A DNA stretch of 58,398 nucleotides from IMG/VR virus record IMGVR_UViG_3300003971_000004, positions 1 through 58,398 of that record. One strand, 5' to 3'. The notes beneath the pieces were generated by a model. That model was given only the letters and a program-made list of their open reading frames with translations, was not told where the DNA came from and searched no databases. The position numbers and the translations under genes were made by a program. This document shows positions 1 to 58,398 of the stretch, piece after piece; the first letter of the stretch is position 1, and every line of letters begins with the position of its first letter. Source of the stretch: a virus (Duplodnaviria > Caudoviricetes).

Positions 1-261
1 ATGAAGCCGTGGCCCACTCCCGATCAGGCGCGCGCCAAGCTGCGCGATCGAGCCGCAGAACGCGGGGAGAGTTTGGCCGCGCTGTCGCGGCTGATCGGAA
101 AGCCAGCGCGCTACCTCGACACCTGGGTCCGCGACGGTCGTCCGGAATGGTTGGAGTCGACGGACCGGAAGAGGCTGGAGCGCTATCTCGGGCTCAAGGA
201 ATCCGAGATTGGGTGGCCGGATGGACCGGATGATCGAGGAGGCGACGATGGGGAGGATTGA
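1..261 (+). CDS. Small HTH-like DNA-binding protein
   Basis: ESLAALSRLIGKPARYLDTWVRDGRPEWL resembles the N-terminal HTH of alphaproteobacterial S24-type regulators. Confidence 0.6.
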   Translation: MKPWPTPDQARAKLRDRAAERGESLAALSRLIGKPARYLDTWVRDGRPEWLESTDRKRLERYLGLKESEIGWPDGPDDRGGDDGED

Positions 262-472
262 CTGGTTGCCCGTTGATGACGTTCCGAGCGAACTCAGAGA
301 TGGGCGCTACGTCCTGCTGTGGAGCGAGCGCGGGCCCCAGATCGGGTTCTGGAGCACGTATATCGACGGCGACGGCTGGGCCACCCATGAGGGGCGACCG
401 GAGCCGTCGCTCGTCGCGGAGCTGCATGATCCCGAAGGCAACCCCATTTACGACCACGACAACGACGCCTGA
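248..472 (+). CDS. Hypothetical phage protein (DUF551-like)
   Basis: GAGGAGG RBS before ATG 248; W-x-P...P-x-DG-x-x-VLLW pattern. Confidence 0.5.
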   Translation: MGRIDWLPVDDVPSELRDGRYVLLWSERGPQIGFWSTYIDGDGWATHEGRPEPSLVAELHDPEGNPIYDHDNDA

Positions 473-475
473 GCG

Positions 476-733
476 CTACTTCGGCCAGCTGTCGATCAGC
501 AGCCGACGCCGGGTCTCACATTGCGCGATCGCGATAGCTCGCTCGCGCGCGGCAAGCTCCATGTCAGCGGAGGTGGCGGTGCCGTCACCTTGCCGGGGGA
601 TCGGCGGGATCAGGCACGGCACCTGCGCCGCCGCCGGTGCTGGAGGCAGCTTCAAGGGCGCGGTCGTCTCTCTCGAGCAGCTGAACGCGCTCAGCGGAAA
701 GGCAAGTAGTGCGGCCAGCAGGGGTTTGCGCAT
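476..733 (-). CDS. o-spanin (Rz1-like lipoprotein)
   Basis: Signal peptide with lipobox-like AFSC, Pro-rich; overlaps the 3' end of the i-spanin gene in another frame. Confidence 0.75.
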   Translation of the reverse strand: MRKPLLAALLAFPLSAFSCSRETTAPLKLPPAPAAAQVPCLIPPIPRQGDGTATSADMELAARERAIAIAQCETRRRLLIDSWPK

Positions 734-1004
734 ATTCCCTCACGATATCTCGACTGTGGACGATGACGGGCTCCATCGCGGTCACCCGCTTGGTGTGCCC
801 GTCCAGGGCGGTGGCGTAGCGGTCAGCGATCCGGGCGCGCTGCTCGGCGGCCTCGCGCTTGGTCTTCTCGATGAGGAGCTGGCGGTTGACCGCGAGCTTC
901 TCCCAGTGGGCGCTGTCGCCCCAGGCGATCACGAGCAGGACGCCCATGATCGCGACGGAGACGCCCCAGCCGACCAGCTTCCAGTTCTTGAGCAGGAAGG
1001 TCAT
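585..1004 (-). CDS. i-spanin (Rz-like)
   Basis: ATGA overlap with endolysin stop; N-terminal TM (LVGWGVSVAIMGVLLVIAW), coiled-coil, C-terminal Cys. Confidence 0.75.
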   Translation of the reverse strand: MTFLLKNWKLVGWGVSVAIMGVLLVIAWGDSAHWEKLAVNRQLLIEKTKREAAEQRARIADRYATALDGHTKRVTAMEPVIVHSRDIVREYAQTPAGRTTCLSAERVQLLERDDRALEAASSTGGGAGAVPDPADPPAR

Positions 1005-1642
1005 TGTACCGCCTTCCCGCACCTCGCGCGATCGACGTTGCCGATGCGATGCGCGATCCAGCCCCGGTGGAAGGCGCGGAGCTTGGGGTTGACCCGGACC
1101 AGCCGGTCGTATTCGCCGCGCTGGGCACCATCGAGGTGGCCGAGCATCGCGACACAGAGAAGGGCGGCACCGCGCCGGTCCTGACAGCCCTTGTAGGCAG
1201 CGATCGTCGAAGGTCCGATCTTCCCGTCGGCGACAAGGCGAGTGCTGCACAGGGCGTTGGTGCCCTGCTGGAACCAGCGCGACGGCCGCGCCGGGCCCAT
1301 GTTGACGGTGGTGTCGAACAGCTCCTCAGTGACCGCCGCGTCCAAGGCGATCAGCGGCTCATAGCCCGGGTCGACCAGATAGCGCCGATAGTAGATGTTC
1401 TCGGCGACCTCGCGCGGGAGCGTCCGCATCGGCCCCCGATACCCGTTCTGGACCGCCACCTTCTTTGTGATGCCCATGTTGGTCTCGCCGCCCGGGTCGC
1501 TCGGGTGGTTCACATAGCCGCCTTCGACGGCAATGACCGAGGCGAGCAGGGCAGCGACGACGGCAGCGAGACCAGCTTTCTTGCCGGACCGCTGCGGTGC
1601 CGGCGGAGGGTCCGCGTTGAACCCGGTCAGCTTGTTGCTCAC
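1001..1642 (-). CDS. Endolysin, glycoside hydrolase family 108, with N-terminal hydrophobic segment
   Basis: EGGYVNHPSDPGGETNMGIT GH108 motif; DGKIGPST and RGWIAHRI peptidoglycan-binding-type C-terminus. Confidence 0.9.
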   Translation of the reverse strand: MSNKLTGFNADPPPAPQRSGKKAGLAAVVAALLASVIAVEGGYVNHPSDPGGETNMGITKKVAVQNGYRGPMRTLPREVAENIYYRRYLVDPGYEPLIALDAAVTEELFDTTVNMGPARPSRWFQQGTNALCSTRLVADGKIGPSTIAAYKGCQDRRGAALLCVAMLGHLDGAQRGEYDRLVRVNPKLRAFHRGWIAHRIGNVDRARCGKAVQ

Positions 1643-1902
1643 TTCTTGTCTCCCTGCTTGTAGAGCCGGATTCCGACGATCAGGACGGTGATGAGCGGGC
1701 CGATCGCGGGCGGCACCCAGCGGCGCAGCTCAGGCGGAAGGATGTTGATGACCTGGACCAGCGTCTCCGGGGCGGCGAGCAGGTAGGTGGCGAGGAGGCC
1801 GAACAGCGCGGCGAGGCGGATCGACCACCAGCGCCAAGCGGTGTGCCAGTCATCGACGAGGCGCGCGCGAACGCGGCCCCAGAAGGTCTGAGGTTTCTCC
1901 AT
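1639..1902 (-). CDS. Holin
   Basis: 87 aa, two TM segments, LVDDWxxAWRWWSIRL motif, basic C-terminus, coupled to endolysin. Confidence 0.75.
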   Translation of the reverse strand: MEKPQTFWGRVRARLVDDWHTAWRWWSIRLAALFGLLATYLLAAPETLVQVINILPPELRRWVPPAIGPLITVLIVGIRLYKQGDKK

Positions 1903-1942
1903 CGGTCAGTTCCTTTGAGGGTGGTGCGGGGGCGGTGCCCGC

Positions 1943-2308
1943 TTACGCGCCGCTGAGCTTCGCCAAGGTAGCGAGCATGTCGGCAGGGATGTTGAGATCG
2001 GGCGGGAACGCAGCCTCAAGGATGCGTTCGGCCCGGGCCAGCTCGGGATTCGCTGGGTCGGTGCGGCGAACGACCCCCGCCACGATCTCGAATGCGAGAC
2101 GGAGGGCGATCACCTCCTTGTCCCGTCTGTCGTCCTTCGCTTCCAGCTCGGCAACACGTCGTTCAAGCCGAGTCGTCAATGCAGTTTCCTTCCTGTCGGC
2201 GCGGTTGATGATGAAGGAGAAAGCGCCGCCGAGCGCGCCGAGAAGGGCGACGGCCCCCCCTACGATTCCGCCGATGTCCCAAGCCGATGGCCCGTTCACG
2301 TCCGCCAT
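1943..2308 (-). CDS. Membrane-anchored coiled-coil protein of the lysis cassette
   Basis: GGAGG RBS; one N-terminal TM followed by a coiled-coil. Confidence 0.6.
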   Translation of the reverse strand: MADVNGPSAWDIGGIVGGAVALLGALGGAFSFIINRADRKETALTTRLERRVAELEAKDDRRDKEVIALRLAFEIVAGVVRRTDPANPELARAERILEAAFPPDLNIPADMLATLAKLSGA

Positions 2309-2350
2309 GTTTTTGCCTCCCCGGAGGTGCGAGTTGCCGGTCGGACGGCG

Positions 2351-2533
2351 CTAGGAGGTAGCCAGCGCATCGGCTTCGACTGCGGTCAGCGGGACGCGTC
2401 GAACGACGAGTTGATCGACCTCATCGGGGAGCTCCACGACGAGCTGAGCGTGTGGTTCGAGCCGCTGAGCCGGGTTGTCTCCCACCACGATTTCCAGCGC
2501 GCCAGCAGCGGCTTGGACGACAATCATTGCCAT
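2351..2533 (-). CDS. Hypothetical protein
   Basis: GAGGA RBS; in operon orientation between tailspike and lysis genes. Confidence 0.5.
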   Translation of the reverse strand: MAMIVVQAAAGALEIVVGDNPAQRLEPHAQLVVELPDEVDQLVVRRVPLTAVEADALATS

Positions 2534-2544
2534 GCTTCGTTCCT

Positions 2545-5457
2545 CTAGTTTGCGAGCAGACGAGCGCCGGTGACTTCCGCCGCCCGACGCGCCTGAATTT
2601 CATACCCCGGCACCGTCCCCGACCCGGTCAGGTGGACCAGGTCGTGAAAGATGCCCATCTTCGCGACGGCGTATGGGGCGTGCGGCCCCATCGCGAAGTG
2701 CCAGTCCGCCACGGTCAGGTTCCGCTTGGCGCATTCGGCCAGGAAAATGCGGGTGTAGCGGTCCTGCACATCCTGGGCGATCGTCGCGGTCGCAGAGGGC
2801 GGGTCTGTCCAGGGCCAGACATCCGCGCCGGTGGCGATTGCTGCATCCAGCACGCTCCCGATCGCGGTGCGGTAGACGGTGTCTCCGACTAGCCCCGCCG
2901 CATCGTTGGTGACGCCCTCGGGCACAATGAGCGAAGCACCCAGCTTCCGCAGCAGCTCGGGAACCGAGTTCTCCGGGGTAAAGGCCCCGATGCTGTCGGT
3001 CGCCATCGTCACCATAGTGCGCAGCGGCGTGCCGCCGTTGACGACGATCAGGTGTGGGTTGACCGACGACCATGCGACGGAGCCGACGACGCCCACCGGC
3101 TTCGCATCGAGGGTGGTGACCCGATAGGTGTTGACCCCATGCACGACCCCGTCTGCGGGGCCGACGTCGGCATAGCCCATGCCGGCGACGCCGCTACAGT
3201 TGATCGTCTTGATCGAGGCTGCGCCGTTCACCGAGATCGCGATCCGGCCATAGTCTCCACCAAACGCGGATGCGTTGCCCATCCAGAAGAAGATGCGGTG
3301 CCAGTCGGTTTCGGTTGGCTCAGCATATTCGATCCAGCAGCCAGCGGTCGTTGCTCGCATTGCGCTGCCCGCAAGCTGCGTTCCCCATCCCGACCAGCCG
3401 GCGCTGCACGACAGACGATTGTCATAGGTGTTGGTGCCGCCGCCACCCGGGAACCCAGCGTTGCCGACCCAGCTAGTAACGCGCGCGGGAATACCCTGTG
3501 CTGTCATCTGGGCCGCCCACCGCGCCGGGGTGCTGGTCTGCTTGATCTGCCCCGTTGTGCCGTTGGTCGCGGCGGTGTGCGAGGTGCCGGGGCCGAACGC
3601 CACCACGGGCCAATGCCCGCTGGGCATCACGGTCCCTGCGAGCATCTTCAACACCGCGTCACGATAGGAGCGGAGGAACCGCTTGGGGTCATAGTTGACC
3701 AGGATCTCGTCGATCGACGGGAACGGGTGTTCGATGTTGTATCGCTCGAACAGCTCGAAATCCGACAGCGCGGCGGGCATGAACTCGATCCGGCTGATCG
3801 CGCCGTTCAAGGACTGCTGGCCGTAGACGTCGGAATTGTTGGCATTGCCCAGCCGCGCGCTGGTCCGCGCGACGCCATTCAGGAGGCTGTAGGCGACCCG
3901 AGCCGGGATCCGGGAGCCGCCACCAATGCTGACGTGCCCCGCCTCCCAAGTCATTGCGATCCGCACCGGCCCGGTGGAGAAATTGGCATCTCCGATATCG
4001 AAGCCCTGGATGTTCGTGCCGTCATAGTAGGTCCCGGAATCGTCGTCCGCGAGATAGACGACCGCAGCCCCATTCAGCGAAAGGACGGTGTTCGCGATGC
4101 CCGCCACCCGATGGGGCCGCTCGATGTCAATGAGCAGCGTCCCGGCCGGTGCCTGGAGCGCGGTTAGGAGGTCTCCCCCAACAACCGTCTGATCGCCGTT
4201 CCGCGTGCTGGCACCGTTCACGAACGGAGTCGGCACCGCAGTCCCGCTGATCACGTCGTTGTATTCGACGCGCACATAGGTCTCGGCGGTGGTGCCGGTG
4301 AAGTCGAGGTTGATAGTTCCAGCCCCGGTGATGTTGAGCAGCTGATAGGTGCGAGGTGCCGAAACGTGCGTTCCCCAGCCGGTACCAGTGGCGGTGCCGG
4401 CCGAGGTCGCGACCTGACCCGGCCCGCTCAGCCAGACCGCCAGGCGGCCCGTCACCGGCATCGTGACGGTGGTGTCGCTGGGATTGGAGGTCGAAAGCAG
4501 CGCCTTCGAAAACTGGTAGCAGAGCAAGCCCTTGGTCGGGTGGACAACCGGCTGCCCGGCCGCGACCGTGACGGGGACCGTCCCTGACGGGTCCATGTTG
4601 GTCAGCGTCGTCGATGCCTGTGCGCGCGTGGTCGTCAGAGACCCGGAAGGGTAAAGGCCGAGGGCCATATCCCAGATCACGCTGTCCTTCGTGACAATGG
4701 CACCCGAAGGGTCGATGCCGGGCTCCCAGCCATCGGCACTGCGAGCCGGATACTGGATGCGCAGGTCCGTCGAATAACCACGGTCGCCGGTCTGCCCCCG
4801 GTTGTCAGGTGCTTGACCGGAGAAAACCACGAGGGATGCGCCGATCGGTACGGTTGCGAGCGCCGCGTCGACCTCCGCCGCCAACGTCTTGGCAGACTTG
4901 GTCCCCGGACCGGCTGGCGCGGTGTCGCTTTCCGCCCATGCCTGGGCAAGCAGGGCGGCGTCACGCACGCCGAGATCGACCGCATAGATGCGCTCAAGCC
5001 CGCTCGGCGATCCGGTCTTGTAACGGAAAATGCCAGTGTTCGGGACGACGAGGCCCGAGATCGGATCGGTATGCGTTCCGGTGTCAGTGGCCGGCACCTC
5101 AACCAGTTCGCCAGCCGTGAACGACATCGCTGCGGCGGCCGCCCAGCTCGGCGCACCCTTGCGGCCAGACGTGATCGTCCCGACCACGCCGGACAAGTCC
5201 ACCACCTGAAGCTTCTGGATCGGAGGTGCCGAATAGGTGCCGTCCGCAGACACGATCTCGACGTCATAGATGCCATCATTCGTGGCGAAACCGAGAGCGC
5301 CGACGCCATCGGCGGTAAGCGGATTGTCGATCGCCTCACCTTCGGCGTCGAACAGGGCGGCCTCCGTCGTCGTCCCGGTCAACAGGACGGTCGCGCGCGC
5401 ATATGGGAGCACCGCCCCGGTGTCGGCCCGGGCGGCGTAGAACTGAACGAACTGCAT
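2545..5457 (-). CDS. Tailspike / receptor-binding protein with C-terminal SGNH hydrolase domain
   Basis: N-terminal virion-attachment-like segment, beta-rich middle; SGNH blocks GTSHT, NGGTP, GVTND, DLVH. Confidence 0.75.
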   Translation of the reverse strand: MQFVQFYAARADTGAVLPYARATVLLTGTTTEAALFDAEGEAIDNPLTADGVGALGFATNDGIYDVEIVSADGTYSAPPIQKLQVVDLSGVVGTITSGRKGAPSWAAAAAMSFTAGELVEVPATDTGTHTDPISGLVVPNTGIFRYKTGSPSGLERIYAVDLGVRDAALLAQAWAESDTAPAGPGTKSAKTLAAEVDAALATVPIGASLVVFSGQAPDNRGQTGDRGYSTDLRIQYPARSADGWEPGIDPSGAIVTKDSVIWDMALGLYPSGSLTTTRAQASTTLTNMDPSGTVPVTVAAGQPVVHPTKGLLCYQFSKALLSTSNPSDTTVTMPVTGRLAVWLSGPGQVATSAGTATGTGWGTHVSAPRTYQLLNITGAGTINLDFTGTTAETYVRVEYNDVISGTAVPTPFVNGASTRNGDQTVVGGDLLTALQAPAGTLLIDIERPHRVAGIANTVLSLNGAAVVYLADDDSGTYYDGTNIQGFDIGDANFSTGPVRIAMTWEAGHVSIGGGSRIPARVAYSLLNGVARTSARLGNANNSDVYGQQSLNGAISRIEFMPAALSDFELFERYNIEHPFPSIDEILVNYDPKRFLRSYRDAVLKMLAGTVMPSGHWPVVAFGPGTSHTAATNGTTGQIKQTSTPARWAAQMTAQGIPARVTSWVGNAGFPGGGGTNTYDNRLSCSAGWSGWGTQLAGSAMRATTAGCWIEYAEPTETDWHRIFFWMGNASAFGGDYGRIAISVNGAASIKTINCSGVAGMGYADVGPADGVVHGVNTYRVTTLDAKPVGVVGSVAWSSVNPHLIVVNGGTPLRTMVTMATDSIGAFTPENSVPELLRKLGASLIVPEGVTNDAAGLVGDTVYRTAIGSVLDAAIATGADVWPWTDPPSATATIAQDVQDRYTRIFLAECAKRNLTVADWHFAMGPHAPYAVAKMGIFHDLVHLTGSGTVPGYEIQARRAAEVTGARLLAN

Positions 5458-5486
5458 GGAACCTCCGAGGGAGAAGGACGAAAGGG

Positions 5487-8078
5487 TTACTCGAACTCGC
5501 GCTGGCGCTGGCCTTCGTAGCCGCCGCCGCTGGAGCCGCCGCCGGACGGGGTCGAACCGCCGCCGGTGGTGATGGTGAAGGTGATTTCAGAGGACAGATT
5601 CAGGTGGGCCGGATTCGAGGTCCAGCCATCGAACGCGGCGATCCGCCCGTAATATGTGCCTGCCCCGAGGCCGAAGATCTGGACCGAGGGGATGCCCGCT
5701 GAGACCACGCCCCCGGAGGTCGAAGGATCGAAGCCGGTGGTGTCGGAATAGAAGACGACATACCCGGCCACATCCGCATCGCCGGAGACGTCGCAGCTTC
5801 CAACCGCGGTGGTCGCGCCGTCTGCGATCGCCGCCGTCGTCACCGCCGCAGGCGCCGCGTTGGTGACGTGCAGCCATTCCGAGGGGGCCGCGTCGCCAGC
5901 CGAGTTCGTGGCGACGCATTCAATCGCATAGGCGCGCTGGACACCATCCTGCGCGGCGAGCGAGGCGGTGTAGGTGGCTGTGGGCGACGAACTGTTGATC
6001 TCGCGGACCAGCGTCGTCTCATCGGACAGGAAGAAGCGGAATTTGTACGCGGTGGCCCGCTCGGCGGCATCGCAGACAACATTGAGCGTCGTGCCAGTCC
6101 AGGGCTGGGCGAGCCGCACATTCCCCGCCTTGTCCGGCCGCGCCGTCGCGGGTTCCAGCTCCACGGTGAACGCCGGCACATCCGCGAGCGATTCGAGCGC
6201 GCGCCCGAAGATGTTGAAGCTGGGCAGCTTGACCTGCACCGTCGCCCCGACGCTCAGCGCGCCATAGTCGAGCTTGAAGATCGCGTCGTCGAGCCGGACG
6301 AAGCGGACACCGCTGCTGTGCGACGCCGGCACCGTCCCGTAGAGACCGCGGCGGAGCGGGCTGAGATCGTACTGGTTCGCTCCGGTCAGGGTTGCATCCT
6401 GATAGGAGACCAGCTCGTTTCCGACGAGGCTGAGCGTCACGCCCGCGTCCATCTCGGCGGCCGTGCCCCCGGCGATAGTCCCGAGGCTCTCCGCCAGGTC
6501 GACCGAGAGCGGGTTGGTGTTGTCGGGGTCAGCGGACAGCGCGAGGGCGGCGGTCAGCTCACCATACCGCGCCGGCGCGTTGATCACCCCGGCCCGGCTG
6601 AAGGTGGTGCCATCGACGCTGATCCAGACCTCGCAGCCGCCCCAGGTCGGCGACGTCGAGCTTACTGCACACCAGATCTCGCGGCGTCCGTTGGTCAGCG
6701 AGGACGGGGCATTGAACAGCACCGGGTCCGATACCGCCCCGGGAGCGATGTCCGCGTTCGGCTGATAGCCGGCACCGCTTTGCCCGGCCGAGGACAGCGC
6801 AGAGGCGGCACCCATCGGGAGGGCGTTGGCCAGCACGACGAGCTGGCCGTCCTCGTCCTCCTCGATCTCCGCGATGCGGACGGGGAGCTGATCCAGCAGC
6901 AGGCCGTCGCTGACCGTGGTCAAGGTCACGATGTTCGTCGGTTCAAGCAGCACGAAGTCCCAGGGCAGGCGAAACTTGTAGCGCTCGCGCGTGTACAGGA
7001 TGCGCTGGAGCAGCAGCTGCGTCGCCTTCTGCGCGACCGCGGCGTCCGCGATCGACTGCCAGTTCGTCGGATCCTGCTTGCGGCGGCCGAACTCGACGAT
7101 GTTCGCGAGATCCTGCGCGGTAGCGATCGCCGCGTTGTACTGGTTCGCGCGATCCCGGAATTCGACCTGGACGATGTTGTAGGCGTCGGTCTGGTCGACG
7201 ATCTCCAGCACGACCGGAGGCTCGCCGTCCTCGGCAAGGAAGTCGTCCTCGGTCAGGTCATAGCAAGGGGTCAGGTCGGGGGTCCAGGTGACCCCGTTCC
7301 CGGTCGCTGGGGCGTCGCCAAGCGGCGTCGCCTTCAGCAGACCCTCCGACCAGAGCAGCTCGGTGTTGGAGGCCTGCGCGAGCTCCAGCAGAAACTCGCT
7401 CGCCCGACGCTGCGACTCTTCGACCGGCGACAGCAGCAGCCCCGTCGCGCGGGCATAATCCGACCAATCGTCGAGGTCGCCGATCAAGCCCGCAGACCAT
7501 CCCGGCAGGCCATGCGACGGGCTGGTCAGGTAATCCACGGTGATGTCGCGCGGATCGGCATCACAGACGCCCCCGCCGAGCTGGATCGCGAAGTCGACCT
7601 CGAAGCTATGGTTGGACAGCGTCGCCGAGTCCGACAGATCGTAGTTGGCGGCGTAGACGTAGGCGATGCCCGAATAAGCGAGTGCCTCGGACGGGAATTG
7701 GCTGACCAGATAGCCCCACGGGGCCTGATCGACCTCGCCCGTCGCCAGGCTTAGCCCGGCCTGCGCCAATGCGCTGGTCGCTCCGTTGGTGAAGACCGAC
7801 TTGTCTTTGTAAACGGTGCGGACGCCAGCGATCGGGCCTTCGCCCAGCATCATGATGACCGACGCGGTATAGGTGTAGGTGGTGTTCTTGGAACCCCCGA
7901 GACCTTTGCCGCCGGTCTTCGTCGTCTGGGGAATCGCTCGAAACGCGCCGTACCAACCGAGATTGCAGGACATGCGCCCGCGCCCCCAGCCGAGCGAGAG
8001 CGCGCGGCCGAGCGTCGAGGACTGGACGCTGATCGCGTTGAGCTTCGTGGCGGAGGTGGAGGTTTTCTTCCCCAGCAT
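5487..8078 (-). CDS. Tail tip / central fibre protein (GTA-like, J-like)
   Basis: LGEGPIAGV, LAYSGIAYV motifs, fibronectin-like C-terminus, position after NlpC gene. Confidence 0.85.
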   Translation of the reverse strand: MLGKKTSTSATKLNAISVQSSTLGRALSLGWGRGRMSCNLGWYGAFRAIPQTTKTGGKGLGGSKNTTYTYTASVIMMLGEGPIAGVRTVYKDKSVFTNGATSALAQAGLSLATGEVDQAPWGYLVSQFPSEALAYSGIAYVYAANYDLSDSATLSNHSFEVDFAIQLGGGVCDADPRDITVDYLTSPSHGLPGWSAGLIGDLDDWSDYARATGLLLSPVEESQRRASEFLLELAQASNTELLWSEGLLKATPLGDAPATGNGVTWTPDLTPCYDLTEDDFLAEDGEPPVVLEIVDQTDAYNIVQVEFRDRANQYNAAIATAQDLANIVEFGRRKQDPTNWQSIADAAVAQKATQLLLQRILYTRERYKFRLPWDFVLLEPTNIVTLTTVSDGLLLDQLPVRIAEIEEDEDGQLVVLANALPMGAASALSSAGQSGAGYQPNADIAPGAVSDPVLFNAPSSLTNGRREIWCAVSSTSPTWGGCEVWISVDGTTFSRAGVINAPARYGELTAALALSADPDNTNPLSVDLAESLGTIAGGTAAEMDAGVTLSLVGNELVSYQDATLTGANQYDLSPLRRGLYGTVPASHSSGVRFVRLDDAIFKLDYGALSVGATVQVKLPSFNIFGRALESLADVPAFTVELEPATARPDKAGNVRLAQPWTGTTLNVVCDAAERATAYKFRFFLSDETTLVREINSSSPTATYTASLAAQDGVQRAYAIECVATNSAGDAAPSEWLHVTNAAPAAVTTAAIADGATTAVGSCDVSGDADVAGYVVFYSDTTGFDPSTSGGVVSAGIPSVQIFGLGAGTYYGRIAAFDGWTSNPAHLNLSSEITFTITTGGGSTPSGGGSSGGGYEGQRQREFE

Positions 8079-8093
8079 TGGAAGGCAGCTCCC

Positions 8094-8513
8094 TCAGAAC
8101 AGCGTGAAAAATTTGACCGCGCGGGCGCGCAGTTCTTCGTCTCGATCGATGTCGCCGCGGATCACCGCTCCGGCGAGCTGGACCGCGTGCAGCACCGTCG
8201 GCGGATCGAGCACGATCGCGCCGTGGCTGTAGGTTCGCCCGTACTTCCAGATCGCGAAGTCGCCGGGGCCGATCTCGGCTCGATCGATCTCGCGGGCGTG
8301 GCCGCGCACGATGTCGAGATACCGCTCCTCGTCCCGGTGCAGCATCCAGTCCGTGGTGTAGCGCGGGTCGAGATCAGGGATCAGGCCGCAGGCATGATAG
8401 ACGGCGAGCGGAAGCTGAGCGCAATCGACCCCAACGCCCCGGATTCGCGCGCGGTGATGATAGGGCGTTCCCTCCCATCGCAGCGCTTCTGCAACGACCC
8501 TGTCGCGCGTCAT
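8094..8513 (-). CDS. NlpC/P60 tail-associated peptidase
   Basis: WEGTPYHH, GVDCA (catalytic Cys), HGAI...LHA; ATGA overlap with upstream gene. Confidence 0.9.
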   Translation of the reverse strand: MTRDRVVAEALRWEGTPYHHRARIRGVGVDCAQLPLAVYHACGLIPDLDPRYTTDWMLHRDEERYLDIVRGHAREIDRAEIGPGDFAIWKYGRTYSHGAIVLDPPTVLHAVQLAGAVIRGDIDRDEELRARAVKFFTLF

Positions 8514-9382
8514 ATCGCCGTCTCGGGGAGCGGGACGTAGGGGGTCGCTTTGAAGTGCTCCAGGTTGGCGAACTTCGTCTCGCAGGTGCCTTTGGCGAGA
8601 TCGCAGCCCCAATAGACCGCGAAAGCGTCGCCGGGTGAGGGGACCGCAGGAAGCGACTGGATCAGCGAGATGCCGCCCGACCCGTCGTTGTCCTTCACCG
8701 TGCGCGAGATCCCGGCGTTGGCCCCGGAGGTGAACACGACACGGCCCTGCGCGAACAGCCCCGCGACCCCGCTGACCGTCGAGGTGAAGGCCAAGCCAGT
8801 CGGCGTCCCGGTTACGGTGCCCGTCTCCTTGAAGTCCTCGGGGTCGAGCCCGCAGCCGATGTCATAGACGGTGTGGAGACACGGAACCTGATAGAGGTTG
8901 GCCGGCATGCTGACGTTCAAGAGGATCGTCCAGGCCGACACGGTGATCTCCGCATGGGTGCCCATGATCTCGCCGACCGAAGTCACCTTGCCGGCGAAGC
9001 GCAGCACCGTGCCGGTCGCACCGCCGTTCTCGGGCCTCATCGCAGACCAATCCGGCGCGAACGCCCGTTCCAGCTTAATGCTGGCACCGTCGAGACCACG
9101 GCGAGCGATGAAGGCGATCAGGGGGATCGAATTGATTTTGTCGTCAGGCCCGGCGTCGATGTTCACGAGCAGGGTCGCGACCTCAAGCCCGACCTTCTCG
9201 ACAATGGAGCCTCGATCGATCACGGGGCCGAGGGCAAAGGTGTTGCCGTTGGCCATGATCGGAATATCGGCCCCCGACCAGCGGACCACTGCACCCCCGT
9301 TCAGTCGCAAGGTCCAGATGTCGGCGGACACGAACTTTCGGGTCGCCAGCAGCGCGCGCAATTCGGGCGTGGATGCCTTCAC
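8510..9382 (-). CDS. DUF2163 (BR0599-type) tail hub protein
   Basis: CLHTVYDIGC, FTSGANAG, GCD...TC..KFANL.HF Cys pattern; GTG start just after DUF2460 stop. Confidence 0.85.
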   Translation of the reverse strand: MKASTPELRALLATRKFVSADIWTLRLNGGAVVRWSGADIPIMANGNTFALGPVIDRGSIVEKVGLEVATLLVNIDAGPDDKINSIPLIAFIARRGLDGASIKLERAFAPDWSAMRPENGGATGTVLRFAGKVTSVGEIMGTHAEITVSAWTILLNVSMPANLYQVPCLHTVYDIGCGLDPEDFKETGTVTGTPTGLAFTSTVSGVAGLFAQGRVVFTSGANAGISRTVKDNDGSGGISLIQSLPAVPSPGDAFAVYWGCDLAKGTCETKFANLEHFKATPYVPLPETAI

Positions 9383-9384
9383 GA

Positions 9385-10038
9385 CTATTCCTTCAACGAG
9401 ATCAATTGGACACCGGCGCTCGACCACAGCGCCCGCATCATCTGCTCGGCTTCGAGCTGGTCGTTCAGAAACCTGACCCGGAAGGCGAAGCGCCCCGTCC
9501 ACCGGAGGACCGCACCGGATGGCGGGGCCGTCTCGAACTCGACATGGGCGTCGTCGCCGATCGTCACTGCGGCCTCGACCCCATCGACCGTCACCACCGA
9601 AGCGCCGATCACGTGGCGGACTGGCTCGGTGAAGCGGATGCCACCGAACGCCAACGTCCTGGTCAGCTGGAACGTATCGGTAGAGCCGTCGCCCAGGCCG
9701 AAGACCTGGTTGTCGACGGAGCAATCGGTCGGATCGAGATAGCCAAATTCCCCGGCCGGGCCGGCGTGCGAGTTGAAGAACGCCCACAATTTTCCGAGAT
9801 CGTCGGCGCCGGGCTGGCGGCGCAGCACCTCATACCCGAGCTGGAACGTCCAGCGGGGGTAGGACCAGCGCTGCTGCCTCCGCTCCCGGCCGGAACTCGC
9901 GGTCGCGATCGAAGTCCGCCACTGCGGTGCCTTCGAGGTCAGAAAGGTCTGCCCAATCAGCAGGGGGAAGATCGTCGGGTCATCGACGGTATCCGCGCTC
10001 GAGATGAGCCACCGCGTCGGGATGAAGGGACTGATCAT
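9385..10038 (-). CDS. DUF2460 distal tail protein
   Basis: SGRERRQQRWSYPRW, FGLGDGSTDTFQL, VRFLND motifs. Confidence 0.85.
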   Translation of the reverse strand: MISPFIPTRWLISSADTVDDPTIFPLLIGQTFLTSKAPQWRTSIATASSGRERRQQRWSYPRWTFQLGYEVLRRQPGADDLGKLWAFFNSHAGPAGEFGYLDPTDCSVDNQVFGLGDGSTDTFQLTRTLAFGGIRFTEPVRHVIGASVVTVDGVEAAVTIGDDAHVEFETAPPSGAVLRWTGRFAFRVRFLNDQLEAEQMMRALWSSAGVQLISLKE

Positions 10039-10080
10039 CGACGCATTGTTTCCCTGCTCGAGTTGTGTTCACGTCGGCTC

Positions 10081-10377
10081 ATGCGACTCGGCCCTGAATT
10101 TCGTGGCAAGTTGCCGCCCGGCGACGAAGACTATGTCCAGCGCGAACTGGCACGCTTTCGTGCGTCCGAGGTGATCGCCTTTGCGGAAATCTCCTGCCCG
10201 AGCGATTGTGCGGTCGGCTCCAAATACGCGGGCGTGATCTTTCCGCTCGATACTGTTCCGGCCGTCCCATTGCCGGGCTGCGATCGTTTGCCATGCTGTG
10301 GTTGTTGCTACGTCCCAGTCCTTGATGACGAAGGCGGAGACGATGCGCTCAGATACGAAGACCGGCGGCCCGTTTAG
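10081..10377 (+). CDS. Cys-rich hypothetical protein (moron, opposite strand); start uncertain
   Basis: CPSDC...PLPGCDRLPCCGCCYVP in the gap between tail genes. Confidence 0.55.
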   Translation: MRLGPEFRGKLPPGDEDYVQRELARFRASEVIAFAEISCPSDCAVGSKYAGVIFPLDTVPAVPLPGCDRLPCCGCCYVPVLDDEGGDDALRYEDRRPV

Positions 10378-10453
10378 CGACCGCCGCTCTTCGTGGCTGA
10401 CTCGACTCGCCCGATGCTTTTGAATTAGGTCTCCACCAACGGGGGATGGGTCG

Positions 10454-10891
10454 ATGCTGCTCGCTTTTTTGCTCTTTGCGCAGAACTTGGACGCTCCGGT
10501 GACGCAGCAGCCAACGGTGCGATCCGAAATCAAGAACGGGTTCGAAGCCGGGGAAATCTGCGCGCAGTATGGAACACGCGCTGCGAGCATGGACCCTTGC
10601 TTTCGTCGTTTGGCGACGGAGTATAGGATGCGGAATCCCTCCTACCACGCCTTCCTGGTGGGGTTGGGGGTGCGGGAGTGGACAGAAGCATCGGTTTACA
10701 TAAAGGCTGCTGACCAGCTGCCCGGAAACATCATCGCCCGCGATGAAGCTGCCCACGCGCGGATCGCTGGGATGGCGGGCGAGCGGCTGGTTCGAGAGGG
10801 GATCGGCGTCCTCCAGATATCCCTGGAAGACGCCTTCACCGCCGCAGGCGTTGTGCCGGCAAATCGACCGCCATCCCTTTACACGAACTAG
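10454..10891 (+). CDS. Putative exported protein (moron)
   Basis: GGGGGA RBS, short hydrophobic leader MLLAFLLFAQ, two Cys. Confidence 0.6.
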   Translation: MLLAFLLFAQNLDAPVTQQPTVRSEIKNGFEAGEICAQYGTRAASMDPCFRRLATEYRMRNPSYHAFLVGLGVREWTEASVYIKAADQLPGNIIARDEAAHARIAGMAGERLVREGIGVLQISLEDAFTAAGVVPANRPPSLYTN

Positions 10892-13800
10892 CCCGTGGTT
10901 TGCGGTCGATAGCCCTGGCGGGCACCGGCGTCTGCCGCGGCGGCAACGTCGGTCGCGTGTGACTTCAGCATCTGCTTCACCGACCTTCCATCCCACGCCT
11001 TGATATCGCCGTGGAAGTGGTAGTGGGTTCCGCCGTCCCCGCCGCGATCATTGTCCGCGAACGGGGCGTTGTTGTTGGCAGGCGTAAACCCGGCCGACAG
11101 CGGCGATGAGAGCGTCGGCGAAAGGTTGAGCCGCGGCATCGCTGCGAACAACTCCATGACCTTACGCCAGCCGCCCGCCTCTGCGGCCGGAATGATCGTC
11201 TCGCCGGCGTGGACCACCGCGAGCTGATCGCGCGACAGGTTCTTGGCACCGACCGCGAAGCCAGGCACAGCGAGCAAGCTCTGGTACCCCATAGCGATAC
11301 CGGCCATCGCTGCACCGAATGCGGGAGCGCCGAGGTTGAGCGGGAAGGGGGCAGCGGCCATCGATGCCGTGCCGCCAGCGCCCGCCTTCGCCGCTTCCGT
11401 GGCGATCGTCGCAGCACCGGAGACTTTTTCCGCCGTGCCACCGATGATCAGCGCAGCCAGCTTCTGCGCCAGCCATGTCGCGATAATCTGGGCCAGAGCC
11501 TGAGCGACGATGCCGACCATCCCCAAGTAGAGATTTTTGATCGTCTCGCCAAACGACTGCTGCAGGGTGAGCAGCTTGGCAATGTTCTGACCCCATAGCT
11601 GAGCCGTCGAGTTAATCGCGTCCCGTGTGATTTTGGTGCGTTCGAGAGAGGCCGCACGGTTGATCTGATTAAGCCGCTGCTGATGCTGCTGCTCAAGCCG
11701 CTCGATCTGCCCCTTGATCTGGCGGGCTCGCTCCACATCGCCATCTTCATTCGCACCAGCAAGATTGTTGCGGAGCGTCTGCATCTGGATCGCGTGGCGC
11801 TGTTGCTGATACTGACGCTCCTGCTTCAAAAGCTGCATCTGGGTCATCAGTCCCATCTGCACCCGCCAGCTGGCTTCCTCTCGAGCATCGTCGATCTCGG
11901 CCAGATGCATCTCTTCCTTGGCCTGGATCAGTTCAGCTTCGATGCGCTTCCGCTCCTCGGCGGCCTCCCGCGCGATACGGACGACATCTTCCTGTGCCCG
12001 CTGGTACTCACGGCTCTCCTCGCCGTACTTCGACTTCACATACGCGGCTGTCGCTGCGGCGATGCGCTCGCGCTCGGCCCCATTGCCGCGTGCCTCGTCA
12101 AGCTGACGATTGAAGCCTGCGATGACCTGCTCGTACTCCTCGCGGCGGACATCCCGGCGCAAACCATAGTATCGCCGCTCGATGTCGAGCCGCTCCTGCT
12201 GTGAAAGATCGGTGCGTTCGAGCACTGCACCCCAATATGCAGCCTCATCTGCCTTCGACATTTCGCGGAAGGTGCCCTCGGCGTCAGCCAACGCCGCGAT
12301 CGCCATCTTCGCGCGATCAAGCTCCTGCTCCCACTTCGACATCCGGGTATCACCGGTACCATCGCTGCCTTTGCTGGACCCGGAGCGGATGTCGCCGGTT
12401 CCACCGAAGGTGACCGCAGGGGTTGCGGCGCCGTCGATCGCGGTCTGAATCTTCTTCAGACTCGCTTCCAAAGCGGCAACCGCGTCCTGTGCGGCTTTCT
12501 CATTGGCTCGTGCCTGCGCGACCTTGGTATCACCCGTGCCCTGGATGAACGTTGCCGTGCCGGGAACTCCGCCACCGATCGACGCCCGATTCTGGGCACT
12601 TTGGAAGGACCGCGCACGGGCGAGTTCGGCCTGGGCCAACACGACGCTCGCCTGAGCAGAGGCCAGCTTTTGCTTGATATTTTCCTGTTCGGCTCGTGCC
12701 AGGGCGAGGGCTTCCTCGCGCGCCTTCCCGTGCGCGATGGCAAGCTTTTCCGCTATGGATGCGGCCTTCTCGGTAGCCAGGCGGGCTTGCTCCTGCGTCT
12801 TGGCATAGACACCGGTTGCGCGATCGACTTTGCCCGTCGCCTCGCTCAGAGCGTAGATGCCAACCGCGAGCGCCGCTATCGCCAGCCCAACGGGTCCGCC
12901 GAACGCGGCGAGCATGGCCCGCCCGGTGGTTACGGCCACCAGACCCAAGGCCTGCATCGTCGTCGCGGCACCAATCGCGCGGGCCTGAACAGCAAAGATG
13001 GCGGTCTGAACCAAGCCCATACTTGCGACGGCACCAATGACCGATCGCGCTAGGCTCAGCCCCATCGCGATTGCCAAGATCTCGACAGCTGCGACGACGA
13101 TATGGAAGTTGTTCGCGAGCGCCTGAAGCACCGGGGCCAAAGAGGAGACGATGCCGACGACGCCTTGCCCGGCCGCCGTGATAGCATCGAAGACCTGCCT
13201 CACCGCGCCGCCGGCATTGTATGATGCCGTCATTCGCTCGATCAGGGAATTCGTGCCCTCGACAATGGCCGCCAGTGCCGGAGCGAAGGCGCTGGTGAGG
13301 GTCTGTTCGAGTCCACGCATCGCGAGGACGTTCGTGTCCCAAGCATCGGCAAGCATGTTTCCCTTGGCAACAGCGTCGTCATTGACGACCCCGTACCGGG
13401 CAAGCTGCTCGTTGAACTTCTCCTGCTCCTCCTTCGACATCGAGAGGACCGGGATCAATTCTGCCCCGCTGCGGCCAAGCAGCTGCATCGCCAGCGCGAC
13501 CTTGGCCGGCCCGTCCGCCATCTCGCTGAACCGGGCCATCACAGCCTGAAGCAATTGCATCTGGGTGTAGTTGCCCTGGACGTCGAGGCCGATCTCTTTG
13601 AAGGCGGCGGCCTGCGATTTCCCACCTTCCTTCGCCGAGGCGAAGGTCCGGTCGAGCTTCGCCATCGCGCCGGCCAGCTTGTCGACATCGGAAGCCGTGA
13701 TATCCGCCAAGGCCCCAATGGTCTGGATCTCGGCGGTCGTCATGCCGAGCCGCTGGCTCAGCAGCGTAGTTTTCTCCGCAGCGTCGCCCATCCGCTGCGA

Positions 13801-14163
13801 AAATGCGTTGAACTGCTGGACGGACAAGACGGCGGCAATACCGGCAATCGCCCCCGAGATACGCGCCTGCCAATTGTCGGTTGCCGCCGCCGCCTGCCCG
13901 ATTCGAGCGTTCATCTCGGCGAGCGCACGGCTTTCCCGATCGGTATGCGCGACGAGCTGACGCATCTCATTCGAGAGCTTTTCGGCGCTCGCCGCCCCCT
14001 GCGCCATCGACTGGCGCATGAGCGCAGCCAGTTCAGCGAATCCCGCATTGAGCTTGGCCAGAACCGGGGCGAGTTCCCCGACTTCGTTCTTCGCCTTCTC
14101 CGTCCCCGCACGCACACCAGTGGCGTCGGCGATGATCGAGATCTTCGCCACGTTGTCGTTCAT
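10888..14163 (-). CDS. Tape measure protein
   Basis: 1091 aa Ala-rich helical protein after the chaperones; C-terminal LAVVHAGETIIPA motif. Confidence 0.9.
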   Translation of the reverse strand: MNDNVAKISIIADATGVRAGTEKAKNEVGELAPVLAKLNAGFAELAALMRQSMAQGAASAEKLSNEMRQLVAHTDRESRALAEMNARIGQAAAATDNWQARISGAIAGIAAVLSVQQFNAFSQRMGDAAEKTTLLSQRLGMTTAEIQTIGALADITASDVDKLAGAMAKLDRTFASAKEGGKSQAAAFKEIGLDVQGNYTQMQLLQAVMARFSEMADGPAKVALAMQLLGRSGAELIPVLSMSKEEQEKFNEQLARYGVVNDDAVAKGNMLADAWDTNVLAMRGLEQTLTSAFAPALAAIVEGTNSLIERMTASYNAGGAVRQVFDAITAAGQGVVGIVSSLAPVLQALANNFHIVVAAVEILAIAMGLSLARSVIGAVASMGLVQTAIFAVQARAIGAATTMQALGLVAVTTGRAMLAAFGGPVGLAIAALAVGIYALSEATGKVDRATGVYAKTQEQARLATEKAASIAEKLAIAHGKAREEALALARAEQENIKQKLASAQASVVLAQAELARARSFQSAQNRASIGGGVPGTATFIQGTGDTKVAQARANEKAAQDAVAALEASLKKIQTAIDGAATPAVTFGGTGDIRSGSSKGSDGTGDTRMSKWEQELDRAKMAIAALADAEGTFREMSKADEAAYWGAVLERTDLSQQERLDIERRYYGLRRDVRREEYEQVIAGFNRQLDEARGNGAERERIAAATAAYVKSKYGEESREYQRAQEDVVRIAREAAEERKRIEAELIQAKEEMHLAEIDDAREEASWRVQMGLMTQMQLLKQERQYQQQRHAIQMQTLRNNLAGANEDGDVERARQIKGQIERLEQQHQQRLNQINRAASLERTKITRDAINSTAQLWGQNIAKLLTLQQSFGETIKNLYLGMVGIVAQALAQIIATWLAQKLAALIIGGTAEKVSGAATIATEAAKAGAGGTASMAAAPFPLNLGAPAFGAAMAGIAMGYQSLLAVPGFAVGAKNLSRDQLAVVHAGETIIPAAEAGGWRKVMELFAAMPRLNLSPTLSSPLSAGFTPANNNAPFADNDRGGDGGTHYHFHGDIKAWDGRSVKQMLKSHATDVAAAADAGARQGYRPQTTG

Positions 14164-14183
14164 GGTGCGCCTCCGGCGACGGT

Positions 14184-14570
14184 TCAGGATTGATGCAGTC
14201 TGGCAAGGACCGCTTGAGACGCGGCGAGGGTGTCGCCGCCAGGCACCACCGAGATGCCCTCGGACAGCTCCGCGATGGTGCGGGAACCTTTGGGCGGCTC
14301 CAGGTAGGTGAGTTCCTCCGGCTCAGGCTCGCCGGTCAGCTTGAGACCCCACGCCGCAGCGAAATGCGCCACAGCGATATGGGTCGGAGGTCCAGCCTCG
14401 CGCCAATGGCGACGAAGCTCGGACACGTCGTCGAGGCTCCATTCTTCCTCGATTGATCGCTTGGAGCCGCCTTCGATCCCGGCCGCCACAAGCTCGAAAA
14501 CTAACCCTCGGAGGGTAGCTCGGAGGCTCCCGGCGCGTCCTCCACTTGCACCGGGGCCATCAGTTCCCCC
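14184..14570 (-). CDS. Tail assembly chaperone C-terminal (GT) part, probably reached by -1 frameshift
   Basis: The -1 frame is open from G GGG GAA (14570-14564) to the stop at 14184. Confidence 0.65.
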   Translation of the reverse strand, partial: GGTDGPGASGGRAGSLRATLRGLVFELVAAGIEGGSKRSIEEEWSLDDVSELRRHWREAGPPTHIAVAHFAAAWGLKLTGEPEPEELTYLEPPKGSRTIAELSEGISVVPGGDTLAASQAVLARLHQS

Positions 14571-14965
14571 GGCCGCATCCCGCTCTGGCCGAGCACAGCG
14601 TTCATCGCTTCGATGATGCTCGTCATGGCCTCGGGGGTGTTGTCGATGTCATCAAGCAACTGCTCCACGGTCACCGACGGATCGAGCTTGGCGATGCCGA
14701 TGTGCAGGACCGACACAGCGTCCTTGATCGTCGCCATCATCTCCACGAGCGAGGTGCCGGCCGCGATCTGGAGCGCCTTCACGCGCAGATCGTCAGCCGT
14801 GTCTCCACTCTCGACATGGGCCCCGAGGCGTTCGACGATCTTCTCGTTTCGCGTTTTGACGGCATCTACGAACTCAGCGGCTTTGATCATCGAACCGAGC
14901 TTGTAGGGCGCGATCTCCCAATCGCGCCCCAGCAGCTTGACGACGGCGTTCTTCCTCTCCGCCAT
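14501..14965 (-). CDS. Tail assembly chaperone (G)
   Basis: Position between tail tube and tape measure; GGAG RBS. Confidence 0.8.
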   Translation of the reverse strand: MAERKNAVVKLLGRDWEIAPYKLGSMIKAAEFVDAVKTRNEKIVERLGAHVESGDTADDLRVKALQIAAGTSLVEMMATIKDAVSVLHIGIAKLDPSVTVEQLLDDIDNTPEAMTSIIEAMNAVLGQSGMRPGELMAPVQVEDAPGASELPSEG

Positions 14966-14969
14966 CGCC

Positions 14970-15728
14970 TTACTCCGCCGTCGACCACTGGCCGACCCGG
15001 CCGAGCGGGTCCGCGAATGCCGAGAAGTCCATCTCGGGGATCATGAAGTCGTCCAGCTTGGTGCCGAGCTGAAGCTTGGACGAGACGCAGTTGAAGAAGG
15101 AAAGCGACAGCCCCTTGCCGCCGAACCCGTTGGCGAGGTCGAGTCGGATCGACGGGACAGCGCCCATCGGGAGGTTCATGATCGTCGACTTCTGGGCGAC
15201 GGTCGAGGTCGCCGAATAGTTGAACGAGATGAAAACCGTCTTGCCGGCGTCGGCGGTGGCGAAGGTATAGACGCCAGCGGAGACGCTGTACTGGCCCGTC
15301 GTGGGCGAGCTGGCCACGCGCGTGAACAGGTTGCCGTTGGCGTCCATGACACCGAGATCCTGCTGCCAGGTGCCCGATGACGGAACAGTCGGGGTGACCG
15401 TGAACGGCGTGATCGCGGGGATCGCGGTTCCGACCACATCGAAGTGGTTCAAGATCGCGCCGGCGGAGACGGTCTGGCCGAAGAACAGGCTGTTCAGCGT
15501 CGCGCCGTTGATCTTCCCCATCTTGGCCTTGATGTCGATCTTGCCCTTGCCGCGGGCGATCGCGACCGGGAACTGCTGCTGGCCGTACAGCTGTTTCGTG
15601 TCGAAGCTGATATCGACGCTGATGTCCTGAAGGACACCGCACATGACCGGGGTTGGGTTGGCGACGGCCGCGCCGTTGGCATCGGTGAGGGGAGTGCCCC
15701 AGACGACGCCGGAACCGAAAGCGTGCAT
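14970..15728 (-). CDS. Major tail tube protein
   Basis: AGGAG RBS before MHAFGSG; beta-rich; LQDISVDISFDTKQLYG; position. Confidence 0.8.
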   Translation of the reverse strand: MHAFGSGVVWGTPLTDANGAAVANPTPVMCGVLQDISVDISFDTKQLYGQQQFPVAIARGKGKIDIKAKMGKINGATLNSLFFGQTVSAGAILNHFDVVGTAIPAITPFTVTPTVPSSGTWQQDLGVMDANGNLFTRVASSPTTGQYSVSAGVYTFATADAGKTVFISFNYSATSTVAQKSTIMNLPMGAVPSIRLDLANGFGGKGLSLSFFNCVSSKLQLGTKLDDFMIPEMDFSAFADPLGRVGQWSTAE

Positions 15729-15766
15729 TGTTTCGTACTCCTGTGATCCGGCTTTGCCGGGGTTGG

Positions 15767-16204
15767 TTAGGCGGTGAGCATTCGGACGGGGATGATGGCG
15801 ACCTCGTCTTCGCCGAGCGTCCCCTCCGAGGTTTCGATGGTGCCTTCGATGCGGGCCCACTGGACGAGGCCGCCCAGCGTCTGCGCGAAGCCGCGGCCAT
15901 TGGCCTCCAGCTTCGCGCTGATCGCGTCGAGGATCGGGTTGATGACTGCGCCCGGGGTCAGGTGATCGCCCCGCGTGACGTAGATGTAGATCGTGGCTTC
16001 GAGCAGCCAGATCGTCGGAAGCCCGTTCGCGGCGGTTCTGGCGACGGTCTCGCGGCCTTGCGTCAGAAACAGCGCAGGGCGCTCTTCTCTAGGCACATCG
16101 GCCCAGTGGCGCAGGATTCGCGCGGTCTCCACCGGGTTCTTGTAGAGCGCGCCGTCCCATACGAGATCGAACAGCGCGGCGTAGATCGGCTCGCGTTCAA
16201 TCAT
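15767..16204 (-). CDS. Tail terminator / completion protein
   Basis: 145 aa directly upstream of the tail tube; coupled start. Confidence 0.65.
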   Translation of the reverse strand: MIEREPIYAALFDLVWDGALYKNPVETARILRHWADVPREERPALFLTQGRETVARTAANGLPTIWLLEATIYIYVTRGDHLTPGAVINPILDAISAKLEANGRGFAQTLGGLVQWARIEGTIETSEGTLGEDEVAIIPVRMLTA

Positions 16205-16683
16205 GCGATGGCCCTTTTCAGCGCCGCGTCGATTTCCTCGCGCGGGACGCCGGCGGCTTCCATCTCGCGCAAGGCAGAGCGCAGGAACGATCGCTCTGGC
16301 AATTTCATCTCGCGGCTGTGCGCGCTGACCTGGACGGCGCGTGCGCTGATCGGTCGACCGAAGGCCTGCTTGATCTCCCGCAGATGCGCCTTGACGGCGA
16401 CGGTCCCTTTGAAGCCGTATTCGTGGGGCGGGGCGTAGACCACCGGGGTAGAGACGATGCCGGCGACGATGTTCGTGTTGACCTCGACGACGTGGCCGAT
16501 CGAACGGCGGAGACGGCCGCTGCGGACGTTCAGCACCTGCCCGCTCAGCTTGTCCTTCTGGACGTTGCGCCCGAGGCGGACAGCGAGCCGGGTGATCCCG
16601 ACGTAGAGCTCGTCTCGCACCCGGCCCGGCATTGCGTCGAGGCGAGCAACTACGCTGGCACCGTCGAACTCGGTTTTGATCAC
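16201..16683 (-). CDS. Neck / tail completion protein (HK97 gp10-like)
   Basis: RSGRLRRSI, YAPPHEYG, PERSFLRSAL motifs; GTGA coupling. Confidence 0.75.
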   Translation of the reverse strand: MIKTEFDGASVVARLDAMPGRVRDELYVGITRLAVRLGRNVQKDKLSGQVLNVRSGRLRRSIGHVVEVNTNIVAGIVSTPVVYAPPHEYGFKGTVAVKAHLREIKQAFGRPISARAVQVSAHSREMKLPERSFLRSALREMEAAGVPREEIDAALKRAIA

Positions 16684-17234
16684 AGGGGCGCGATCCGCTT
16701 GAACGGCTGCAATGCCGTCTTCACCGACGAGGGCATGTCGCGGTGGTTGAAGCTGATCGACTCGTTGGCGAGCGACTTCGAGGCGATGTCGAGCTTGTCC
16801 CTCATTTTGAATTTGAGCGTCACCAGCTCGGCGCAAGCCAAGGAGATCGCCTCAGGCACCTCGGCATAGCCGGCCGTAAAGGCGACGCGGACGTTCGACA
16901 CACCCTCGGTGAAGAGGTGGCCGCGCAGAACGATCTGTGTCTCGTCGAACGAGTAGCCCGGGGCGGACCAGTTCGGCGCGGCGGGGATGGCGCGGCCATC
17001 GACCTCAACCAGCGAGACGGTCAGGATCGGGTACTCGGGCAGCTGCATCGCGACGGTGCCGCGACCGCTGCGCCGGATATCGAACGCGGCTGCGGTGAGC
17101 GTGCGGCTGACCTGGCCGCGAATGAATGAGGATGCCCCCGTGATGAGGAGGTTCAGGACCGCGTCCTTTGCCCCCCCGGTCTCGCCCATGAAGGTCTTCA
17201 CCTGGTCAAGCGTGGCGAGATCGGGGAGTGGCAT
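16680..17234 (-). CDS. Head-tail connector (gp6-like)
   Basis: LATLDQVKTFM...FTAGYAEVPEAI...LQPFKR. Confidence 0.8.
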   Translation of the reverse strand: MPLPDLATLDQVKTFMGETGGAKDAVLNLLITGASSFIRGQVSRTLTAAAFDIRRSGRGTVAMQLPEYPILTVSLVEVDGRAIPAAPNWSAPGYSFDETQIVLRGHLFTEGVSNVRVAFTAGYAEVPEAISLACAELVTLKFKMRDKLDIASKSLANESISFNHRDMPSSVKTALQPFKRIAPL

Positions 17235-17237
17235 CGG

Positions 17238-17420
17238 TCAATCCTTCGACTGGGCCCGCTTCGCTCGCGCGGCCTTAGGCGGCTTGAAGCCGTTGGCGAT
17301 CAGTCCGGCGCGATCGCCGTCGCTGAGCGGGGCGGGGAGGGTGACGTGTCCGTTCTCGACCGAGAATGTCCCGGTCGAGATGGTGACGGACGTGGTGTGC
17401 TGAGGAGCCATCCAGCGCAC
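17238..17420 (-). CDS. Small hypothetical head-region protein
   Basis: Fills the gap in the operon; GTG start after the upstream stop. Confidence 0.5.
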   Translation of the reverse strand: MRWMAPQHTTSVTISTGTFSVENGHVTLPAPLSDGDRAGLIANGFKPPKAARAKRAQSKD

Positions 17421-17424
17421 CGGA

Positions 17425-17919
17425 TCAGCCCCCGGGCTGGCCGACGACCTTGAAGCCGTGGCTCTGGAGCAGAGCGATGTCATCGACCGGGACGAGGTAA
17501 TGGCCCGTCGTTTCGTCGACATCATAGCTGTCGGTGGTCCCGCCGTCGGGATGCTCCATCAGCAGGTGCGTGATGAAGGCGGGGTCGGTCTCGCCCTGAG
17601 CGTCGAGCTCTTCGGCGATCGCCAGCGCTTCGGCCCGGATCGGATCCTCGGCTTCCGCCGCGGGCGCGGGGGCCTCGACGATCGGATCAGCACCAGCTTC
17701 TGCAACCGGTTCGGCGGCCGCAGCATCGGTTGCCGCGACGTCGGCGGCGACTTCACCGATCGGCTCAACCACCGGCTCGCCGACCGGATCGGTCGGGGTC
17801 GGCTCTTCTTCGGCCGCGGTGGCTTCGGTCGAAGCTTCGGAGGCTGGTGCAGCCTCGGCTTCCGCCGCGGGCGCGGGGGCCGAGGCGGGATTCTGGGTCT
17901 TTCGGGTCACGAATTTCAC
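17425..17919 (-). CDS. Acidic Ala/Glu/Pro-rich protein after the capsid gene
   Basis: GGA RBS; low-complexity N-terminus and short globular C-terminus. Confidence 0.6.
   Translation of the reverse strand: MKFVTRKTQNPASAPAPAAEAEAAPASEASTEATAAEEEPTPTDPVGEPVVEPIGEVAADVAATDAAAAEPVAEAGADPIVEAPAPAAEAEDPIRAEALAIAEELDAQGETDPAFITHLLMEHPDGGTTDSYDVDETTGHYLVPVDDIALLQSHGFKVVGQPGG
17646..17881. repeat. 29-bp exact direct repeat (17646-17674 and 17853-17881) encoding APAPAAEAE
   Basis: CCTCGGCTTCCGCCGCGGGCGCGGGGGCC occurs twice. Confidence 0.85.
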
Positions 17920-17933
17920 TCCGCTGTTGAACG

Positions 17934-17963
17934 GAAAGACCCCGCCGGCGTGAACCGGCGGGG
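17934..17963 (-). terminator. Intrinsic terminator-like hairpin after the major capsid gene
   Basis: CCCCGCCGG-TTCACG-CCGGCGGGG followed by TCTTT on the minus strand. Confidence 0.6.
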
Positions 17964-17995
17964 CAGGGGCACCCCCAGGAGAGGAGACAGGGGCG

Positions 17996-19615
17996 TCAGG
18001 TGGTCGGCGCGATGTTGGTAATCAGGCCGGTGCAGAACGGAGCGTAGATCGCGAGCGCGGTCTGGCAGTAGATGCCCATCTCCTTCTGGCGGGTGACCCG
18101 CGCCCAGTCCTCGACGCTCCAGTCGCGGCGGACGATGATCTCGGCCACGGCCGGGGTCTCGTTGCTGACGTACCAGGGCGGGAGCTGCTCACCGACGAAC
18201 ATCATCGTGCCCGGCGCAAGGTTGGGGTGGATCTTGATCGGGATCTTGGACGAGCCATCGATCGAGTACGGATTGGTGTAATAGGCCACCACGCCGCCAG
18301 CGGTCAGCTCGAAGCCGGCCTTCCCCGAATTGTCGGCGCTGACCTGATAGTTCAGCAGCGACGTCGAGGTTCCGGTCAGCGCCAGCTTCGTAACCGACTT
18401 CAGTTCCTGGCTGCTCACATAGATCACGCTGTACCCGATGCGGTACAAATCCCATGCGTTCTTCAGGAACTCGTCGATTTCCGTGACGCCCCCATAGCCG
18501 TTCGACGTCAACTGGGTACCGGTGCCAGGCGTGCCGGTTGCGAGCGTCTTCACCTGGGCATTACCCGCGGTGCCGTTCGCAAAGGTCGTGGCAATGAAGC
18601 CGTTGTACGCCTTCGTGTCGGCCGAGCAGTCAGCGGTCACCGCCGTGGCGGCCTGGCGGGTACCATTCAGCGCGGTCGCGAACGAGACCGAGTTGATGGT
18701 GGTGATCGCCTCGAGCTTCTCGGAGCCCGAGACCCCGACGAACCATGCGTAAGCGACAGCGCCCGCCACCGGCGTGACGCTTGCGAACAGGGTCTGGCCC
18801 GAGGTCACCGCCTGGCTCGCAGCGGCCGACTTCATCGACGAACCGCCATTGATGGTGAACGTTTTCCCGTCGGCGGCCGTGACCGTCATCGAGGTGGCGA
18901 TCCCACCCGCGAGCGAGCTGTTCTGATAACCCATCTGCGTCAGAGCAACGCAGATGACCGAATAGGTCGCCGCCGCCAGCGATGCACCGGTGCCCGATGC
19001 CGAAGCGGTGGGGGTCGGGCACACGCCGAGCGCCTGGTTGTTGTTGCCGCCGAGGATCGCCGCTTCTTCCTTGGCCTTGGCCTTGAGGAGGACGCGCAGC
19101 GCGGCGGTGGCCAGGATGTTTTCGAAGCCCTGCGAGGCTGCGGTCGCCTCGTCGGTGATCGCGTCTTCCTCGCCGAGCGTGGCATAGGAGATCGCCTTCG
19201 GATCAGCGGCATAGGACATGCGGCCAGCACGCCCACCCTCCGGCACGAAGCCAAAGTGGTTGAAGCCGCTTCCCGCGACCGCGGTGATCACCTTGTACTG
19301 AAACGCATTGCCCGGATTGGTCCGGGTGTTGCGGTTCAGCGTGTTCGCCAGGGGGGTGAGCGTGGGGTAGAGGTTGCGCGTCGGCGCGGCGAGATCGACC
19401 CCGAAGATGCCGTTCGCCGTGGTAACGGTCTTGGCGAGTTCTTCGGAGATCTCGACGCCCTTTTCGAGAGCGTCGGTGGCGCCGCCGATGGTGACGACGA
19501 GGTCGGCCACCACTTCGGCGGCCTTTTCGAGCGACAGGAAGCCGAAGCGCCCGTCGTCATTCATGAAGGAGCCATTCACCGCCTTCATGAGATCGTGTGC
19601 GAGAGGATGGTACAT
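17996..19615 (-). CDS. Major capsid protein
   Basis: AAAGGA RBS; follows protease/scaffold; IPIKIHPNLAPG and MGIYCQTALAIYAP C-terminus. Confidence 0.8.
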   Translation of the reverse strand: MYHPLAHDLMKAVNGSFMNDDGRFGFLSLEKAAEVVADLVVTIGGATDALEKGVEISEELAKTVTTANGIFGVDLAAPTRNLYPTLTPLANTLNRNTRTNPGNAFQYKVITAVAGSGFNHFGFVPEGGRAGRMSYAADPKAISYATLGEEDAITDEATAASQGFENILATAALRVLLKAKAKEEAAILGGNNNQALGVCPTPTASASGTGASLAAATYSVICVALTQMGYQNSSLAGGIATSMTVTAADGKTFTINGGSSMKSAAASQAVTSGQTLFASVTPVAGAVAYAWFVGVSGSEKLEAITTINSVSFATALNGTRQAATAVTADCSADTKAYNGFIATTFANGTAGNAQVKTLATGTPGTGTQLTSNGYGGVTEIDEFLKNAWDLYRIGYSVIYVSSQELKSVTKLALTGTSTSLLNYQVSADNSGKAGFELTAGGVVAYYTNPYSIDGSSKIPIKIHPNLAPGTMMFVGEQLPPWYVSNETPAVAEIIVRRDWSVEDWARVTRQKEMGIYCQTALAIYAPFCTGLITNIAPTT

Positions 19616-19631
19616 TCTCGATCCTTTGGAC

Positions 19632-19657
19632 AAAAAAAGGGGCCGCCGAAGCGACCC
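19632..19657 (-). terminator. Intrinsic terminator directly upstream of the capsid RBS
   Basis: GGGTCGC-TTCG-GCGGCCC then C and a T7 run on the minus strand. Confidence 0.7.
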
Positions 19658-19723
19658 GTTCGAGGCGAATGCCGCTGCCCAGGCGGCGGTTAGGGCTGCA
19701 CCCGACGGGCGTCGGGGATCTGG

Positions 19724-21310
19724 TTAGCGTGTGGCTTTGAGCAGTTCCTGGGCACGCTGCGGCCCGGGCGGCAATTCAGCGAGGCGCTGCCGGAGAGGTC
19801 GACGATCGGGGAGTTGGTCCGATTTTTCGAGCGCCTTCCCGTCATTCTCCTTCTCGACCGCAAAGACCGGCCCCTTTGCCGGCACCGGCTGCGATTCGAG
19901 CTCGGAAATTCGCGCCTTGCTTTTCTGAAGTTCCTCCGCCTCGTTTGCGAGCTGGGCGCGCTGGCTCTCCACGGTGGTGGTCAGCTCTTCAATTTTCGTG
20001 GTTGCGGAAGCGACGGCCTTCGCCAGGCGATCGTGATGTTCGGCAATTGCCGAGACAGCATCCTTCGCGATCGGCTCCTCACACGACGCACCGAGGCTGA
20101 TTGCATGATCGTGGATGGTCTGAAGCATCTTGGCATCGGCCTTGGAGTTGCGCGCTCCCGCCTTCTCCATCAGGTCTTCGTCAGCCTTCACCAGATCAAC
20201 GATCTGGGCGGCGAGAGCCATGCCATCGCCTTCTTCGACCGTAAGTTCGATGCCGAGGCGCTTGATGTTGGCGAGGAGGTCAGCGACGCCCTCGCGCGTC
20301 ATGCGGATCAGCAGGCCGCCCATCTTGGCGACGATTTCCGCCGCCGCGGTGGCGTTGGTGAGGTCGATATCGCCAGCGCCCGCGTTCGAGATCTTCTCAT
20401 CGAAGGTCATGTTCGACTGGAAGCAGGCGAAGTCGCGGAGCATTCGCGACAGGCTCTCGGTCGACCACAGCGACTTCGCCAGCGTCGGGACCATCAGGCA
20501 GTCGAGCGCATCGGCGACCTTGTTGAAGTCGACGAAGAGGTCGTCCCCTGCGGCGGGCGCGGCGAGCACGCCATCCGCCTTGGCCATCGCAGCATCGAGC
20601 GCCGCAACGGGATCAACCGCGGGAGGTTCATCGGCGAGCGGTGCGTCCGGCTCGATGTCGTCCGCCATCTTGAGCAGCGCATCGTCGGCGTTCTCGGCAA
20701 TCAGCTCCGCCCGCGCCTTGACCACGAAATCCTTGCCTTTGCCGGGCTTGCCCGCCGCCTTGGCGAGGTCTTCGGCGCGTTCCAGCGTCGCTTCGTTGCC
20801 CGGCTCATAGGCCTTGTCGACCGCGAACTCGCGCTGTTCCTCGCTCCCGTCGGCCTTCACCATCGTGAAGGTGGCGGTGGGATTGCAGGGGACGTCCACG
20901 ATCGACAGCTCGCGGACCTGCGGGGTGTACCGCTTGTATCGGCCATCCTGCCAGCGCTTGGCGTAGCGGCCGCCGGGGGAGAAACCGGTGTAGACGCCCT
21001 CCTCGACCTTCCGCCACTCGTTGTCGTCGACGATGCGTGCGACGAACCCGATCTTCTTGAGGTCGTCATCGAAGGTGAGCTCGACCAGTTTGCCGGCCGC
21101 GATGTTCGAATGCTGGCCGCGGATGTTGCCGAGCGACTTGCCATCGCTGACCTTCTGGAGTTCGGCCGACCACGATTCGAACGCGGGCTTTGCGGTCGCA
21201 TAGTCGCAGATCTCGCCGGAGCGATCCGGCGTTTCGTCGAAGGAGCCGAAGACGAGGCGCTCAGTCGCGTCAGCCTTGGCGAGCGGGATGAAGATATGCA
21301 GGGGGTCCAT
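19724..21310 (-). CDS. Prohead protease / scaffold fusion
   Basis: RGQHSNIAAGK, YTGFSPGG, ELSIVDVPCNP protease motifs and a long coiled-coil C-terminus. Confidence 0.8.
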   Translation of the reverse strand: MDPLHIFIPLAKADATERLVFGSFDETPDRSGEICDYATAKPAFESWSAELQKVSDGKSLGNIRGQHSNIAAGKLVELTFDDDLKKIGFVARIVDDNEWRKVEEGVYTGFSPGGRYAKRWQDGRYKRYTPQVRELSIVDVPCNPTATFTMVKADGSEEQREFAVDKAYEPGNEATLERAEDLAKAAGKPGKGKDFVVKARAELIAENADDALLKMADDIEPDAPLADEPPAVDPVAALDAAMAKADGVLAAPAAGDDLFVDFNKVADALDCLMVPTLAKSLWSTESLSRMLRDFACFQSNMTFDEKISNAGAGDIDLTNATAAAEIVAKMGGLLIRMTREGVADLLANIKRLGIELTVEEGDGMALAAQIVDLVKADEDLMEKAGARNSKADAKMLQTIHDHAISLGASCEEPIAKDAVSAIAEHHDRLAKAVASATTKIEELTTTVESQRAQLANEAEELQKSKARISELESQPVPAKGPVFAVEKENDGKALEKSDQLPDRRPLRQRLAELPPGPQRAQELLKATR

Positions 21311-21321
21311 TGTCGTCTCCG

Positions 21322-23535
21322 TCAGGCATCGTCAGCAGATTCGCCGCCCGGCATGTCCTCAGGGAGGACCGGGGCAACGGCGCATTCGCAGTTGGGGTGG
21401 AGCGGGACATCGGCCCCGCCGGTGAAGTCGTCGTCGAGGCCCACGATCTCGCCGTCGAGCAGCGCGCAGTCCTCGCAGCAGTCGGCCGAGGCCAACCACT
21501 CCTTGCCCGCGACGACGCCGGACGCCCGCCAGCCCGCATAGGCTCCCTGGGTGTCGGCGATCGCCGTCTCGCTGCGCGCGATGGTGGTCGCGCGGGCCTT
21601 GGAGAAGGCGCCGCTCTCGCGGACCGCGCGCGCGAGGTCTTGGTTGCTGGCCCCCTCCTCGACGGCGTTGGTCACGGCCTTTCGAACCATGTCGCGGGTG
21701 GTGACCGAGATCGACCACGACCCGTTGTCGACCAGTTCGCCATCGACGAGCTTGCGCCCGATCAGCTGGGCGGCGCGGCGTTCCGCGAACTCGCTGGCAT
21801 TGCGCGCGAGGCGGCTCCGGGTTTCGGCACTGAACAGGCCGATATCCTGAAGCGCCAGCTTCCCGGCGCCCGCCGCAAGCTTGGCGAGCAGGGGCTCGAT
21901 CAGCTTTGGCAGGTCGGTCCAGGTCCAGTCGATCTCTTCGAAGAAGCCATCCAACGCGCGCTCAAAGCCGTCATCGACAGCCTTTTCGAGCGGGAACCGC
22001 TTCTCGATGAGGCCTGCGATCTCGCGCGCCTTGCCGGCGAAGTACCGGTTCAGCGCCGCGGCAAGCCGACGCTCAGCCGCGCGAGGTGCAGCCTTTGCGA
22101 GGTCACCCTTTGCAGCGTCGTCCGCCTCGGCGTCTTCACCCTTTCCCTTCGGCGGTGCGTCATCCTTCTCGCCGGGCTGCGGTGCGCCAGGCACCGCGCC
22201 GGGCAACAGCTCCGGCGGGACTTCCTCCGGCTCAGCGACTGCGTCTTCCAGACGGGTCGGAGAGCCATCGACTGTCGCCACCGCCCCGATGCCATTAGGC
22301 AGCGGATCGTCGCCGTTGCGGTCGCGGACTTCGTCACGGGTCAAGGTGCCGTTCTTGATCCGCGTGTCCTCGATCCGGGCCTTCACCTCGGGGTCGAACT
22401 CGCGGTCTTCTGTCCAGGCGAATTCCAGATCGGGGCGACCGAAATCCTCGGCGAGGATTCGGTTCATCACGCGCCGGATGTAGCCCATGATGTTTCCCAG
22501 CCCTGCGGCCTCGGCGGCTTCGTGCTCGGTCTTGGCCGAGCCCTGACCCAGACCCTGCTGCTTCAGGAACGGCGTGGGAGCCGTCGAGAAGCAGAAGCAG
22601 ATGATGCGCGCCAGCCACTCGTCGAACGCCTCCTGGAGGGGAGGCTGGCCGATCGCGTTCCACACGAAGCCGGCTGGCAGGAACTGGTTCTTGCGGCGGT
22701 TTTCGATGCTGGAGGTCAGCAGGTTGTTCCACATCGTCTCGACCTGCCCGATCTGTTCGGGAACCGTTCCCTCGGGGGCCGTGAAGAAGCCGTCGCTCAG
22801 GTTGCCGTGAGTGAAGAACGCCTTCTGGCTCTTGAGACGCTGGATCGCCGTCTCGACGGTGTCGACGATCTGCTCCACTCGGCTGTAGCCATAGGCATGG
22901 TCTACGCGCCAGTTCTGGGGAAAGTAGAGCAGTTCCTCGGTGGTGTAGTTGACCGCCGGAAGTCCTTTGATGACCTGCTGATACGAGGCATCGGGGAACA
23001 TCGGACGACGCCCATCGCTCCCCATCAGCGGCTTGATCGTCGCGCCGTCGATGATTTCGAACGAATAGGGCCGGCCGCCGCGGTCGCGCCTCCGATAGAC
23101 AGATACCGCATCGTACACGAAGTGCTGTTCAAGCATCGCCCGAACCCACTGTCCCCAGTCATGGACGCGGTCAGGGTATTCGAGCTGACGCTGGATCTCG
23201 ATCACCGAACCATCGGTCTTACCCTTCTTTCCGTCCCGCTCGCGGACCTTGACCGACCAGTCTAAGGCCTCGATCTTGTCCTTCTGCCCTTCCATCACGA
23301 TGCGAACGGTGTCGTGCCGGGCCAGCGCTCTCAGCTTAGCAAAGCCGGTCAGCTCGTCGCTGCGAGGCGTATAGTTGACGTTGAAGAAGACCGGGTAGTC
23401 ATACTGTCGCCCTGCTACGGACTCGGGGGCGACGGGGGCCATCGGCTGACCGGGGCCGAACCAATCTGGGGCACCGCCGAAAATGGCATATCGAGCGCCC
23501 TGGACTGCGCGCATCAGGAACGACTTTTCGGCCAT
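21322..23535 (-). CDS. Portal protein fused to a MuF (minor head) domain
   Basis: YGYSRVEQI, LTRDEVR portal motifs; RATTIARSE...KEW...C..C...PLHPNCEC MuF motifs. Confidence 0.85.
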   Translation of the reverse strand: MAEKSFLMRAVQGARYAIFGGAPDWFGPGQPMAPVAPESVAGRQYDYPVFFNVNYTPRSDELTGFAKLRALARHDTVRIVMEGQKDKIEALDWSVKVRERDGKKGKTDGSVIEIQRQLEYPDRVHDWGQWVRAMLEQHFVYDAVSVYRRRDRGGRPYSFEIIDGATIKPLMGSDGRRPMFPDASYQQVIKGLPAVNYTTEELLYFPQNWRVDHAYGYSRVEQIVDTVETAIQRLKSQKAFFTHGNLSDGFFTAPEGTVPEQIGQVETMWNNLLTSSIENRRKNQFLPAGFVWNAIGQPPLQEAFDEWLARIICFCFSTAPTPFLKQQGLGQGSAKTEHEAAEAAGLGNIMGYIRRVMNRILAEDFGRPDLEFAWTEDREFDPEVKARIEDTRIKNGTLTRDEVRDRNGDDPLPNGIGAVATVDGSPTRLEDAVAEPEEVPPELLPGAVPGAPQPGEKDDAPPKGKGEDAEADDAAKGDLAKAAPRAAERRLAAALNRYFAGKAREIAGLIEKRFPLEKAVDDGFERALDGFFEEIDWTWTDLPKLIEPLLAKLAAGAGKLALQDIGLFSAETRSRLARNASEFAERRAAQLIGRKLVDGELVDNGSWSISVTTRDMVRKAVTNAVEEGASNQDLARAVRESGAFSKARATTIARSETAIADTQGAYAGWRASGVVAGKEWLASADCCEDCALLDGEIVGLDDDFTGGADVPLHPNCECAVAPVLPEDMPGGESADDA

Positions 23536-23557
23536 CCTTTAACGCCTCCTGATTGAG

Positions 23558-24997
23558 CTATGCCGATTGCTCGGCGGATGTGGTGGTCTCGGCCGCCCAG
23601 GACAGCCAGCCTTCGAGGCCGCTACCGGGAGCGAGATAGTTGAAAGCCCCTGAGGCGGCGTCGACCTGGTCGTCCTTCGCCGCGTTTGGGAACGTGCTGA
23701 GTTCGTTGATGAAACCCTCATTCCACGGGGCTTTCACCAGACGGACGTTGCCGGCCTCACATTGCGCCGAGAAGGGGGCCGCGCGGGTCTCCTTCGATCC
23801 GCTCTCGACCTCCGCCTTGACGATCCAGCCCGCGAGCATGCGGGTGAACGCCTTTGCCTGTGCCTTGCCTGCCTGCGCCGGATCCTGATTGAGGTGGATC
23901 GCGACGTTCTTCCCGTCGAGGGTGGCTGTGTTCTGGACCGCCTGCTCGACTTCATGCGGCGAGCCACGGAACCGGATGATATCCCGGATCCAGAAGAACC
24001 CGTCCGGGCACTTCGACATCAAGCATCCTACAGTCCAGTCCGGGTCGCCCGTTGCGCCTTCCTCAGTCCCGGCGAGGTCCCATTTGCGTACCCAGGTGCC
24101 GCCAGCCGGGGCAGCATCGACAACCTTGAACCAGTGCTTCTTGAACAGGCCGCCCTCCTTCGGGGCAGGTTCCTGTGCGTACTGGCCCGCGAACTCGTAG
24201 GGTTTCTTCTCCTCCATGCGGCGGAGCGTCGCGATGTCGTGCTTCGCGGGCCAGAGCGCGGTGCCGTCCGGCTGGATCGCCGGGATCTTGAGCAACTCCC
24301 AATCTTCGCCGTTACCACCACTGAGGAGCCAGCCAGGAAGATCGCGCTCATGCAACCGCTGGCCGATCACGATGATCGGGGTGTCGGGCGAATTGACGCG
24401 CGATTCGAGCGTGTTCTTGAACCACTCGATCACGCCCTCGCGGACCACGTCCGATTTCGCTTCGGCGGCCTTGTGGATGTCGTCGATGATGATCGCGCCG
24501 CCGAACCCGGGGCGGAGCTTGCCGGCGCCGAAGCCGGTGATGGTCCCGCCTTCACCCTGCGCGTAGACGACGCCTCCGGCTGTGGTGCGCCATTCGCCTT
24601 TTGCGTTGCTATCGCGGCGCAGCTGGACCTCGGGGAAGAGACCACGATAGGCCTCGTGCTCGACGATCCGCTTCGCGTTGGCAGCGTTATTGACGGACAG
24701 CTTGTCCGAATAGCTGGTGTGGATGAACTCGGCGTCGGGGTTGAGGCCCAGCGCCCAGGCGATGAAGTTGACCACCGCCAGCTCTGTCTTCGAGTAGCGC
24801 GGCGGGATGTTGATGATGAGGCGCTTGCACTCGCCGCGGTAGACCCGCATCAGCGCATCGCAGATGACCCGGTGGTGCCAGTTGTGCATCCACCGATAGC
24901 CGCGCATCGACTTGAACATGAAGCGCGAGAAGAAATACAGGTCGGCACGCGCCTCGAGCTTCACCGCCAGCGCATAGGCCTCGGCGGTTTCTGACAT
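23558..24997 (-). CDS. terL: Terminase large subunit
   Basis: INIPPRYSKT Walker A, IIIDD Walker B, QRLHERDL, WDLA, DDQVDA nuclease motif. Confidence 0.95.
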   Translation of the reverse strand: MSETAEAYALAVKLEARADLYFFSRFMFKSMRGYRWMHNWHHRVICDALMRVYRGECKRLIINIPPRYSKTELAVVNFIAWALGLNPDAEFIHTSYSDKLSVNNAANAKRIVEHEAYRGLFPEVQLRRDSNAKGEWRTTAGGVVYAQGEGGTITGFGAGKLRPGFGGAIIIDDIHKAAEAKSDVVREGVIEWFKNTLESRVNSPDTPIIVIGQRLHERDLPGWLLSGGNGEDWELLKIPAIQPDGTALWPAKHDIATLRRMEEKKPYEFAGQYAQEPAPKEGGLFKKHWFKVVDAAPAGGTWVRKWDLAGTEEGATGDPDWTVGCLMSKCPDGFFWIRDIIRFRGSPHEVEQAVQNTATLDGKNVAIHLNQDPAQAGKAQAKAFTRMLAGWIVKAEVESGSKETRAAPFSAQCEAGNVRLVKAPWNEGFINELSTFPNAAKDDQVDAASGAFNYLAPGSGLEGWLSWAAETTTSAEQSA

Positions 24998-25497
24998 CAG
25001 AAATCTTCGATTACCCGTGCCCGCGCCCTTAGATAATCCGCAGTCGAAACTTCGCCATTCTCTCCGATCGACGGGTCAGGGGTGGACATGCCGGGCTGGC
25101 CGACATTCTCGGTCGTCGCGCCCAGTGCGAGGCGACCGATACGCTGAGCAGCCTCGGCGGCGGACGCGATCATACGCAGCTCGCCCGCGGGGATGTCCTC
25201 ACCGACCACCGCGAGGCGGCGCGCGCACCGCGCGCGGATCGCTTTGGCGACGCGCAGGTCGTCACGGTTGAACTGCAGCAGCTCGGTGATCCGCTCTTTG
25301 CTGGCAGTCTCAGCCGCCTCGGCAAGCGCGATCTGCTCGAACTTGAGCCGCTCCATGCCCCAGCGGTGCCGTTCCGCCTGCTTCTTCACAGTCTCGGGTT
25401 TGATCCCGTGCTTCTCTGCAAGCTCAGCAATGGTGATGCGGGTCTGGATGTACTCAAGCTTGAGTTTCGCCCAGTCGGCAATGGGTCCGCGCGCCAT
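24997..25497 (-). CDS. terS: Terminase small subunit
   Basis: N-terminal HTH (TIAELAEKHGIKPETVKK..W); directly upstream of terL. Confidence 0.8.
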   Translation of the reverse strand: MARGPIADWAKLKLEYIQTRITIAELAEKHGIKPETVKKQAERHRWGMERLKFEQIALAEAAETASKERITELLQFNRDDLRVAKAIRARCARRLAVVGEDIPAGELRMIASAAEAAQRIGRLALGATTENVGQPGMSTPDPSIGENGEVSTADYLRARARVIEDF

Positions 25498-25498
25498 G

Positions 25499-25529
25499 TG
25501 CTTTACTTCCCTCGACCCGTTACTAGAGT
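25499..25529 (+). promoter_or_regulatory. Sigma70-like promoter TGCTTTAC-N17-TAGAGT (copy 1); probably gives a leaderless mRNA
   Basis: Same boxes and spacing as at 30657 and 55233; ATG lies 7 nt after the -10. Confidence 0.6.
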
Positions 25530-25536
25530 AGCGGGC

Positions 25537-25980
25537 ATGACTATTTTTCCTTTGAAGGTCACAGTGTTAGGCCCCGGCGAAACGCTCAGCGGGTTCCGGT
25601 ACTGGTGGCTCAAATCGGTGCAGGGCTATGACCTGTCGGTGCATTGCGCGCGCTGCCTGCGCGGTCCTTACGATCGCCGCGTCGGGCGCACGATGCTGCT
25701 CAACGAGGCGGTCGAGCTGCGCGGCGATCTGGTTTACCTCTGCGGCGTTTCACCGCGCTGGTCGACCAATTTCCACGCCGCCGCGGTGCGCGCGCCAGGC
25801 GAGACGTTCGACGTCCCGACCTATAACGGGCTGACCGTCCGGTTCGAGAACGGACGCCAGATTCCCATCGAGCCGCTGCCCGAAGGCTATCGCGGGATGG
25901 ACAAGACCTTCACGACCTGCCGGAACTGGCAGTTCGCGGTTCAGATGAGCGAGGCCATCACCGCCAGCACGTCCTCGTGA
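25537..25980 (+). CDS. Hypothetical protein with HCxxC...C motif (opposite-strand insert)
   Basis: 147 aa with protein-like composition and its own promoter; 40-nt convergent overlap with the methyltransferase gene. Confidence 0.65.
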   Translation: MTIFPLKVTVLGPGETLSGFRYWWLKSVQGYDLSVHCARCLRGPYDRRVGRTMLLNEAVELRGDLVYLCGVSPRWSTNFHAAAVRAPGETFDVPTYNGLTVRFENGRQIPIEPLPEGYRGMDKTFTTCRNWQFAVQMSEAITASTSS

Positions 25981-27299
25981 CGGCCGATCCGCTTCTCTCC
26001 CGGGAGGGGGAGATTGAACTCGCGCTCGATCGCGCCGCGCTGGTCCGGCGCCTGCTTCGCCTTCACCACTGAGGCCTGCCAGGCCGACGTGCCCTCGTGG
26101 TACTGATGCTCGCCGTCGTCGCGGAAGTGCCTGCGGACGATCGCCTGGACATCCTCGGGCGAGTGGAATTTCTGGAAGAACCATTCGCCGCCCCGGAACA
26201 GGCCCGAGATGTTGTGCTGGTCGAGGAACTCGACCTCGCGGTGCTGGGTGATGCGCCGGCTCATGCGCGCGCTCCCCAAAACCCGCTTCATCGGTCGGCC
26301 GCTGAAAAACGCCCGGCCGCCGGGTTTCAGGAAGGCGTTGACGCAGGCCAGGACATCGTCCTCTGCCTGCTGGGTGTCGACGCTGTTCAGCACATAGTCG
26401 CAGATCACGACATCCCAGAGGCCGTGCATCCGGATCGACAGCAGCATCGTGTCGATCATGCGGTTGATCGCGCTGAGGTCCAGCGCACCGCCGCGGCGAC
26501 GGAAGAATTCGAGGCCGTGGATGTCGTAGCCCTGGGCCTTGAGCGTCCGGACGTAATCGCCCTGACCGCACCCGAAATCGAAGATCCGCGCGGTCTTCGG
26601 GACTTCGCGCAGCAGCCAGTCATAGGTCGGGCTGTAGTTGTCCTTCTGGCCACCGCGCAGCCGGTAGAGCTGAGCGAATGTCTGGTTGAAGGTCCGCCGC
26701 TCGATCCGGTCGTAGCTGTACCGTCCGTACTGCTCGGCGAAGATCGCGCGCACCCGGTCGACTTGGTCGTCGGGGACGTAGAAGCAGCGGACCTTCTGGG
26801 AGATGACGTGCGCAGCGAGAGCATAGCTCGCGCTCGACAGAACCTCTCCCTGCATGGAGGCGACACAGCCGCCCCAATTTCCATAAGCGGTCAGCATCCG
26901 GGCAACCTCGGAGCGGGTCGATGCGCCGATCGAGCGATGGTTGCCCGACACCAGATCGACCATCGCGAAGCCGGGTTCGGTCGCCTGCGGCACCCAGGCG
27001 GCTTCTTCGCCGCTGTCGAGATCGGTGCCGTTGTGCAGCTGGTTGAAGCGAATTTCGTCCTGCGGGTTCGGCTTCTTCGAGAGGAAGCAGACCGGGGTAT
27101 GGGTGAAGCCCGCCATCTTGGCGGCGCGGGTGCGTTGGTGGCCTGCGACGATCAGGCCGTCGCGCAGCGCGACCACAGGCTTGACGATGCCGAGGGTGCG
27201 GAGGCTGTCCGCGAGCGATTCGAGCGAGGCGTCGCTGATGGCACGCGGGTTGTAATCGGCCGGGCGGAGCTGGTCGATCGGGAAGCTGGGGTCAAACAC
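25941..27299 (-). CDS. ParB-N domain fused to a class I SAM-dependent methyltransferase
   Basis: PADYNPR...IVAGHQR (ParB-N); FDFGCGQG SAM motif I; VICDYVLNSV. Confidence 0.85.
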   Translation of the reverse strand: MFDPSFPIDQLRPADYNPRAISDASLESLADSLRTLGIVKPVVALRDGLIVAGHQRTRAAKMAGFTHTPVCFLSKKPNPQDEIRFNQLHNGTDLDSGEEAAWVPQATEPGFAMVDLVSGNHRSIGASTRSEVARMLTAYGNWGGCVASMQGEVLSSASYALAAHVISQKVRCFYVPDDQVDRVRAIFAEQYGRYSYDRIERRTFNQTFAQLYRLRGGQKDNYSPTYDWLLREVPKTARIFDFGCGQGDYVRTLKAQGYDIHGLEFFRRRGGALDLSAINRMIDTMLLSIRMHGLWDVVICDYVLNSVDTQQAEDDVLACVNAFLKPGGRAFFSGRPMKRVLGSARMSRRITQHREVEFLDQHNISGLFRGGEWFFQKFHSPEDVQAIVRRHFRDDGEHQYHEGTSAWQASVVKAKQAPDQRGAIEREFNLPLPGEKRIGRHEDVLAVMASLI

Positions 27300-27918
27300 G
27301 GAGCGACCGCTCGACAAAGCCGTTGCTGATCCCGAATTCGTCGACATGGGCCTGAAGCCGGGCTTCGAGCCATGCCGCTTCGGCGTCGGTGAGCGGCACT
27401 TTCTTGTTGCCGAAGGTCAGCTGCAGCGTCTTGCTGTCACCACCATTCGGCTGTTGGAGGGGTTCCAGCTCGTCCGGCATCTCGCCGGCCTGTTCCAGCC
27501 CGACCATCTCGTCGACTCCGAAGCCGGTCAGCGCGACCGCGAAGTCGTCGCCCAGCAGCGCTTCGAGTTCGATGCGGAGCAGACCCTCGTCCCACGAGGC
27601 GTTCTCAGCCAGCTTGTTGTCGGCGATGATGTACGCCCGCTTCTTCGCCTCGTCCCAGCCGCGCGCGACCATGACCGGCACCTGGGCCAGCTCGAGCAAG
27701 CGAGCGGCCATGACGCGACCGTGGCCGGCAAGGAGCATCCCGTCCTCGTCGATCAGGACGGGGACGGTCCATCCCCATTCGCGGATCGCGGCGGCGAGCT
27801 GGGCCACCTGCGCCTCGCTGTGGATGCGGGCATTGCGCGCATAGGGAAGGAGGGCGGCGACATCGCGCAGCTCGACGGTGGCGGCCGGCCAGAGGGCCGT
27901 ATCCGGGTTGCTCGACAC
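27292..27918 (-). CDS. ParB/Srx N-terminal domain protein
   Basis: PYARNARIHS..QV...GWTVPVLID...LAGHGR...IADNKL; AAGGA RBS before GTG. Confidence 0.85.
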   Translation of the reverse strand: MSSNPDTALWPAATVELRDVAALLPYARNARIHSEAQVAQLAAAIREWGWTVPVLIDEDGMLLAGHGRVMAARLLELAQVPVMVARGWDEAKKRAYIIADNKLAENASWDEGLLRIELEALLGDDFAVALTGFGVDEMVGLEQAGEMPDELEPLQQPNGGDSKTLQLTFGNKKVPLTDAEAAWLEARLQAHVDEFGISNGFVERSLRV

Positions 27919-28020
27919 GGGATTTCCTTGGGCGCGCGCAGCTCCGTCCCGAGAGAAGCGGGGCGAGCGGGGCAAATTTGGGGGTGAGGTGTTCCGGTTT
28001 TGGGAACTTTCCGTACTGGC

Positions 28021-28050
28021 TATATCGCTCGCAACTCGTGGCACTGTCAA
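28021..28050 (-). promoter_or_regulatory. Candidate late-operon promoter
   Basis: Minus-strand TTGACA (28050-28045) with GCGATATA 16 nt downstream, ~100 nt upstream of the first late gene. Confidence 0.55.
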
Positions 28051-28100
28051 TCGCGAAAATTGCGATGCTAAATAGTGTTAGGTAACGCCCAACATTGTTA

Positions 28101-28129
28101 TTGACTTGTGTAAGCCGCTGACTTACATT
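28101..28129 (+). promoter_or_regulatory. higBA promoter with palindromic operator
   Basis: TTGACT-N17-TACATT; TGTAAG-N7-CTTACA (28109-28127); ATG 6 nt after the -10 (leaderless). Confidence 0.7.
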
Positions 28130-28135
28130 CTCTCT

Positions 28136-28411
28136 ATGATCAAGTCGTTCCGCAGCAAAGCCCTCAAGGTCTTCTTCGAGAAGGGGGACGCCTCGAAGCT
28201 CCCGGTTCCTAACCACGACCGGGTGCGCCGCCAGCTCATCACCCTCGACGAGGCGACCACGCCTGACGCGATGAACGTCCCGGGCTGGCGGTTTCACGGG
28301 CTGCAAGGCAAGCCGAAACGCTATGCGGTCGATGCCAGCGGGAACTACCGCGTCACCTTCGCCTTCGACGGGCAAGATGCGGCGGCGGTCGATCTAGAGG
28401 ATTACCATTGA
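28136..28411 (+). CDS. higB: HigB (RelE/ParE superfamily) toxin
   Basis: MIKSFRSKAL...PGWRFHGLQG...SGNYRVTF...VDLEDYH. Confidence 0.92.
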   Translation: MIKSFRSKALKVFFEKGDASKLPVPNHDRVRRQLITLDEATTPDAMNVPGWRFHGLQGKPKRYAVDASGNYRVTFAFDGQDAAAVDLEDYH

Positions 28412-28437
28412 ACTGCGACCACGGAGGGTCAGGTGTT

Positions 28438-28740
28438 ATGACGATGATGACGGGCCTTAGGCCCATGCACCCCGGAGAGCTTTTGCGCGAGGATGTCATT
28501 CCCGCGCTGGGCGGGAAGAAGGCGGCGATCGCGCGGGCGCTCGGTGTCTCGCGGCACACGCTGTACGAGTTGCTGGCGGAGCGCCAGGACGTGACGCCCC
28601 AGATGGCGCTGCGGCTGGGCAAGCTGTGCGGCAACGGTGCCGAGATCTGGGGGCGGCTCCAGCTCAGGTACGACCTCGCGGTCCAGAGCGAAACGATGCG
28701 CGAGGAGCTGGAACGAATTCCGACGATGGAGGCCGCTTAG
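28438..28740 (+). CDS. higA: HigA antitoxin
   Basis: PMHPGELLRE, HTH, VTPQMALRL, W.RLQ..YDL. Confidence 0.92.
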   Translation: MTMMTGLRPMHPGELLREDVIPALGGKKAAIARALGVSRHTLYELLAERQDVTPQMALRLGKLCGNGAEIWGRLQLRYDLAVQSETMREELERIPTMEAA

Positions 28741-28748
28741 AAATACGA

Positions 28749-28831
28749 CCGGCCGAGGAGCGGTAACTCCCCGGCCGGAAGGTTCCCTACCAAGGAACCT
28801 GCGCCTGATGCCCGCGCGGTAAGCACCGCGC
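28749..28831 (+). ncRNA. Candidate structured RNA / leader of three hairpins, including a start-less CTACCAA-loop hairpin
   Basis: Stems at 28749-28778, 28780-28800 and 28814-28831. Confidence 0.45.
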
Positions 28832-28876
28832 AAGACTGCCCGATCACAAATTTCTTTCCCTACCAAGGAGCTATCG

Positions 28877-30418
28877 ATGAACTATGTGACCGGGGGCTTC
28901 ACGCCTCCCGACAACGATTCCACGGTTCCGCCCGATCAGGCGCTGGCAACCCTCGCCAACATCAAGGACTTCACCGACGGGCGCGACCGCGCGATCGCGA
29001 TGTGGCTCGAAGCCTATGACAGCTTCCACGCCACGACGGCGGCGGCCGGCGCGACCTGTATCGCGGGCAACCTCTCGCTCTCGATCCCCCAGGACGACCG
29101 CTACTCGGACAACTCATTCACTCGCGCGTTCCTGACCACGGGACAAGCGCAGCGCTGGGACAAGGCGCTGGGTCGTCAGGTGGCATATGTCGCTCGCGAC
29201 GACTTCGAGAAGCTGCTCACTGCGAATATCGATCGGCGGTGCTGGTCACACCTGATGGAGCATCTCGGGTTCGACACGCTGCTCGACAGCCAGGCGCGAA
29301 GCGAGTTCCACGCCAGCATCCGCGACGCGCCACCGGCCTTCACTGTTGAGAACGCGAACGCGACCTTCTCCACCGTCTGGGCAAACCGGCGGGAGATGTA
29401 CCTGCGCGGTATCGCCAACGTCTTCATGAAGATGGACCGGCGTTTCCGCTCGCACGACGCCTTCGCGATCGGGAACCGCCTGATCTTCTCCAATGCGCTG
29501 GCGGTCGAGTGGGCGGGCTGGTCGAGCTACGACCGCGGTAAGCGGGACGCGCTCGCCGACGTCGAGCGGATCTTTCGCGAGCTGGATGGGAAGGGGCCGC
29601 TGCCATACGCGCAGCAGGTCTCGGAGCGCATCGCGATCCACCCCAACCTCCGCCCGCATCGCTTCGAGGAGGACTATTTCAAGATCGACGTCTTCAAGAA
29701 CGGCAACATCCACCTCTGGTTCACGCGCAAAGACCTGCTCGCCAAGGTCAACGAGCTGCTGCTCGAATATTACCGGCCCGTCGAGGGCGACGTCGATCAG
29801 AGCGCCCCGGGTTATGACGCGGGACCGCTCTACCATGCGACGCCGGCGAAGCATTACGGCTTCTTCCCCTCCCCGGAGCCGGTGGTGGCACAGGTGATGG
29901 CGCGGGCGGAGATGTACGGCCGGGCAGACTGCGCTGGGCAAATGCGGGACGAGTGGAAGCCCAGCCGCGTCCTCGAACCAAGCGCTGGTACGGGCGCGCT
30001 CGCGGCGGCCGCACGAGCCAAGGGCCACGATGTGACCTGTGTCGAGATCCAGCCGCACCTCGCATCCCTGCTGCGGACCAGCGGCTATCGGACGCGCGAG
30101 GGCGACTTCCTCGCGATGCAGCCCAGCGACCTCGGCGAGCTGTTCGATTTCGTCATCATGAACCCGCCCTTCGATCGTGGCCGCGACTGCGACCACGTCC
30201 GCCACGCGCTCAAATTCCTCAGGCCGGGTGGCCGGCTGGTCGCTGTCATGTCCGCCAGGGCGGAACACGCGACCGATGCGCGCCACAAGGCGCTGCATGA
30301 CGAACTGGCTCGGTTGGGCCGCGGCAATGCCCGCTGGATTGACCTGCCCGAGAAGTCGTTCGCCCTCGCAGGCACGAACGTGAACACCGTGATCCTGGAC
30401 GTCAGGAACTACCGGTGA
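28877..30418 (+). CDS. DUF4942-type protein with C-terminal amino (N6A/N4C) DNA methyltransferase
   Basis: FKIDVFKNGNIHLWF; FFPSP, VLEPSAGTG (motif I), MNPPF (motif IV), F...GTNVNT. Confidence 0.85.
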   Translation: MNYVTGGFTPPDNDSTVPPDQALATLANIKDFTDGRDRAIAMWLEAYDSFHATTAAAGATCIAGNLSLSIPQDDRYSDNSFTRAFLTTGQAQRWDKALGRQVAYVARDDFEKLLTANIDRRCWSHLMEHLGFDTLLDSQARSEFHASIRDAPPAFTVENANATFSTVWANRREMYLRGIANVFMKMDRRFRSHDAFAIGNRLIFSNALAVEWAGWSSYDRGKRDALADVERIFRELDGKGPLPYAQQVSERIAIHPNLRPHRFEEDYFKIDVFKNGNIHLWFTRKDLLAKVNELLLEYYRPVEGDVDQSAPGYDAGPLYHATPAKHYGFFPSPEPVVAQVMARAEMYGRADCAGQMRDEWKPSRVLEPSAGTGALAAAARAKGHDVTCVEIQPHLASLLRTSGYRTREGDFLAMQPSDLGELFDFVIMNPPFDRGRDCDHVRHALKFLRPGGRLVAVMSARAEHATDARHKALHDELARLGRGNARWIDLPEKSFALAGTNVNTVILDVRNYR

Positions 30419-30454
30419 TGCCCGCGACCCTTCCCTACCAACGGAGCAACCCTG

Positions 30455-30640
30455 ATGTCCAAGGAACCGTCGCCCCGATCTGATTTCCCGCTTCCCGCTG
30501 ACAAGGTCGATGAGCAGATCGCCGATGTTGGGCGCATGGCCGATCGCGACTTCGAGCGGTTCGGCTGGAACGAGAAGAAGCCGTCACCACCCCCGAAAAG
30601 GAAGCGTTCGCCGCGCAAGAAAAAGGCGAATAAGCAGTAA
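30455..30640 (+). CDS. Small protein with a basic C-terminus
   Basis: GGAG RBS inside a motif copy. Confidence 0.6.
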   Translation: MSKEPSPRSDFPLPADKVDEQIADVGRMADRDFERFGWNEKKPSPPPKRKRSPRKKKANKQ

Positions 30641-30656
30641 CTTAGAGTGGCGATTG

Positions 30657-30687
30657 TGCTTTACGCCGGTCGCCGGTGTCATAGAGT
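30657..30687 (+). promoter_or_regulatory. Promoter TGCTTTAC-N17-TAGAGT (copy 2)
   Basis: Shares boxes and spacing with 25499 and 55233. Confidence 0.6.
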
Positions 30688-30716
30688 TCGGGCTCCCTAC
30701 CAAGGAGTCCGAACCC

Positions 30717-30884
30717 ATGATGATTGACCACGGCATCCACCAGTTCTTTGACCAGGTGGACGATCTCCCCAGCCAGTGCTGCGCACGCGACCGCGATGAC
30801 AGTCTGAGCGCTTGGATCGTTGAGAACTTCGGCCCCGAGATCGCTGATGCGATCGTAGAGCGCGTCGGCGCGGAGGTGCTGTGA
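30717..30884 (+). CDS. Small acidic hypothetical protein
   Basis: AAGGAG RBS; stop overlaps the ParB start. Confidence 0.6.
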   Translation: MMIDHGIHQFFDQVDDLPSQCCARDRDDSLSAWIVENFGPEIADAIVERVGAEVL

Positions 30885-31762
30885 TGCCGAAGCGCATCGC
30901 CCTCGGCCGCATCTTCGGCAACCCCGACCAGCCCCGCAAGATCTTCGATGAGGAGGAGCTGCGGCACCTCGCGGCGTCGATCCGCGAGAACGGGCTGCTC
31001 CAGCCCATCACTGTCCGGAAGGAGAAGGACGGGCGCTACATGATCGTCGCCGGCGAGCGACGGTTCCGCGCCTGCCAGCTCCTCGCCGAGCAGGGCGGGG
31101 CGACGGAGATCGCGTGCAACCTCGCGAAGGTGGACGACGCCCAGCTCGCGATCGATGCCATCATCGAGAACGATCAGCGGGTCGATGTCACGCTGATGGA
31201 GCAGGCCCGGTCCTATCAGCGGATGATCGCGGAATTCGAATACACGCCGGAGACGTTGGCGGTGAAGTTGGGCAAGCCGCTGGTGCGGATCACCGAGCGG
31301 CTCCGGTTGCTCAATCTCACCGAGGAATGCCAGCACCTGCTCGAGCGCGGCCAGCTGTATCAGACCCAGGCCTATTACCTCGCCGGGCTGTCCGAGGCGG
31401 GGCAGGGGAAGCTGTTGCGCCAGATCAATGCGGGGCGGTGCCGGACGGTGACAGCCCTGCGCGATATCGCCCAGGCGATCGCCGAGGCGGAGGCTCAGAC
31501 CTCGATGTTCGGGGACAGCGAGACACCACCGCCGCCCACGGTCGCGGAGATAAGCGCGGCGCGCGGGTTCGAGGCACGGCTCGACAACATCGCGGCTTTC
31601 CTCCGTGCCGGCATCGATGACAACGTGGTGACGGCGGTCCGGAAGGTCGATCCCGGCCGGGCCGAGACGATCGCCGAAATCCTTGCGGTGATGCAGAAGG
31701 ACCTGCATCGGATGGAGGCCGCATTCAGGGTCGCGGCGGTGCAGGCGGAGCTGGCGGCGTGA
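30884..31762 (+). CDS. ParB/RepB/Spo0J family protein
   Basis: NPDQPRKIFD, GLLQPITVR, IVAGERRFRA, IIENDQR, HTH. Confidence 0.9.
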   Translation: MPKRIALGRIFGNPDQPRKIFDEEELRHLAASIRENGLLQPITVRKEKDGRYMIVAGERRFRACQLLAEQGGATEIACNLAKVDDAQLAIDAIIENDQRVDVTLMEQARSYQRMIAEFEYTPETLAVKLGKPLVRITERLRLLNLTEECQHLLERGQLYQTQAYYLAGLSEAGQGKLLRQINAGRCRTVTALRDIAQAIAEAEAQTSMFGDSETPPPPTVAEISAARGFEARLDNIAAFLRAGIDDNVVTAVRKVDPGRAETIAEILAVMQKDLHRMEAAFRVAAVQAELAA

Positions 31763-31953
31763 GGCAACCGAAGGCATGGAAGCAGCGGCCGACCCCGCTC
31801 CCATGGACGCCGGAAGAGGACGCCAAGCTCGAAGACATGACCCGTCTGGGCGTCGTCTCCGAGGCTTGGCCCGTCCAGTTACCGAACAGACGGTTCTACG
31901 AGATTGTGGAACGGCGGCTGGAGCTAGGTCTCCGCTGTGCTCCACTTCTTTGA
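31759..31953 (+). CDS. Small Myb/SANT-like protein
   Basis: PWTPEEDAKL...LPNR...I..R..LGL; GTGA coupling. Confidence 0.55.
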   Translation: MRQPKAWKQRPTPLPWTPEEDAKLEDMTRLGVVSEAWPVQLPNRRFYEIVERRLELGLRCAPLL

Positions 31954-31954
31954 T

Positions 31955-34900
31955 CTATTTCGGAAGCTCCTTCCTGAACATGTTCAGGCGGATGTCATCA
32001 TCCCAAATACCACCCCGCTTCCAGGATGAGATGAACTTTCGATCCTGCAACCAAGAAGCGAATTCGCGGTTGACCGCGCTATCCGCAAGCCGCGGCGTTG
32101 CCCAGCCCGGTCGAATTTCCGGCATCGGATCTGGAAGCAGCGCAAGAAGCTCTCGCACCTCGGCGTCCCCCACGCGATCTTGGAGCATGTTGAAGAGCGA
32201 GATTTGCGTCTCGAGGGGGTGGGAACGCAGTATGACTGCATGCATCCCCTCCGCGTCCAGGTTATCGACGATGACGCCTGTCCGGGCGAGGATGTCGCCG
32301 ACGAGAGCTGCCCGCGAGGGGATGTCGCGCAGCACGGATAGATCCATCGAGCGGATGATGCTCAACCGGCTGTCATCCGGGACGTCGGCTTCGAGAAGCT
32401 GCGCCTTCAAATCCTCGCTCACCTCCAATTCGTCCTGGAGCCTAAAGAATTCTTCCATGTTTGCGGTCACAAAGGCAGCCGCAAGCGAGACGTCATCTTC
32501 AAGCTGCGTCAGGGCGCGAGCTGAGAAGGTTATACGATTGAACTTGACCAAAGCCTGGCGCTTTTCCTCGCTAAGGCCATCAGGGAACAACCTGAACCGA
32601 GTCGGCAGGACCTGGAGGTAGGCTTCGTAAGCCTCACCGCTAAGGGCATCGTTCTGGACGATGAACTCGCGCAAAGGGAATGCGGCTTCGCCGCCGGGAA
32701 TCCTTTGGGAACCAAGCGTAGCTACTGCATGCGGGCGGTCGAGGAAGCTCGTTAGGATGTCAGCGTCAAACGTCTCGTGTCCGATGAAGAAAAGGCAGTT
32801 ATTCCACGACGGCTCGATCTTCCCCATAGCGACAAGCTCGGCATGATAGGCCGAGGGGACCTTGTCCATTTCGGGAAGAACGGTCGTCTGACGCTCGAGG
32901 AAGCTAAGGACGAGTTCGCGATCCAAATCTGTGCGGGCTAGGATGCTCAGTAGCGCCTCGATGCCTTCGGATCGGTTATCCGGCAGCTCGAGCAGCACAC
33001 TTTCCAGATAACTGCCAAACTGGCATTCGACCTTCGACAGGAGTCGATCATCTCCTGCTTCTAGGGCAAGGGTGTAATTCTGGCCACGCGACCGACCGTC
33101 GTCTTGGATACCGAGAACGGTGCCGAACACGAACTCCAAGTTTTTGACGGATAGCGCGTAGGCCCCTCGTTCGTATAGCATTCCCACGAAGCCGGGATGG
33201 GGTTCCAGCGCGGACAGGTCGGTGACCTCAAAGTCGAGCGAGCGGAGACGCTCGGGAGGGATATCTATCCCGAGCGCGAGAATCGCGGGCAGGTCCGACG
33301 CCAGAAAGTCCGTGAGCTCGGGATTCTGTTCGGCGAGCGTCTCCAACTGCCTGACTGGCAAATGGATCAGGATTCTAGCCGCGTGCGTGTGAGCGGCTGG
33401 ACTGGCCAAGATGGCCTGCACGAAACCCGACCAAGCGGACGCCAGCCTGGTTAACAGCTTTATGACCGCTGTGCCGCTCGCGTAGTATGCTGCGAGGAAC
33501 TCCTCGCAGTCGCCGAAGTCGGATGCGATGAAGGCGATGAGGCGCGACGTCTGTCCCTCATAAGAGGATGGATCAGCGAGGAGGCAATCGACGATCTTGA
33601 CGTTGAGAGCGTAGTTTCGCCCGAAGTCCTCGTCGCGCATCGCGAGGATGACCTCTCTTGGGTTATCGATCTGGAAGTTGGGATCGGGATTGCTGAAGCC
33701 GCGTATGCGGATGAGGAATTTATTGTCGCTCGGCGAGAGCCGGCCTTTGTGAAAAAGGGAAGTGTATTGGTAGTAGGTGTCGTCGAGGTAGCCCTCAAGC
33801 ACCAGGAAGCGCGCGAGATCTGAATTATCTCGAAAAGCTCCAAACATCCCGTCGGTCAGTTCCGAGCTGTCCCTCAATATCTCGTTGAACTTCATCATCC
33901 GCACGCGCGATAGCTTTGTTCTCAGTTCTGCAATTGTCTTGGCACTGCTCTCTCTGGCAGCGGTGGACCGACCCTCGACCAGAGAAACGCGTTGCGCGAA
34001 CGTCTTCCCGCCCTTGCGGCTTTCCGCCAGGCTGGAAAACGGTACACTCTGGAGCCCTAGATATTGACCGCTGACAAAGACGTTATCCGCTGCCAGAATT
34101 GCATCTACGGCTTCGCTCTTCAGCAAATCCCTCACCGGAACTAAGCGATGCTGATTTACTCCAACGTGGGTGGCGTTTGCAGGGATGGCTTCGATTAAAG
34201 CCATCGAGTAGATCGCGCGTAGCTCGGAGATGTCCTCCGGCAGCTGTCTATCGCCGGCCTCTACGACGGCCTCAAGACGTGCGATCTCAGCGGTTAGGCT
34301 GGCTTCGCTAGTGGCGATGTATCTATCGTGGCTCTGCAGGATCTCCGCAAGGTCACCCCGTCCACGGTGCAGCTGCTCAAAGTCGTTCGGAAATACGTTT
34401 TTGTAGATCAAAACGGCCAAAAGCTTCGTCGTGTCTAGGTTGGTTTCCCCTTCCGGCTCGAGGTTGGCAGCATATATAGCGTATTCGTTAAAGATGTTTT
34501 GGATCAGTCTCAGATCATTGAGGTATCTGGACACTTCTCGCACGAACTGCTTGTCCAGACTGTCGTCGATAGAGAGGCGCTTTCCTTGCTCAAGCACTTT
34601 GTCAATCGAGTTCGAACTGTTAATAATCGGAATTACAGGAATGATAAACTCGAAGAACTTGGTCCGGTCAGTGCTGACGAAGATATCGTCTCGAATAGCA
34701 TAGAGGAATCGAACCTTCCGACCCACCCTCACGTTCTTGTTCACGAGACTGTTGATCTCGCGTAACGTCACGAAAATCTCCGGATTATTGAACCTGTCAA
34801 GATCTTCAATCACAACCAGTTCGTAGCTCGTCGACTGGAAAAAATAGATAATCTCGTCGAGGTGACGGTTGAGTATCGACTCCTCATTCACCGCTGCGGG

Positions 34901-35602
34901 TGAAATTTCGATGTCTTTAAGCGAGATGCTCTTCAATGAGATGCCGAAGCTGGCAACGTAAATCCGGTGACAGAGCAGCCAGAGGAAGCCCCCTCCCAAG
35001 GCGAAAACGAGCAAGTTGAAAAGATTCTCTAGACCGAGGGGCAGAAAGTACGTGCCCGACATGATCCCGTCGCGCTTTTGGATCAGCTGCCAGGATGCGA
35101 CGAGCCCCAGTGCAATGAAGAGAGAGACAACGGGCGTCCACCGGCCGGGCGACTGTATTCGCTTGAACCGTGAGAGCGGTAATCGGTTCGCGTCGGCACC
35201 ATACAGCATTTGCTGAAGGATGCTTCGCTCGATCTCCTGTCTGCTCACCGTCAGCGTCTGTCTCTTGGTCTCCTGGTCGCTGTTCTCGCTAGTCGAGGGG
35301 GCCGCGTCGGGCATGAACGCCGCCAAGGAGATCTCGAGGGCCTTCCTATCATACTTTTTTAAAAATGATTTGATGATGCTGCTCTTACCGGAGCCGTAGG
35401 GTCCAGTGAGCGCAATGTTCATGGCGCGTGGGTTGCTGATGGCCTTGGTCAAGGCTGCGGAGTAAACGCCGGACTTATCCGCCTGATCGGTGGGGGCGAG
35501 ATCGACTAATTTTAGTTCGGGCCTTTCCTGAGTCGCCTCCTTCTTCAACCATTTTGCGGACGAGACGAGCAACTCTGCCAGCTTGTTCCGAAGGTCAAAC
35601 AA
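31955..35602 (-). CDS. YobI-type (KAP-related) P-loop NTPase with two TM helices
   Basis: NIALTGPYGSGKSS, IERSILQQ, VVIEDLDRF, RTKFFEFIIPVIP; visibly more AT-rich than its flanks. Confidence 0.88.
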   Translation of the reverse strand: MFDLRNKLAELLVSSAKWLKKEATQERPELKLVDLAPTDQADKSGVYSAALTKAISNPRAMNIALTGPYGSGKSSIIKSFLKKYDRKALEISLAAFMPDAAPSTSENSDQETKRQTLTVSRQEIERSILQQMLYGADANRLPLSRFKRIQSPGRWTPVVSLFIALGLVASWQLIQKRDGIMSGTYFLPLGLENLFNLLVFALGGGFLWLLCHRIYVASFGISLKSISLKDIEISPAAVNEESILNRHLDEIIYFFQSTSYELVVIEDLDRFNNPEIFVTLREINSLVNKNVRVGRKVRFLYAIRDDIFVSTDRTKFFEFIIPVIPIINSSNSIDKVLEQGKRLSIDDSLDKQFVREVSRYLNDLRLIQNIFNEYAIYAANLEPEGETNLDTTKLLAVLIYKNVFPNDFEQLHRGRGDLAEILQSHDRYIATSEASLTAEIARLEAVVEAGDRQLPEDISELRAIYSMALIEAIPANATHVGVNQHRLVPVRDLLKSEAVDAILAADNVFVSGQYLGLQSVPFSSLAESRKGGKTFAQRVSLVEGRSTAARESSAKTIAELRTKLSRVRMMKFNEILRDSSELTDGMFGAFRDNSDLARFLVLEGYLDDTYYQYTSLFHKGRLSPSDNKFLIRIRGFSNPDPNFQIDNPREVILAMRDEDFGRNYALNVKIVDCLLADPSSYEGQTSRLIAFIASDFGDCEEFLAAYYASGTAVIKLLTRLASAWSGFVQAILASPAAHTHAARILIHLPVRQLETLAEQNPELTDFLASDLPAILALGIDIPPERLRSLDFEVTDLSALEPHPGFVGMLYERGAYALSVKNLEFVFGTVLGIQDDGRSRGQNYTLALEAGDDRLLSKVECQFGSYLESVLLELPDNRSEGIEALLSILARTDLDRELVLSFLERQTTVLPEMDKVPSAYHAELVAMGKIEPSWNNCLFFIGHETFDADILTSFLDRPHAVATLGSQRIPGGEAAFPLREFIVQNDALSGEAYEAYLQVLPTRFRLFPDGLSEEKRQALVKFNRITFSARALTQLEDDVSLAAAFVTANMEEFFRLQDELEVSEDLKAQLLEADVPDDSRLSIIRSMDLSVLRDIPSRAALVGDILARTGVIVDNLDAEGMHAVILRSHPLETQISLFNMLQDRVGDAEVRELLALLPDPMPEIRPGWATPRLADSAVNREFASWLQDRKFISSWKRGGIWDDDIRLNMFRKELPK

Positions 35603-35816
35603 GACTGCAAGGCTCCTTTGAATGATTTAGTAACGATCGGTTCTGATCTGACCTAGAGCGAAAATTTCTGAGTTGGCGGGTCAGGTGGCCGATCATGTTG
35701 CTCTCCTCGATTCGAACGAACAGATTAGCGAGCGACTGCCTTGACGGCGATGACTATCGCGGTGTTTGGTCATTCTTAGGAGCGCCGGTGCCCGGCCTCC
35801 AACGACGGGGTATGCG

Positions 35817-36155
35817 ATGCTTTGGGCGATAGCGCTGATCGCGACGGTGCAAGGGCCGACCTACCAAGAAGCGGGAGATATCGGCGCCGCATGGACCGAT
35901 TGTGTGAAGCGCCAGCTCGCGCGGATCGACGATGACCGCGAGACCGTAACAGTGATCGTTCAGAGCGCTTTCGAGCTCTGCAAGGAGAGGCGCGCCGCGT
36001 ACTGGTCGGTGATGCACGACCTCTACGCGCAACGCGTGAAGAAGCTTGATCCGGTCGAATGGGCGAACCGATACATGGATCGGCAGGAAGGCGAACTAGC
36101 CATTACGGCCCGTGCGGCTGTGTTGGAACAGCGCGCCTCACGTCGGGGAAAGTAG
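35817..36155 (+). CDS. Putative exported protein
   Basis: Hydrophobic leader MLWAIALIA, two Cys. Confidence 0.55.
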   Translation: MLWAIALIATVQGPTYQEAGDIGAAWTDCVKRQLARIDDDRETVTVIVQSAFELCKERRAAYWSVMHDLYAQRVKKLDPVEWANRYMDRQEGELAITARAAVLEQRASRRGK

Positions 36156-36164
36156 GGGGAGCGA

Positions 36165-36983
36165 ATGCAGATTCAGACGACCGCTGACCAGTTAATCTAC
36201 ACGACAATGCGGCTCACGGCGCTGTCTAACGGCGTACCGATCGGGACCGGGACTGGTTTCTTCTTCACTTTCAACTTTGATGGTCATCCGATGGATGTGA
36301 TCGTTACCAATAAGCACGTGGTCGAAGGCGCCGATGCGGTCCAGCTGCGGCTGCATATGCGGAATGCCGCTGGCGAGTTTCTGCCTGAGGGCCAGCTATT
36401 CACGATTAATTTCGGGTACGTGGTCGGCCACCCTGATCCCGATGTCGATCTCTGCGCCATTGGTGTTGGGGCGATGACGACGCTCAAGAAGGAAGGGCGA
36501 CAGGCGTTCGCTGTCAGTTTGGGCGCACACAACATCCCATCTGAGCAGGACTGGCAGTCCTTCGATTCGGTCGAGGGCGTTTGGATGGTCGGCTGTCCCA
36601 ATGGTCTCTACGACACGATGAACAATCTCCCGATTGTTCGTAGCGGGATCACGGCCTCCAGCCCACGACTGCTCTACCGCGGGAAGGAGGAGTTTGTTGT
36701 GGATATGGCGTGCTTCCCGGGCTCTTCCGGATCGCCAATTTTCCAAGCGCCCTCGCTAGCCAAGTTCGATCGGAAGAGCGGGAATACGCAGTTTGGGCGG
36801 GTCGAGAAAGGCTTCTTGCTCGGCATCCTGTACGCCGGACCGATGATAAAGAACTCCGGCGAGATTGTCTTGAGCACAACGCCCAGGGTCGAGGTTACCT
36901 CGATGATGCACTTGGGCTACGCGATCCGCTCTAACCGGATCCTCGACTTCAAGCCGCTGATCGAGCCGCTCATTGGGAAGTAG
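36165..36983 (+). CDS. Trypsin-like (S1) serine protease, no signal peptide
   Basis: GTGFF, VTNKHV (His), DVDLC (Asp), PGSSGSP (Ser). Confidence 0.9.
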   Translation: MQIQTTADQLIYTTMRLTALSNGVPIGTGTGFFFTFNFDGHPMDVIVTNKHVVEGADAVQLRLHMRNAAGEFLPEGQLFTINFGYVVGHPDPDVDLCAIGVGAMTTLKKEGRQAFAVSLGAHNIPSEQDWQSFDSVEGVWMVGCPNGLYDTMNNLPIVRSGITASSPRLLYRGKEEFVVDMACFPGSSGSPIFQAPSLAKFDRKSGNTQFGRVEKGFLLGILYAGPMIKNSGEIVLSTTPRVEVTSMMHLGYAIRSNRILDFKPLIEPLIGK

Positions 36984-37039
36984 GTTGCCAGCAACAAGCG
37001 CGCATCATGGTGTGCGCTAGGCCGACCGCAAACGGGGAA

Positions 37040-37645
37040 ATGGTGATGCGATTGATGTGCGTGCCGATGTTGCTGCTGCTCGCGGGGTGTGGAGCGTTCG
37101 CACAAACGGAAGCGATCGGCCTGAACGATAGCGACCCAGTTCTCGATGGACCGGCTTATGCCGATACAGACGTCGACAACATGGAAGTTCCGCCTCTGGA
37201 GAACTTTGCCGACCGGTTGGAGGACGGGTCCGACGATGGGTACGCGGCGTCGAACGAAATCTATGCGGTGGCCCCTGCTCCGCCGCCATCACGAGGGCTT
37301 CAACCCCGCGCGTCCGGATTAAGTGAGATGGCGGCCGCCATGGAAAAGGTGCTGGCCGCGCCCCCGCGCAAAAGCCTCTGGACCTATCTCCAGACGGGCC
37401 TTCGGAGCCTCAAGGGCAAGTCTCAACAGACAGCCTTCAACCGGATCGGGTATCCGGACCGGAAGACGGTAATCGGCGCAGCGACCATCTATCACTGGGA
37501 GACCAGCACGCCGAACCTTGATGGCAGCATGCTTCACTGCAAGGTCAAGGTCGTCGCCCGCGCTGGGGTCGTCGTCGATACCGACTTTGACGGCAATGCC
37601 GGTGCCTGCGAGCGGTACGCCCGGCGGTTCGGCTACACGAAATAG
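37040..37645 (+). CDS. Lipoprotein
   Basis: LLLLAGC lipobox; C-terminal IGYPD...YHW...C domain. Confidence 0.7.
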   Translation: MVMRLMCVPMLLLLAGCGAFAQTEAIGLNDSDPVLDGPAYADTDVDNMEVPPLENFADRLEDGSDDGYAASNEIYAVAPAPPPSRGLQPRASGLSEMAAAMEKVLAAPPRKSLWTYLQTGLRSLKGKSQQTAFNRIGYPDRKTVIGAATIYHWETSTPNLDGSMLHCKVKVVARAGVVVDTDFDGNAGACERYARRFGYTK

Positions 37646-38388
37646 TTTGCTCGGACGAACTTCCACGCCCACTCGGTTGCTTCTACCCAGATCAGCCAGT
37701 GCGCGGAATCGGTGTGACCGGCCCCGTAAAACGCCTGCTCGCGGCGGAGGCGCATCGCCTCTTGCCACTCCGCGCAGTCGCTGGACTCCTGACAGCCCTT
37801 GGCGCAGCCATCGGGACAGCCAGAAGCTGATGGGGCCTGGAGCACTGCTCGCGCCGCCTTGATTGCAGCCCGCAGCCGATCATGGTCGATGGTCAGCGCA
37901 TACTCGTCGTTGCGGCCCTCCCGGGTCAGGGCTGCGACGATCTCCTCCAGCGCCGCCGCGACGCCACCGTTGTGCAGCTGCACAGCGATTATGGCGTCGG
38001 CCGCCCGGTAATCGACATCGGCAACTGGATAGTCGCCGGGAACGCCCAAGCCGGGGTACAGCGATCCGCCATAGGCGCGGGCGACAATCGCTGCGATCTC
38101 GTCTCGCCCGGACGGGATCATATTGTTGGCGTCGACAAGATGATCGACCGCCAGCGCTGCCACCGCCTCGATGCCTTCGCGCAACGTCTCGGCGGAATAC
38201 CACGCATCCTGCATCTCGTCGTCCCACGCGACGGGAACCAGCACCCATCCTTCGGGCAAGGCTGGACGCTGGCGGGCATCGCCGAGCAACCCGGCGATCT
38301 CCTTCACGCCGGCGGCGCTGACCATGATACCGTTCGCATTGGCGCGGGCGGCGACAGCCTCGTAATCGGGGGCGTTCACCGCAACCAC
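37633..38388 (-). CDS. Hypothetical phage protein
   Basis: LPEGWVLVP motif common in phage early proteins; end of the early operon. Confidence 0.6.
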   Translation of the reverse strand: MVAVNAPDYEAVAARANANGIMVSAAGVKEIAGLLGDARQRPALPEGWVLVPVAWDDEMQDAWYSAETLREGIEAVAALAVDHLVDANNMIPSGRDEIAAIVARAYGGSLYPGLGVPGDYPVADVDYRAADAIIAVQLHNGGVAAALEEIVAALTREGRNDEYALTIDHDRLRAAIKAARAVLQAPSASGCPDGCAKGCQESSDCAEWQEAMRLRREQAFYGAGHTDSAHWLIWVEATEWAWKFVRANYFV

Positions 38389-38519
38389 CCGACCAGCGCA
38401 TCGATGCCGAGCACCGCCGCGATGACGATCGCGATCCCCAGCACGGCACCGCAGCCCTGCCCGAGTCCGCGCGTGAACTGATCGCCGATGTGCTCGAAGT
38501 CTTCCGGATCAACCTTCAT
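38376..38519 (-). CDS. Small membrane protein
   Basis: GAGG RBS, single TM. Confidence 0.5.
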   Translation of the reverse strand: MKVDPEDFEHIGDQFTRGLGQGCGAVLGIAIVIAAVLGIDALVGWLR

Positions 38520-38764
38520 GGTTCCTCTCCTCTGGTGGTGTTCAGTTCTGGCTTTCCCTTTCGGCCCCAAGGGTTCGTGCCGGCCTTGCCGATCAGGTGC
38601 GCTCCACAGCGGGAAAGCTGGACCTGCGGGTACGTCGGTGCGGTGATTGGCTCGCCCGTGATCTCGGCGAGCAGCTCCTGGCAGGGTCGACCGACGCCGG
38701 GACGATCGGGGTGCATCGCGAGGGCGGCGCGTAGGGCGACACGCAGGGCGGCATCCCGCGTCAT
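38516..38764 (-). CDS. Hypothetical protein
   Basis: Coupled to its neighbours in the operon. Confidence 0.4.
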   Translation of the reverse strand: MTRDAALRVALRAALAMHPDRPGVGRPCQELLAEITGEPITAPTYPQVQLSRCGAHLIGKAGTNPWGRKGKPELNTTRGEEP

Positions 38765-38831
38765 GGGCGTGCGGCCCCGGGACGACATTGAGCGGACGCA
38801 CCTGCGACGGCGGGGGACATCGCGGCGGGCA

Positions 38832-39488
38832 TCACTCCGAGCCTTCCTCAGCGAGAGAGGGCGGGGGTGCCTTGGGACGCGGGGCCAGCAATGTCCCTTC
38901 GCCGAGGCGCGCATAGGCGTCCTCGACGTCGTCGCGCTTGACGGTGTGGCGGGCCAGCAGTTTGAAGCTGGGCCACATTCGCAGGGCCGAGATCAGGAGC
39001 TTGCGGGCGGTGCGCCAGTGCAGCCCATGCTCTTTCGCGAGGCGGACATAGGGGCTGTTGGTCAGCACCATGTCGATGATCATGCGCTTCGGATGCGGGA
39101 TGCTGTTGCGCCAGGCGCGATAGGCGACCTCAAGCCGGATACGACCGAGCGATTCGACGAGCTGGTCGCGCGCTGATCCCGAACAATCGACGCGCGCTTC
39201 CAGTGATCCGCTGCGGACTGACACGGCGCGCTCGATCATCTCGACGACGCTTGCGATCTCCTCGGCGGCCGCGAGATCCTCGGCGTCGATCTTTCCCAGC
39301 TTTGCCATGCGGGCGAGGGGAGACTGGCGCCGGTGCTCCGGCACTCGATCGATCCGTTCGAGCGTTTCGGGGGCACCCTGCTTGTGGCTCCACTTCGCCT
39401 CAAGGGCGGCATGGGCCTCGGCTTCGGCGGCGCGCATCGCCGCGCCGTGTCGTTTCTTCAGCGCGCGGATGTCATCGCCGGCGGTCAT
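38832..39488 (-). CDS. Putative late transcription regulator (DUF6456-like, Q position)
   Basis: SPLARMAKLGKI...AAEEI; C-terminal HTH (YVRLAKEHGLHWRTARKLL); position after replication genes. Confidence 0.6.
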   Translation of the reverse strand: MTAGDDIRALKKRHGAAMRAAEAEAHAALEAKWSHKQGAPETLERIDRVPEHRRQSPLARMAKLGKIDAEDLAAAEEIASVVEMIERAVSVRSGSLEARVDCSGSARDQLVESLGRIRLEVAYRAWRNSIPHPKRMIIDMVLTNSPYVRLAKEHGLHWRTARKLLISALRMWPSFKLLARHTVKRDDVEDAYARLGEGTLLAPRPKAPPPSLAEEGSE

Positions 39489-39700
39489 TTCTCGGACTTC
39501 CTTTTGCCGAAACATTTTTCGGCGATGAGCTTGGCTTCTTGCCCGGCGATCCAGCCGAGCTTGCGTTCGACCTCATCGGGATTGAGCAGGGCGAGGCCGT
39601 GGAGCTGCCATGCCGCTCGAGCGGCTTCCCATGCGGCCTCGGGATCGGGGTCACGGGCCTGAGCCGCGATCCGGGATAGCGAGCTGCGGACTGCGGCCAT
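39485..39700 (-). CDS. Hypothetical protein
   Basis: Coupled ORF in the operon. Confidence 0.55.
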   Translation of the reverse strand: MAAVRSSLSRIAAQARDPDPEAAWEAARAAWQLHGLALLNPDEVERKLGWIAGQEAKLIAEKCFGKRKSEK

Positions 39701-40800
39701 CAATCCTCTCCCTCTGCGGCGGTATCGGGGGCTTTGTTCGCGGCGAGGTACTCGCGCATCTGGCGCTGGCGTTCGGCTTCCTGCTCCTCGCTCTCGCGGG
39801 CGGCGTCGGCCTCGCGCTGGGCTCGATCGAGCTCGGCTTGGCGTCCAGGGATTTCGCGGAGGCGATCGATCTCACCGCGGATGGACGCGATGTGCTGTGC
39901 CAGATCGGTCTCGAAGACCTTGAGCCGGAACGGTGCGCGCCCGGTACCTTCCCTGATGCGCGGTCCAGCCCGTTCGAGGACAGGGATGATGTCGGTGTCG
40001 AAGTCGGCGCCACGCGCAAGCCAGCTGTCGAGGACCGCCCGCCAGTCGCTGGGCACGGTAATGAACCCCCCCGCCTTCATCAATCGGGCGAGGCGCGGAT
40101 CGACGTCAGCTTGGGGGGTAGGGGGGTTATTACTATTCCCTTCCCTTCCCTTCTCTTGGGACGATTCTCCCCTGGGAACTGGCTTCCGGTCGGATCGCCT
40201 TTCGTTCCCGCGCGGATCGCGGTCGGATTGGTTTCGTGATCCGGTCGCATCGGCATCCGATCCCGGTGGGATAGAATTATCATCCGACTGGGATGATCGC
40301 CGACGCGCCTTCACCAGAACCTTGGAGTCCGGGTTGAGCGCGGCCAGCAATTCGCCGGCACGGAACAGGTCGGCTTCCAGCGGTGCGGGATCGAACTCCG
40401 CCTTCCAGCGCTTGGCATTTCCGGCACCGCTGGCGAGGCGCTGGATCAGCTTCTCGATCCATGCCTCCAGCGCGACCTCGCAGACCGTCTCGTGGTAGAA
40501 ACGCCCGTCGGAGCAGAGCACGAACCCGCGCAGCGCATTGTCCCGGACTGCCTCCCAGGTGCGGAGATCGCGCCCCAGCCCTGCGGCCTTGGTCAGCGCG
40601 GCGTCATCGGCGTCGAGCGATCCGGCCGGGACCGAATGCCATGCCGACATCCACAGGTTCAGCCCGGCGCGCCAGGCGCTGTCGTCGATGATCGCATCGA
40701 ACCCGGACTGCCTCAGTCGCGGGATGTCGATCATCATGCGAGGGAAGTCGCTGAGGTCGCAGTTCGCCGGGGTCAGCGGGGCGGGTAGCAGGTCAGTCAT
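39700..40800 (-). CDS. Replication initiator (DUF1376/YdaU-like)
   Basis: PLTPANCDLSDF, LWMSAWHSVPAGSL, CSDGRFYH; internal iteron region. Confidence 0.8.
   Translation of the reverse strand: MTDLLPAPLTPANCDLSDFPRMMIDIPRLRQSGFDAIIDDSAWRAGLNLWMSAWHSVPAGSLDADDAALTKAAGLGRDLRTWEAVRDNALRGFVLCSDGRFYHETVCEVALEAWIEKLIQRLASGAGNAKRWKAEFDPAPLEADLFRAGELLAALNPDSKVLVKARRRSSQSDDNSIPPGSDADATGSRNQSDRDPRGNERRSDRKPVPRGESSQEKGREGNSNNPPTPQADVDPRLARLMKAGGFITVPSDWRAVLDSWLARGADFDTDIIPVLERAGPRIREGTGRAPFRLKVFETDLAQHIASIRGEIDRLREIPGRQAELDRAQREADAARESEEQEAERQRQMREYLAANKAPDTAAEGED
40152..40296. repeat. Replication origin iterons inside the initiator gene
   Basis: GGA(T)-type cores at 40159, 40192, 40214, 40225, 40247 (GCAT), 40269, 40291; spacings are multiples of 11 bp. 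Confidence 0.65.
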
Positions 40801-40996
40801 CGTCTTCCCCGTGAACGGTGTCGAGGTGGTGCCGGAGGTTCTCGGGCAGGACATTCAGCGCGCAGCCCGGTGCAGGGCAGGGCACCCGGCGCGCGTTCTC
40901 CCGCGCGACCGCAGCCAGCGCGCGCTCCAGCCGCTCAGCCGCGGGACCGCCGAAGTTGAGACCGGTCGGGAAAGGATTGCCCCCGCGCCCGCTCAC
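40793..40996 (-). CDS. Small Zn-finger-like protein
   Basis: CPAPGC...HLDTVH; GTGA coupling. Confidence 0.5.
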   Translation of the reverse strand: MSGRGGNPFPTGLNFGGPAAERLERALAAVARENARRVPCPAPGCALNVLPENLRHHLDTVHGEDDD

Positions 40997-42447
40997 AGCC
41001 GGGTGTCCTGGAAGAAGGTGTGGTCGCGGACCGCCTGATGGGCGCCGAAGAAGAAGCAGTTGCGCCGACCGAGAGCACCACCACGGCGCTTCGCGGTGTA
41101 GAGCTCGACGTGATCGCGCGCGGCTTGGAGCGCGAGTTCCCAGTCGGCACGGCGCTTGTCGTCGACCTTCGGCTCCGCGGCCTGCAGATAGTATTCGTCG
41201 CGGTAGACGAACATGACGATGTCGGCGTCTTGCTCGATATCGCCGGCGTCGCGGAGGTCTGACAGCAGCGGGCGCTTGTCCTCGCGTTCCTCGCATTTGC
41301 GGCTCAGCTGGGCCAAGACGACGATGCAGACGCCGCAGGCCTTGGCGACCTCCTTGATGGCACGGCTGATCGAACCGACGTCGTTGTACCGGCTCCCGGT
41401 CTCGCGATCGGGCTTGATGAGGCCCAAATAGTCGATGAACACGACGTCGAGGGTCTGGCCCTTCGCCGCGAAGCTGCGCTGGTACCGCCGGATCAGCGAG
41501 GCGAGACGACCGATCTTGAGCGTCGCCGGGTCCGTTAGCTGCAGCGGCCAGCTCTCAATCATCTCGCGCGCGGACTGGATGCGCTGGCGGTCATGGGGGG
41601 ACAGCCGCGCGGAGCGGATCTGGTCGTAGGTCGGGTTCTGCCCGTATTCGAAGACGAGGTCGGCGATCGCGCGCCGCATCAGCTCGTCCTCGGACATCTC
41701 CAAGCTGATATAGAGACCACCCTTGCCGGCGCGGCCGGTCGCCAGCCACGCCGATAGCGCGGTGGCGGTCTTGCCCATCCCAGGCCGGCCGCCGAGGATG
41801 ATGACCTCGCCGTACCGCATGTTGCCGGTGAGATAGTTCCAGTCCGCGAAGCCATCGAGCTTCACCCCAGGAACCGAGACGCCAGACGCCTCGTCGTCGA
41901 TCCGACCCAGCGTAGCATCCATCGCCGCAGCGATGGACCGGCCTTGGGTGACGCCCTGCTTCGCCATCGCGGCGGTCAGTGCAGAGTCGACGCCCTCGGC
42001 CAGCGCCTCGATCGGTGACTCGAGGTGGTCCGCGGTCTGCATCGCGGCAACCGTTTCGCGCAGCGCGTCATAGACCTTCCGGCGCTTTGCCATGTCAGCG
42101 ATTTGTGCCGCGAACTGGCTGACACCGATCATGCCAGCACCGGACCCGGTCAGCTGTGCTAGATAGGCTGGCCCACCGAGCGCAGCCATTCCGGGATCGT
42201 CCGAGAACAAGGGCCGGAGCAGGACCGGATTGGTAGGCTGCCCGGCTGCGTTCGCAGTGAGAATCGCGGCATAGACCCGACCATGAACGGGCAATGAGAA
42301 GTCCTCTGGCGCGACCTGATCGGCGACGCGCTCGATGAACCTGTTCTCGATCATAAGCGCGCCGAGCAGCGCAGCCTCAGCTTCTTCGTTGAAGAGGCAC
42401 TTCGGATAAGGCTCTGTGGGGGCCATCTGGAGGGCGGTCACCGGCAT
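40993..42447 (-). CDS. dnaB: Replicative DNA helicase
   Basis: EAEAALLGAL, GGRPGMGKT, SLEMS, IDYLGL, LAQLSR, DLRDAGDIEQDAD. Confidence 0.95.
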   Translation of the reverse strand: MPVTALQMAPTEPYPKCLFNEEAEAALLGALMIENRFIERVADQVAPEDFSLPVHGRVYAAILTANAAGQPTNPVLLRPLFSDDPGMAALGGPAYLAQLTGSGAGMIGVSQFAAQIADMAKRRKVYDALRETVAAMQTADHLESPIEALAEGVDSALTAAMAKQGVTQGRSIAAAMDATLGRIDDEASGVSVPGVKLDGFADWNYLTGNMRYGEVIILGGRPGMGKTATALSAWLATGRAGKGGLYISLEMSEDELMRRAIADLVFEYGQNPTYDQIRSARLSPHDRQRIQSAREMIESWPLQLTDPATLKIGRLASLIRRYQRSFAAKGQTLDVVFIDYLGLIKPDRETGSRYNDVGSISRAIKEVAKACGVCIVVLAQLSRKCEEREDKRPLLSDLRDAGDIEQDADIVMFVYRDEYYLQAAEPKVDDKRRADWELALQAARDHVELYTAKRRGGALGRRNCFFFGAHQAVRDHTFFQDTRL

Positions 42448-42632
42448 GACGCCCCCACCCACGCGGCGAACGCGCGCTGCCAATCCTTCGCCGCGGCATC
42501 AAGCTCAGCGGTGAAGACGGCGTCGTCTTCGAGGTCCGGGGAGGCGGCGAGGCGCAGGCACAGCTCCCGGTATCGGGACCATGCGGCCTCGACATTCAGC
42601 TCAGTCGGCAGGATGGCGATGGCGGCGCTCAT
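42438..42632 (-). CDS. Hypothetical protein
   Basis: Coupled ORF. Confidence 0.55.
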   Translation of the reverse strand: MSAAIAILPTELNVEAAWSRYRELCLRLAASPDLEDDAVFTAELDAAAKDWQRAFAAWVGASCR

Positions 42633-43420
42633 CGGGCCGATTCCCGGGCGGCATCCGGGTTCCATTGATCGAAGTCGGCTTCGATCTCGACCCAGTTGCG
42701 GGGATGCTGTGCCTTGAGGTCCGGGGTCCGCTCGTACCGGACGTACCCGTCGGGGGTTGGTGCGAGAAAACCGTGATAGGGAGCGGTCCACCGCGACGGG
42801 CTCAGTTCAAGAGCCTTCATGTCGCGGCGGGTGACGGCACCTCGCCGCTCCAGCAGGATCAGCAGCTTGATCGCCTTGACCTTCCAGGGGGTCAGCGCGA
42901 CTGGGGCACTGTCGCCGCCGCAGACGTCGGGCACATATTCGGGCAAGGTCTCGCGGGTCGTCGGGAGCCACGAGAACCAGTTGCGATCGCTATACTCGCG
43001 GATCTCGGTGGGTAGCTCGGCGGTACACCGCCAGAGTCGACCACGCCGCCGCTCGTATTCGTCATGCAGGGCATCGATGGTGATAACGGTCACGCCGAGA
43101 TGCGCGGCGAGGCTGGCCATGTGATGCTGGCAACTGTCGCCGGGGACCAGCACCGCACGATAGTCGGGACCGATCTCCGCCGCCCACCGGTGCGGTGGCA
43201 ACGCCTGCTCCAGCACCTTTGCGTTGAGGCTCAGCTTCGCCTCGATGCCGATCTGGATGCCATGCTCGTTGTGGGCGAGGAGCAAGTCCCAGCCCGCCGT
43301 CTCCGGGTAAACGATCCAGCCGTCTCCGTTGGTCGTCGCGTTGGTCGACCAGCGCCGCTCCTGGAGCCAGTCGCGGAACGCGAGGACCAGTTCGGTTTCC
43401 TTGGCGAAGGCCTTGCTCAT
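42629..43420 (-). CDS. Putative PD-(D/E)XK nuclease-fold protein
   Basis: E...WDLLL...IGIEAKL pattern. Confidence 0.55.
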   Translation of the reverse strand: MSKAFAKETELVLAFRDWLQERRWSTNATTNGDGWIVYPETAGWDLLLAHNEHGIQIGIEAKLSLNAKVLEQALPPHRWAAEIGPDYRAVLVPGDSCQHHMASLAAHLGVTVITIDALHDEYERRRGRLWRCTAELPTEIREYSDRNWFSWLPTTRETLPEYVPDVCGGDSAPVALTPWKVKAIKLLILLERRGAVTRRDMKALELSPSRWTAPYHGFLAPTPDGYVRYERTPDLKAQHPRNWVEIEADFDQWNPDAARESAR

Positions 43421-43956
43421 CCGCGGCGCCTCACCCGGTCGGGCTCCGGCATGAACAGGTGATCGGAGCGCCAGGGCGGCGTCTCCTTCCCGATCTGCGT
43501 CACGAGGTGGTCGAGGATGCCTGCGGCCTCAGCCGCGTTGTGATCGGGTGCCGGCCAGCCGAGATCCTTACACCGGTTCTCAGCCATGATTTTGAAATCG
43601 TCGGTTCGGCCGGTCGCCGATCCATACCAGGTCTTCCGCCAGCTCGCGGAATAGATCAGCGTGCAAGGAATCGCCGCTGCCTTCGCCGCCCATTGGGTAA
43701 AGCTGACCAGCGCGACCTGCTTGAAGATGGTGGGCGCGTCGAGGTGCGGTGCAATGAACATCGCCTCGATACCGATGCGCTGCGGTCGATGCGCGCGCAG
43801 GAAGTCGCCGAGCCACTTCCGATACAGCTCAAGCATCGAGCCAGCATCGTAATCCCAGCCGACGATAGGTTTGACACCCAGCTGTGGCTGGGGGGCGTGG
43901 CCATCCCACACCCCCCAGCCAGTCTTCGAGCTGAGGTCGAAGGCAGCGTAGCGCAT
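43417..43956 (-). CDS. RuvC-like Holliday junction resolvase
   Basis: AFDLSSKTGW, IGIEA, SWRK, DHNAAEAAGI. Confidence 0.8.
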   Translation of the reverse strand: MRYAAFDLSSKTGWGVWDGHAPQPQLGVKPIVGWDYDAGSMLELYRKWLGDFLRAHRPQRIGIEAMFIAPHLDAPTIFKQVALVSFTQWAAKAAAIPCTLIYSASWRKTWYGSATGRTDDFKIMAENRCKDLGWPAPDHNAAEAAGILDHLVTQIGKETPPWRSDHLFMPEPDRVRRRG

Positions 43957-44195
43957 CAGGCGGTCAGCCCCTTGACCGCCCACATCACCGCTTCCTCGAC
44001 CTTGGTCTTCGCGAGCGAATATTCCCGGCTCGCACCGAGTTCGTCGATCGCGCTGAGCAATCCGGCACCCAAGTCCTTGATGCGGACCATCTGCGCCTTC
44101 TCCTCATCGCTGAGGACGCGGTACTGGTGCCGCACGGCGTTGTTCACCGTGCGGCTATCGCCTTCAGAGGCGACCTGCTGTTCCGGGGCGCTCAT
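43956..44195 (-). CDS. Acb2/Tad1-like anti-defence nucleotide sponge protein
   Basis: YRVLSDEEKAQMVRIKDLG and SREYSLAKTKVEEAVMWAVK. Confidence 0.7.
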   Translation of the reverse strand: MSAPEQQVASEGDSRTVNNAVRHQYRVLSDEEKAQMVRIKDLGAGLLSAIDELGASREYSLAKTKVEEAVMWAVKGLTA

Positions 44196-44524
44196 TATGC
44201 CGCGTCCGGAATGTCGCCGGGCGTGGCTTCGCTGTCGTTGGCGAACAGGTCCGCCTGGACAGGCACACCGAGCGCCTTGTTGCACAGGATCTGGCTACGA
44301 TCGAACTCGGCGCGAACGTCCGGGTCCATCTCGCGACGGCGTTTCGCCGCCCGCCATGCATCCATGTCGACGTTCGACGCCTTGATGCGCTTACGCTCGG
44401 CCGAGATGTCCGCGTTGATCGAGGCACGCTGTTTTTCGAGCTGGATGATCTTGTCGGTGCATTCCCGAATCAAGCTGACTTGGTCCGGATCGTTATGATC
44501 CGGGGGAGGGGTTCCTTGTCCCAT
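44195..44524 (-). CDS. GapR-like (DUF2312) DNA-binding protein
   Basis: KIIQLEKQRASINADI...RRREMDPD.RAE. Confidence 0.7.
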   Translation of the reverse strand: MGQGTPPPDHNDPDQVSLIRECTDKIIQLEKQRASINADISAERKRIKASNVDMDAWRAAKRRREMDPDVRAEFDRSQILCNKALGVPVQADLFANDSEATPGDIPDAA

Positions 44525-44675
44525 CACATTCTCCTGGTCTGGTGGTTTCGCCGATCCGAGGCTTGCCAGCCTGCGCGTAGGGGACGCGCGATCCCGCCGG
44601 CGCCAGCAACACGGCAGCGCCAGCCTCGGTTTTTCGTCCGCGGCGACGGACGGGGATGGGGAAGGGAGGCGACGC

Positions 44676-45443
44676 TCACGCGGCCTCCGCAGTGGTGCGC
44701 GAGGCCATGAAGCTCTCGAACCCGCGCTCGATCAGGAGGCGGACAAAGGCGTCGAGGGGGATGTCGGCTTCCTGCGCCGCAACCACCATCGCCGCACGGA
44801 TCACGGGTTTGCGGTCGAGACGCACCTCATCAAGGGGCACCTCCGGCGTCGGATCCTGCCCGGCCAGAACGGCTCGCACGATCTGCTGGCAGACCGCCGA
44901 TACCGACGAATCCTCGGCTTCGGCGCGGGCCGAAAGCTTGGCATGTTCGGCTGGGGTGATGCGGAACGCGGCTTGGCGCATCGGGCCTGAGGCAGCGTCT
45001 TCCACAATGACCGCGCGCTTCGGTGCAGGGGCAGGCGAAGGCTCTGGGGAAGGGGCTGGGGCTGGGACGACCGGCGCGGCGATTGCTTCTGCCACCGGTT
45101 CCGGCGCGGCCTTCTTGCTCCGGTTGACGATGTCGAGGATGCGCTGGACGCCATCTTCGGTCGAGGCCGACTGTCGGCGTACCGCTGGCGCGGGAACAAC
45201 CGTCGTGTGGGCATAGCTCGTCCGCGTCAGGCCAATCTTGATCGTGCGATCAGGGCCGGTGCCCTTGATGACGATTTCGCCGCGGTCCGCGATGTCGGCC
45301 AGCAGCGTCCGCGCCGCCTCGGGGTTCTCGAACCCGAAGCGTGCAGCGATCTCAGTATCGGTCGGGGCCGGTTCGCCCTGCTCCTCAAGATCCCGGAGCC
45401 AGTCCAACATCCGCGAGCGGTTCAAGCTGGTGTGCTGTATCAT
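44676..45443 (-). CDS. DNA-binding protein (N-terminal wHTH, C-terminal RHH-like)
   Basis: APTDTEIAARFG...LADIADRGEI; FRITPAEHAKLSARAEAEDSSVSAV. Confidence 0.6.
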   Translation of the reverse strand: MIQHTSLNRSRMLDWLRDLEEQGEPAPTDTEIAARFGFENPEAARTLLADIADRGEIVIKGTGPDRTIKIGLTRTSYAHTTVVPAPAVRRQSASTEDGVQRILDIVNRSKKAAPEPVAEAIAAPVVPAPAPSPEPSPAPAPKRAVIVEDAASGPMRQAAFRITPAEHAKLSARAEAEDSSVSAVCQQIVRAVLAGQDPTPEVPLDEVRLDRKPVIRAAMVVAAQEADIPLDAFVRLLIERGFESFMASRTTAEAA

Positions 45444-45922
45444 CGTGCGCTCTCCTGGGCGATCATCTCGAGCCAGACGGTCGTGAGGGCGTGGACGCGC
45501 CGAATCAGCGCCTCGTGCGGGGCCAGCTCGTCGGCGGAGGTGATGCCGTCCTTCTCGATCTCGATGATCGCGGGCAGCAGCGTTGCGAGGGTCAACGCGC
45601 CGGGGTCGCCAGTGCACACCGAACCGGCATCGGCCCAGCGACCGCCGACAAGCGCGAGCAGGGGATCGGCGAATCGGCCCCGCCACGTCTCGCAAGCGGC
45701 GAGGAAGGTCAGCATGTCCATCGCGGCGATCGCGCGCTCGCTGTCCTTTGGCGGCGCATAGGCGGCGGCGCGGTCTTCCGACTTCCCGCCGAGGTACCGG
45801 CCCAAATCCTTATAGGTCAGACCGTCGTCGGCCTTGATCCGGCGCAGCGCGTCCGCCTGGATCTCGACCGCGGATGACGCGGAAAAAGTTCGGCGCGGGC
45901 CGTGGATGTGCGGTGCGCTCAT
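45440..45922 (-). CDS. CII-like phage regulator
   Basis: LTYKDLGRYLG HTH; position downstream of cro. Confidence 0.55.
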   Translation of the reverse strand: MSAPHIHGPRRTFSASSAVEIQADALRRIKADDGLTYKDLGRYLGGKSEDRAAAYAPPKDSERAIAAMDMLTFLAACETWRGRFADPLLALVGGRWADAGSVCTGDPGALTLATLLPAIIEIEKDGITSADELAPHEALIRRVHALTTVWLEMIAQESAR

Positions 45923-46058
45923 CGCGCAAGGTCTCCATCATGACGAAGCCTCGATCCGAAAGAGCTGACCGAGCCGACGCCGCGCCCCTGGGCGCGATCG
46001 TCGCGGCGTTGCTTCGGAGGCTGCGCGGCAATTGGGAAAAGGGTGGTCAGGACGAGGC

Positions 46059-46250
46059 TCAGCGCGCGCACGGCACACCTCGCTCGCGGGCGGGAAGCGG
46101 AATCGGCGAACAGGGAGACCCCATCGGATGAACGGCACGGGCCGAACGCGCGCTGGATCGGCATCGCGGCATCAGCCACGCGCTGAAATCGCAGTCGCAT
46201 CTGGCGGCGTGGCAGCTCGCGCACCGATAGGGGACGCCGGTCGCAATCAC
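46059..46250 (-). CDS. Small Cys-rich hypothetical protein
   Basis: GTGA overlap with the cro stop; CxxC...CxC. Confidence 0.35.
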   Translation of the reverse strand: MIATGVPYRCASCHAARCDCDFSAWLMPRCRSSARSARAVHPMGSPCSPIPLPARERGVPCAR

Positions 46251-46489
46251 TGCGCGGCGACCTCGGGCGCGACTTTCCGATCGATCGGCATGACCGCAGC
46301 GGCGAGCTGGTCGATGTGCGCGACCTCGGGCTTACGCGCCTTGGCGGCGAGCACGATGTGGTCGAGGCGGGATTCTGTGATCCCATTCGACTTCATGCTT
46401 CGGACCGTCGAGTACGCGGTCCTGGTGATGCGAGATACCTCGCTTGTGCCCCCGAGGGCTTCGAATAGCGTGTCGATTGCGGTCGGCAT
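46247..46489 (-). CDS. cro: Cro-like repressor
   Basis: LFEALGGTSEVSRIT..AYSTVRSMK..GI; divergent from cI. Confidence 0.8.
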   Translation of the reverse strand: MPTAIDTLFEALGGTSEVSRITRTAYSTVRSMKSNGITESRLDHIVLAAKARKPEVAHIDQLAAAVMPIDRKVAPEVAAQ

Positions 46490-46500
46490 GCGATGTTAAA

Positions 46501-46561
46501 TGCGATAATCGCGATTAGATCGCAAGCGGAAAGTCGCGATAATCGCGATTGCGATAATCGT
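46501..46561. promoter_or_regulatory. OR-like operators GCGATAATCGC (46502, 46536; variant at 46551)
   Basis: Near-palindromic repeats in the cro-cI intergenic region. Confidence 0.8.
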
Positions 46562-46582
46562 CGCGTTCAGTCCTATGGCCGG

Positions 46583-47242
46583 ATGGAGCAGATCGCTGGC
46601 ATCGACGAGATATTCCTCCGGCTTGATCGGTTGAAGATCGACCAGAAGGAGATGGCGGAAGCTATTGGGCTGAGCGCGGACAAGCTCTCCAAGATTCGGC
46701 GCGGTATCAGGCAATGGCGAGGCGAGGAGCGCCAGCTCGCGGCGGCATGGCTCGAACAAGAGGCGAGGGCGCGGAAGCGCAGCGAGATCGTCGCGCCGCC
46801 GATCCTTCCGCCTGTCAGTGCTGCAGCCGACGACGTGGTCGAGCTGATCCGTCTCGACCTGTCGCTCGCGATGGGCGACGGCACCAACATCGACGACTAT
46901 ATCGAGGAGGAACCCGTCAAGTTCGACCTCGGCTATCTCCGCGCGATCACGCGCACCCCACCGCATCGGATCAGGCTCGCGCGCGGGGTCGGCGACAGCA
47001 TGTTCCCGACCCTGCAGAGCAGCGACGAGGTGATGATCGACACCACTTCGACGGTGCTGAACCTCAATGATCGCGTCTGGGCAATCGCGATGTACGGTGC
47101 CGGCGCCATCAAGCGGCTGCGCGCGATCGGGCCTCAGCGCGTGCTGGTCATGTCGGACAATCCTGCGGTGCCTGACCAGGAGGTCGATGCCGCCGATCTA
47201 ATGATCTTCGGCCGCGTGTTCCGGCTCGCGCGCGAGCTCTAA
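46583..47242 (+). CDS. cI: CI repressor (HTH + S24 peptidase)
   Basis: DQKEMAEAIGLSADKLSKI; GDSMFP (Ser) and IKRL (Lys). Confidence 0.9.
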   Translation: MEQIAGIDEIFLRLDRLKIDQKEMAEAIGLSADKLSKIRRGIRQWRGEERQLAAAWLEQEARARKRSEIVAPPILPPVSAAADDVVELIRLDLSLAMGDGTNIDDYIEEEPVKFDLGYLRAITRTPPHRIRLARGVGDSMFPTLQSSDEVMIDTTSTVLNLNDRVWAIAMYGAGAIKRLRAIGPQRVLVMSDNPAVPDQEVDAADLMIFGRVFRLAREL

Positions 47243-47245
47243 CCG

Positions 47246-47641
47246 TTGGCGCGCGCGCCGTTCTCTTTGGCGGTGGTCGGAGCCGACTATCCGAACAAGC
47301 GGGGTCCGACGCGGCATTTCGCGATTGCGCTCTGCAAGCCCGGCGATCCGATCGAGCTGAGGCGGGAGCCGAAGAACCCGAAGGACGAGCGCGCCGTCGC
47401 CGTCTACAGCCCCCAAGGCGTCCAGATGGGCTACCTCTCAGCCGAGCGCGCGGCGTGGATCGCGCCGATGCTGGATCGTGGGCGCGTCATCAAAGCGGTG
47501 TTCCAGGAGCGATTGGAATATGGGGCCGCGATTCGAGTCGCGTTCGATGGCGATGAACCGACCCTCCCGGAGCGAGAAAATCGCGAAAGTCACACCGGAG
47601 ACCCGGATTTTTATCCCGATCCGATCTACCCCGACGACTGA
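47246..47641 (+). CDS. HIRAN domain protein
   Basis: LRREPKNPKDERAVAV...MGYL. Confidence 0.85.
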   Translation: MARAPFSLAVVGADYPNKRGPTRHFAIALCKPGDPIELRREPKNPKDERAVAVYSPQGVQMGYLSAERAAWIAPMLDRGRVIKAVFQERLEYGAAIRVAFDGDEPTLPERENRESHTGDPDFYPDPIYPDD

Positions 47642-47658
47642 GGCGCGCGGATAAAAAT

Positions 47659-47702
47659 TGCGATAATCGCGATTTGGTATTGCGACTATCGCAATTATCG
47701 CT
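47659..47702. promoter_or_regulatory. OL-like operators (47660, 47682, 47691)
   Basis: GCGATAATCGC, GCGACTATCGC, GCAATTATCGC upstream of the early operon. Confidence 0.8.
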
Positions 47703-47748
47703 ATTGTCATCGCCATAGCCCCTTTGGTCAGGGGCTGTGGAGATCACG

Positions 47749-48132
47749 ATGCACAGCACCGCAATTATCCCGGCGAGTCCAGCAGACGGAGCGTTCCTGA
47801 CGCCCCTGTTCGAGACGGGGCGCTATCAGATCAGCGCCTGCGTCGGCCTCAAGGAGGTCATCACCTACACGGACGATCTCGACGCGGCGGAAGCGGCGTT
47901 CGACGTCTGCTTCGTCCAGCCATTCAAGGATGATCGGGACGCCCACGGCGGCATCTACGACCGCAAGGAGCGCCGGTATGTCCGGTGCTGGCGCGGCGGG
48001 CCGCGCCGGGAGCCGCAACCCCATCCCATGATCGCGCTATTCGACAAGGCGGTCCGCAACGGCCACCCGGTTCGCATCATCACCGAAAAAGCGATCGTCG
48101 AGATCAACGTCGGGGCGGGGGAGGGCGCATGA
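47749..48132 (+). CDS. Hypothetical protein, first gene of the early operon
   Basis: GGAG RBS; coupled to the next gene. Confidence 0.65.
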   Translation: MHSTAIIPASPADGAFLTPLFETGRYQISACVGLKEVITYTDDLDAAEAAFDVCFVQPFKDDRDAHGGIYDRKERRYVRCWRGGPRREPQPHPMIALFDKAVRNGHPVRIITEKAIVEINVGAGEGA

Positions 48133-48383
48133 TGCTCGATCCCGTCATGGTCGGCGCATCCCGCGCCTTTCGCGCCGCCGGTGGTGGCAGCGCGCCCTAT
48201 ACCCCGCTGACCCTTCCGGGTCCGGCCCTGTCCGATATGACGCTGGCGGAGCGCTGCCACGAGCTGGGCGATACCGTCGAGCGGATGGTCGCGGTGCAGA
48301 TGCACGCATACCCGTCGTCGTGGACCGAGGAAGAGCGCCGCGAAATGGCCGAGCGCCATCTGTTCGGGAGCGCGCGGGCATGA
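48129..48383 (+). CDS. Hypothetical protein
   Basis: ATGA coupling on both sides. Confidence 0.6.
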   Translation: MMLDPVMVGASRAFRAAGGGSAPYTPLTLPGPALSDMTLAERCHELGDTVERMVAVQMHAYPSSWTEEERREMAERHLFGSARA

Positions 48384-48784
48384 CGCGCACGCGCTCAATC
48401 ACCAACGCCTTGATCTACGGCGAGAGGCAGGAACCGGTCGCCCATTACGAGGGCATCGACCCCGACACTCCGGTCGCCGGCTTCTACAAGATGAAGCTGC
48501 GCAGCGGCGCGATGCATGTCGGCGTCAAGATCTGGTTCGGCCCTCCGCTCGATCCGATCGACGGCACCGAACTGGACCGGTCCCATCGCTGGCAGGCCGA
48601 GGTCAATGGTCGCCCCTTCGACCTCCTTCGTGCCTGGCCGAGCTGCGCCAAGGAGCCGAGCAACGAGGGCGAGTACCGATACCTGACCTCGCTCCAAGCG
48701 TGGGGCGAGGAACACGCCCCCGACAGTCCCCAAGCAAACCCCACCCGGCGCGTCGATCTGCTGACCGCCCCCCTGCCTTTTTGA
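48380..48784 (+). CDS. Hypothetical phage protein
   Basis: ATGA coupling; protein-like composition. Confidence 0.7.
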   Translation: MTRTRSITNALIYGERQEPVAHYEGIDPDTPVAGFYKMKLRSGAMHVGVKIWFGPPLDPIDGTELDRSHRWQAEVNGRPFDLLRAWPSCAKEPSNEGEYRYLTSLQAWGEEHAPDSPQANPTRRVDLLTAPLPF

Positions 48785-48795
48785 AGGAGCCCGAG

Positions 48796-49608
48796 ATGGA
48801 CAACGTGTTTTCCGACGTGAAGCCCTGGCCGGAAGCGGAACCCGCGCCGGTCGCGGGGATCGGCGACAACAGCCGCGAGATCCCGATGGAGGTGAAGGTC
48901 GTCGACGACTTCGTCGAAGGCCTCAACAGCGATGGGCTGATCCAGCGCATCAAAGACCTGACCGCATCGGGCAACAGCGTCAGCGGTTGCGCGACGAATG
49001 ATGCTGCGGGTCGGATCGGCGACTATGTGAAGATGGCCGGAGCCGCCGCCAAGGCGGTCGAGGAGCATCGCGAGAAGCACAACCGTCCGCTTCTCAACAG
49101 TCAGCGCGCGCTCAAGGGCAAGGCCGACACCATCCTCGGTGATCTCCAGACGGCGGTCGCGAATGCGCGCAAGCATCTCGACACCTTCCTTGCCGAAGAG
49201 GCCCGGAAGCAGCGCGAAGAGGCGGCGCGGATCGCCCGCGAACAGCGCGAGGCCGAGGAGGCGGCGGCGCGTGAGCGTGCCCGACTCCAGGCCGAAGAGG
49301 ATGCGCGGGCCGAGGCAGAGGGTCGCGCCGCCGAAGCCGTCGAGGTTGAACCCGAGCCGGTGTTCGCGGCGCCGAAGCTGGAGCGCGGTCCCGTCGCGCG
49401 CGGCGACTATGGCAGCTCCGTCTCGCTGACCGAAACGTGGGATGTCGAGGTGCTGAACGTGCGCCAAGTCCCCGACGCCTATCTCAAGCACCCCAGCGTG
49501 ATCGAGGCGCTCGAGAAGGTCATCCGGCCGCAGGTGCGCGGGAAGAACGGCATCCGCGAACTCAAGGGGTGCCGGATCTTCTCCAAGACCGGAAGCGCGG
49601 TGCGCTGA
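48796..49608 (+). CDS. Coiled-coil protein of the recombination region (Gam/DUF1351-like)
   Basis: AAGGAG RBS; long coiled-coil; C-terminal VPDAYL...ELKGCRIF. Confidence 0.6.
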   Translation: MDNVFSDVKPWPEAEPAPVAGIGDNSREIPMEVKVVDDFVEGLNSDGLIQRIKDLTASGNSVSGCATNDAAGRIGDYVKMAGAAAKAVEEHREKHNRPLLNSQRALKGKADTILGDLQTAVANARKHLDTFLAEEARKQREEAARIAREQREAEEAAARERARLQAEEDARAEAEGRAAEAVEVEPEPVFAAPKLERGPVARGDYGSSVSLTETWDVEVLNVRQVPDAYLKHPSVIEALEKVIRPQVRGKNGIRELKGCRIFSKTGSAVR

Positions 49609-49952
49609 TGATCGAGTTCACCTTCACTCCGATCGCCAAGGCGCACATGGAGCGGCGTGGATATGGTGCCCGCGAGATGCTGGGCACCATCCCGGACATG
49701 CTCTGCCCTTCGAACCCGGGCAGCGCGGTCGAGCAGATCGACGTCGCCTATCGCGACATCGGCGGCGGCTGGCGCGATACTTCGGGGCTGAAGCTCAACG
49801 TCGAGGCCGGCACGCTGACCTATCCAGGTGATCCGGCTCGCCAGCTGATCGCACAGGGCAAGCTCCGCGACGAGCGCATCCTGTTCTTCGACGGTGCGTG
49901 GATCGCTGTTGTCCAGCCGGACGAGTCCTACCGCGTGGCGAGGATCGACTGA
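49608..49952 (+). CDS. Hypothetical protein
   Basis: TGATG coupling. Confidence 0.65.
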   Translation: MIEFTFTPIAKAHMERRGYGAREMLGTIPDMLCPSNPGSAVEQIDVAYRDIGGGWRDTSGLKLNVEAGTLTYPGDPARQLIAQGKLRDERILFFDGAWIAVVQPDESYRVARID

Positions 49953-50347
49953 TGGGCGCGCTTCCCTCGGGCGATTACGCCATCGTCGAAATCCTGGGCC
50001 ACCGGACAATCATCGGTCGCGTCGAGGAGGTCGAGCGCTTCGGCACCAAGCTGATGAGCATCGAGCCGCTGTTCAACGGCGAGCTGCTCAAGGCGGTACT
50101 GATCGGCGGAAGCTCGATCTACCAGTTCACGCCATGCTCCGCGGACGTGGCGGCGGAACGGTCGCCCAAAGAGGAGTGGCAGCTTCCGGTTTCGGTTCGC
50201 GCGGTGCTGCCGGAGATTGCTTTGGCTGGCCCGGAAACTCCGCTCCCCGATTTCGTCCACAGCCGTGCCGCGGCCGGCAACCCATGCCCACACCGTAACG
50301 ACCCCGCGCACGACATTTGGGAGTGCGTGGAATGCCGACCTTTTTGA
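49952..50347 (+). CDS. Hypothetical protein
   Basis: TGATG coupling; AIVEILGHR..GRV..GGSSIY motif. Confidence 0.65.
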   Translation: MGALPSGDYAIVEILGHRTIIGRVEEVERFGTKLMSIEPLFNGELLKAVLIGGSSIYQFTPCSADVAAERSPKEEWQLPVSVRAVLPEIALAGPETPLPDFVHSRAAAGNPCPHRNDPAHDIWECVECRPF

Positions 50348-50357
50348 GGAGATTCCC

Positions 50358-50621
50358 ATGACGAAGAGACAGTTTGTCATCGTCCGGTTCCGGCCGGAAG
50401 ACACCCGCACCTACACCTATCACAACGACGGCGAGCCGGTCGCTGCTGGCGACATGCTCAAGGTCGATGACTCCCGCCGGGGCGGCGACGGCTGGAAGCG
50501 CGTCGAATGCGTCAGCGTCACCGACGAAGTGCCGCCCTTCCAGACCAAGCCGATCCTTGGCCGGCTCGATGCCGAAGCCGTAGCCGATGGCGCGGCCGAG
50601 CCCTTTCAACTGGAGAACTGA
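50358..50621 (+). CDS. Hypothetical protein
   Basis: GAGGAG RBS. Confidence 0.65.
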   Translation: MTKRQFVIVRFRPEDTRTYTYHNDGEPVAAGDMLKVDDSRRGGDGWKRVECVSVTDEVPPFQTKPILGRLDAEAVADGAAEPFQLEN

Positions 50622-50624
50622 GAA

Positions 50625-51848
50625 ATGGCCACCCAGATCGCCCACGTCGACGATGCGCGCCGCGCCGTCGAATCCCTCAACAACCAGCTCGCGACGCGCG
50701 CCGACCAGTTCAAGATGGTGCTGCCCCAGCACATCACGCCGGGCCAGTTCCAGCGGACGATCATCACCGCCGTTCAAGGCGACGTCGAGCTGCTCAAGGC
50801 TGATCGCCAGAGCCTCCTGCTGGCCTGCATGAAGGCAGCGCAGGACGGGCTTCTGCCCGACAAGCGCGAGGCCGCGCTGGTGATCTTCTCCACCCGCGTG
50901 AAGGACGGCGACCGCTGGGTAACGGTGAAGCAGGTCCAGTACATGCCGATGGTGTACGGGCTGCGGAAGAAGATCCTCCAGTCCGGCGAGATCAGCTCGA
51001 TCGAGACGAACGTCGTCTATCGGGCGGAGATGGAGAGCGGGCGCTTCATCTACGAAGCGGGGACCGAAGCGGTGCTGCGCCATCGCCCCATGCTCGACCT
51101 CACCGACGAGCAGACCGCCGACAGCGAGATCGTCGCCGCCTATTCGGTCGCGGTGATGAAGGACGGCACCCGGTCGTTCGAGGTCATGCGCCGCTCCGAA
51201 ATCAACAAGGTGCGCCAGCGGAGCCAGACCGGCGCAGAGGGCCGCGTCTATGAGTTCGGCGCCAACAAGGGCAAGCCGATCGAGCCGAAGGGTCCGTGGG
51301 TCGACTGGTTCAGCGAGATGGCGCGCAAGACCGTCATGCGCCGCCACAGCAAGACGCTGCCTATGTCGGGCGACCTGATCGACGTCGAGGCACGCGACGA
51401 GGAAATCGCTGCCCGGTCGGTCAGCGCAGCGCTCGCCGAGGAGCCGGATGCACCGCGCCTGGTCCCGCCCGCGCGCGAGGAAGGTGACGCCGGCGATCCG
51501 CCGCACGATCCGGCGACCGGCGAGATCTCGGAAGAGGTCGCGCGCGTGCTCGATCAGGAGACGTTCCGCCAGGCCGATGGTACCGCCGCACTGGCGGAAG
51601 GCGAACCGGCCGCGCAGGACGCGCCGGGCAACGACGACAGCGGCGGTTCGCTGGCGGAAAGCGTCGCGGGGCAGATGATCGAACGGTGCCGCAACGCGCA
51701 GATCATCGGCGATGTCCTCGCGGTCGAGAGCGACCTCAAGACCCACCGCGAAGGGCTGGGCGACGATCTGTCCAAGACCGTCGATGACGCGATCGCCGAG
51801 CACAAGGCGCGGTTCAAGCCCGCCTCCACGAAGCGCACGGACGCCTAA
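50625..51848 (+). CDS. recT: RecT-family single-strand annealing protein
   Basis: ACMKAAQDGLLPDKREAALV, YMPMVYGL, PWVDWFSEMARKTVMRR..K.LP. Confidence 0.92.
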   Translation: MATQIAHVDDARRAVESLNNQLATRADQFKMVLPQHITPGQFQRTIITAVQGDVELLKADRQSLLLACMKAAQDGLLPDKREAALVIFSTRVKDGDRWVTVKQVQYMPMVYGLRKKILQSGEISSIETNVVYRAEMESGRFIYEAGTEAVLRHRPMLDLTDEQTADSEIVAAYSVAVMKDGTRSFEVMRRSEINKVRQRSQTGAEGRVYEFGANKGKPIEPKGPWVDWFSEMARKTVMRRHSKTLPMSGDLIDVEARDEEIAARSVSAALAEEPDAPRLVPPAREEGDAGDPPHDPATGEISEEVARVLDQETFRQADGTAALAEGEPAAQDAPGNDDSGGSLAESVAGQMIERCRNAQIIGDVLAVESDLKTHREGLGDDLSKTVDDAIAEHKARFKPASTKRTDA

Positions 51849-51853
51849 CCGTC

Positions 51854-52021
51854 ATGGCAGACCCGACGCTCCTCAATGCCCCGCCGTGTGTGTCCAGCCA
51901 GTCGCTTGCGGACCGCCGGACCACGATGCTGGCGCGGGACGAGGCGCGTCGGGAGCAGTGGCTGCGCACGCGCGGGCGGCGCAGCCACCTCCGCCGCCTT
52001 CTCGATTGGATGACCCGATGA
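51854..52021 (+). CDS. Small hypothetical protein
   Basis: 55 codons; stop overlaps the next start (ATGA). Confidence 0.4.
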   Translation: MADPTLLNAPPCVSSQSLADRRTTMLARDEARREQWLRTRGRRSHLRRLLDWMTR

Positions 52022-53727
52022 CGACTTCCCTTGGCCAGACCGCAGACGGCGCGTCCGTCGACCTCGACCTCGATGAGCTGATCGGTTCGCACCTCGGCGT
52101 CGTCGCCAACAGCGGCGGCGGGAAGAGCGGGCTGCTGCGGCGGCTCCTCGAAGCCACGGGCGGCCGGGTCCAGCAGATCATCCTCGACGGTGAGGACGAG
52201 TTCTACACCCTGCGGGAACGCCACGAGTTCGTGATCGCGGGCGGGGAGGGGGGCGACATCCCGGCTCCGCTCGCCAGCGCGGAGTCCCTCGCGCTCGGCG
52301 CGCTGACCCACGGCTTCTCGCTGATCGCCCAGCTCAACGACCTCGGCCCCGAAGGTGCCCCCGAGTTCATCGGGCGATTCCTGACCGCGCTGGTCAATGC
52401 GCCGCGTGACCTCTGGCATCCCGTGCTGGTGGTGGTTGACGAGGTGCAGCGGTTCGCGCCGCGCGTCGGCACCACCGAGGCGACCGACGGCATCCGCGCG
52501 CTGCTGTTCCAGGGCCGGAAGCGCGGGTTCACCGCCGTCATCGCCGGGACCAAGTTCACCGAGATCGACCCCGGCGTCCGGGGCATGGTCAACAACTGGA
52601 TGCTGGGCCGCGTCGGCCAAGCCGTAGACCGCAACACGATGGCGGAGCAGCTCGGCTTCACCGCGAAGGAGGGCCGGGAACGGCTGCGCGGAATCGAGAA
52701 GCGCCACTTCTACGCGATGGGCGAGGCGCTGACGCGGGAGCCGACCCTGTTCCGGGTCGCCGACGTCGAGACCACCCCGGTCCATGCGGGCCAAGCGAAG
52801 GTGCCGACGCCACCCGCACCCGAAGCGCTGCGCGAGATCCTCGCCGGGCTTGCCGCTGCGCCGACCGACGACGCGGAGGGCGCAGCGGTGCCGACGGGCG
52901 GGTCTGCGGCCATCGAGCCGATCACCGATGCGGAACGCGCCGAGCTGCTCGACCTCCGGCGCGAGCGCGACGACTGGACGATCGAGCGCGCCGAGGGGCA
53001 GCGCCAAGTTGACGTTCTGATCGCGGAAGGCCGCGCCCTGCGCGACTGCGCCGCGCGCATCGCCGAAGCCGCCGCTGATATGGCGCGCATCCGTCCGGCA
53101 CTCGACGCGCCGTCGCCGCAGATCACCACCCCAACCGAACCGGCCGAGCAATCCCCTCCTGTTGCCGCTCGGCCGCAGCCCGCCGCGCGCGCGCCCTCCA
53201 ATTCCGCGCGCGGCGGGCATATGTCGGTTGGCCCGGTCTCCGCCCCGATCATGAAGCTCATCAACGCTGTGGCATGGTGGAACTTGTTCGGGCTTGAGGC
53301 TCCGACCTCCAATCAGGTCGGTTTCATCGCTGGCTATGCCCCGACAGGCGGGACGTTCAAGCGGTACCGCGGCGATGCGCGCACGCGCGGACTTATCAGG
53401 TACCCCGGTGATGGGCGGTTGGCGCTGACGGATGAAGGGCGTCAGCTTGCGACGGCTCACCGTGAGGGAGTGCCGACTGTCGCCGCGCTCCACGCTGCGG
53501 TGCGCGACCACCTCGACGCGCCGCTGGTGAAGCTGCTCGATCCGATCCTTGCCGCCTATCCGCACTCGATCGCTGCGGACGAGGTCGGACGGGCCGCAGG
53601 CTATGAGGCGAGCGGCGGCACCTTCAAGCGCTACCGCGGCACCCTGAAAACCCTTGAAATCATCGAATATCCGAGCGCGGGCAAACTCCGCGCGGCGGAC
53701 TGGCTGTTCCCGGGAGAGGTCGCATGA
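52018..53727 (+). CDS. HerA/DUF87-like ATPase with duplicated C-terminal wHTH
   Basis: HLGVVANSGGGKS, LDGEDEF, VVDEVQRFAP, GRKRG; repeated AGY...GGTFKRYRG. Confidence 0.8.
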   Translation: MTTSLGQTADGASVDLDLDELIGSHLGVVANSGGGKSGLLRRLLEATGGRVQQIILDGEDEFYTLRERHEFVIAGGEGGDIPAPLASAESLALGALTHGFSLIAQLNDLGPEGAPEFIGRFLTALVNAPRDLWHPVLVVVDEVQRFAPRVGTTEATDGIRALLFQGRKRGFTAVIAGTKFTEIDPGVRGMVNNWMLGRVGQAVDRNTMAEQLGFTAKEGRERLRGIEKRHFYAMGEALTREPTLFRVADVETTPVHAGQAKVPTPPAPEALREILAGLAAAPTDDAEGAAVPTGGSAAIEPITDAERAELLDLRRERDDWTIERAEGQRQVDVLIAEGRALRDCAARIAEAAADMARIRPALDAPSPQITTPTEPAEQSPPVAARPQPAARAPSNSARGGHMSVGPVSAPIMKLINAVAWWNLFGLEAPTSNQVGFIAGYAPTGGTFKRYRGDARTRGLIRYPGDGRLALTDEGRQLATAHREGVPTVAALHAAVRDHLDAPLVKLLDPILAAYPHSIAADEVGRAAGYEASGGTFKRYRGTLKTLEIIEYPSAGKLRAADWLFPGEVA

Positions 53728-54242
53728 CGGACGACGCATTGGTCAGCACGCGCGAGCGCGCCGGCATCTATGATGGGCTAGAGTCCGCGAAGCCCGGCGA
53801 GCCGCTGTTCACGATCCAGGGCGGTGACCGCTTCGGTCCCGACACGGTGCTGCACTGGGCTGATCTGGCGCGGACCGCCGGGCGCCAGGAACCGAACCCG
53901 GAGGCTGCGGCCAAGCTGCTCAAGAAGGCGAGCGCCGCCGAAGAGGTCGCGTGGGCGATGCGGTCCTATCAGCGCAACGAGCAGCCCGACGATGCCCAGC
54001 GCGCGACGTATAGCGACCCCGAGCCGGGCACCACGCCGGAGCAGAGCGCAGCGGCCGCGCGCTCGGCGGATCGCCTCTACAACAGCACCTCCGAGATCAC
54101 GGGCGTTGTCGAGACGCTGGCGACACAGCGGATGCACCCCGACGCGGAGGTGATGCTGCGTGAAGCCCTCGACCTGATCCGCCAGGCGACTTGGTTGATC
54201 GAACCGCGGCGCCACCTCAAGCGGGAGCGGGCGTGTGGTTAA
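53724..54242 (+). CDS. Hypothetical protein
   Basis: ATGA coupling; PGEPLFTIQGGD motif. Confidence 0.65.
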   Translation: MTDDALVSTRERAGIYDGLESAKPGEPLFTIQGGDRFGPDTVLHWADLARTAGRQEPNPEAAAKLLKKASAAEEVAWAMRSYQRNEQPDDAQRATYSDPEPGTTPEQSAAAARSADRLYNSTSEITGVVETLATQRMHPDAEVMLREALDLIRQATWLIEPRRHLKRERACG

Positions 54243-54246
54243 GCGC

Positions 54247-54471
54247 TCAGCCTTCTTCGAGTTGGTGCCCGAGCGCCTGGATCTCGCCGCCCTCCCACTT
54301 CGCGGACTTGTCATCCAATTCGATGATGTAGCCGTCGCCATCGGGATTCGCCTGGGCGAGCGTGAAGATCGTCGCGCCCCGCAGAGTGCCGGTGAAGTCG
54401 GCGCGGCGGCGGTTCAGCCCGCGAACGAACAGCCAGACCGTTGCCGGTGCATCCCAAGGTATCTCTGCCAT
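54247..54471 (-). CDS. Small hypothetical protein, antisense within the early operon
   Basis: MAEIPWDAPATVWLF... has protein-like composition. Confidence 0.5.
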   Translation of the reverse strand: MAEIPWDAPATVWLFVRGLNRRRADFTGTLRGATIFTLAQANPDGDGYIIELDDKSAKWEGGEIQALGHQLEEG

Positions 54472-55006
54472 GACTGATCGCCCCATCATCTTTTCTGGCC
54501 CGATGGTGCGCGCGCTGCTCGCCGGACGCAAGACAAAGACTCGGCGGCTGGCGACCTCGCCCCTCTCGCGCTGCGCGGTTGGCGATCGGCTCTATGTCCG
54601 CGAACATTGGAAGACCTCGCTCGGGTTCGACGAGTTCGCGCCCAAGGATCTTCCCACCAATGCGTCGATCCTTTGCCTCGCGGACCACACGGTTCCGACG
54701 CAAGCATTCGCCAGCGCATGGGGGAAGCATCGCCAGGGCATGCACATGCCGCGCTGGGCGTCTCGCCTGACCCTCATCGTAGAAGGCAATCGGGTGGAAC
54801 GCCTGTGCGATGTTTCGCCGAGCGATGCGATGGACGAGGGATGGCCCGGCTTGGGCGAGGGTAACCAGCACCTCCCCGTCAGTTGGTACATGCACCTGTG
54901 GCAATCGCTGCACGACAAGGAAGGCCAGCGCTGGGAGGACAACCCCGAGGTGCTGGTCCTGACCTTCAGCGTCCGCCACGGCAACATCGATCGGATCTCG
55001 GCATGA
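54470..55006 (+). CDS. ASCH/PUA-like phage protein
   Basis: PIIFSGPMVRALLAGRKTKTRR, GDRLYVRE, HMPRWASR, WEDNPEV. Confidence 0.8.
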   Translation: MTDRPIIFSGPMVRALLAGRKTKTRRLATSPLSRCAVGDRLYVREHWKTSLGFDEFAPKDLPTNASILCLADHTVPTQAFASAWGKHRQGMHMPRWASRLTLIVEGNRVERLCDVSPSDAMDEGWPGLGEGNQHLPVSWYMHLWQSLHDKEGQRWEDNPEVLVLTFSVRHGNIDRISA

Positions 55007-55203
55007 CGCGCCCGTTCGATCGCGCCGACGGTCGCCCGCGCGTCTACATCACGACGACCGGCGACGGTGCCAGCTGGGCGCTTGGGCCGAGCGGAACGCG
55101 CCGTCCCGCCCTGGATGCGGGGTCCGCTCTAAACTTCGCGCTCGACCACCTCGGCACCGAAGCGCGGGGTGGTGCCGTTGTCATCGTGGAGCCGGTGCTG
55201 TGA
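55003..55203 (+). CDS. Hypothetical protein
   Basis: ATGA coupling. Confidence 0.55.
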   Translation: MTRPFDRADGRPRVYITTTGDGASWALGPSGTRRPALDAGSALNFALDHLGTEARGGAVVIVEPVL

Positions 55204-55232
55204 CGCAAAAAACCGCAGAAAACTGCGCCTTC

Positions 55233-55263
55233 TGCTTTGACCCGGTCGGCGATGAACTAGAGT
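55233..55263 (+). promoter_or_regulatory. Promoter TGCTTTGA-N17-TAGAGT (copy 3)
   Basis: Shares boxes, spacing and CCGGTCG with copy 2. Confidence 0.6.
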
Positions 55264-55309
55264 TCGCGGGTCAAGGAAACGCGACGATCCCTACCAAGGA
55301 GCAACACCC

Positions 55310-56914
55310 ATGATGCAGTCCATTCCGCTGAACCGGCTGACCCGGTCCGACCTCAATGTCCGCAAGACGAACCCGGCCGAGGACGTCGAAGGCCTCGCCG
55401 ATGACATCGCGGCGCGCGGCCTGAAACAGAACCTGGTCGCAATCGCGACGACGGACGCCGATCAGTTCGAGGTCGTCGCCGGCGGGCGGCGCTTCGCAGC
55501 CCTCAAGCTGCTGGTCGAGCGCGGCGAGCTGCCCCCGGAGTTCGAGGTGCCGGTGCTGATCGAGGCGCAGGAGCAGGGCGTCGAGACTTCGCTGGCGGAG
55601 AACATCCAGAAGGTCGCGATGAACCCCGCGGATGAGTTCCTCGCGTTCTCGACCATCATTGACCAGACCGAGGGCGACGACGCGGCGCGTATCGCGCACT
55701 GCGCGCGGCGGTTCGGCGTCACCGAGCGGCATGTGCGCGGGCGCCTCCGTCTCGCCAATCTCGATGAGGCGATCCTCGGTGCGCTCCGCGAGGGGGTGAT
55801 CGGTCTCGGCTCCGCTGAGGCCTATGCCTCGGTGGATGACGCTGACCTCCAGGCCAAGGTGTTCGCCGATCAGTCGAAGTCGAATTACAAGCCGCACGAT
55901 CCCGCCAGCATCCGGGAGGCTCTGAGGAACAAGACCTATAGCGCGTCGGACAAGCGGGTCCGCTTCGTGGGCCTCGACGACTATCTCGCAGCGGGGGGGC
56001 GGACCGACATCGACCTGTTTTCGATCGATGCCAGCGAGCGGGTTGTCGACACCAAGCTTCTGGACAAGCTTTTCAAGGATAAGCTGGACGTCGAGCTTCC
56101 GAAGTTCGCGAAGAAGCACAAGCTCGAGAGCGTCACCTTCGTCCAGACCGCCTATGCCTCGCTGCCTGCGCCGGAGGGATGGACGACCGTTTATGATCAC
56201 CGCGGCGAGATCCGCGCTCAGCGGAAGGCGGACAAGCTCCCGACCCGCGCGGGCGTCTGGCTCGACGAAGACCTGAAGCTCCAGATCGGCTCCCACCTGC
56301 TGGTCCCAGCTGATCCAGTCGAGGAGGGCGAGGAGCGCCGTCAGTTGTCCGAGGAAGAGCGCGCCGCCCTCCGCGCCGCGGGAGAGCGCGAGCGCGCGAT
56401 CGATCTCGAAGCGTTCCGCCTCGCCTTTCCGAAGTGTGCCGGGTCGCCGCTGGAAAACCGGGTGTTCATGCCCGCACTGGGCCGCTGGGCTCGGATCACC
56501 GAACAGGACGACGACATCTTTCTCGAGGTCAGCGTCCGTGTCTCGCGCGAGGAATTCGAGGCGCAGCGCGACGCCGCGACGGTCGTCTATGACGAAGCGC
56601 TGGCCGAGCAGGAACGTCAGCGGATCGCTGCGGCCGAAGAGGCGGAGCGGGCGCGCGAGGAACTGATCGCCAACCCGCCAGCCGTGGTCGAGACGAACCT
56701 TCTTGGGGGCACGATCTTCTACCGCTGGGCCGACGGTTCCTATGCCGATGCGCCCGAGGCGTCGGATGGCGGCGAGGAAGACGAAGCCGAGTACAGCTTC
56801 GAAGCGATCGCTGACCTGATGAACGACGTCGGTATCCTCTCGCACTATCCGTCCATTGAGGCCTTCCGCGAGGCAACCGCAGCTGCGGAGGCTGAGGGCG
56901 AGGACGCCTCCTGA
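55310..56914 (+). CDS. Large ParB/RepB/Spo0J-domain protein (plasmid-type)
   Basis: NVRKT, GLKQNL, VVAGGRRFAAL, SLAENIQKVAMNPADE, RFGVTERHVRGRLRLA. Confidence 0.88.
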   Translation: MMQSIPLNRLTRSDLNVRKTNPAEDVEGLADDIAARGLKQNLVAIATTDADQFEVVAGGRRFAALKLLVERGELPPEFEVPVLIEAQEQGVETSLAENIQKVAMNPADEFLAFSTIIDQTEGDDAARIAHCARRFGVTERHVRGRLRLANLDEAILGALREGVIGLGSAEAYASVDDADLQAKVFADQSKSNYKPHDPASIREALRNKTYSASDKRVRFVGLDDYLAAGGRTDIDLFSIDASERVVDTKLLDKLFKDKLDVELPKFAKKHKLESVTFVQTAYASLPAPEGWTTVYDHRGEIRAQRKADKLPTRAGVWLDEDLKLQIGSHLLVPADPVEEGEERRQLSEEERAALRAAGERERAIDLEAFRLAFPKCAGSPLENRVFMPALGRWARITEQDDDIFLEVSVRVSREEFEAQRDAATVVYDEALAEQERQRIAAAEEAERAREELIANPPAVVETNLLGGTIFYRWADGSYADAPEASDGGEEDEAEYSFEAIADLMNDVGILSHYPSIEAFREATAAAEAEGEDAS

Positions 56915-57037
56915 ATGGGATCGGCCCGGCTTCGTGATCGCCGGGCGGATGTCCAACCTCAGAAGGGCGCGGCCTGACCAGCCGCAACGGGGGTGACAGC
57001 ACGGAGAGCACGGCAACGCAATTCAGAGGACGCGAAG

Positions 57038-57226
57038 ATGACTGCCCCGGCCCGGTTCAAGCAAGAGGATGTCAAGCGCGCTGTCGCCGGCGCCCTGGGT
57101 GCGGGGCTGCGTGTAGGGCGGGTTGAAATCACGCCAGATGGGCGGATCGTGGTGCACACCGATTCGGAGGCCGCACCGTCGGCCGCTGAACCGGGCAACC
57201 CCTGGGACCGCGAGCTGAAACGATGA
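57038..57226 (+). CDS. Putative excisionase
   Basis: ARFKQEDVKRAV...VEITPDGRIVV...NPWD; ATGA-coupled to the integrase. Confidence 0.7.
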   Translation: MTAPARFKQEDVKRAVAGALGAGLRVGRVEITPDGRIVVHTDSEAAPSAAEPGNPWDRELKR

Positions 57227-58398
57227 CGAACAAGCGCCAGTTGAAATCGAACCGTTTCTTGCCCGAGTACGTGACGCGCTATCGCGACCGGCATGGCAAG
57301 TGGCGGTATCGCTTCCGCCGCGCCGGGTTCCCCGGCGGCCATTTCACAGCACCGCTCGGCACCGAGGCCTTCCGCGAGGAGTATGCCCGGTTCAACGACC
57401 CCGCCGCACCGTCGAAAGCTGCGCGCGAGTCCGCCCAGGCGCGGATCATCCCCGGAAGCGCGGGCGACCTGCAGCATCGCTATTACTCGGTTCCGGAGCG
57501 CTTGGGGCCGACGGAGCAGACGCAGATTAAGGTCAAGTCAGTCTTGGATCGAGGCTTCTTCGATGGCCGGACGGCATGGCCTGTCGCGGGCATCACCTTC
57601 GAGCACATCGACGCGATGGTCGCCGCACGGAAGGTCAAGTTCAAGAACGAGGAAACGAACCGCTGGGAGGGCGGGATCGAGGCGGCAAAGAAGCTCCGGA
57701 AGGAGCTGGTGCGGCTGTTCGACTTCGCGATCAAGACGAAGCTGATGAACACCAATCCGGCCGCGCAATCCCAGCAGGTCAAGGTGCCGGCGGGCGAGCG
57801 CTCAACTGGGTTCTATGCGTGGACCGAGGAAGACATCCTGGCATACCGCGCGCGCTGGGCGCTCGGCACGAAGCAGCGCCTCGCCATGGAGCTGATGCTC
57901 TGGACCGATCAGCGGAAGATCGATGCGATCCACCTCGGACGCCAGCATATCCGCGGGGGGAAGTTCGTCATCCGCCAAACCAAGACCGGTAAGACGCTGA
58001 CCCTCCCGATCGCCGCGCCTCTGGCCAACGCGATCGCCGCGATGCCGCCGTCCGATCATCTCTGCTTCATCATGACCGAGTGGGGGAAGCCCTTCTCGGT
58101 GAAGGGTTTCGGCGGGTGGTTCCGCGAGCAATGCGATGCCGCCGGCCTCAGCCAATGCACCGCGCACGGCCTTCGCAAGGCGACGATGCGCCGCATGGCG
58201 GAGCTGGAAATGCCGAACAAGAGCATGAAGTCGGTGAGCGGCCACAGCAAGGACGACGAGGTCGCGCGCTACACCGCGACAGCCAACCAGGCGAAACTCG
58301 CGGATGCGGCGATCAAGCGGTTGGTGGAATGGGAAATGTCTAACCCTGTTCCGGGGTTAGACACTGATATGGAGCAAAGCCTTGGAAATGCGAGCTAA
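57223..58398 (+). CDS. int: Tyrosine integrase
   Basis: R (DQRK), K (QTKTG), HGLR, SGH, Y (VARY); N-terminal DRHGKWRYRFRR. Confidence 0.95.
   Translation: MTNKRQLKSNRFLPEYVTRYRDRHGKWRYRFRRAGFPGGHFTAPLGTEAFREEYARFNDPAAPSKAARESAQARIIPGSAGDLQHRYYSVPERLGPTEQTQIKVKSVLDRGFFDGRTAWPVAGITFEHIDAMVAARKVKFKNEETNRWEGGIEAAKKLRKELVRLFDFAIKTKLMNTNPAAQSQQVKVPAGERSTGFYAWTEEDILAYRARWALGTKQRLAMELMLWTDQRKIDAIHLGRQHIRGGKFVIRQTKTGKTLTLPIAAPLANAIAAMPPSDHLCFIMTEWGKPFSVKGFGGWFREQCDAAGLSQCTAHGLRKATMRRMAELEMPNKSMKSVSGHSKDDEVARYTATANQAKLADAAIKRLVEWEMSNPVPGLDTDMEQSLGNAS
58337..58363. repeat. Inverted repeat in the integrase 3' end (possible att-arm site)
   Basis: TGTCTAACCC-N7-GGGTTAGACA. Confidence 0.55.

Follow-up and report, generated by a model that had tools for sequence, protein, structure and literature searches.

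A conserved pair of hairpins with a start-less copy of a start-associated motif: a candidate antisense RNA gene upstream of a phage methyltransferase

In the gap between higA and the DUF4942 methyltransferase gene of the Sphingomonas prophage DNA analysed here (58,398 nt in its whole length, hereafter the window), we identified a conserved pair of hairpins, the second of which carries a copy of the phage's start-associated motif. Pairing in the first hairpin is maintained by compensatory changes, and the locus is thus a conserved structured nucleic-acid element. We propose, with a confidence that we put at about even, that positions 28739-28812, perhaps together with a promoter that extends as far as 28834, form a gene on the minus strand whose product, an "anti-SAS" antisense RNA of ~62 nt, would repress translation of the early genes that bear the motif. 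Transcription of the minus strand, the start and end of the RNA and repression by pairing are what we infer from the sequence. The features of the module are the following:

28739-28748, minus strand: U-rich tail UCGUAUUUCU, directly 3' of the hairpin-1 helix; terminator-like site with 5 T in 8
28749-28778, minus strand: hairpin 1, proposed intrinsic terminator; 13-bp GC-rich perfect helix with a tetraloop
28780-28800, minus strand: hairpin 2, proposed seed with the anti-motif UCCUUGGUAGGGAA; its plus strand is the start-less motif copy
28801-28812, minus strand: conserved box, GCGCCTGATGCC on the plus strand, with GCATCA/CATCAG at a -10-like position
28812-28828, no strand: variable spacer of 17 nt between the conserved boxes, overlapping the 5' part of hairpin 3
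28826-28834, minus strand: conserved box, CCGCGCAAG on the plus strand, with CTTGCG (28834-28829) at a -35-like position, 17 nt from GCATCA

Conservation and structure of the hairpin module

The first-pass annotation had described three successive hairpins at this locus, and all three were found again, at 28749-28778, 28780-28800 and 28814-28831. On the plus strand, hairpin 1 consists of 7 bp, a 1x1 mismatch and 4 bp with the loop CGGUAA, hairpin 2 of a 7-bp stem without mismatch and the loop CUACCAA, and hairpin 3, which contains CGGTAA, of 7 bp and the loop AAGC. The 151-nt stretch folds at -51.2 kcal/mol (z -3.16) on the plus strand and at -65.1 kcal/mol (z -3.03) on the minus strand, and in each case 1 of 200 shuffles was equally good.

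The conserved part is restricted to hairpins 1 and 2 with ~12 flanking bases (28741-28812), that is ~70 bases. We compared five lineages (the window, G001, G002, the Sphingomonas genome G006 and G407), among which three are truly independent for the module: the window group, G001 and G407. Between the window and G001, 62 of 68 positions (91%) are identical over 28745-28812, as against 67-80% in the neighbouring genes (higA 228/300, higB 222/276, methyltransferase 482/724). A covariance model built from four of the sequences retrieved the fifth copy, in G407, with 44.9 bits (E = 5.9e-10); there, 2.3 kb separate the module from the methyltransferase, its neighbours are two small genes of an unrelated kind, and both hairpins have moved as a unit. 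In all five lineages the module has the orientation of its flanking genes and starts 8-19 nt past the upstream stop codon. The cassette upstream is exchangeable: in G002, a MUG113/T5orf172-HTH fusion replaces higB and higA between the same flanks.

The two hairpins are conserved in different ways. In hairpin 1, three of the 11 pairs are altered on both sides and 97.6% of cells are paired, compared with 20-57% when the partners are slid as a control; its covariation score was reached by 2 of 500 shuffles, in a test that has five sequences only and whose alignment had been fitted to the model. In hairpin 2 it is the sequence that is conserved, with zero covariation: its 21 nt are invariant in four lineages, and the G407 copy has the motif variant proper to that phage (CCCUACCAC). 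The loop of hairpin 2 thus corresponds in each case to the phage's own variant of the motif, ...CCAAGGA in the window group and ...CCACAGGA in G407. Hairpin 3 falls outside the unit, with an uncompensated mismatch in G002 and G006 and unrelated small hairpins in G001 and G407. The structural conservation in relatives that the first-pass annotation had looked to therefore holds for hairpins 1 and 2 but not for hairpin 3, and its view that the locus is more than the higBA terminator region, with a functional tie to the motif of the ribosome-binding sites, is borne out.

Beyond hairpin 2, the two boxes and the spacer behave differently. The box at 28801-28812 has 11 of 12 bases as in G001 and is partly kept in G407, the box at 28826-28834 has 9 of 9 as in G001, and 3 of 13 positions are identical to G001 at 28813-28825. 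Every substitution at 28801-28834 in G002 and G006, and every one among the variants listed for runs X1, X5 and X6 out of four DNA runs compared (192 further variants lie outside the comparison), falls inside the 28812-28828 spacer.

Two sequence relations that had been pointed out at this locus lost their weight. The pairing of GGUA in hairpins 1 and 3 with UACC in the motif loop covers 4 nt only, and CGGTAA is present in the hairpin-1 loop of one lineage out of five, the others having CGGTCA (G002, G006, G001) or CGAA (G407). The repeat TGATGCCCGCG has three exact copies in the window, which is the chance level, and many 11-mers of the element recur equally (blastn E = 1.4 each); allowing one mismatch gives 8 copies for 4.26 expected, a number reached by 4 of 100 shuffles, and the copy at 30416 is lost in G001.

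Database searches place the module in few genomes. BLAST of the element against 401 Sphingomonadaceae genomes returned G006 only, the other 19 matches being short GC-rich chance ones. Patterns made from hairpin 2 (a 19-mer and degenerate forms) matched only G001, G002, G407, four unrelated sequences and one metagenome contig, which does not differ from G001 in the 519 bases that were compared. The Rfam comparison suggested in the first-pass annotation gave zero matches at the gathering score over the whole window, for C4 as for every other Rfam 15 family; at E <= 10, the region 28000-31000 yielded only Scr6925, with 21.5 bits for a gathering score of 50. In six related loci the module was likewise without an Rfam match, and the search for tRNA and tmRNA genes found none.

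The start-associated motif and its copies

The motif (TCCCTACCAAGGAG) is a widespread start-associated sequence type of alphaproteobacterial phages. Its 8-mer CCTACCAA occurs 7 times in the window for 0.28 expected, and none of 100 shuffles reaches 7. The window holds five copies of the motif, every one on the plus strand, and four of them stand 6-9 nt before an ATG. The fifth is that of hairpin 2, for which we confirm the absence of a credible gene; its 13 nt TCCCTACCAAGGA are identical to the copies before the ATGs at 28877, 30717 and 55310, and one extra base is inserted in the copy that precedes the ATG at 30455. The four copies with a start, which are the proposed targets of the candidate RNA, are:

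28857-28879, plus strand: proposed target 1; motif, Shine-Dalgarno sequence and ATG of the DUF4942 methyltransferase (gene 28877-30418)
30432-30457, plus strand: proposed target 2; motif with one inserted C, Shine-Dalgarno sequence and ATG of a 61-aa basic-tailed ORF (30455-30640)
30686-30719, plus strand: proposed target 3; 11-bp hairpin, then the ATG of a 55-aa ORF
55288-55312, plus strand: proposed target 4; motif, Shine-Dalgarno sequence and ATG of a 534-aa ParB-like protein (55310-56914)

The motif copy of the 61-aa ORF is conserved in G001. In the hairpin of target 3, the motif core lies in the loop and the Shine-Dalgarno sequence in the 3' arm; the whole region 30686-30719 is identical in G002 and G006, and the 55-aa ORF overlaps a ParB gene (30881-31762). 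In all, the window has genes for four proteins of the ParB family.

The same arrangement is found in other phages. Related contigs carry up to 14 motif copies on the gene strand, and among the copies counted at 80 methyltransferase loci, 75 share the strand of the gene and 5 are in reverse orientation. Across copies, the spacing from the motif core to the Shine-Dalgarno or GGA bases is 0-6 nt. In the 4-Mb Sphingomonas genome G006, the 12-mer occurs four times, all within one 24-kb prophage stretch, and control sequences are absent. The identical 13-mer is carried by phages without detectable shared proteins, and none of the window ORFs matches the motif-bearing phages G003 or G004 (E <= 1e-4), so that no shared motif-binding protein emerged from this comparison. 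G003 and G004 are devoid of any start-less copy, which speaks against the antisense proposal. The cultured relative Rhizobium phage RHph_TM3_3_3 has the methyltransferase and no motif copy in 11.7 kb. In the literature searched, the 8-mer turned up in primers only.

Several other readings of these sequences were set aside. The combination of motif, Shine-Dalgarno sequence and ATG gave 52 matches in viral contigs with a GC content of 0.37-0.70, a number that a rough estimate places near chance and that is therefore not evidence of a universal viral signal. Extended pairing of the motif with 16S rRNA is limited to the Shine-Dalgarno bases and an 8-nt match (one G.U) to a paired helix strand, and was dropped because its estimated p is ~0.05 before multiple testing. 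The 7-nt loop was also considered as an anticodon-like loop, and this was rejected because the spacing from motif core to GGA varies. Finally, a plus-strand promoter at the higA stop codon (TAGAAAT) lacks a -35 element and was not called.

The candidate minus-strand RNA and competing readings

The candidate RNA would begin at a predicted position of ~28798-28800 with a 5' hairpin, the complement of hairpin 2, that displays the anti-motif. It would end with an intrinsic terminator, the complement of hairpin 1, followed by the U-rich tail. It could pair over 11-14 nt, Shine-Dalgarno bases included, with the ribosome-binding regions of all four early genes listed above as targets, among which the 55-aa ORF is coupled to ParB, and such pairing would block translation initiation. 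As pairing at the shared motif would have this effect, we propose that the motif may serve as a common address for one repressor RNA. In cis, the RNA would be fully complementary to a higBA transcript reading through into the methyltransferase operon.

First, the folding of the module differs between strands. On the minus strand, hairpin 1 has 13 pairs, 10 of them G-C, and a 4-nt loop: two A.C mismatches of the plus strand become G.U pairs, and a G-C/G.U swap between the window and G001 leaves the minus-strand helix intact. The energies of the conserved block on the minus and plus strands are -39.0/-32.2, -39.2/-32.2, -39.2/-32.2, -39.9/-33.0 and -34.5/-32.0 kcal/mol in the five lineages, an advantage of G.U pairing on the minus strand that is partly compositional because the plus strand is C/A-rich. 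The 62 nt of the candidate RNA fold at -37.8 kcal/mol (z -6.2) on the minus strand versus -31.4 kcal/mol (z -4.8) on the plus strand. G407 is an exception, as its z-score prefers the plus strand (-4.83 vs -3.97); in its hairpin 2, a U.G pair of the plus strand is a C.A mismatch on the minus strand. The minimum-energy loop of hairpin 2 on the minus strand has 3 nt because two extra weak pairs form, and part of the seed would need to open before pairing.

Second, hairpin 1 on the minus strand with its tail is the sole terminator-like site called within 27800-31200, and none of the three hairpins is followed by a U-run on the plus strand. The tail extends over the final two bases of the stop codon of higA (28738-28740). 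G002 and G407 retain it, in G006 it is less pronounced (4 in 8), and it is missing in G001, where 10 nt are inserted; by hand count, at least 5 T in 8 are present in three of the five lineages (the window, G002 and G407), in a U-tract that is interrupted. Elsewhere in the phage, canonical U-tract terminators are in use. Applied to 151 Sphingomonadaceae genomes, the covariance model found G006 and one canonical host terminator in the same orientation.

Upstream on the minus strand, the two boxes around the variable 17-nt spacer have a promoter-like layout, which favours the proposal. The -10-like sequence (GCATCA/CATCAG, or CCAGAA/CAGAAG in G407) is without the usual final T and matches sigma-70 poorly, and the promoter scan called none at the two-box site on the minus strand. 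The CAAG end of the distal box lies exactly 35 nt past hairpin 2 in all five lineages; in G407, it reads CTCAAG and doubles as part of the Shine-Dalgarno sequence of the next gene.

Third, the anti-motif is perfectly complementary to three targets over 13-14 nt and to the fourth over 11 nt, an extended complementarity that exists by construction because the motif is shared. The predicted seed duplexes have -31.4 kcal/mol for the methyltransferase, -29.4 for the 534-aa ParB-like gene and -26.4 for the 61-aa ORF, for a median of -12.0 kcal/mol over 427 candidate start regions. Three of the four motif-preceded starts take ranks 1, 3 and 5 in this list, which is without the 30717 start, and ranks 2 and 4 fall to in-frame starts that lie 3-9 nt away from those ranked 1 and 3. 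These predictions used the seed hairpin only, since with the whole 62-nt RNA they are uninformative, the GC-rich terminator pairing with everything. Apart from the complements of the motif copies, matches to the motif complement (8-9 nt) are partial only and none lies beside a terminator-like hairpin; in G006, no host anti-motif RNA was found with the 12-mer at <=1 mismatch. The comparison with phage antisense RNAs made in the first-pass annotation fits, but the RNA would likely come from the opposite strand and pair through the motif copy (13-14 nt) and not through GGUA.

Finally, the layout recurs. On four other phage contigs, a strong hairpin with a U-rich tail comes after start-less motif copies when the anti-motif strand is read:

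G409:19430: start-less copy 32 nt past the stop codon of a ParB-like gene; tail AUUUUUUU
G409:24275: start-less copy, then an anti-strand hairpin and U-rich tail
G411:54384: start-less copy; 14-bp stem and CUUUUUC
L229:5423: start-less copy, then an anti-strand hairpin and U-rich tail
L034:8236: start-less copy, then an anti-strand hairpin and U-rich tail

Over nine contigs, the anti-motif lies <=45 nt upstream of 3 of 58 terminator-like sites for 0.34 expected. Such a terminator accompanies 5 of 14 start-less copies versus 7 of 58 copies with a start (p = 0.048) or, with at least 5 U, 4 of 14 versus 3 of 58 (p = 0.023), those three being ambiguous; the association depends on simple hairpin and U-count rules and partly on post-hoc reclassification of three cases. 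In G409, the motif-sense strand is opposite to the ParB gene whose terminator the module shares, and for this reason it is not expected in mRNA. The window group, G407, G409, G411, L229 and L034, several unrelated phages of Alphaproteobacteria, share the layout.

We weighed other explanations for the module. Hairpin 1 could be an ordinary boundary, a bidirectional or minus-strand terminator or an insulator that separates the higBA moron from the early operon, with hairpin 2 a functionless ribosome-binding site, left over or incidentally homogenised. The exchangeable cassette upstream, the promoter-like site with palindromes that higBA has of its own and the resemblance of hairpin 1 to host terminators agree with this, as does the methyltransferase's own site in G001, which reads GGAACC as in hairpin 2 and suggests duplication or gene conversion. 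A relic would decay, however, and hairpin 2 is invariant over 21 nt between coding flanks of 67-80% identity; the hairpin pair also recurs as a unit in another gene context in G407, the plus strand has no U-run after any of the three hairpins, and start-less copies beside anti-strand terminators recur in unrelated phages. We consider a mere boundary rather unlikely.

We regard as unlikely a plus-strand cis element or decoy, in which hairpins 1 and 2 would belong to the higBA 3' UTR or the methyltransferase leader. Hairpin 1 would stabilise or bound the transcript, and hairpin 2 would bind a motif-recognising protein or the 30S subunit, either titrating this factor or nucleating it near the downstream start. 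The co-orientation of the module with its flanking genes in five lineages is in line with this, and so are the motif core single-stranded in the plus-strand loop, the identity of that loop with the phage's own motif variant and the plus-strand preference of G407 (U.G pair and z-score). Yet the element has a single motif copy, no candidate binding protein is common to the motif-bearing phages compared (G003 and G004), the G409 module has its motif-sense strand opposite to the gene, and the two mismatches of hairpin 1 on the plus strand are G.U pairs on the minus strand. The CsrB-like decoy put forward in the first-pass annotation found no specific support for the same reasons of copy number and G409 strand, and the CsrA family (PF02599) was found neither in the window (E <= 1) nor in genome G006 (E <= 0.01).

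A site acting at the DNA level is quite improbable. The motif copies would then be asymmetric operators for a phage or host DNA-binding protein and the inverted repeats protein-binding palindromes, in the manner of Cluster A mycobacteriophage stoperators or of global repressors of the KorB/ParB type. The motif is indeed intergenic, multi-copy and in one orientation, the window encodes four ParB-family proteins, and Pope et al. 2011 preferred a DNA-binding role of the ESAS inverted repeats beside SAS (PMC3203893). Against this, the motif lies on the coding strand 0-6 nt 5' of Shine-Dalgarno bases, a fixed short distance that points to RNA, phages without detectable shared proteins carry the identical 13-mer, and hairpin 1 changes in sequence with its complementarity kept, the signature of a folded strand and not of a conserved binding site.

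Least credible is the reading in which the ATG at 28808 is translated with hairpin 2 as its ribosome-binding site, opening a 4-codon leader ORF that couples or gates the methyltransferase or an alternative methyltransferase start: this ATG, 10 nt past GGAA, is kept in the window, G002, G006 and G001, and G002, X1, X5 and X6 replace the TAA (AA to TC) so that it is in frame 23 codons upstream, but the reading frame varies (4 codons in the window, 12 out of frame in G001, an in-frame extension in G002), G407 lacks any start codon (ATG, GTG or TTG) past hairpin 2, ~12 of 22 extension codons end in G/C (hand count), well below the genes' 0.69-0.90, and a perfect stem sequesters the SD-like bases.

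Known systems and meaning for phage biology

The SAS of Cluster K mycobacteriophages is a ~13-nt asymmetric motif with a Shine-Dalgarno core, present in many copies of one orientation a few nt before the start codons of non-structural genes; the host genome lacks it, related phages keep it before unrelated genes, rare copies are without a gene start, and some phages have a single copy of opposite orientation (PMC3203893, PMC12699233). Anaya and three other K1 phages have one such reverse copy (PMC3203893), which in Anaya lies within a 385-nt non-coding gap. A 2025 survey describes the function of SAS as still unverified (PMC12699233). The parts of these two papers considered here propose no antisense RNA for SAS (PMC3203893, PMC12699233). 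Our motif has the same layout (asymmetric, with a Shine-Dalgarno core, multi-copy, in one orientation and near starts), and its 12-mer is absent from the G006 chromosome outside the prophage. It differs in sequence, yCCCTACCA[A/C]..GGAG versus GGGATAGGAGCCC with only the GGAG core in common (PMC3203893), and belongs to another host phylum and other phage lineages, making it an analogue and not a homologue. The inverted repeats found here are not the 17-bp ESAS repeats, and here the start-less copy sits in a perfect hairpin beside a terminator-like hairpin, which suggests an antisense RNA.

Phage immunity antisense RNAs include P4 CI, P22 sar and lambda OOP. The C4 RNA of P1/P7 is another (PMC8201110). 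The candidate RNA would resemble them in being small (~60-80 nt), structured and phage-encoded, with a hairpin-plus-terminator architecture, and in keeping early or anti-repressor genes off by pairing at their leaders or ribosome-binding regions. C4 and CI are, however, processed from the strand of their own targets whereas the candidate would be a counter-transcript, its single seed would reach four or more dispersed genes by way of the motif that they share and not one operon, and the module has no Rfam match to C4.

CsrB and RsmZ are protein-sponge RNAs with many binding motifs and a cognate protein of the CsrA family. The present element shares with them an RBS-like motif in a hairpin loop on a non-coding stretch, but has a single motif copy with GGA in the stem and not in the loop, and a CsrA-family partner was found neither in the window nor in G006. 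Stoperators are asymmetric 13-bp sites that occur in many copies, in one orientation to transcription and in short intergenic gaps, where they act as DNA sites for the phage repressor. The Cluster A stoperators are also mentioned in the paper on SAS (PMC3203893). Our motif is likewise asymmetric, multi-copy, of one orientation and in short intergenic gaps; in contrast to stoperators, it is locked to Shine-Dalgarno bases, adjoins a hairpin with compensatory changes and is common to phages without shared proteins.

Both phage antisense RNAs and start-associated motifs are known, but the two are not known to have been linked; the literature found on such motifs consists of descriptive accounts only. 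More generally, though we hold this only tentatively and rather doubt it, start-associated motifs could be address tags through which one tiny antisense RNA, encoded by a start-less, hairpin-embedded tag copy beside a terminator, would switch a set of early genes off or on translationally, and this may also explain the SAS of Cluster K.

Whatever the mechanism, the CCCTACCA-type motif is widespread in phages and prophages that have the DUF4942 methyltransferase and ParB-like early genes. If the RNA exists, it would offer a testable mechanism for the presence of an identical sequence before many unrelated early genes, and a start-less motif copy beside an anti-strand terminator would become a search rule for the regulators of other phages. 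It would then define, for temperate alphaproteobacterial phages, a compact switch that controls a regulon post-transcriptionally.

A conserved element between higA and the methyltransferase gene

The IMG/VR provirus record (58.4 kb) has structural genes of siphovirus type on its minus strand (terminase, portal-MuF fusion, Rcc01698-type tail proteins) and also encodes a CI-like S24 repressor, DnaB and RecT. Its nearest relative in a cellular genome is a prophage on the chromosome of a Sphingomonas sp. (G006, locus L018), whose methyltransferase is 91% identical. The element lies in a 136-nt gap. Upstream is the higB/higA pair, with a higB product matching HigB-like_toxin (4.3e-11) and a higA product that is an HTH protein scoring under the Pfam cut-off. 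Downstream is the gene for a 513-aa DUF4942 and methyltransferase protein (4.6e-50). Further on come two ORFs, one of 61 aa with a basic tail and one of 55 aa, a ParB gene and then a convergent low-GC island that includes a YobI-like NTPase.

Besides the window, four relatives carry the element: G002 (L005), G006 (L018), G001 (L102) and G407 (L233). The metagenome contig L104 equals G001 over the 519 bases compared. The three hairpins described in the first-pass annotation all fold, and the second was correctly recognised as a motif copy with no gene after it.

Identity between the window and G001 across the element and its neighbours
higB: 222/276 identical
higA: 228/300 identical
28745-28812, block with hairpin 1 (28749-28778) and hairpin 2 (28780-28800): 62/68
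28813-28825, stretch past the block: 3/13
28826-28834, short box: 9/9
28835-28857, stretch after the short box: 7/23
Methyltransferase gene: 482/724 identical

These identities indicate selection on hairpins 1 and 2, on about 12 nt beyond them and on a short box 35 nt further on. Hairpin 3 (28814-28831), initially counted as part of the element, shows no sign of selection in the same comparison and falls outside the conserved unit: G002 and G006 each have an uncompensated mismatch, and unrelated hairpins take its place in G001 and G407. Two other early proposals also failed, as the TGATGCCCGCG repeat occurs at chance level and the suggested GGUA/UACC loop pairing spans 4 nt only, with complementarity that is not conserved.

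A covariance model trained on four sequences detected the G407 copy (44.9 bits, E = 5.9e-10), which sits 2.3 kb upstream of the G407 methyltransferase, flanked by two small unrelated genes. Across 90 sources (685 kb) it found nothing else with E < 0.24, save palindromic reverse matches of hairpin 1. In the model-fitted alignment of the five sequences, hairpin 1 has changed on both sides at 3 pairs and is paired in 97.6% of cells; sliding the partners lowers this to 20-57%. Hairpin 2 shows sequence conservation, and in G407 its loop is that phage's own motif variant, CCCUACCAC replacing CCCUACCAA. Altogether, this is a real, conserved and structured element with a functional link to the start-associated motif.

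In G002, higB and higA are replaced by one MUG113/T5orf172-HTH fusion (206 aa, L005:2244-2864, against window 28106-28740, with identical flanks) that shares with the window's HTH gene the last ~25 nt only; despite this swap, the element and the far-side promoter region are unchanged. The higBA position is an exchangeable slot for a moron or defence cassette. In the window, higBA has its own sigma-70-like promoter (TTGACT-17-TACATT, 28101-28129), and a TGTAAG/CTTACA palindrome (28111-28130), retained in G001, overlaps its -10, as expected for HigA autoregulation. Upstream of higB, G001 has a near-threshold Rfam DUF3800-VIII RNA motif (L143:2223-2288, minus strand; 38.1 bits, where the gathering score is 40.2), with no counterpart at gathering score in the window. 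Within the prophage, the low-GC island (31955-37000; GC 0.51-0.58 against about 0.65) has the look of a defence island; it encodes the 1215-aa YobI-like P-loop NTPase (minus strand) along with a trypsin-like peptidase.

The start-associated motif

The motif TCCCTACCAAGGA(G) has five copies in the window, all on the plus strand, four of them 6-9 nt before ATGs (28877, 30455, 30717 and 55310); the copy before ATG 30455 has one C inserted. In the 4-Mb genome G006 all 4 occurrences of the 12-mer lie within the prophage, so the motif belongs to the phage and is not the ribosome-binding site that the host normally uses.

Occurrence of the motif
Copies before starts in the window: 28858, 30433, 30695, 55289
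Motif-bearing loci: L159, L160, L190, L200, L223, L228, L229, L231, L034
Motif-bearing contigs: G003, G004, G407-G411

Among 80 viral loci collected with the methyltransferase profile, CCTACCA is found 75 times on the gene strand against 5 on the opposite one, clustered in 12 loci that have 2-8 copies apiece; for 43 of the 75 gene-strand copies, an SD-like element and a start lie within 27 nt. A whole contig can hold as many as 14 gene-strand copies, with the consensus yCCCTACCA[C/A], 0-6 nt, GGAG, then 5-9 nt to the ATG. No protein similarity between the window and the phage contigs G003 and G004 is detectable; the identical 13-mer precedes 2-3 genes in each. The motif is widespread among alphaproteobacterial (pro)phages with DUF4942 methyltransferase and ParB-like genes.

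At 30686-30714, an 11-bp hairpin with one mismatch, identical in G002 and G006, buries the SD of the 55-aa ORF and holds the motif core in its 7-nt loop. The -10-like 9-mer TAGAGTTCG lies 13 nt upstream of the 30695 copy (approximately 30683-30691) and 32 nt upstream of the 55289 copy (approximately 55266-55274), and these sites may be promoters of motif-bearing genes. In an Alsobacter MAG prophage (L034:2900-2960, 5290-5350 and 7020-7082), a TGCTTTTTTCTGTACGT-like sequence stands ~50 nt upstream of three motif copies, two of which also have an upstream TGGTAG able to pair with the motif in cis.

A candidate antisense RNA on the minus strand

The strand evidence points to the minus strand. Two A.C mismatches of hairpin 1 on the plus strand are G.U pairs on the minus strand, where four of the five lineages have an unbroken 13-bp helix with a tetraloop; a G-C/G.U swap between the window and G001 preserves this helix. 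The block folds better on the minus strand in 5/5 lineages, by 2.5 to 7.0 kcal/mol, and the 62-nt candidate reaches -37.8 kcal/mol (z -6.2) against -31.4 (z -4.8) for the plus strand. On the minus strand UCGUAUUUCU directly follows the hairpin-1 helix, together the sole terminator-like site called between 27800 and 31200, and no U-run follows any of the three hairpins on the plus strand. Canonical U-tract terminators are used elsewhere in the phage. In 151 Sphingomonadaceae genomes the covariance model matched one more site, a canonical host terminator oriented the same way. On the minus strand hairpin 2 displays the motif's perfect complement, the only copy adjoining a terminator-like hairpin; other 8-9 nt matches are partial. 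Two conserved boxes in a promoter-like layout lie upstream of it on that strand, the first 35 nt from hairpin 2 in 5/5 lineages, and the 17-nt spacer between them takes all substitutions seen among close relatives.

Minus-strand features
28834-28829, minus: CTTGCG, promoter-like box 1
28811-28806, minus: GCATCA, promoter-like box 2
28800-28739, minus: candidate RNA, ~62 nt

From 5′ to 3′, the putative RNA would comprise a seed hairpin, one linker base, a terminator helix and a U-tail. It would block initiation by pairing with the motif and SD at four places: the methyltransferase, the 61-aa ORF, the 55-aa ORF/ParB and the 534-aa ParB-like gene. It would also be perfectly complementary to higBA read-through transcripts. 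Predicted seed duplexes reach -31.4 (methyltransferase), -26.4 (61-aa ORF) and -29.4 kcal/mol (534-aa ParB-like gene), where the median for 427 start regions is -12.0; this high ranking follows by construction from the shared motif.

From sequence, we give such an RNA about an even chance, because of several weaknesses. The -10-like box is a poor match, and the promoter scan called none there; the U-tail is interrupted in the window, weaker in G006 and lacking in G001; on the minus strand just 3 loop bases stay open in the minimum-energy fold; the G.U advantage of the minus strand is partly compositional; the exact module comes from three independent lineages only; and G003 and G004 have no start-less copy, though both carry the motif. 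G407 moreover supplies one observation for the plus strand, a U.G pair with a better z-score.

We consider an ordinary terminator next to a relic site unlikely. A plus-strand cis element or decoy, to which G407 lends its pair and z-score, is slightly less probable still. Beside the paired changes of hairpin 1, a DNA-level operator seems very unlikely, and a leader ORF or upstream start is scarcely credible.

Recurrence and known systems

In other motif-bearing phages, the anti-motif strand of start-less copies leads into a strong hairpin and a U-rich tail at five sites.

Start-less copies followed by a hairpin and U-rich tail
G409:19430: anti-motif 32 nt past the stop of a ParB-like gene, then an 11-bp hairpin and AUUUUUUU
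G409:24275: hairpin and U-rich tail on the anti-motif strand
G411:54384: 14-bp stem, CUUUUUC; ~460 nt past a DUF6362-like HTH gene, same strand
L229:5423: hairpin and U-rich tail on the anti-motif strand
L034:8236: 14-15-bp stem, UUCG loop; ~145 nt downstream of a second DUF6362/HTH-like gene

At G409:19430, G411 and L034 the upstream gene is on the anti-motif strand, so transcription of that strand is expected; the ParB-like gene before G409:19430 itself begins with the motif. Over nine contigs, 3 of 58 terminator-like sites have an anti-motif at most 45 nt upstream, against 0.34 expected. By automatic count, such a terminator accompanies 5/14 start-less core copies and 7/58 copies with a start (p = 0.048), or 4/14 and 3/58 when at least 5 U are required (p = 0.023). 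In those three of the 58, the start belongs to a 51-aa ORF antisense to ParB (G409:19430), to a 51-aa ORF (G411:54384) and to the in-frame extension (the G002 copy); reclassing them post hoc as start-less gives 7/17 against 0/55. DUF6362/HTH-like genes lie upstream of an anti-motif and terminator in two unrelated phages (L190:6006-6488 and L034:8388-9098, both minus strand), with weak matches (30.3 and 20.5 bits, where the cut-off is 31); DUF6362 has no match in the window.

The nearest described feature to the motif is the start-associated sequence (SAS) of Cluster K mycobacteriophages, which PMC3203893 describes as 13 bp, asymmetric, in 11-19 copies, 3-7 bp before starts, not found in the host and of unknown function; a 2025 survey still calls its function unverified (PMC12699233). 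The layout is similar and the sequence different, making the motif an analogue. In the Mycobacterium phage Anaya (JF704106), 16/17 SAS matches in a 35.8-kb stretch are on the plus strand. The one reverse copy (L270:34871-34883) lies in the 385-nt non-coding gap between gp96 and gp97, ~170 nt past a canonical bidirectional terminator, and its orientation places an anti-SAS on the transcribed strand. It is a lead for the same antisense idea in the original SAS phages.

P4 CI, P22 sar and lambda OOP are phage antisense regulators with the manner of action proposed here. P1 C4 (PMC8201110) is another. The proposed RNA falls outside the Rfam C4 family. The antisense analogy was the better half of the first-pass interpretation; the RNA would nevertheless come from the other strand and act through the motif copy itself. 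Phage antisense repressors and start-associated motifs are both known kinds; what is new is the proposed combination of the two, which is directly testable.

Follow-up and report, generated by a model that had tools for sequence, protein, structure and literature searches.

The closest known counterpart of the element described here is the group of start-associated sequences (SAS) of cluster K mycobacteriophages, which have been known since 2011 (Pope et al., 2011, PMC3203893; Yasnaya_Polyana paper, 2025, PMC12699233). Their reader was given as unknown in 2011 (PMC3203893), and their functional role was still called unverified in 2025 (PMC12699233). The 2011 paper also mentions the stoperators of cluster A mycobacteriophages (PMC3203893). 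Phage antisense RNAs that block ribosome-binding sites, such as P22 sar and lambda OOP, have been described as well (PMC12197685).

Here, we analysed a 58,398-nt stretch of DNA (the window) from a temperate Sphingomonas phage. This phage and its relatives share the word CCCTACCA, which is located directly 5' of the ribosome-binding site of several early genes.

A leader word in front of early genes

As the original prediction had stated, the 12-mer CCCTACCAAGGA occurs at positions 28785, 28858, 30695 and 55289, every time on the + strand. These four occurrences compare with 0.13 expected, and none of 100 shuffled sequences reached four. The one-base-insertion variant CCCTACCAACGGA was likewise found at 30433. 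The 7-mer CTACCAA is present eight times in the window (1.02 expected); the remaining three occurrences (33767, - strand; 35861, + strand; 42230, - strand) are not leader sites, and the leader-type copies, here called A to E, are on the + strand in 5/5 cases. All of them lie in the early region with a tight spacing to the Shine–Dalgarno (SD) sequence. Copies B, C, D and E indeed precede gene starts, ending 11–14 nt 5' of the ATGs at 28877, 30455, 30717 and 55310. No copy was found before the - strand structural genes at 1–27 kb (tail, portal, terminase), in agreement with the original observation.

Copy B (TCCCTACCAAGGAG, 28857–28870) forms the leader and SD of a gene for a DUF4942 N6-type DNA methyltransferase (28877–30418). 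Copy C (TCCCTACCAACGGAG, with the one-base insertion, 30432–30446) starts 14 nt past the methyltransferase stop and leads a 61-aa, basic-tailed ORF (30455–30640). Copy D (word at 30694–30707, inside an 11-bp hairpin at 30686–30714) leads a 55-aa ORF (30717–30884), the 3' end of which overlaps the start of ParB (30881–31762). Copy E, again TCCCTACCAAGGAG (55288–55301), provides leader and SD of a 534-aa ParB-like gene (55310–56914) that adjoins the integrase gene. Promoter-like sequences on the + strand, TTTACG-16 nt-TAGAGT (30660–30687) and TTTGAC-16 nt-TAGAGT (55236–55263), lie 5' of copies D and E, respectively, and are paralogous; the hexamers at copy D were read by eye and score below the scan threshold of 9-of-12. 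Copy A (TCCCTACCAAGGAA, 28784–28797) sits inside a perfect 7-bp hairpin with a CTACCAA loop (28780–28800). It is an orphan, with no ORF at SD distance downstream and only a four-codon ATG...TAA.

The word is private to phages. In a 4.0-Mb Sphingomonas chromosome (G002), each of the five copies is in a prophage. Across 301 sampled Sphingomonadales genomes, word counts were not above those of a reversed-pattern control, and there was no further one-strand cluster among the matches listed. Counted from the table, the 13-mer was present in 6 of 401 sampled genomes of the class, as compared with 22 genomes for the reversed control. Frequency before ordinary host genes had been set beforehand as the refuting test, and the word is not frequent there. 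The claim that the copies represent one non-random, phage-specific signal linked to the ribosome-binding sites of non-structural genes has held. The element had also been considered unlike any described one; in Rfam 15, the window gave no match at the gathering score, and the region 28600–31000 together with five related loci gave chance-level matches only (E at least 0.17).

Conservation and structure of the word

The conserved unit consists of CCCTACCA, followed by 0–8 nt and then the SD, and is kept in distant phages. A viral-contig scan for CCCTACCACGGAGA returned loci with 12, 7, 7, 7, 6 and 5 one-strand copies, and up to 12 one-strand copies fall within 15 kb in distant phages. One locus (L231) has 12 copies on one strand versus 1 on the other, and orientation is uniform in two further records (G001, 5/5; G004, 4/4). 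In loci with a G+C content of at least 0.57, 112 of the 141 distinct copies are start-associated. An ORF of at least 40 aa lies downstream of 84/97 copies in multi-copy loci, and the gap from CCA to ATG measures 11–18 nt (18 start-associated copies from four elements). The word stands before orthologous or analogous early genes despite a methyltransferase identity of 39–42% (L002/G004; Alsobacter prophage, L148/G003), a retention that points to selection, and it is conserved where the rest of the leaders has diverged, in support of the original prediction. Over the window and its relatives, the genes led by the word encode methyltransferase, ParB, ParB-like, Gam-like, beta clamp, dNTP pyrophosphohydrolase, ADP-ribosylglycohydrolase, wHTH, DUF6011 and DUF2786 proteins.

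Such leaders could function without any dedicated reader, either as factor-independent, unstructured C/A-rich translation enhancers or because the word is the shared end of recombining promoter–RBS cassettes. CUP repeats of IncN leading regions and the promoter/stem-loop cassettes of T4-type phages are possible analogues. Consistent with this idea, the leaders of D and E are paralogous over ~60–110 nt, promoter-like part included (75% column identity when aligned, with one 18-nt indel). Moreover, an 11-bp direct repeat read from the sequence, TGATGCCCGCG, occurs on the + strand at 28806–28816 and 30416–30426, where it overlaps the methyltransferase stop codon, and the pair brackets the methyltransferase cassette. 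The word also contains no G, and masking of the SD is limited to 3–4 pairs. We nevertheless consider a word without a reader quite unlikely, as the exact 8-mer persists at the protein divergence given above while neighbouring leader bases are randomised, the downstream genes come from many unrelated families, and the word is never used by the host. In addition, no free complement to the word exists in the 16S rRNA of the host G002, where only a buried TGGTGGGG is present.

Alternatively, the word may act as DNA. A phage protein that binds DNA (ParB/KorB-like or the repressor) would then use it as an asymmetric operator or roadblock, co-oriented with transcription in the manner of cluster A stoperators. 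It is found 6–8 nt past a -10-like hexamer in copy D and in two relatives (L002, L275), ParB genes travel with the word and carry it in front, and orphan copies would require no transcription. Across copies, however, anything from 6 to 25 nt separates the word from the -10-like hexamer, whereas its spacing to the SD remains tight. Several copies also lie between cistrons, straight after a stop codon, without room for a promoter. This combination fits a role in RNA and translation. Sites of ParB and KorB are usually palindromic; the word is not, and a separate palindromic operator-like box is already present at these promoters in relatives. Given also that no copies occur within or between structural genes, we regard a DNA site as decidedly improbable.

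The original prediction had described the copies as hairpins that sequester the SD, in which the CTACCAA loop is invariant, the stems covary and one factor reads the loop. Copies A and D do fold better than shuffled sequences, as stable hairpins with different stems around the same loop (A, 28780–28800, -14.4 kcal/mol, z -1.8; D, 30686–30714, -20.6 kcal/mol, z -6.05). The description fails for copies B (-1.8 kcal/mol, z +0.72), C (-5.0 kcal/mol, z -0.38, with a different pairing) and E (-2.7 kcal/mol, z +0.70), which fold no better than shuffled sequences and whose 'stem' is just the 3–4 pairs inherent in TCC...GGA. The expected covariation over the SD was not seen either: distant copies keep the linear 8-mer CCCTACCA at a variable distance from the SD, with no conserved stem. 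Furthermore, the 5' arm of copy D overlaps its own -10-like hexamer. If the promoter-like sequence at 30660–30687 is real, transcription would start at ~30693–30695 and most of this arm would be absent from the mRNA. Copy A, moreover, has no gene to regulate. We consider a hairpin family very improbable. We tentatively propose that the word acts at translation initiation on the mRNA and not as a common hairpin.

Candidate readers of the word

The original prediction had left the choice between an RNA-binding protein and an antisense RNA as the common regulator, and had pointed out a resemblance to CsrA/RsmA sites. The SELEX consensus of CsrA is RUACARGGAUGU. The sequence UACCAAGGA resembles this consensus and overlaps the SD, but the GGA is not in a loop here; in copies A and D it forms part of the 3' arm, and in B, C and E it has no structure. 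The resemblance did not extend to a reader, as no CsrA gene was detected in the phage, two relatives and two host genomes (PF02599, 0/5 records, G000–G004; the same search gave matches in 3 of 14 reference genomes, namely E. coli, B. subtilis and T. maritima).

More generally, the word could be a single-stranded RNA site, CCCUACCA, beside the SD, at which a phage or host protein represses or activates translation, with orphan copies serving as decoy or autoregulatory sites. T4 RegA and Mu Com, acting on their mRNAs, are analogues. A protein reader would account for the same positional evidence as an antisense RNA, copies B, C and E leave the C/A-rich word unpaired, and many small phage ORFs have no family assignment. 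Yet a Pfam scan of ~50 window ORFs revealed no recognisable RNA-binding protein domain, including those of KH, S1, CSD, Hfq, CsrA or ProQ type. Apart from the DNA methyltransferase, ParB and one uncharacterised 204-aa family (9, 7 and 7 of 15 partial elements, respectively), no family is common to the elements. A host-encoded reader is difficult to reconcile with the absence of host copies, and any protein would leave the opposite-strand bias at the orphans, described below, unexplained. We consider a protein reader unlikely.

The antisense half of the prediction has gained circumstantial support. Copy A, which has no gene, is not supported as a fifth target; it more probably represents, on the opposite strand, the gene of the regulator itself. 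The 3' part of the candidate antisense RNA would span 28739–28831 on the - strand. In - strand order, it would comprise a hairpin (28831 to 28814), a seed hairpin with the loop UUGGUAG (28800 to 28780), a terminator-like hairpin (28778 to 28749) and the tail UCGUAUUUCU. The terminator-like site beside copy A, with its tail TCGTATTTCT, is present on the - strand only, and the - strand of this region folds with -64.4 kcal/mol (z -3.19). The terminator stem contains two non-Watson–Crick pairs; read on the - strand these are G.U, as against A.C if read on the + strand. Similarly, a stem change in the hairpin 28814–28831 of a relative (L001) yields G.U on the - strand only.

The same arrangement is seen among orphan copies as a class, in a small sample of 9–10, some of them related to one another. 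All ten gene-less CAG/W-type copies have an opposite-strand hairpin of -12 kcal/mol or lower within 40 nt. At least four T in the 10 nt after the hairpin are found in 6/10 orphans versus 12/112 start-associated copies. For 8 of 9 elements, the better fold of the orphan flank is that of the opposite strand (G.U pairs, 31/173 vs 9/145), whereas start-associated copies show no strand bias in folding (17 vs 17). A strict terminator scan at the orphans of six loci was positive in three (the window, L211 and L221), in every case on the opposite strand rather than the motif strand; it called no terminator at the orphan in L273 or L196. cUUCGg loops occur on the opposite strand in two elements, and in the five-member L273 subfamily the seed and the terminator are the best-kept parts.

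Other observations complicate this picture. No convincing - strand promoter was found in the window from 28832 to ~28900. A hairpin upstream is also seen in 67/112 start-associated copies. In L255, the strict scan detected a strong promoter-like site immediately 5' of the hairpin plus orphan and on the motif strand, which would assign this orphan to a + strand RNA (a long leader or decoy). The orphan is located 73–173 nt 5' of a same-strand start-associated copy in about half of the elements, an arrangement that a two-copy leader also fits. The Alsobacter element has its complement downstream of a - strand operon (SSB, ParB-like protein, 236-aa gene), within the 3' UTR, which gives the terminator there an ordinary role. 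Any model with copies spreading inside a genome would predict orphan–target similarity, and the duplex energies of -27 to -33 kcal/mol follow by construction.

We view the 12–14-mer as a leader word of the start-associated type, private to this lineage of temperate phages. Its CCCTACCA core marks a subset of early non-structural genes, 0–8 nt 5' of the SD bases and 11–18 nt 5' of the start codon; in the window, these are the DUF4942 methyltransferase, the two small ORFs, ParB and the ParB-like protein. Weighing the points above, our tentative preference, plausible though short of probable, is that the word is read by a phage-encoded antisense RNA from the strand opposite copy A. The RNA would present UCCUUGGUAGGGAA, the word complement, with 7 nt in a hairpin loop, one base 5' of the terminator-like hairpin and U-rich tail. 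It could then pair with the leaders of four genes, covering the word and the first SD bases, and thereby shut (or tune) ribosome loading on all four together. At the structured leader D, pairing could begin as a 7-nt loop–loop kiss. We infer the - strand transcription, the RNA–RNA pairing and the sign of the effect from the sequence. Still more tentatively, a family of temperate phages of Alphaproteobacteria may use the 8-nt word and a single antisense RNA, its seed being the word complement just 5' of its own terminator, as one translational regulon of early genes, comprising DNA methyltransferase, ParB proteins, replication and anti-defence genes.

Comparison with known systems

Stoperators are asymmetric 13–14-bp sites, many per genome, which lie in short intergenic gaps co-oriented with transcription. 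They are DNA sites of the immunity repressor distributed across the whole genome, and their spacing to the SD is not fixed. The window word resembles them in asymmetry, length, multiple occurrence, orientation and position in short gaps between genes, but it is confined to the early region, keeps a fixed SD spacing and is absent from structural genes, which sets it apart from a stoperator-like operator.

In addition to sar and OOP, c4 of P1 and P7 is a phage antisense RNA that blocks ribosome-binding sites. As sar and OOP are described, the candidate RNA shares with them a small size, phage origin, hairpins, an intrinsic terminator and complementarity that includes the ribosome-binding site. 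As expected of an antisense sRNA, the target complement in the window adjoins, on the sRNA strand, a stem-loop with a U-rich tail, and it is itself displayed in a hairpin loop. The examples described (PMC12197685) control one or two genes, in most cases as transcripts of the overlapping strand, whereas here one candidate seed would serve four leaders over 26 kb, and up to about a dozen in relatives.

As a kind, the window word is SAS-like: it has one orientation, lies close to starts and SDs, precedes diverse non-structural genes and is absent from the host. SAS and the window word are both short and asymmetric, with a single orientation, a few nucleotides from start codons and containing or abutting the SD. 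Both are confined to non-structural genes of many unrelated families, are kept across sub-lineages while absent from the host genome, and at times have inverted repeats just 5'. The word is not a member of the cluster K SAS sequence family (consensus GGGATAGGAGCCC, at most 2 mismatches, PMC3203893), as word, phage and host all differ. The sequences are unrelated (GGGATAGGAGCCC for SAS, CCCTACCA plus SD here), and the hosts are Actinobacteria for SAS and Alphaproteobacteria here, with different phages. The conserved core is 5' of the SD here and around it in SAS, and there are 5 copies in this window versus the 11–19 reported for SAS. A gene-less copy beside an opposite-strand terminator does not feature in the SAS accounts drawn on here (PMC3203893, PMC12699233).

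The window contains a word unrelated to SAS that behaves in the same manner; here the phages are those of a different phylum, and even very divergent relatives retain the word. A specific candidate for its reader is the terminator-linked complementary copy. If the antisense reading is true, it would give phage start-associated sequences in general, long without an explanation, a concrete and testable mechanism. It would also reveal a private genome-wide translational switch of early and anti-defence genes, with a bearing on the timing of lysogeny and superinfection and on orthogonal parts for translational control. If it is wrong, explanations of SAS will still have to account for this element as a second, independent case.

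The repeated word and its genes

The 12-mer CCCTACCAAGGA occurs four times on the + strand of the window (0.13 expected), where the original prediction had placed it, and the variant with a one-base insertion was confirmed at 30433. The copies, A to E, span 28784–28797, 28857–28870, 30432–30446, 30694–30707 and 55288–55301. Their placement in gene leaders also held: copies B to E end 11–14 nt before the ATG codons at 28877, 30455, 30717 and 55310, and none stands in front of the structural genes of the window. B leads a DUF4942 N6-type DNA methyltransferase gene (28877–30418), C a 61-aa basic-tailed ORF to its right (start 30455), D a 55-aa ORF (start 30717) overlapping the start of ParB (30881–31762), and E a 534-aa ParB-like gene (55310–56914) at the right end, where the integrase also lies.

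The window is an entire virus record, a 58.4-kb provirus with a CheckV completeness estimate of 69%. Its structural genes (tail, portal-MuF, terminase), together with a ParB-methyltransferase fusion, occupy about 1–27 kb on the − strand. A HigB-like toxin and HTH antitoxin (a HigB/HigA-like pair; 28106–28740, +) lie between this late operon and the motif-bearing genes. To the right of a low-G+C island follow the replication and recombination genes DnaB and RecT, then an S24 repressor-like gene. The island (47–59% G+C, versus 65% for the phage) holds a 1215-aa YobI-like P-loop NTPase (31955–35602, −; PF20693, E 1e-120), probably a defence-type moron. An Acb2/Tad1 hairpin domain (E 7.5e-20) in the 109-aa protein encoded at 43956–44285 (−) makes it a candidate sponge for the cyclic-nucleotide signals of defence systems. 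ParB N-terminal domains were found in four ORFs of this one phage (25941–27347, 27292–28050, 30881–31762 and 55310–56914), one methyltransferase-fused and one a weak match. The 11-bp direct repeat TGATGCCCGCG (28806–28816 and 30416–30426), its second copy overlapping the stop codon, flanks the methyltransferase cassette and resembles a scar left when the cassette was inserted or recombined. The window contains no tRNA gene, and a tRNA link of the word was rejected.

The word had been proposed to form hairpins with an invariant CTACCAA loop and variable stems over the Shine-Dalgarno (SD) site. Of the five copies, A (z −1.8) and D (z −6.05) form hairpins; the other three fold no better than shuffled sequences, and a hairpin family is now highly improbable. 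The leaders of D and E are paralogues, including a promoter-like TTTAC/TTGAC-16-TAGAGT, and we infer that D's 5′ arm would be largely absent from the transcript if its promoter-like site were used. Back to back with this site lies a − strand promoter-like ATGACA-18-CACAAT (30682→30653), from which antisense transcription would run across the 61-aa gene, copy C and the methyltransferase gene in the direction of the terminator-like site at 28749–28778.

Distribution in related phages and hosts

Near-identical prophages were found in an IMG/VR provirus (methyltransferase 91% identical) and in a Sphingomonas sp. MAG chromosome; the 50,697 deposited phage genome records held no close relative. In viral contigs, the ParB-like protein had no match, and ParB returned the known relative only, plus unrelated matches at 27–33% identity. 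More distant are a viral contig (L002; methyltransferase 39% identical) with 4–6 copies of the word and an Alsobacter prophage (contig 8; 42% identical) with at least nine over ~40 kb, all on the gene strand. Homologous and analogous leaders of distant relatives share the linear core CCCTACCA alone, followed by 0–8 nt, GGAG/AGGA/GGA and the start codon.

Scanning viral contigs for CCCTACCACGGAGA gave 101 stretches, several contigs being matched in more than one; counted on the richer strand, the 8-mer occurred once in 78 stretches and 2–12 times in 23, the richest holding 12 copies of the word in 14.9 kb. For 84 of the 97 copies in multi-copy loci, an ORF of 40 aa or more begins 6–26 nt after the word. 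In loci with a G+C of at least 0.57, 112 of 141 distinct copies were start-associated, and the other 29 include chance single matches of the search pattern. The word precedes early or non-structural genes that belong to many families (methyltransferase, ParB, ParB-like, Gam-like, beta clamp, dNTP pyrophosphohydrolase, ADP-ribosylglycohydrolase, wHTH, DUF6011, DUF2786); in 15 partial elements it was accompanied by the DUF4942 methyltransferase in nine and by ParB in seven. Several copies directly follow a stop codon. At a − strand ParB-like gene of the Alsobacter prophage (L148 12606, L165 7007), the word lies between SD and start, GGAGATCCCTACCATG, a register unlike that of all other copies.

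Two further patterns were scanned for in viral contigs. The 14-mer TCCCTACCAAGGAG, scanned without a control, gave at least 118 matches, mostly single and of mixed G+C, which we took to be largely chance; among the matches listed for CTGTGGTAGGGATT, most were low-G+C chance ones.

Frequent use of the word before host genes, which would have counted against the original prediction, was not seen. In the 4.0-Mb Sphingomonas chromosome (G002), CCCTACCA-N0-3-GGA occurs five times, always within the prophage, versus 0 and 3 for the reversed control. At least one match was found in 220 of 301 Sphingomonadales genomes, with small counts per genome that do not exceed the control; among the matches listed there was no other one-strand cluster, and the nine forward matches in one genome (G094) are scattered over seven contigs. 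The 13-mer CCCTACCACGGAG has eight sites in six of 401 genomes of the class, three of these sites being in the Alsobacter prophage; its reversed control has, by our count, 23 sites in 22 of the 401. With no host excess over the reversed control, and copies confined to the prophage in G002, the word is phage-private. Across the 301 and 401 genomes its pattern even seems rarer than the control (for the 13-mer, 8 sites versus 23), possibly through avoidance or merely composition. We are confident that the word is real, selected, phage-private and start-associated, and that it acts either at the level of RNA or translation or through a DNA site closely tied to it.

Candidate readers and the orphan copies

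The Rfam search of the window and related loci matched no family, in keeping with the original view, which did not recognise a described element here. Its suggested resemblance to a CsrA/RsmA site was rejected, as the phage, two relatives and two host genomes (G000–G004) contain no CsrA gene. That some RNA-binding protein reads the word, as the invariant loop had suggested, is unlikely; the scanned window ORFs held no RNA-binding domain, and blastp down to E 0.05 found no small protein common to the window, the Alsobacter element and L002. A DNA operator we consider distinctly unlikely: the spacing from the word to a −10-like hexamer is variable (6–25 nt), whereas that to the SD is tight.

A link to 16S rRNA, through pairing or mimicry, was likewise rejected. 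The G002 16S lacks CCTACCA, and its sole near-complement, TGGTGGGG at position 221, is presumably helix-internal; the notion of the word as a copy of part of the 16S is wrong for this host. Beyond the SD, the host 16S offers no useful complement to the word, and we give little credence to a word with no dedicated reader. The only + strand complementary copy elsewhere in the window, TGGTAGG inside dnaB, was dismissed as an sRNA seed. A literature search for the word and its complement as strings, supplements outside its scope, returned only noise from primers and a single fungal paper on another subject.

Copy A is gene-less, and several relatives each have one such copy. Almost all of these orphans have the form CCCTACCACAG(G/A)A, while target copies are mostly CCCTACCACGGAG; in multi-copy loci, CAG comes next in 7/12 orphans versus 12/77 targets. 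The numbers are small (10 CAG/W-type orphans, nine elements folded): all 10 CAG/W-type orphans have a strong opposite-strand hairpin within 40 nt, followed by at least four T in the next 10 nt in six, compared with 12/112 start-associated copies, and in 8/9 elements the opposite strand gives the better fold of the orphan flank (G·U in 31/173 pairs versus 9/145). For hairpins upstream of start-associated copies the two strands are even (17 versus 17). A strict terminator scan called the opposite strand beside the orphan in the window and two relatives (L211, L221), made no call in L273 or L196, and in L255 called a different hairpin on the opposite strand.

On the window's − strand the order is a hairpin, a seed hairpin with the 7-nt loop UUGGUAG, one base, a 13-bp G+C-rich stem and UCGUAUUUCU; this loop and the CTACCAA loop in leader D are exactly complementary. 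Seed and terminator are the best-kept parts in the five-member L273 subfamily. A terminator-pattern scan returned five loci only, all known before, so covariation in the candidate RNA was judged from five sequences, three nearly identical, in which RNAalifold found one pair with two-sided change. An operator-like palindrome, TTGTAACCAAATTGGTTACA, lies in promoters upstream of motif copies in related phages (L273, L275, L196, L255 and L212; e.g. L275, − strand orientation, 4969), and a related box, GTTACCATTTTGGTAC, adjoins the candidate RNA on its 5′ side.

The opposite-strand hairpins, T-rich tails and seed loop lead us to interpret copy A as the 3′ seed region within a candidate antisense RNA from the opposite strand, with copies B–E as its putative targets. 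The predicted duplexes (−27 to −33 kcal/mol, by construction) would span the word and the first SD bases. We hold this antisense mechanism tentatively, as somewhat short of an even chance. A search of sequencing runs listed no RNA run that includes the locus, which speaks neither for nor against transcription. Against it, a − strand promoter was sought by eye and by scan and none was convincing; in L255 the motif strand carries a strong promoter-like site immediately upstream of hairpin and orphan; in roughly half the elements the orphan lies 73–173 nt upstream of a same-strand target copy, an arrangement that also fits a leader with two copies; and the Alsobacter element's complement belongs to the 3′ UTR of an operon on the − strand.

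Comparison with known phage systems

The start-associated sequences (SAS) of cluster K mycobacteriophages are asymmetric, in one orientation, at the start codons of non-structural genes and absent from the host (PMC3203893, PMC12699233); as late as 2025 their function was described as unverified (PMC12699233). The window word behaves the same way. It is unrelated to them in sequence, phage and host, and is therefore SAS-like in kind, not a member of the cluster K sequence family. The phage antisense RNAs in a 2025 review, sar and OOP (text and table) and c4 (reference entry), act on one or two genes (PMC12197685); unlike these, the candidate seed would serve 4–12 leaders, a breadth absent among the review's examples named here.
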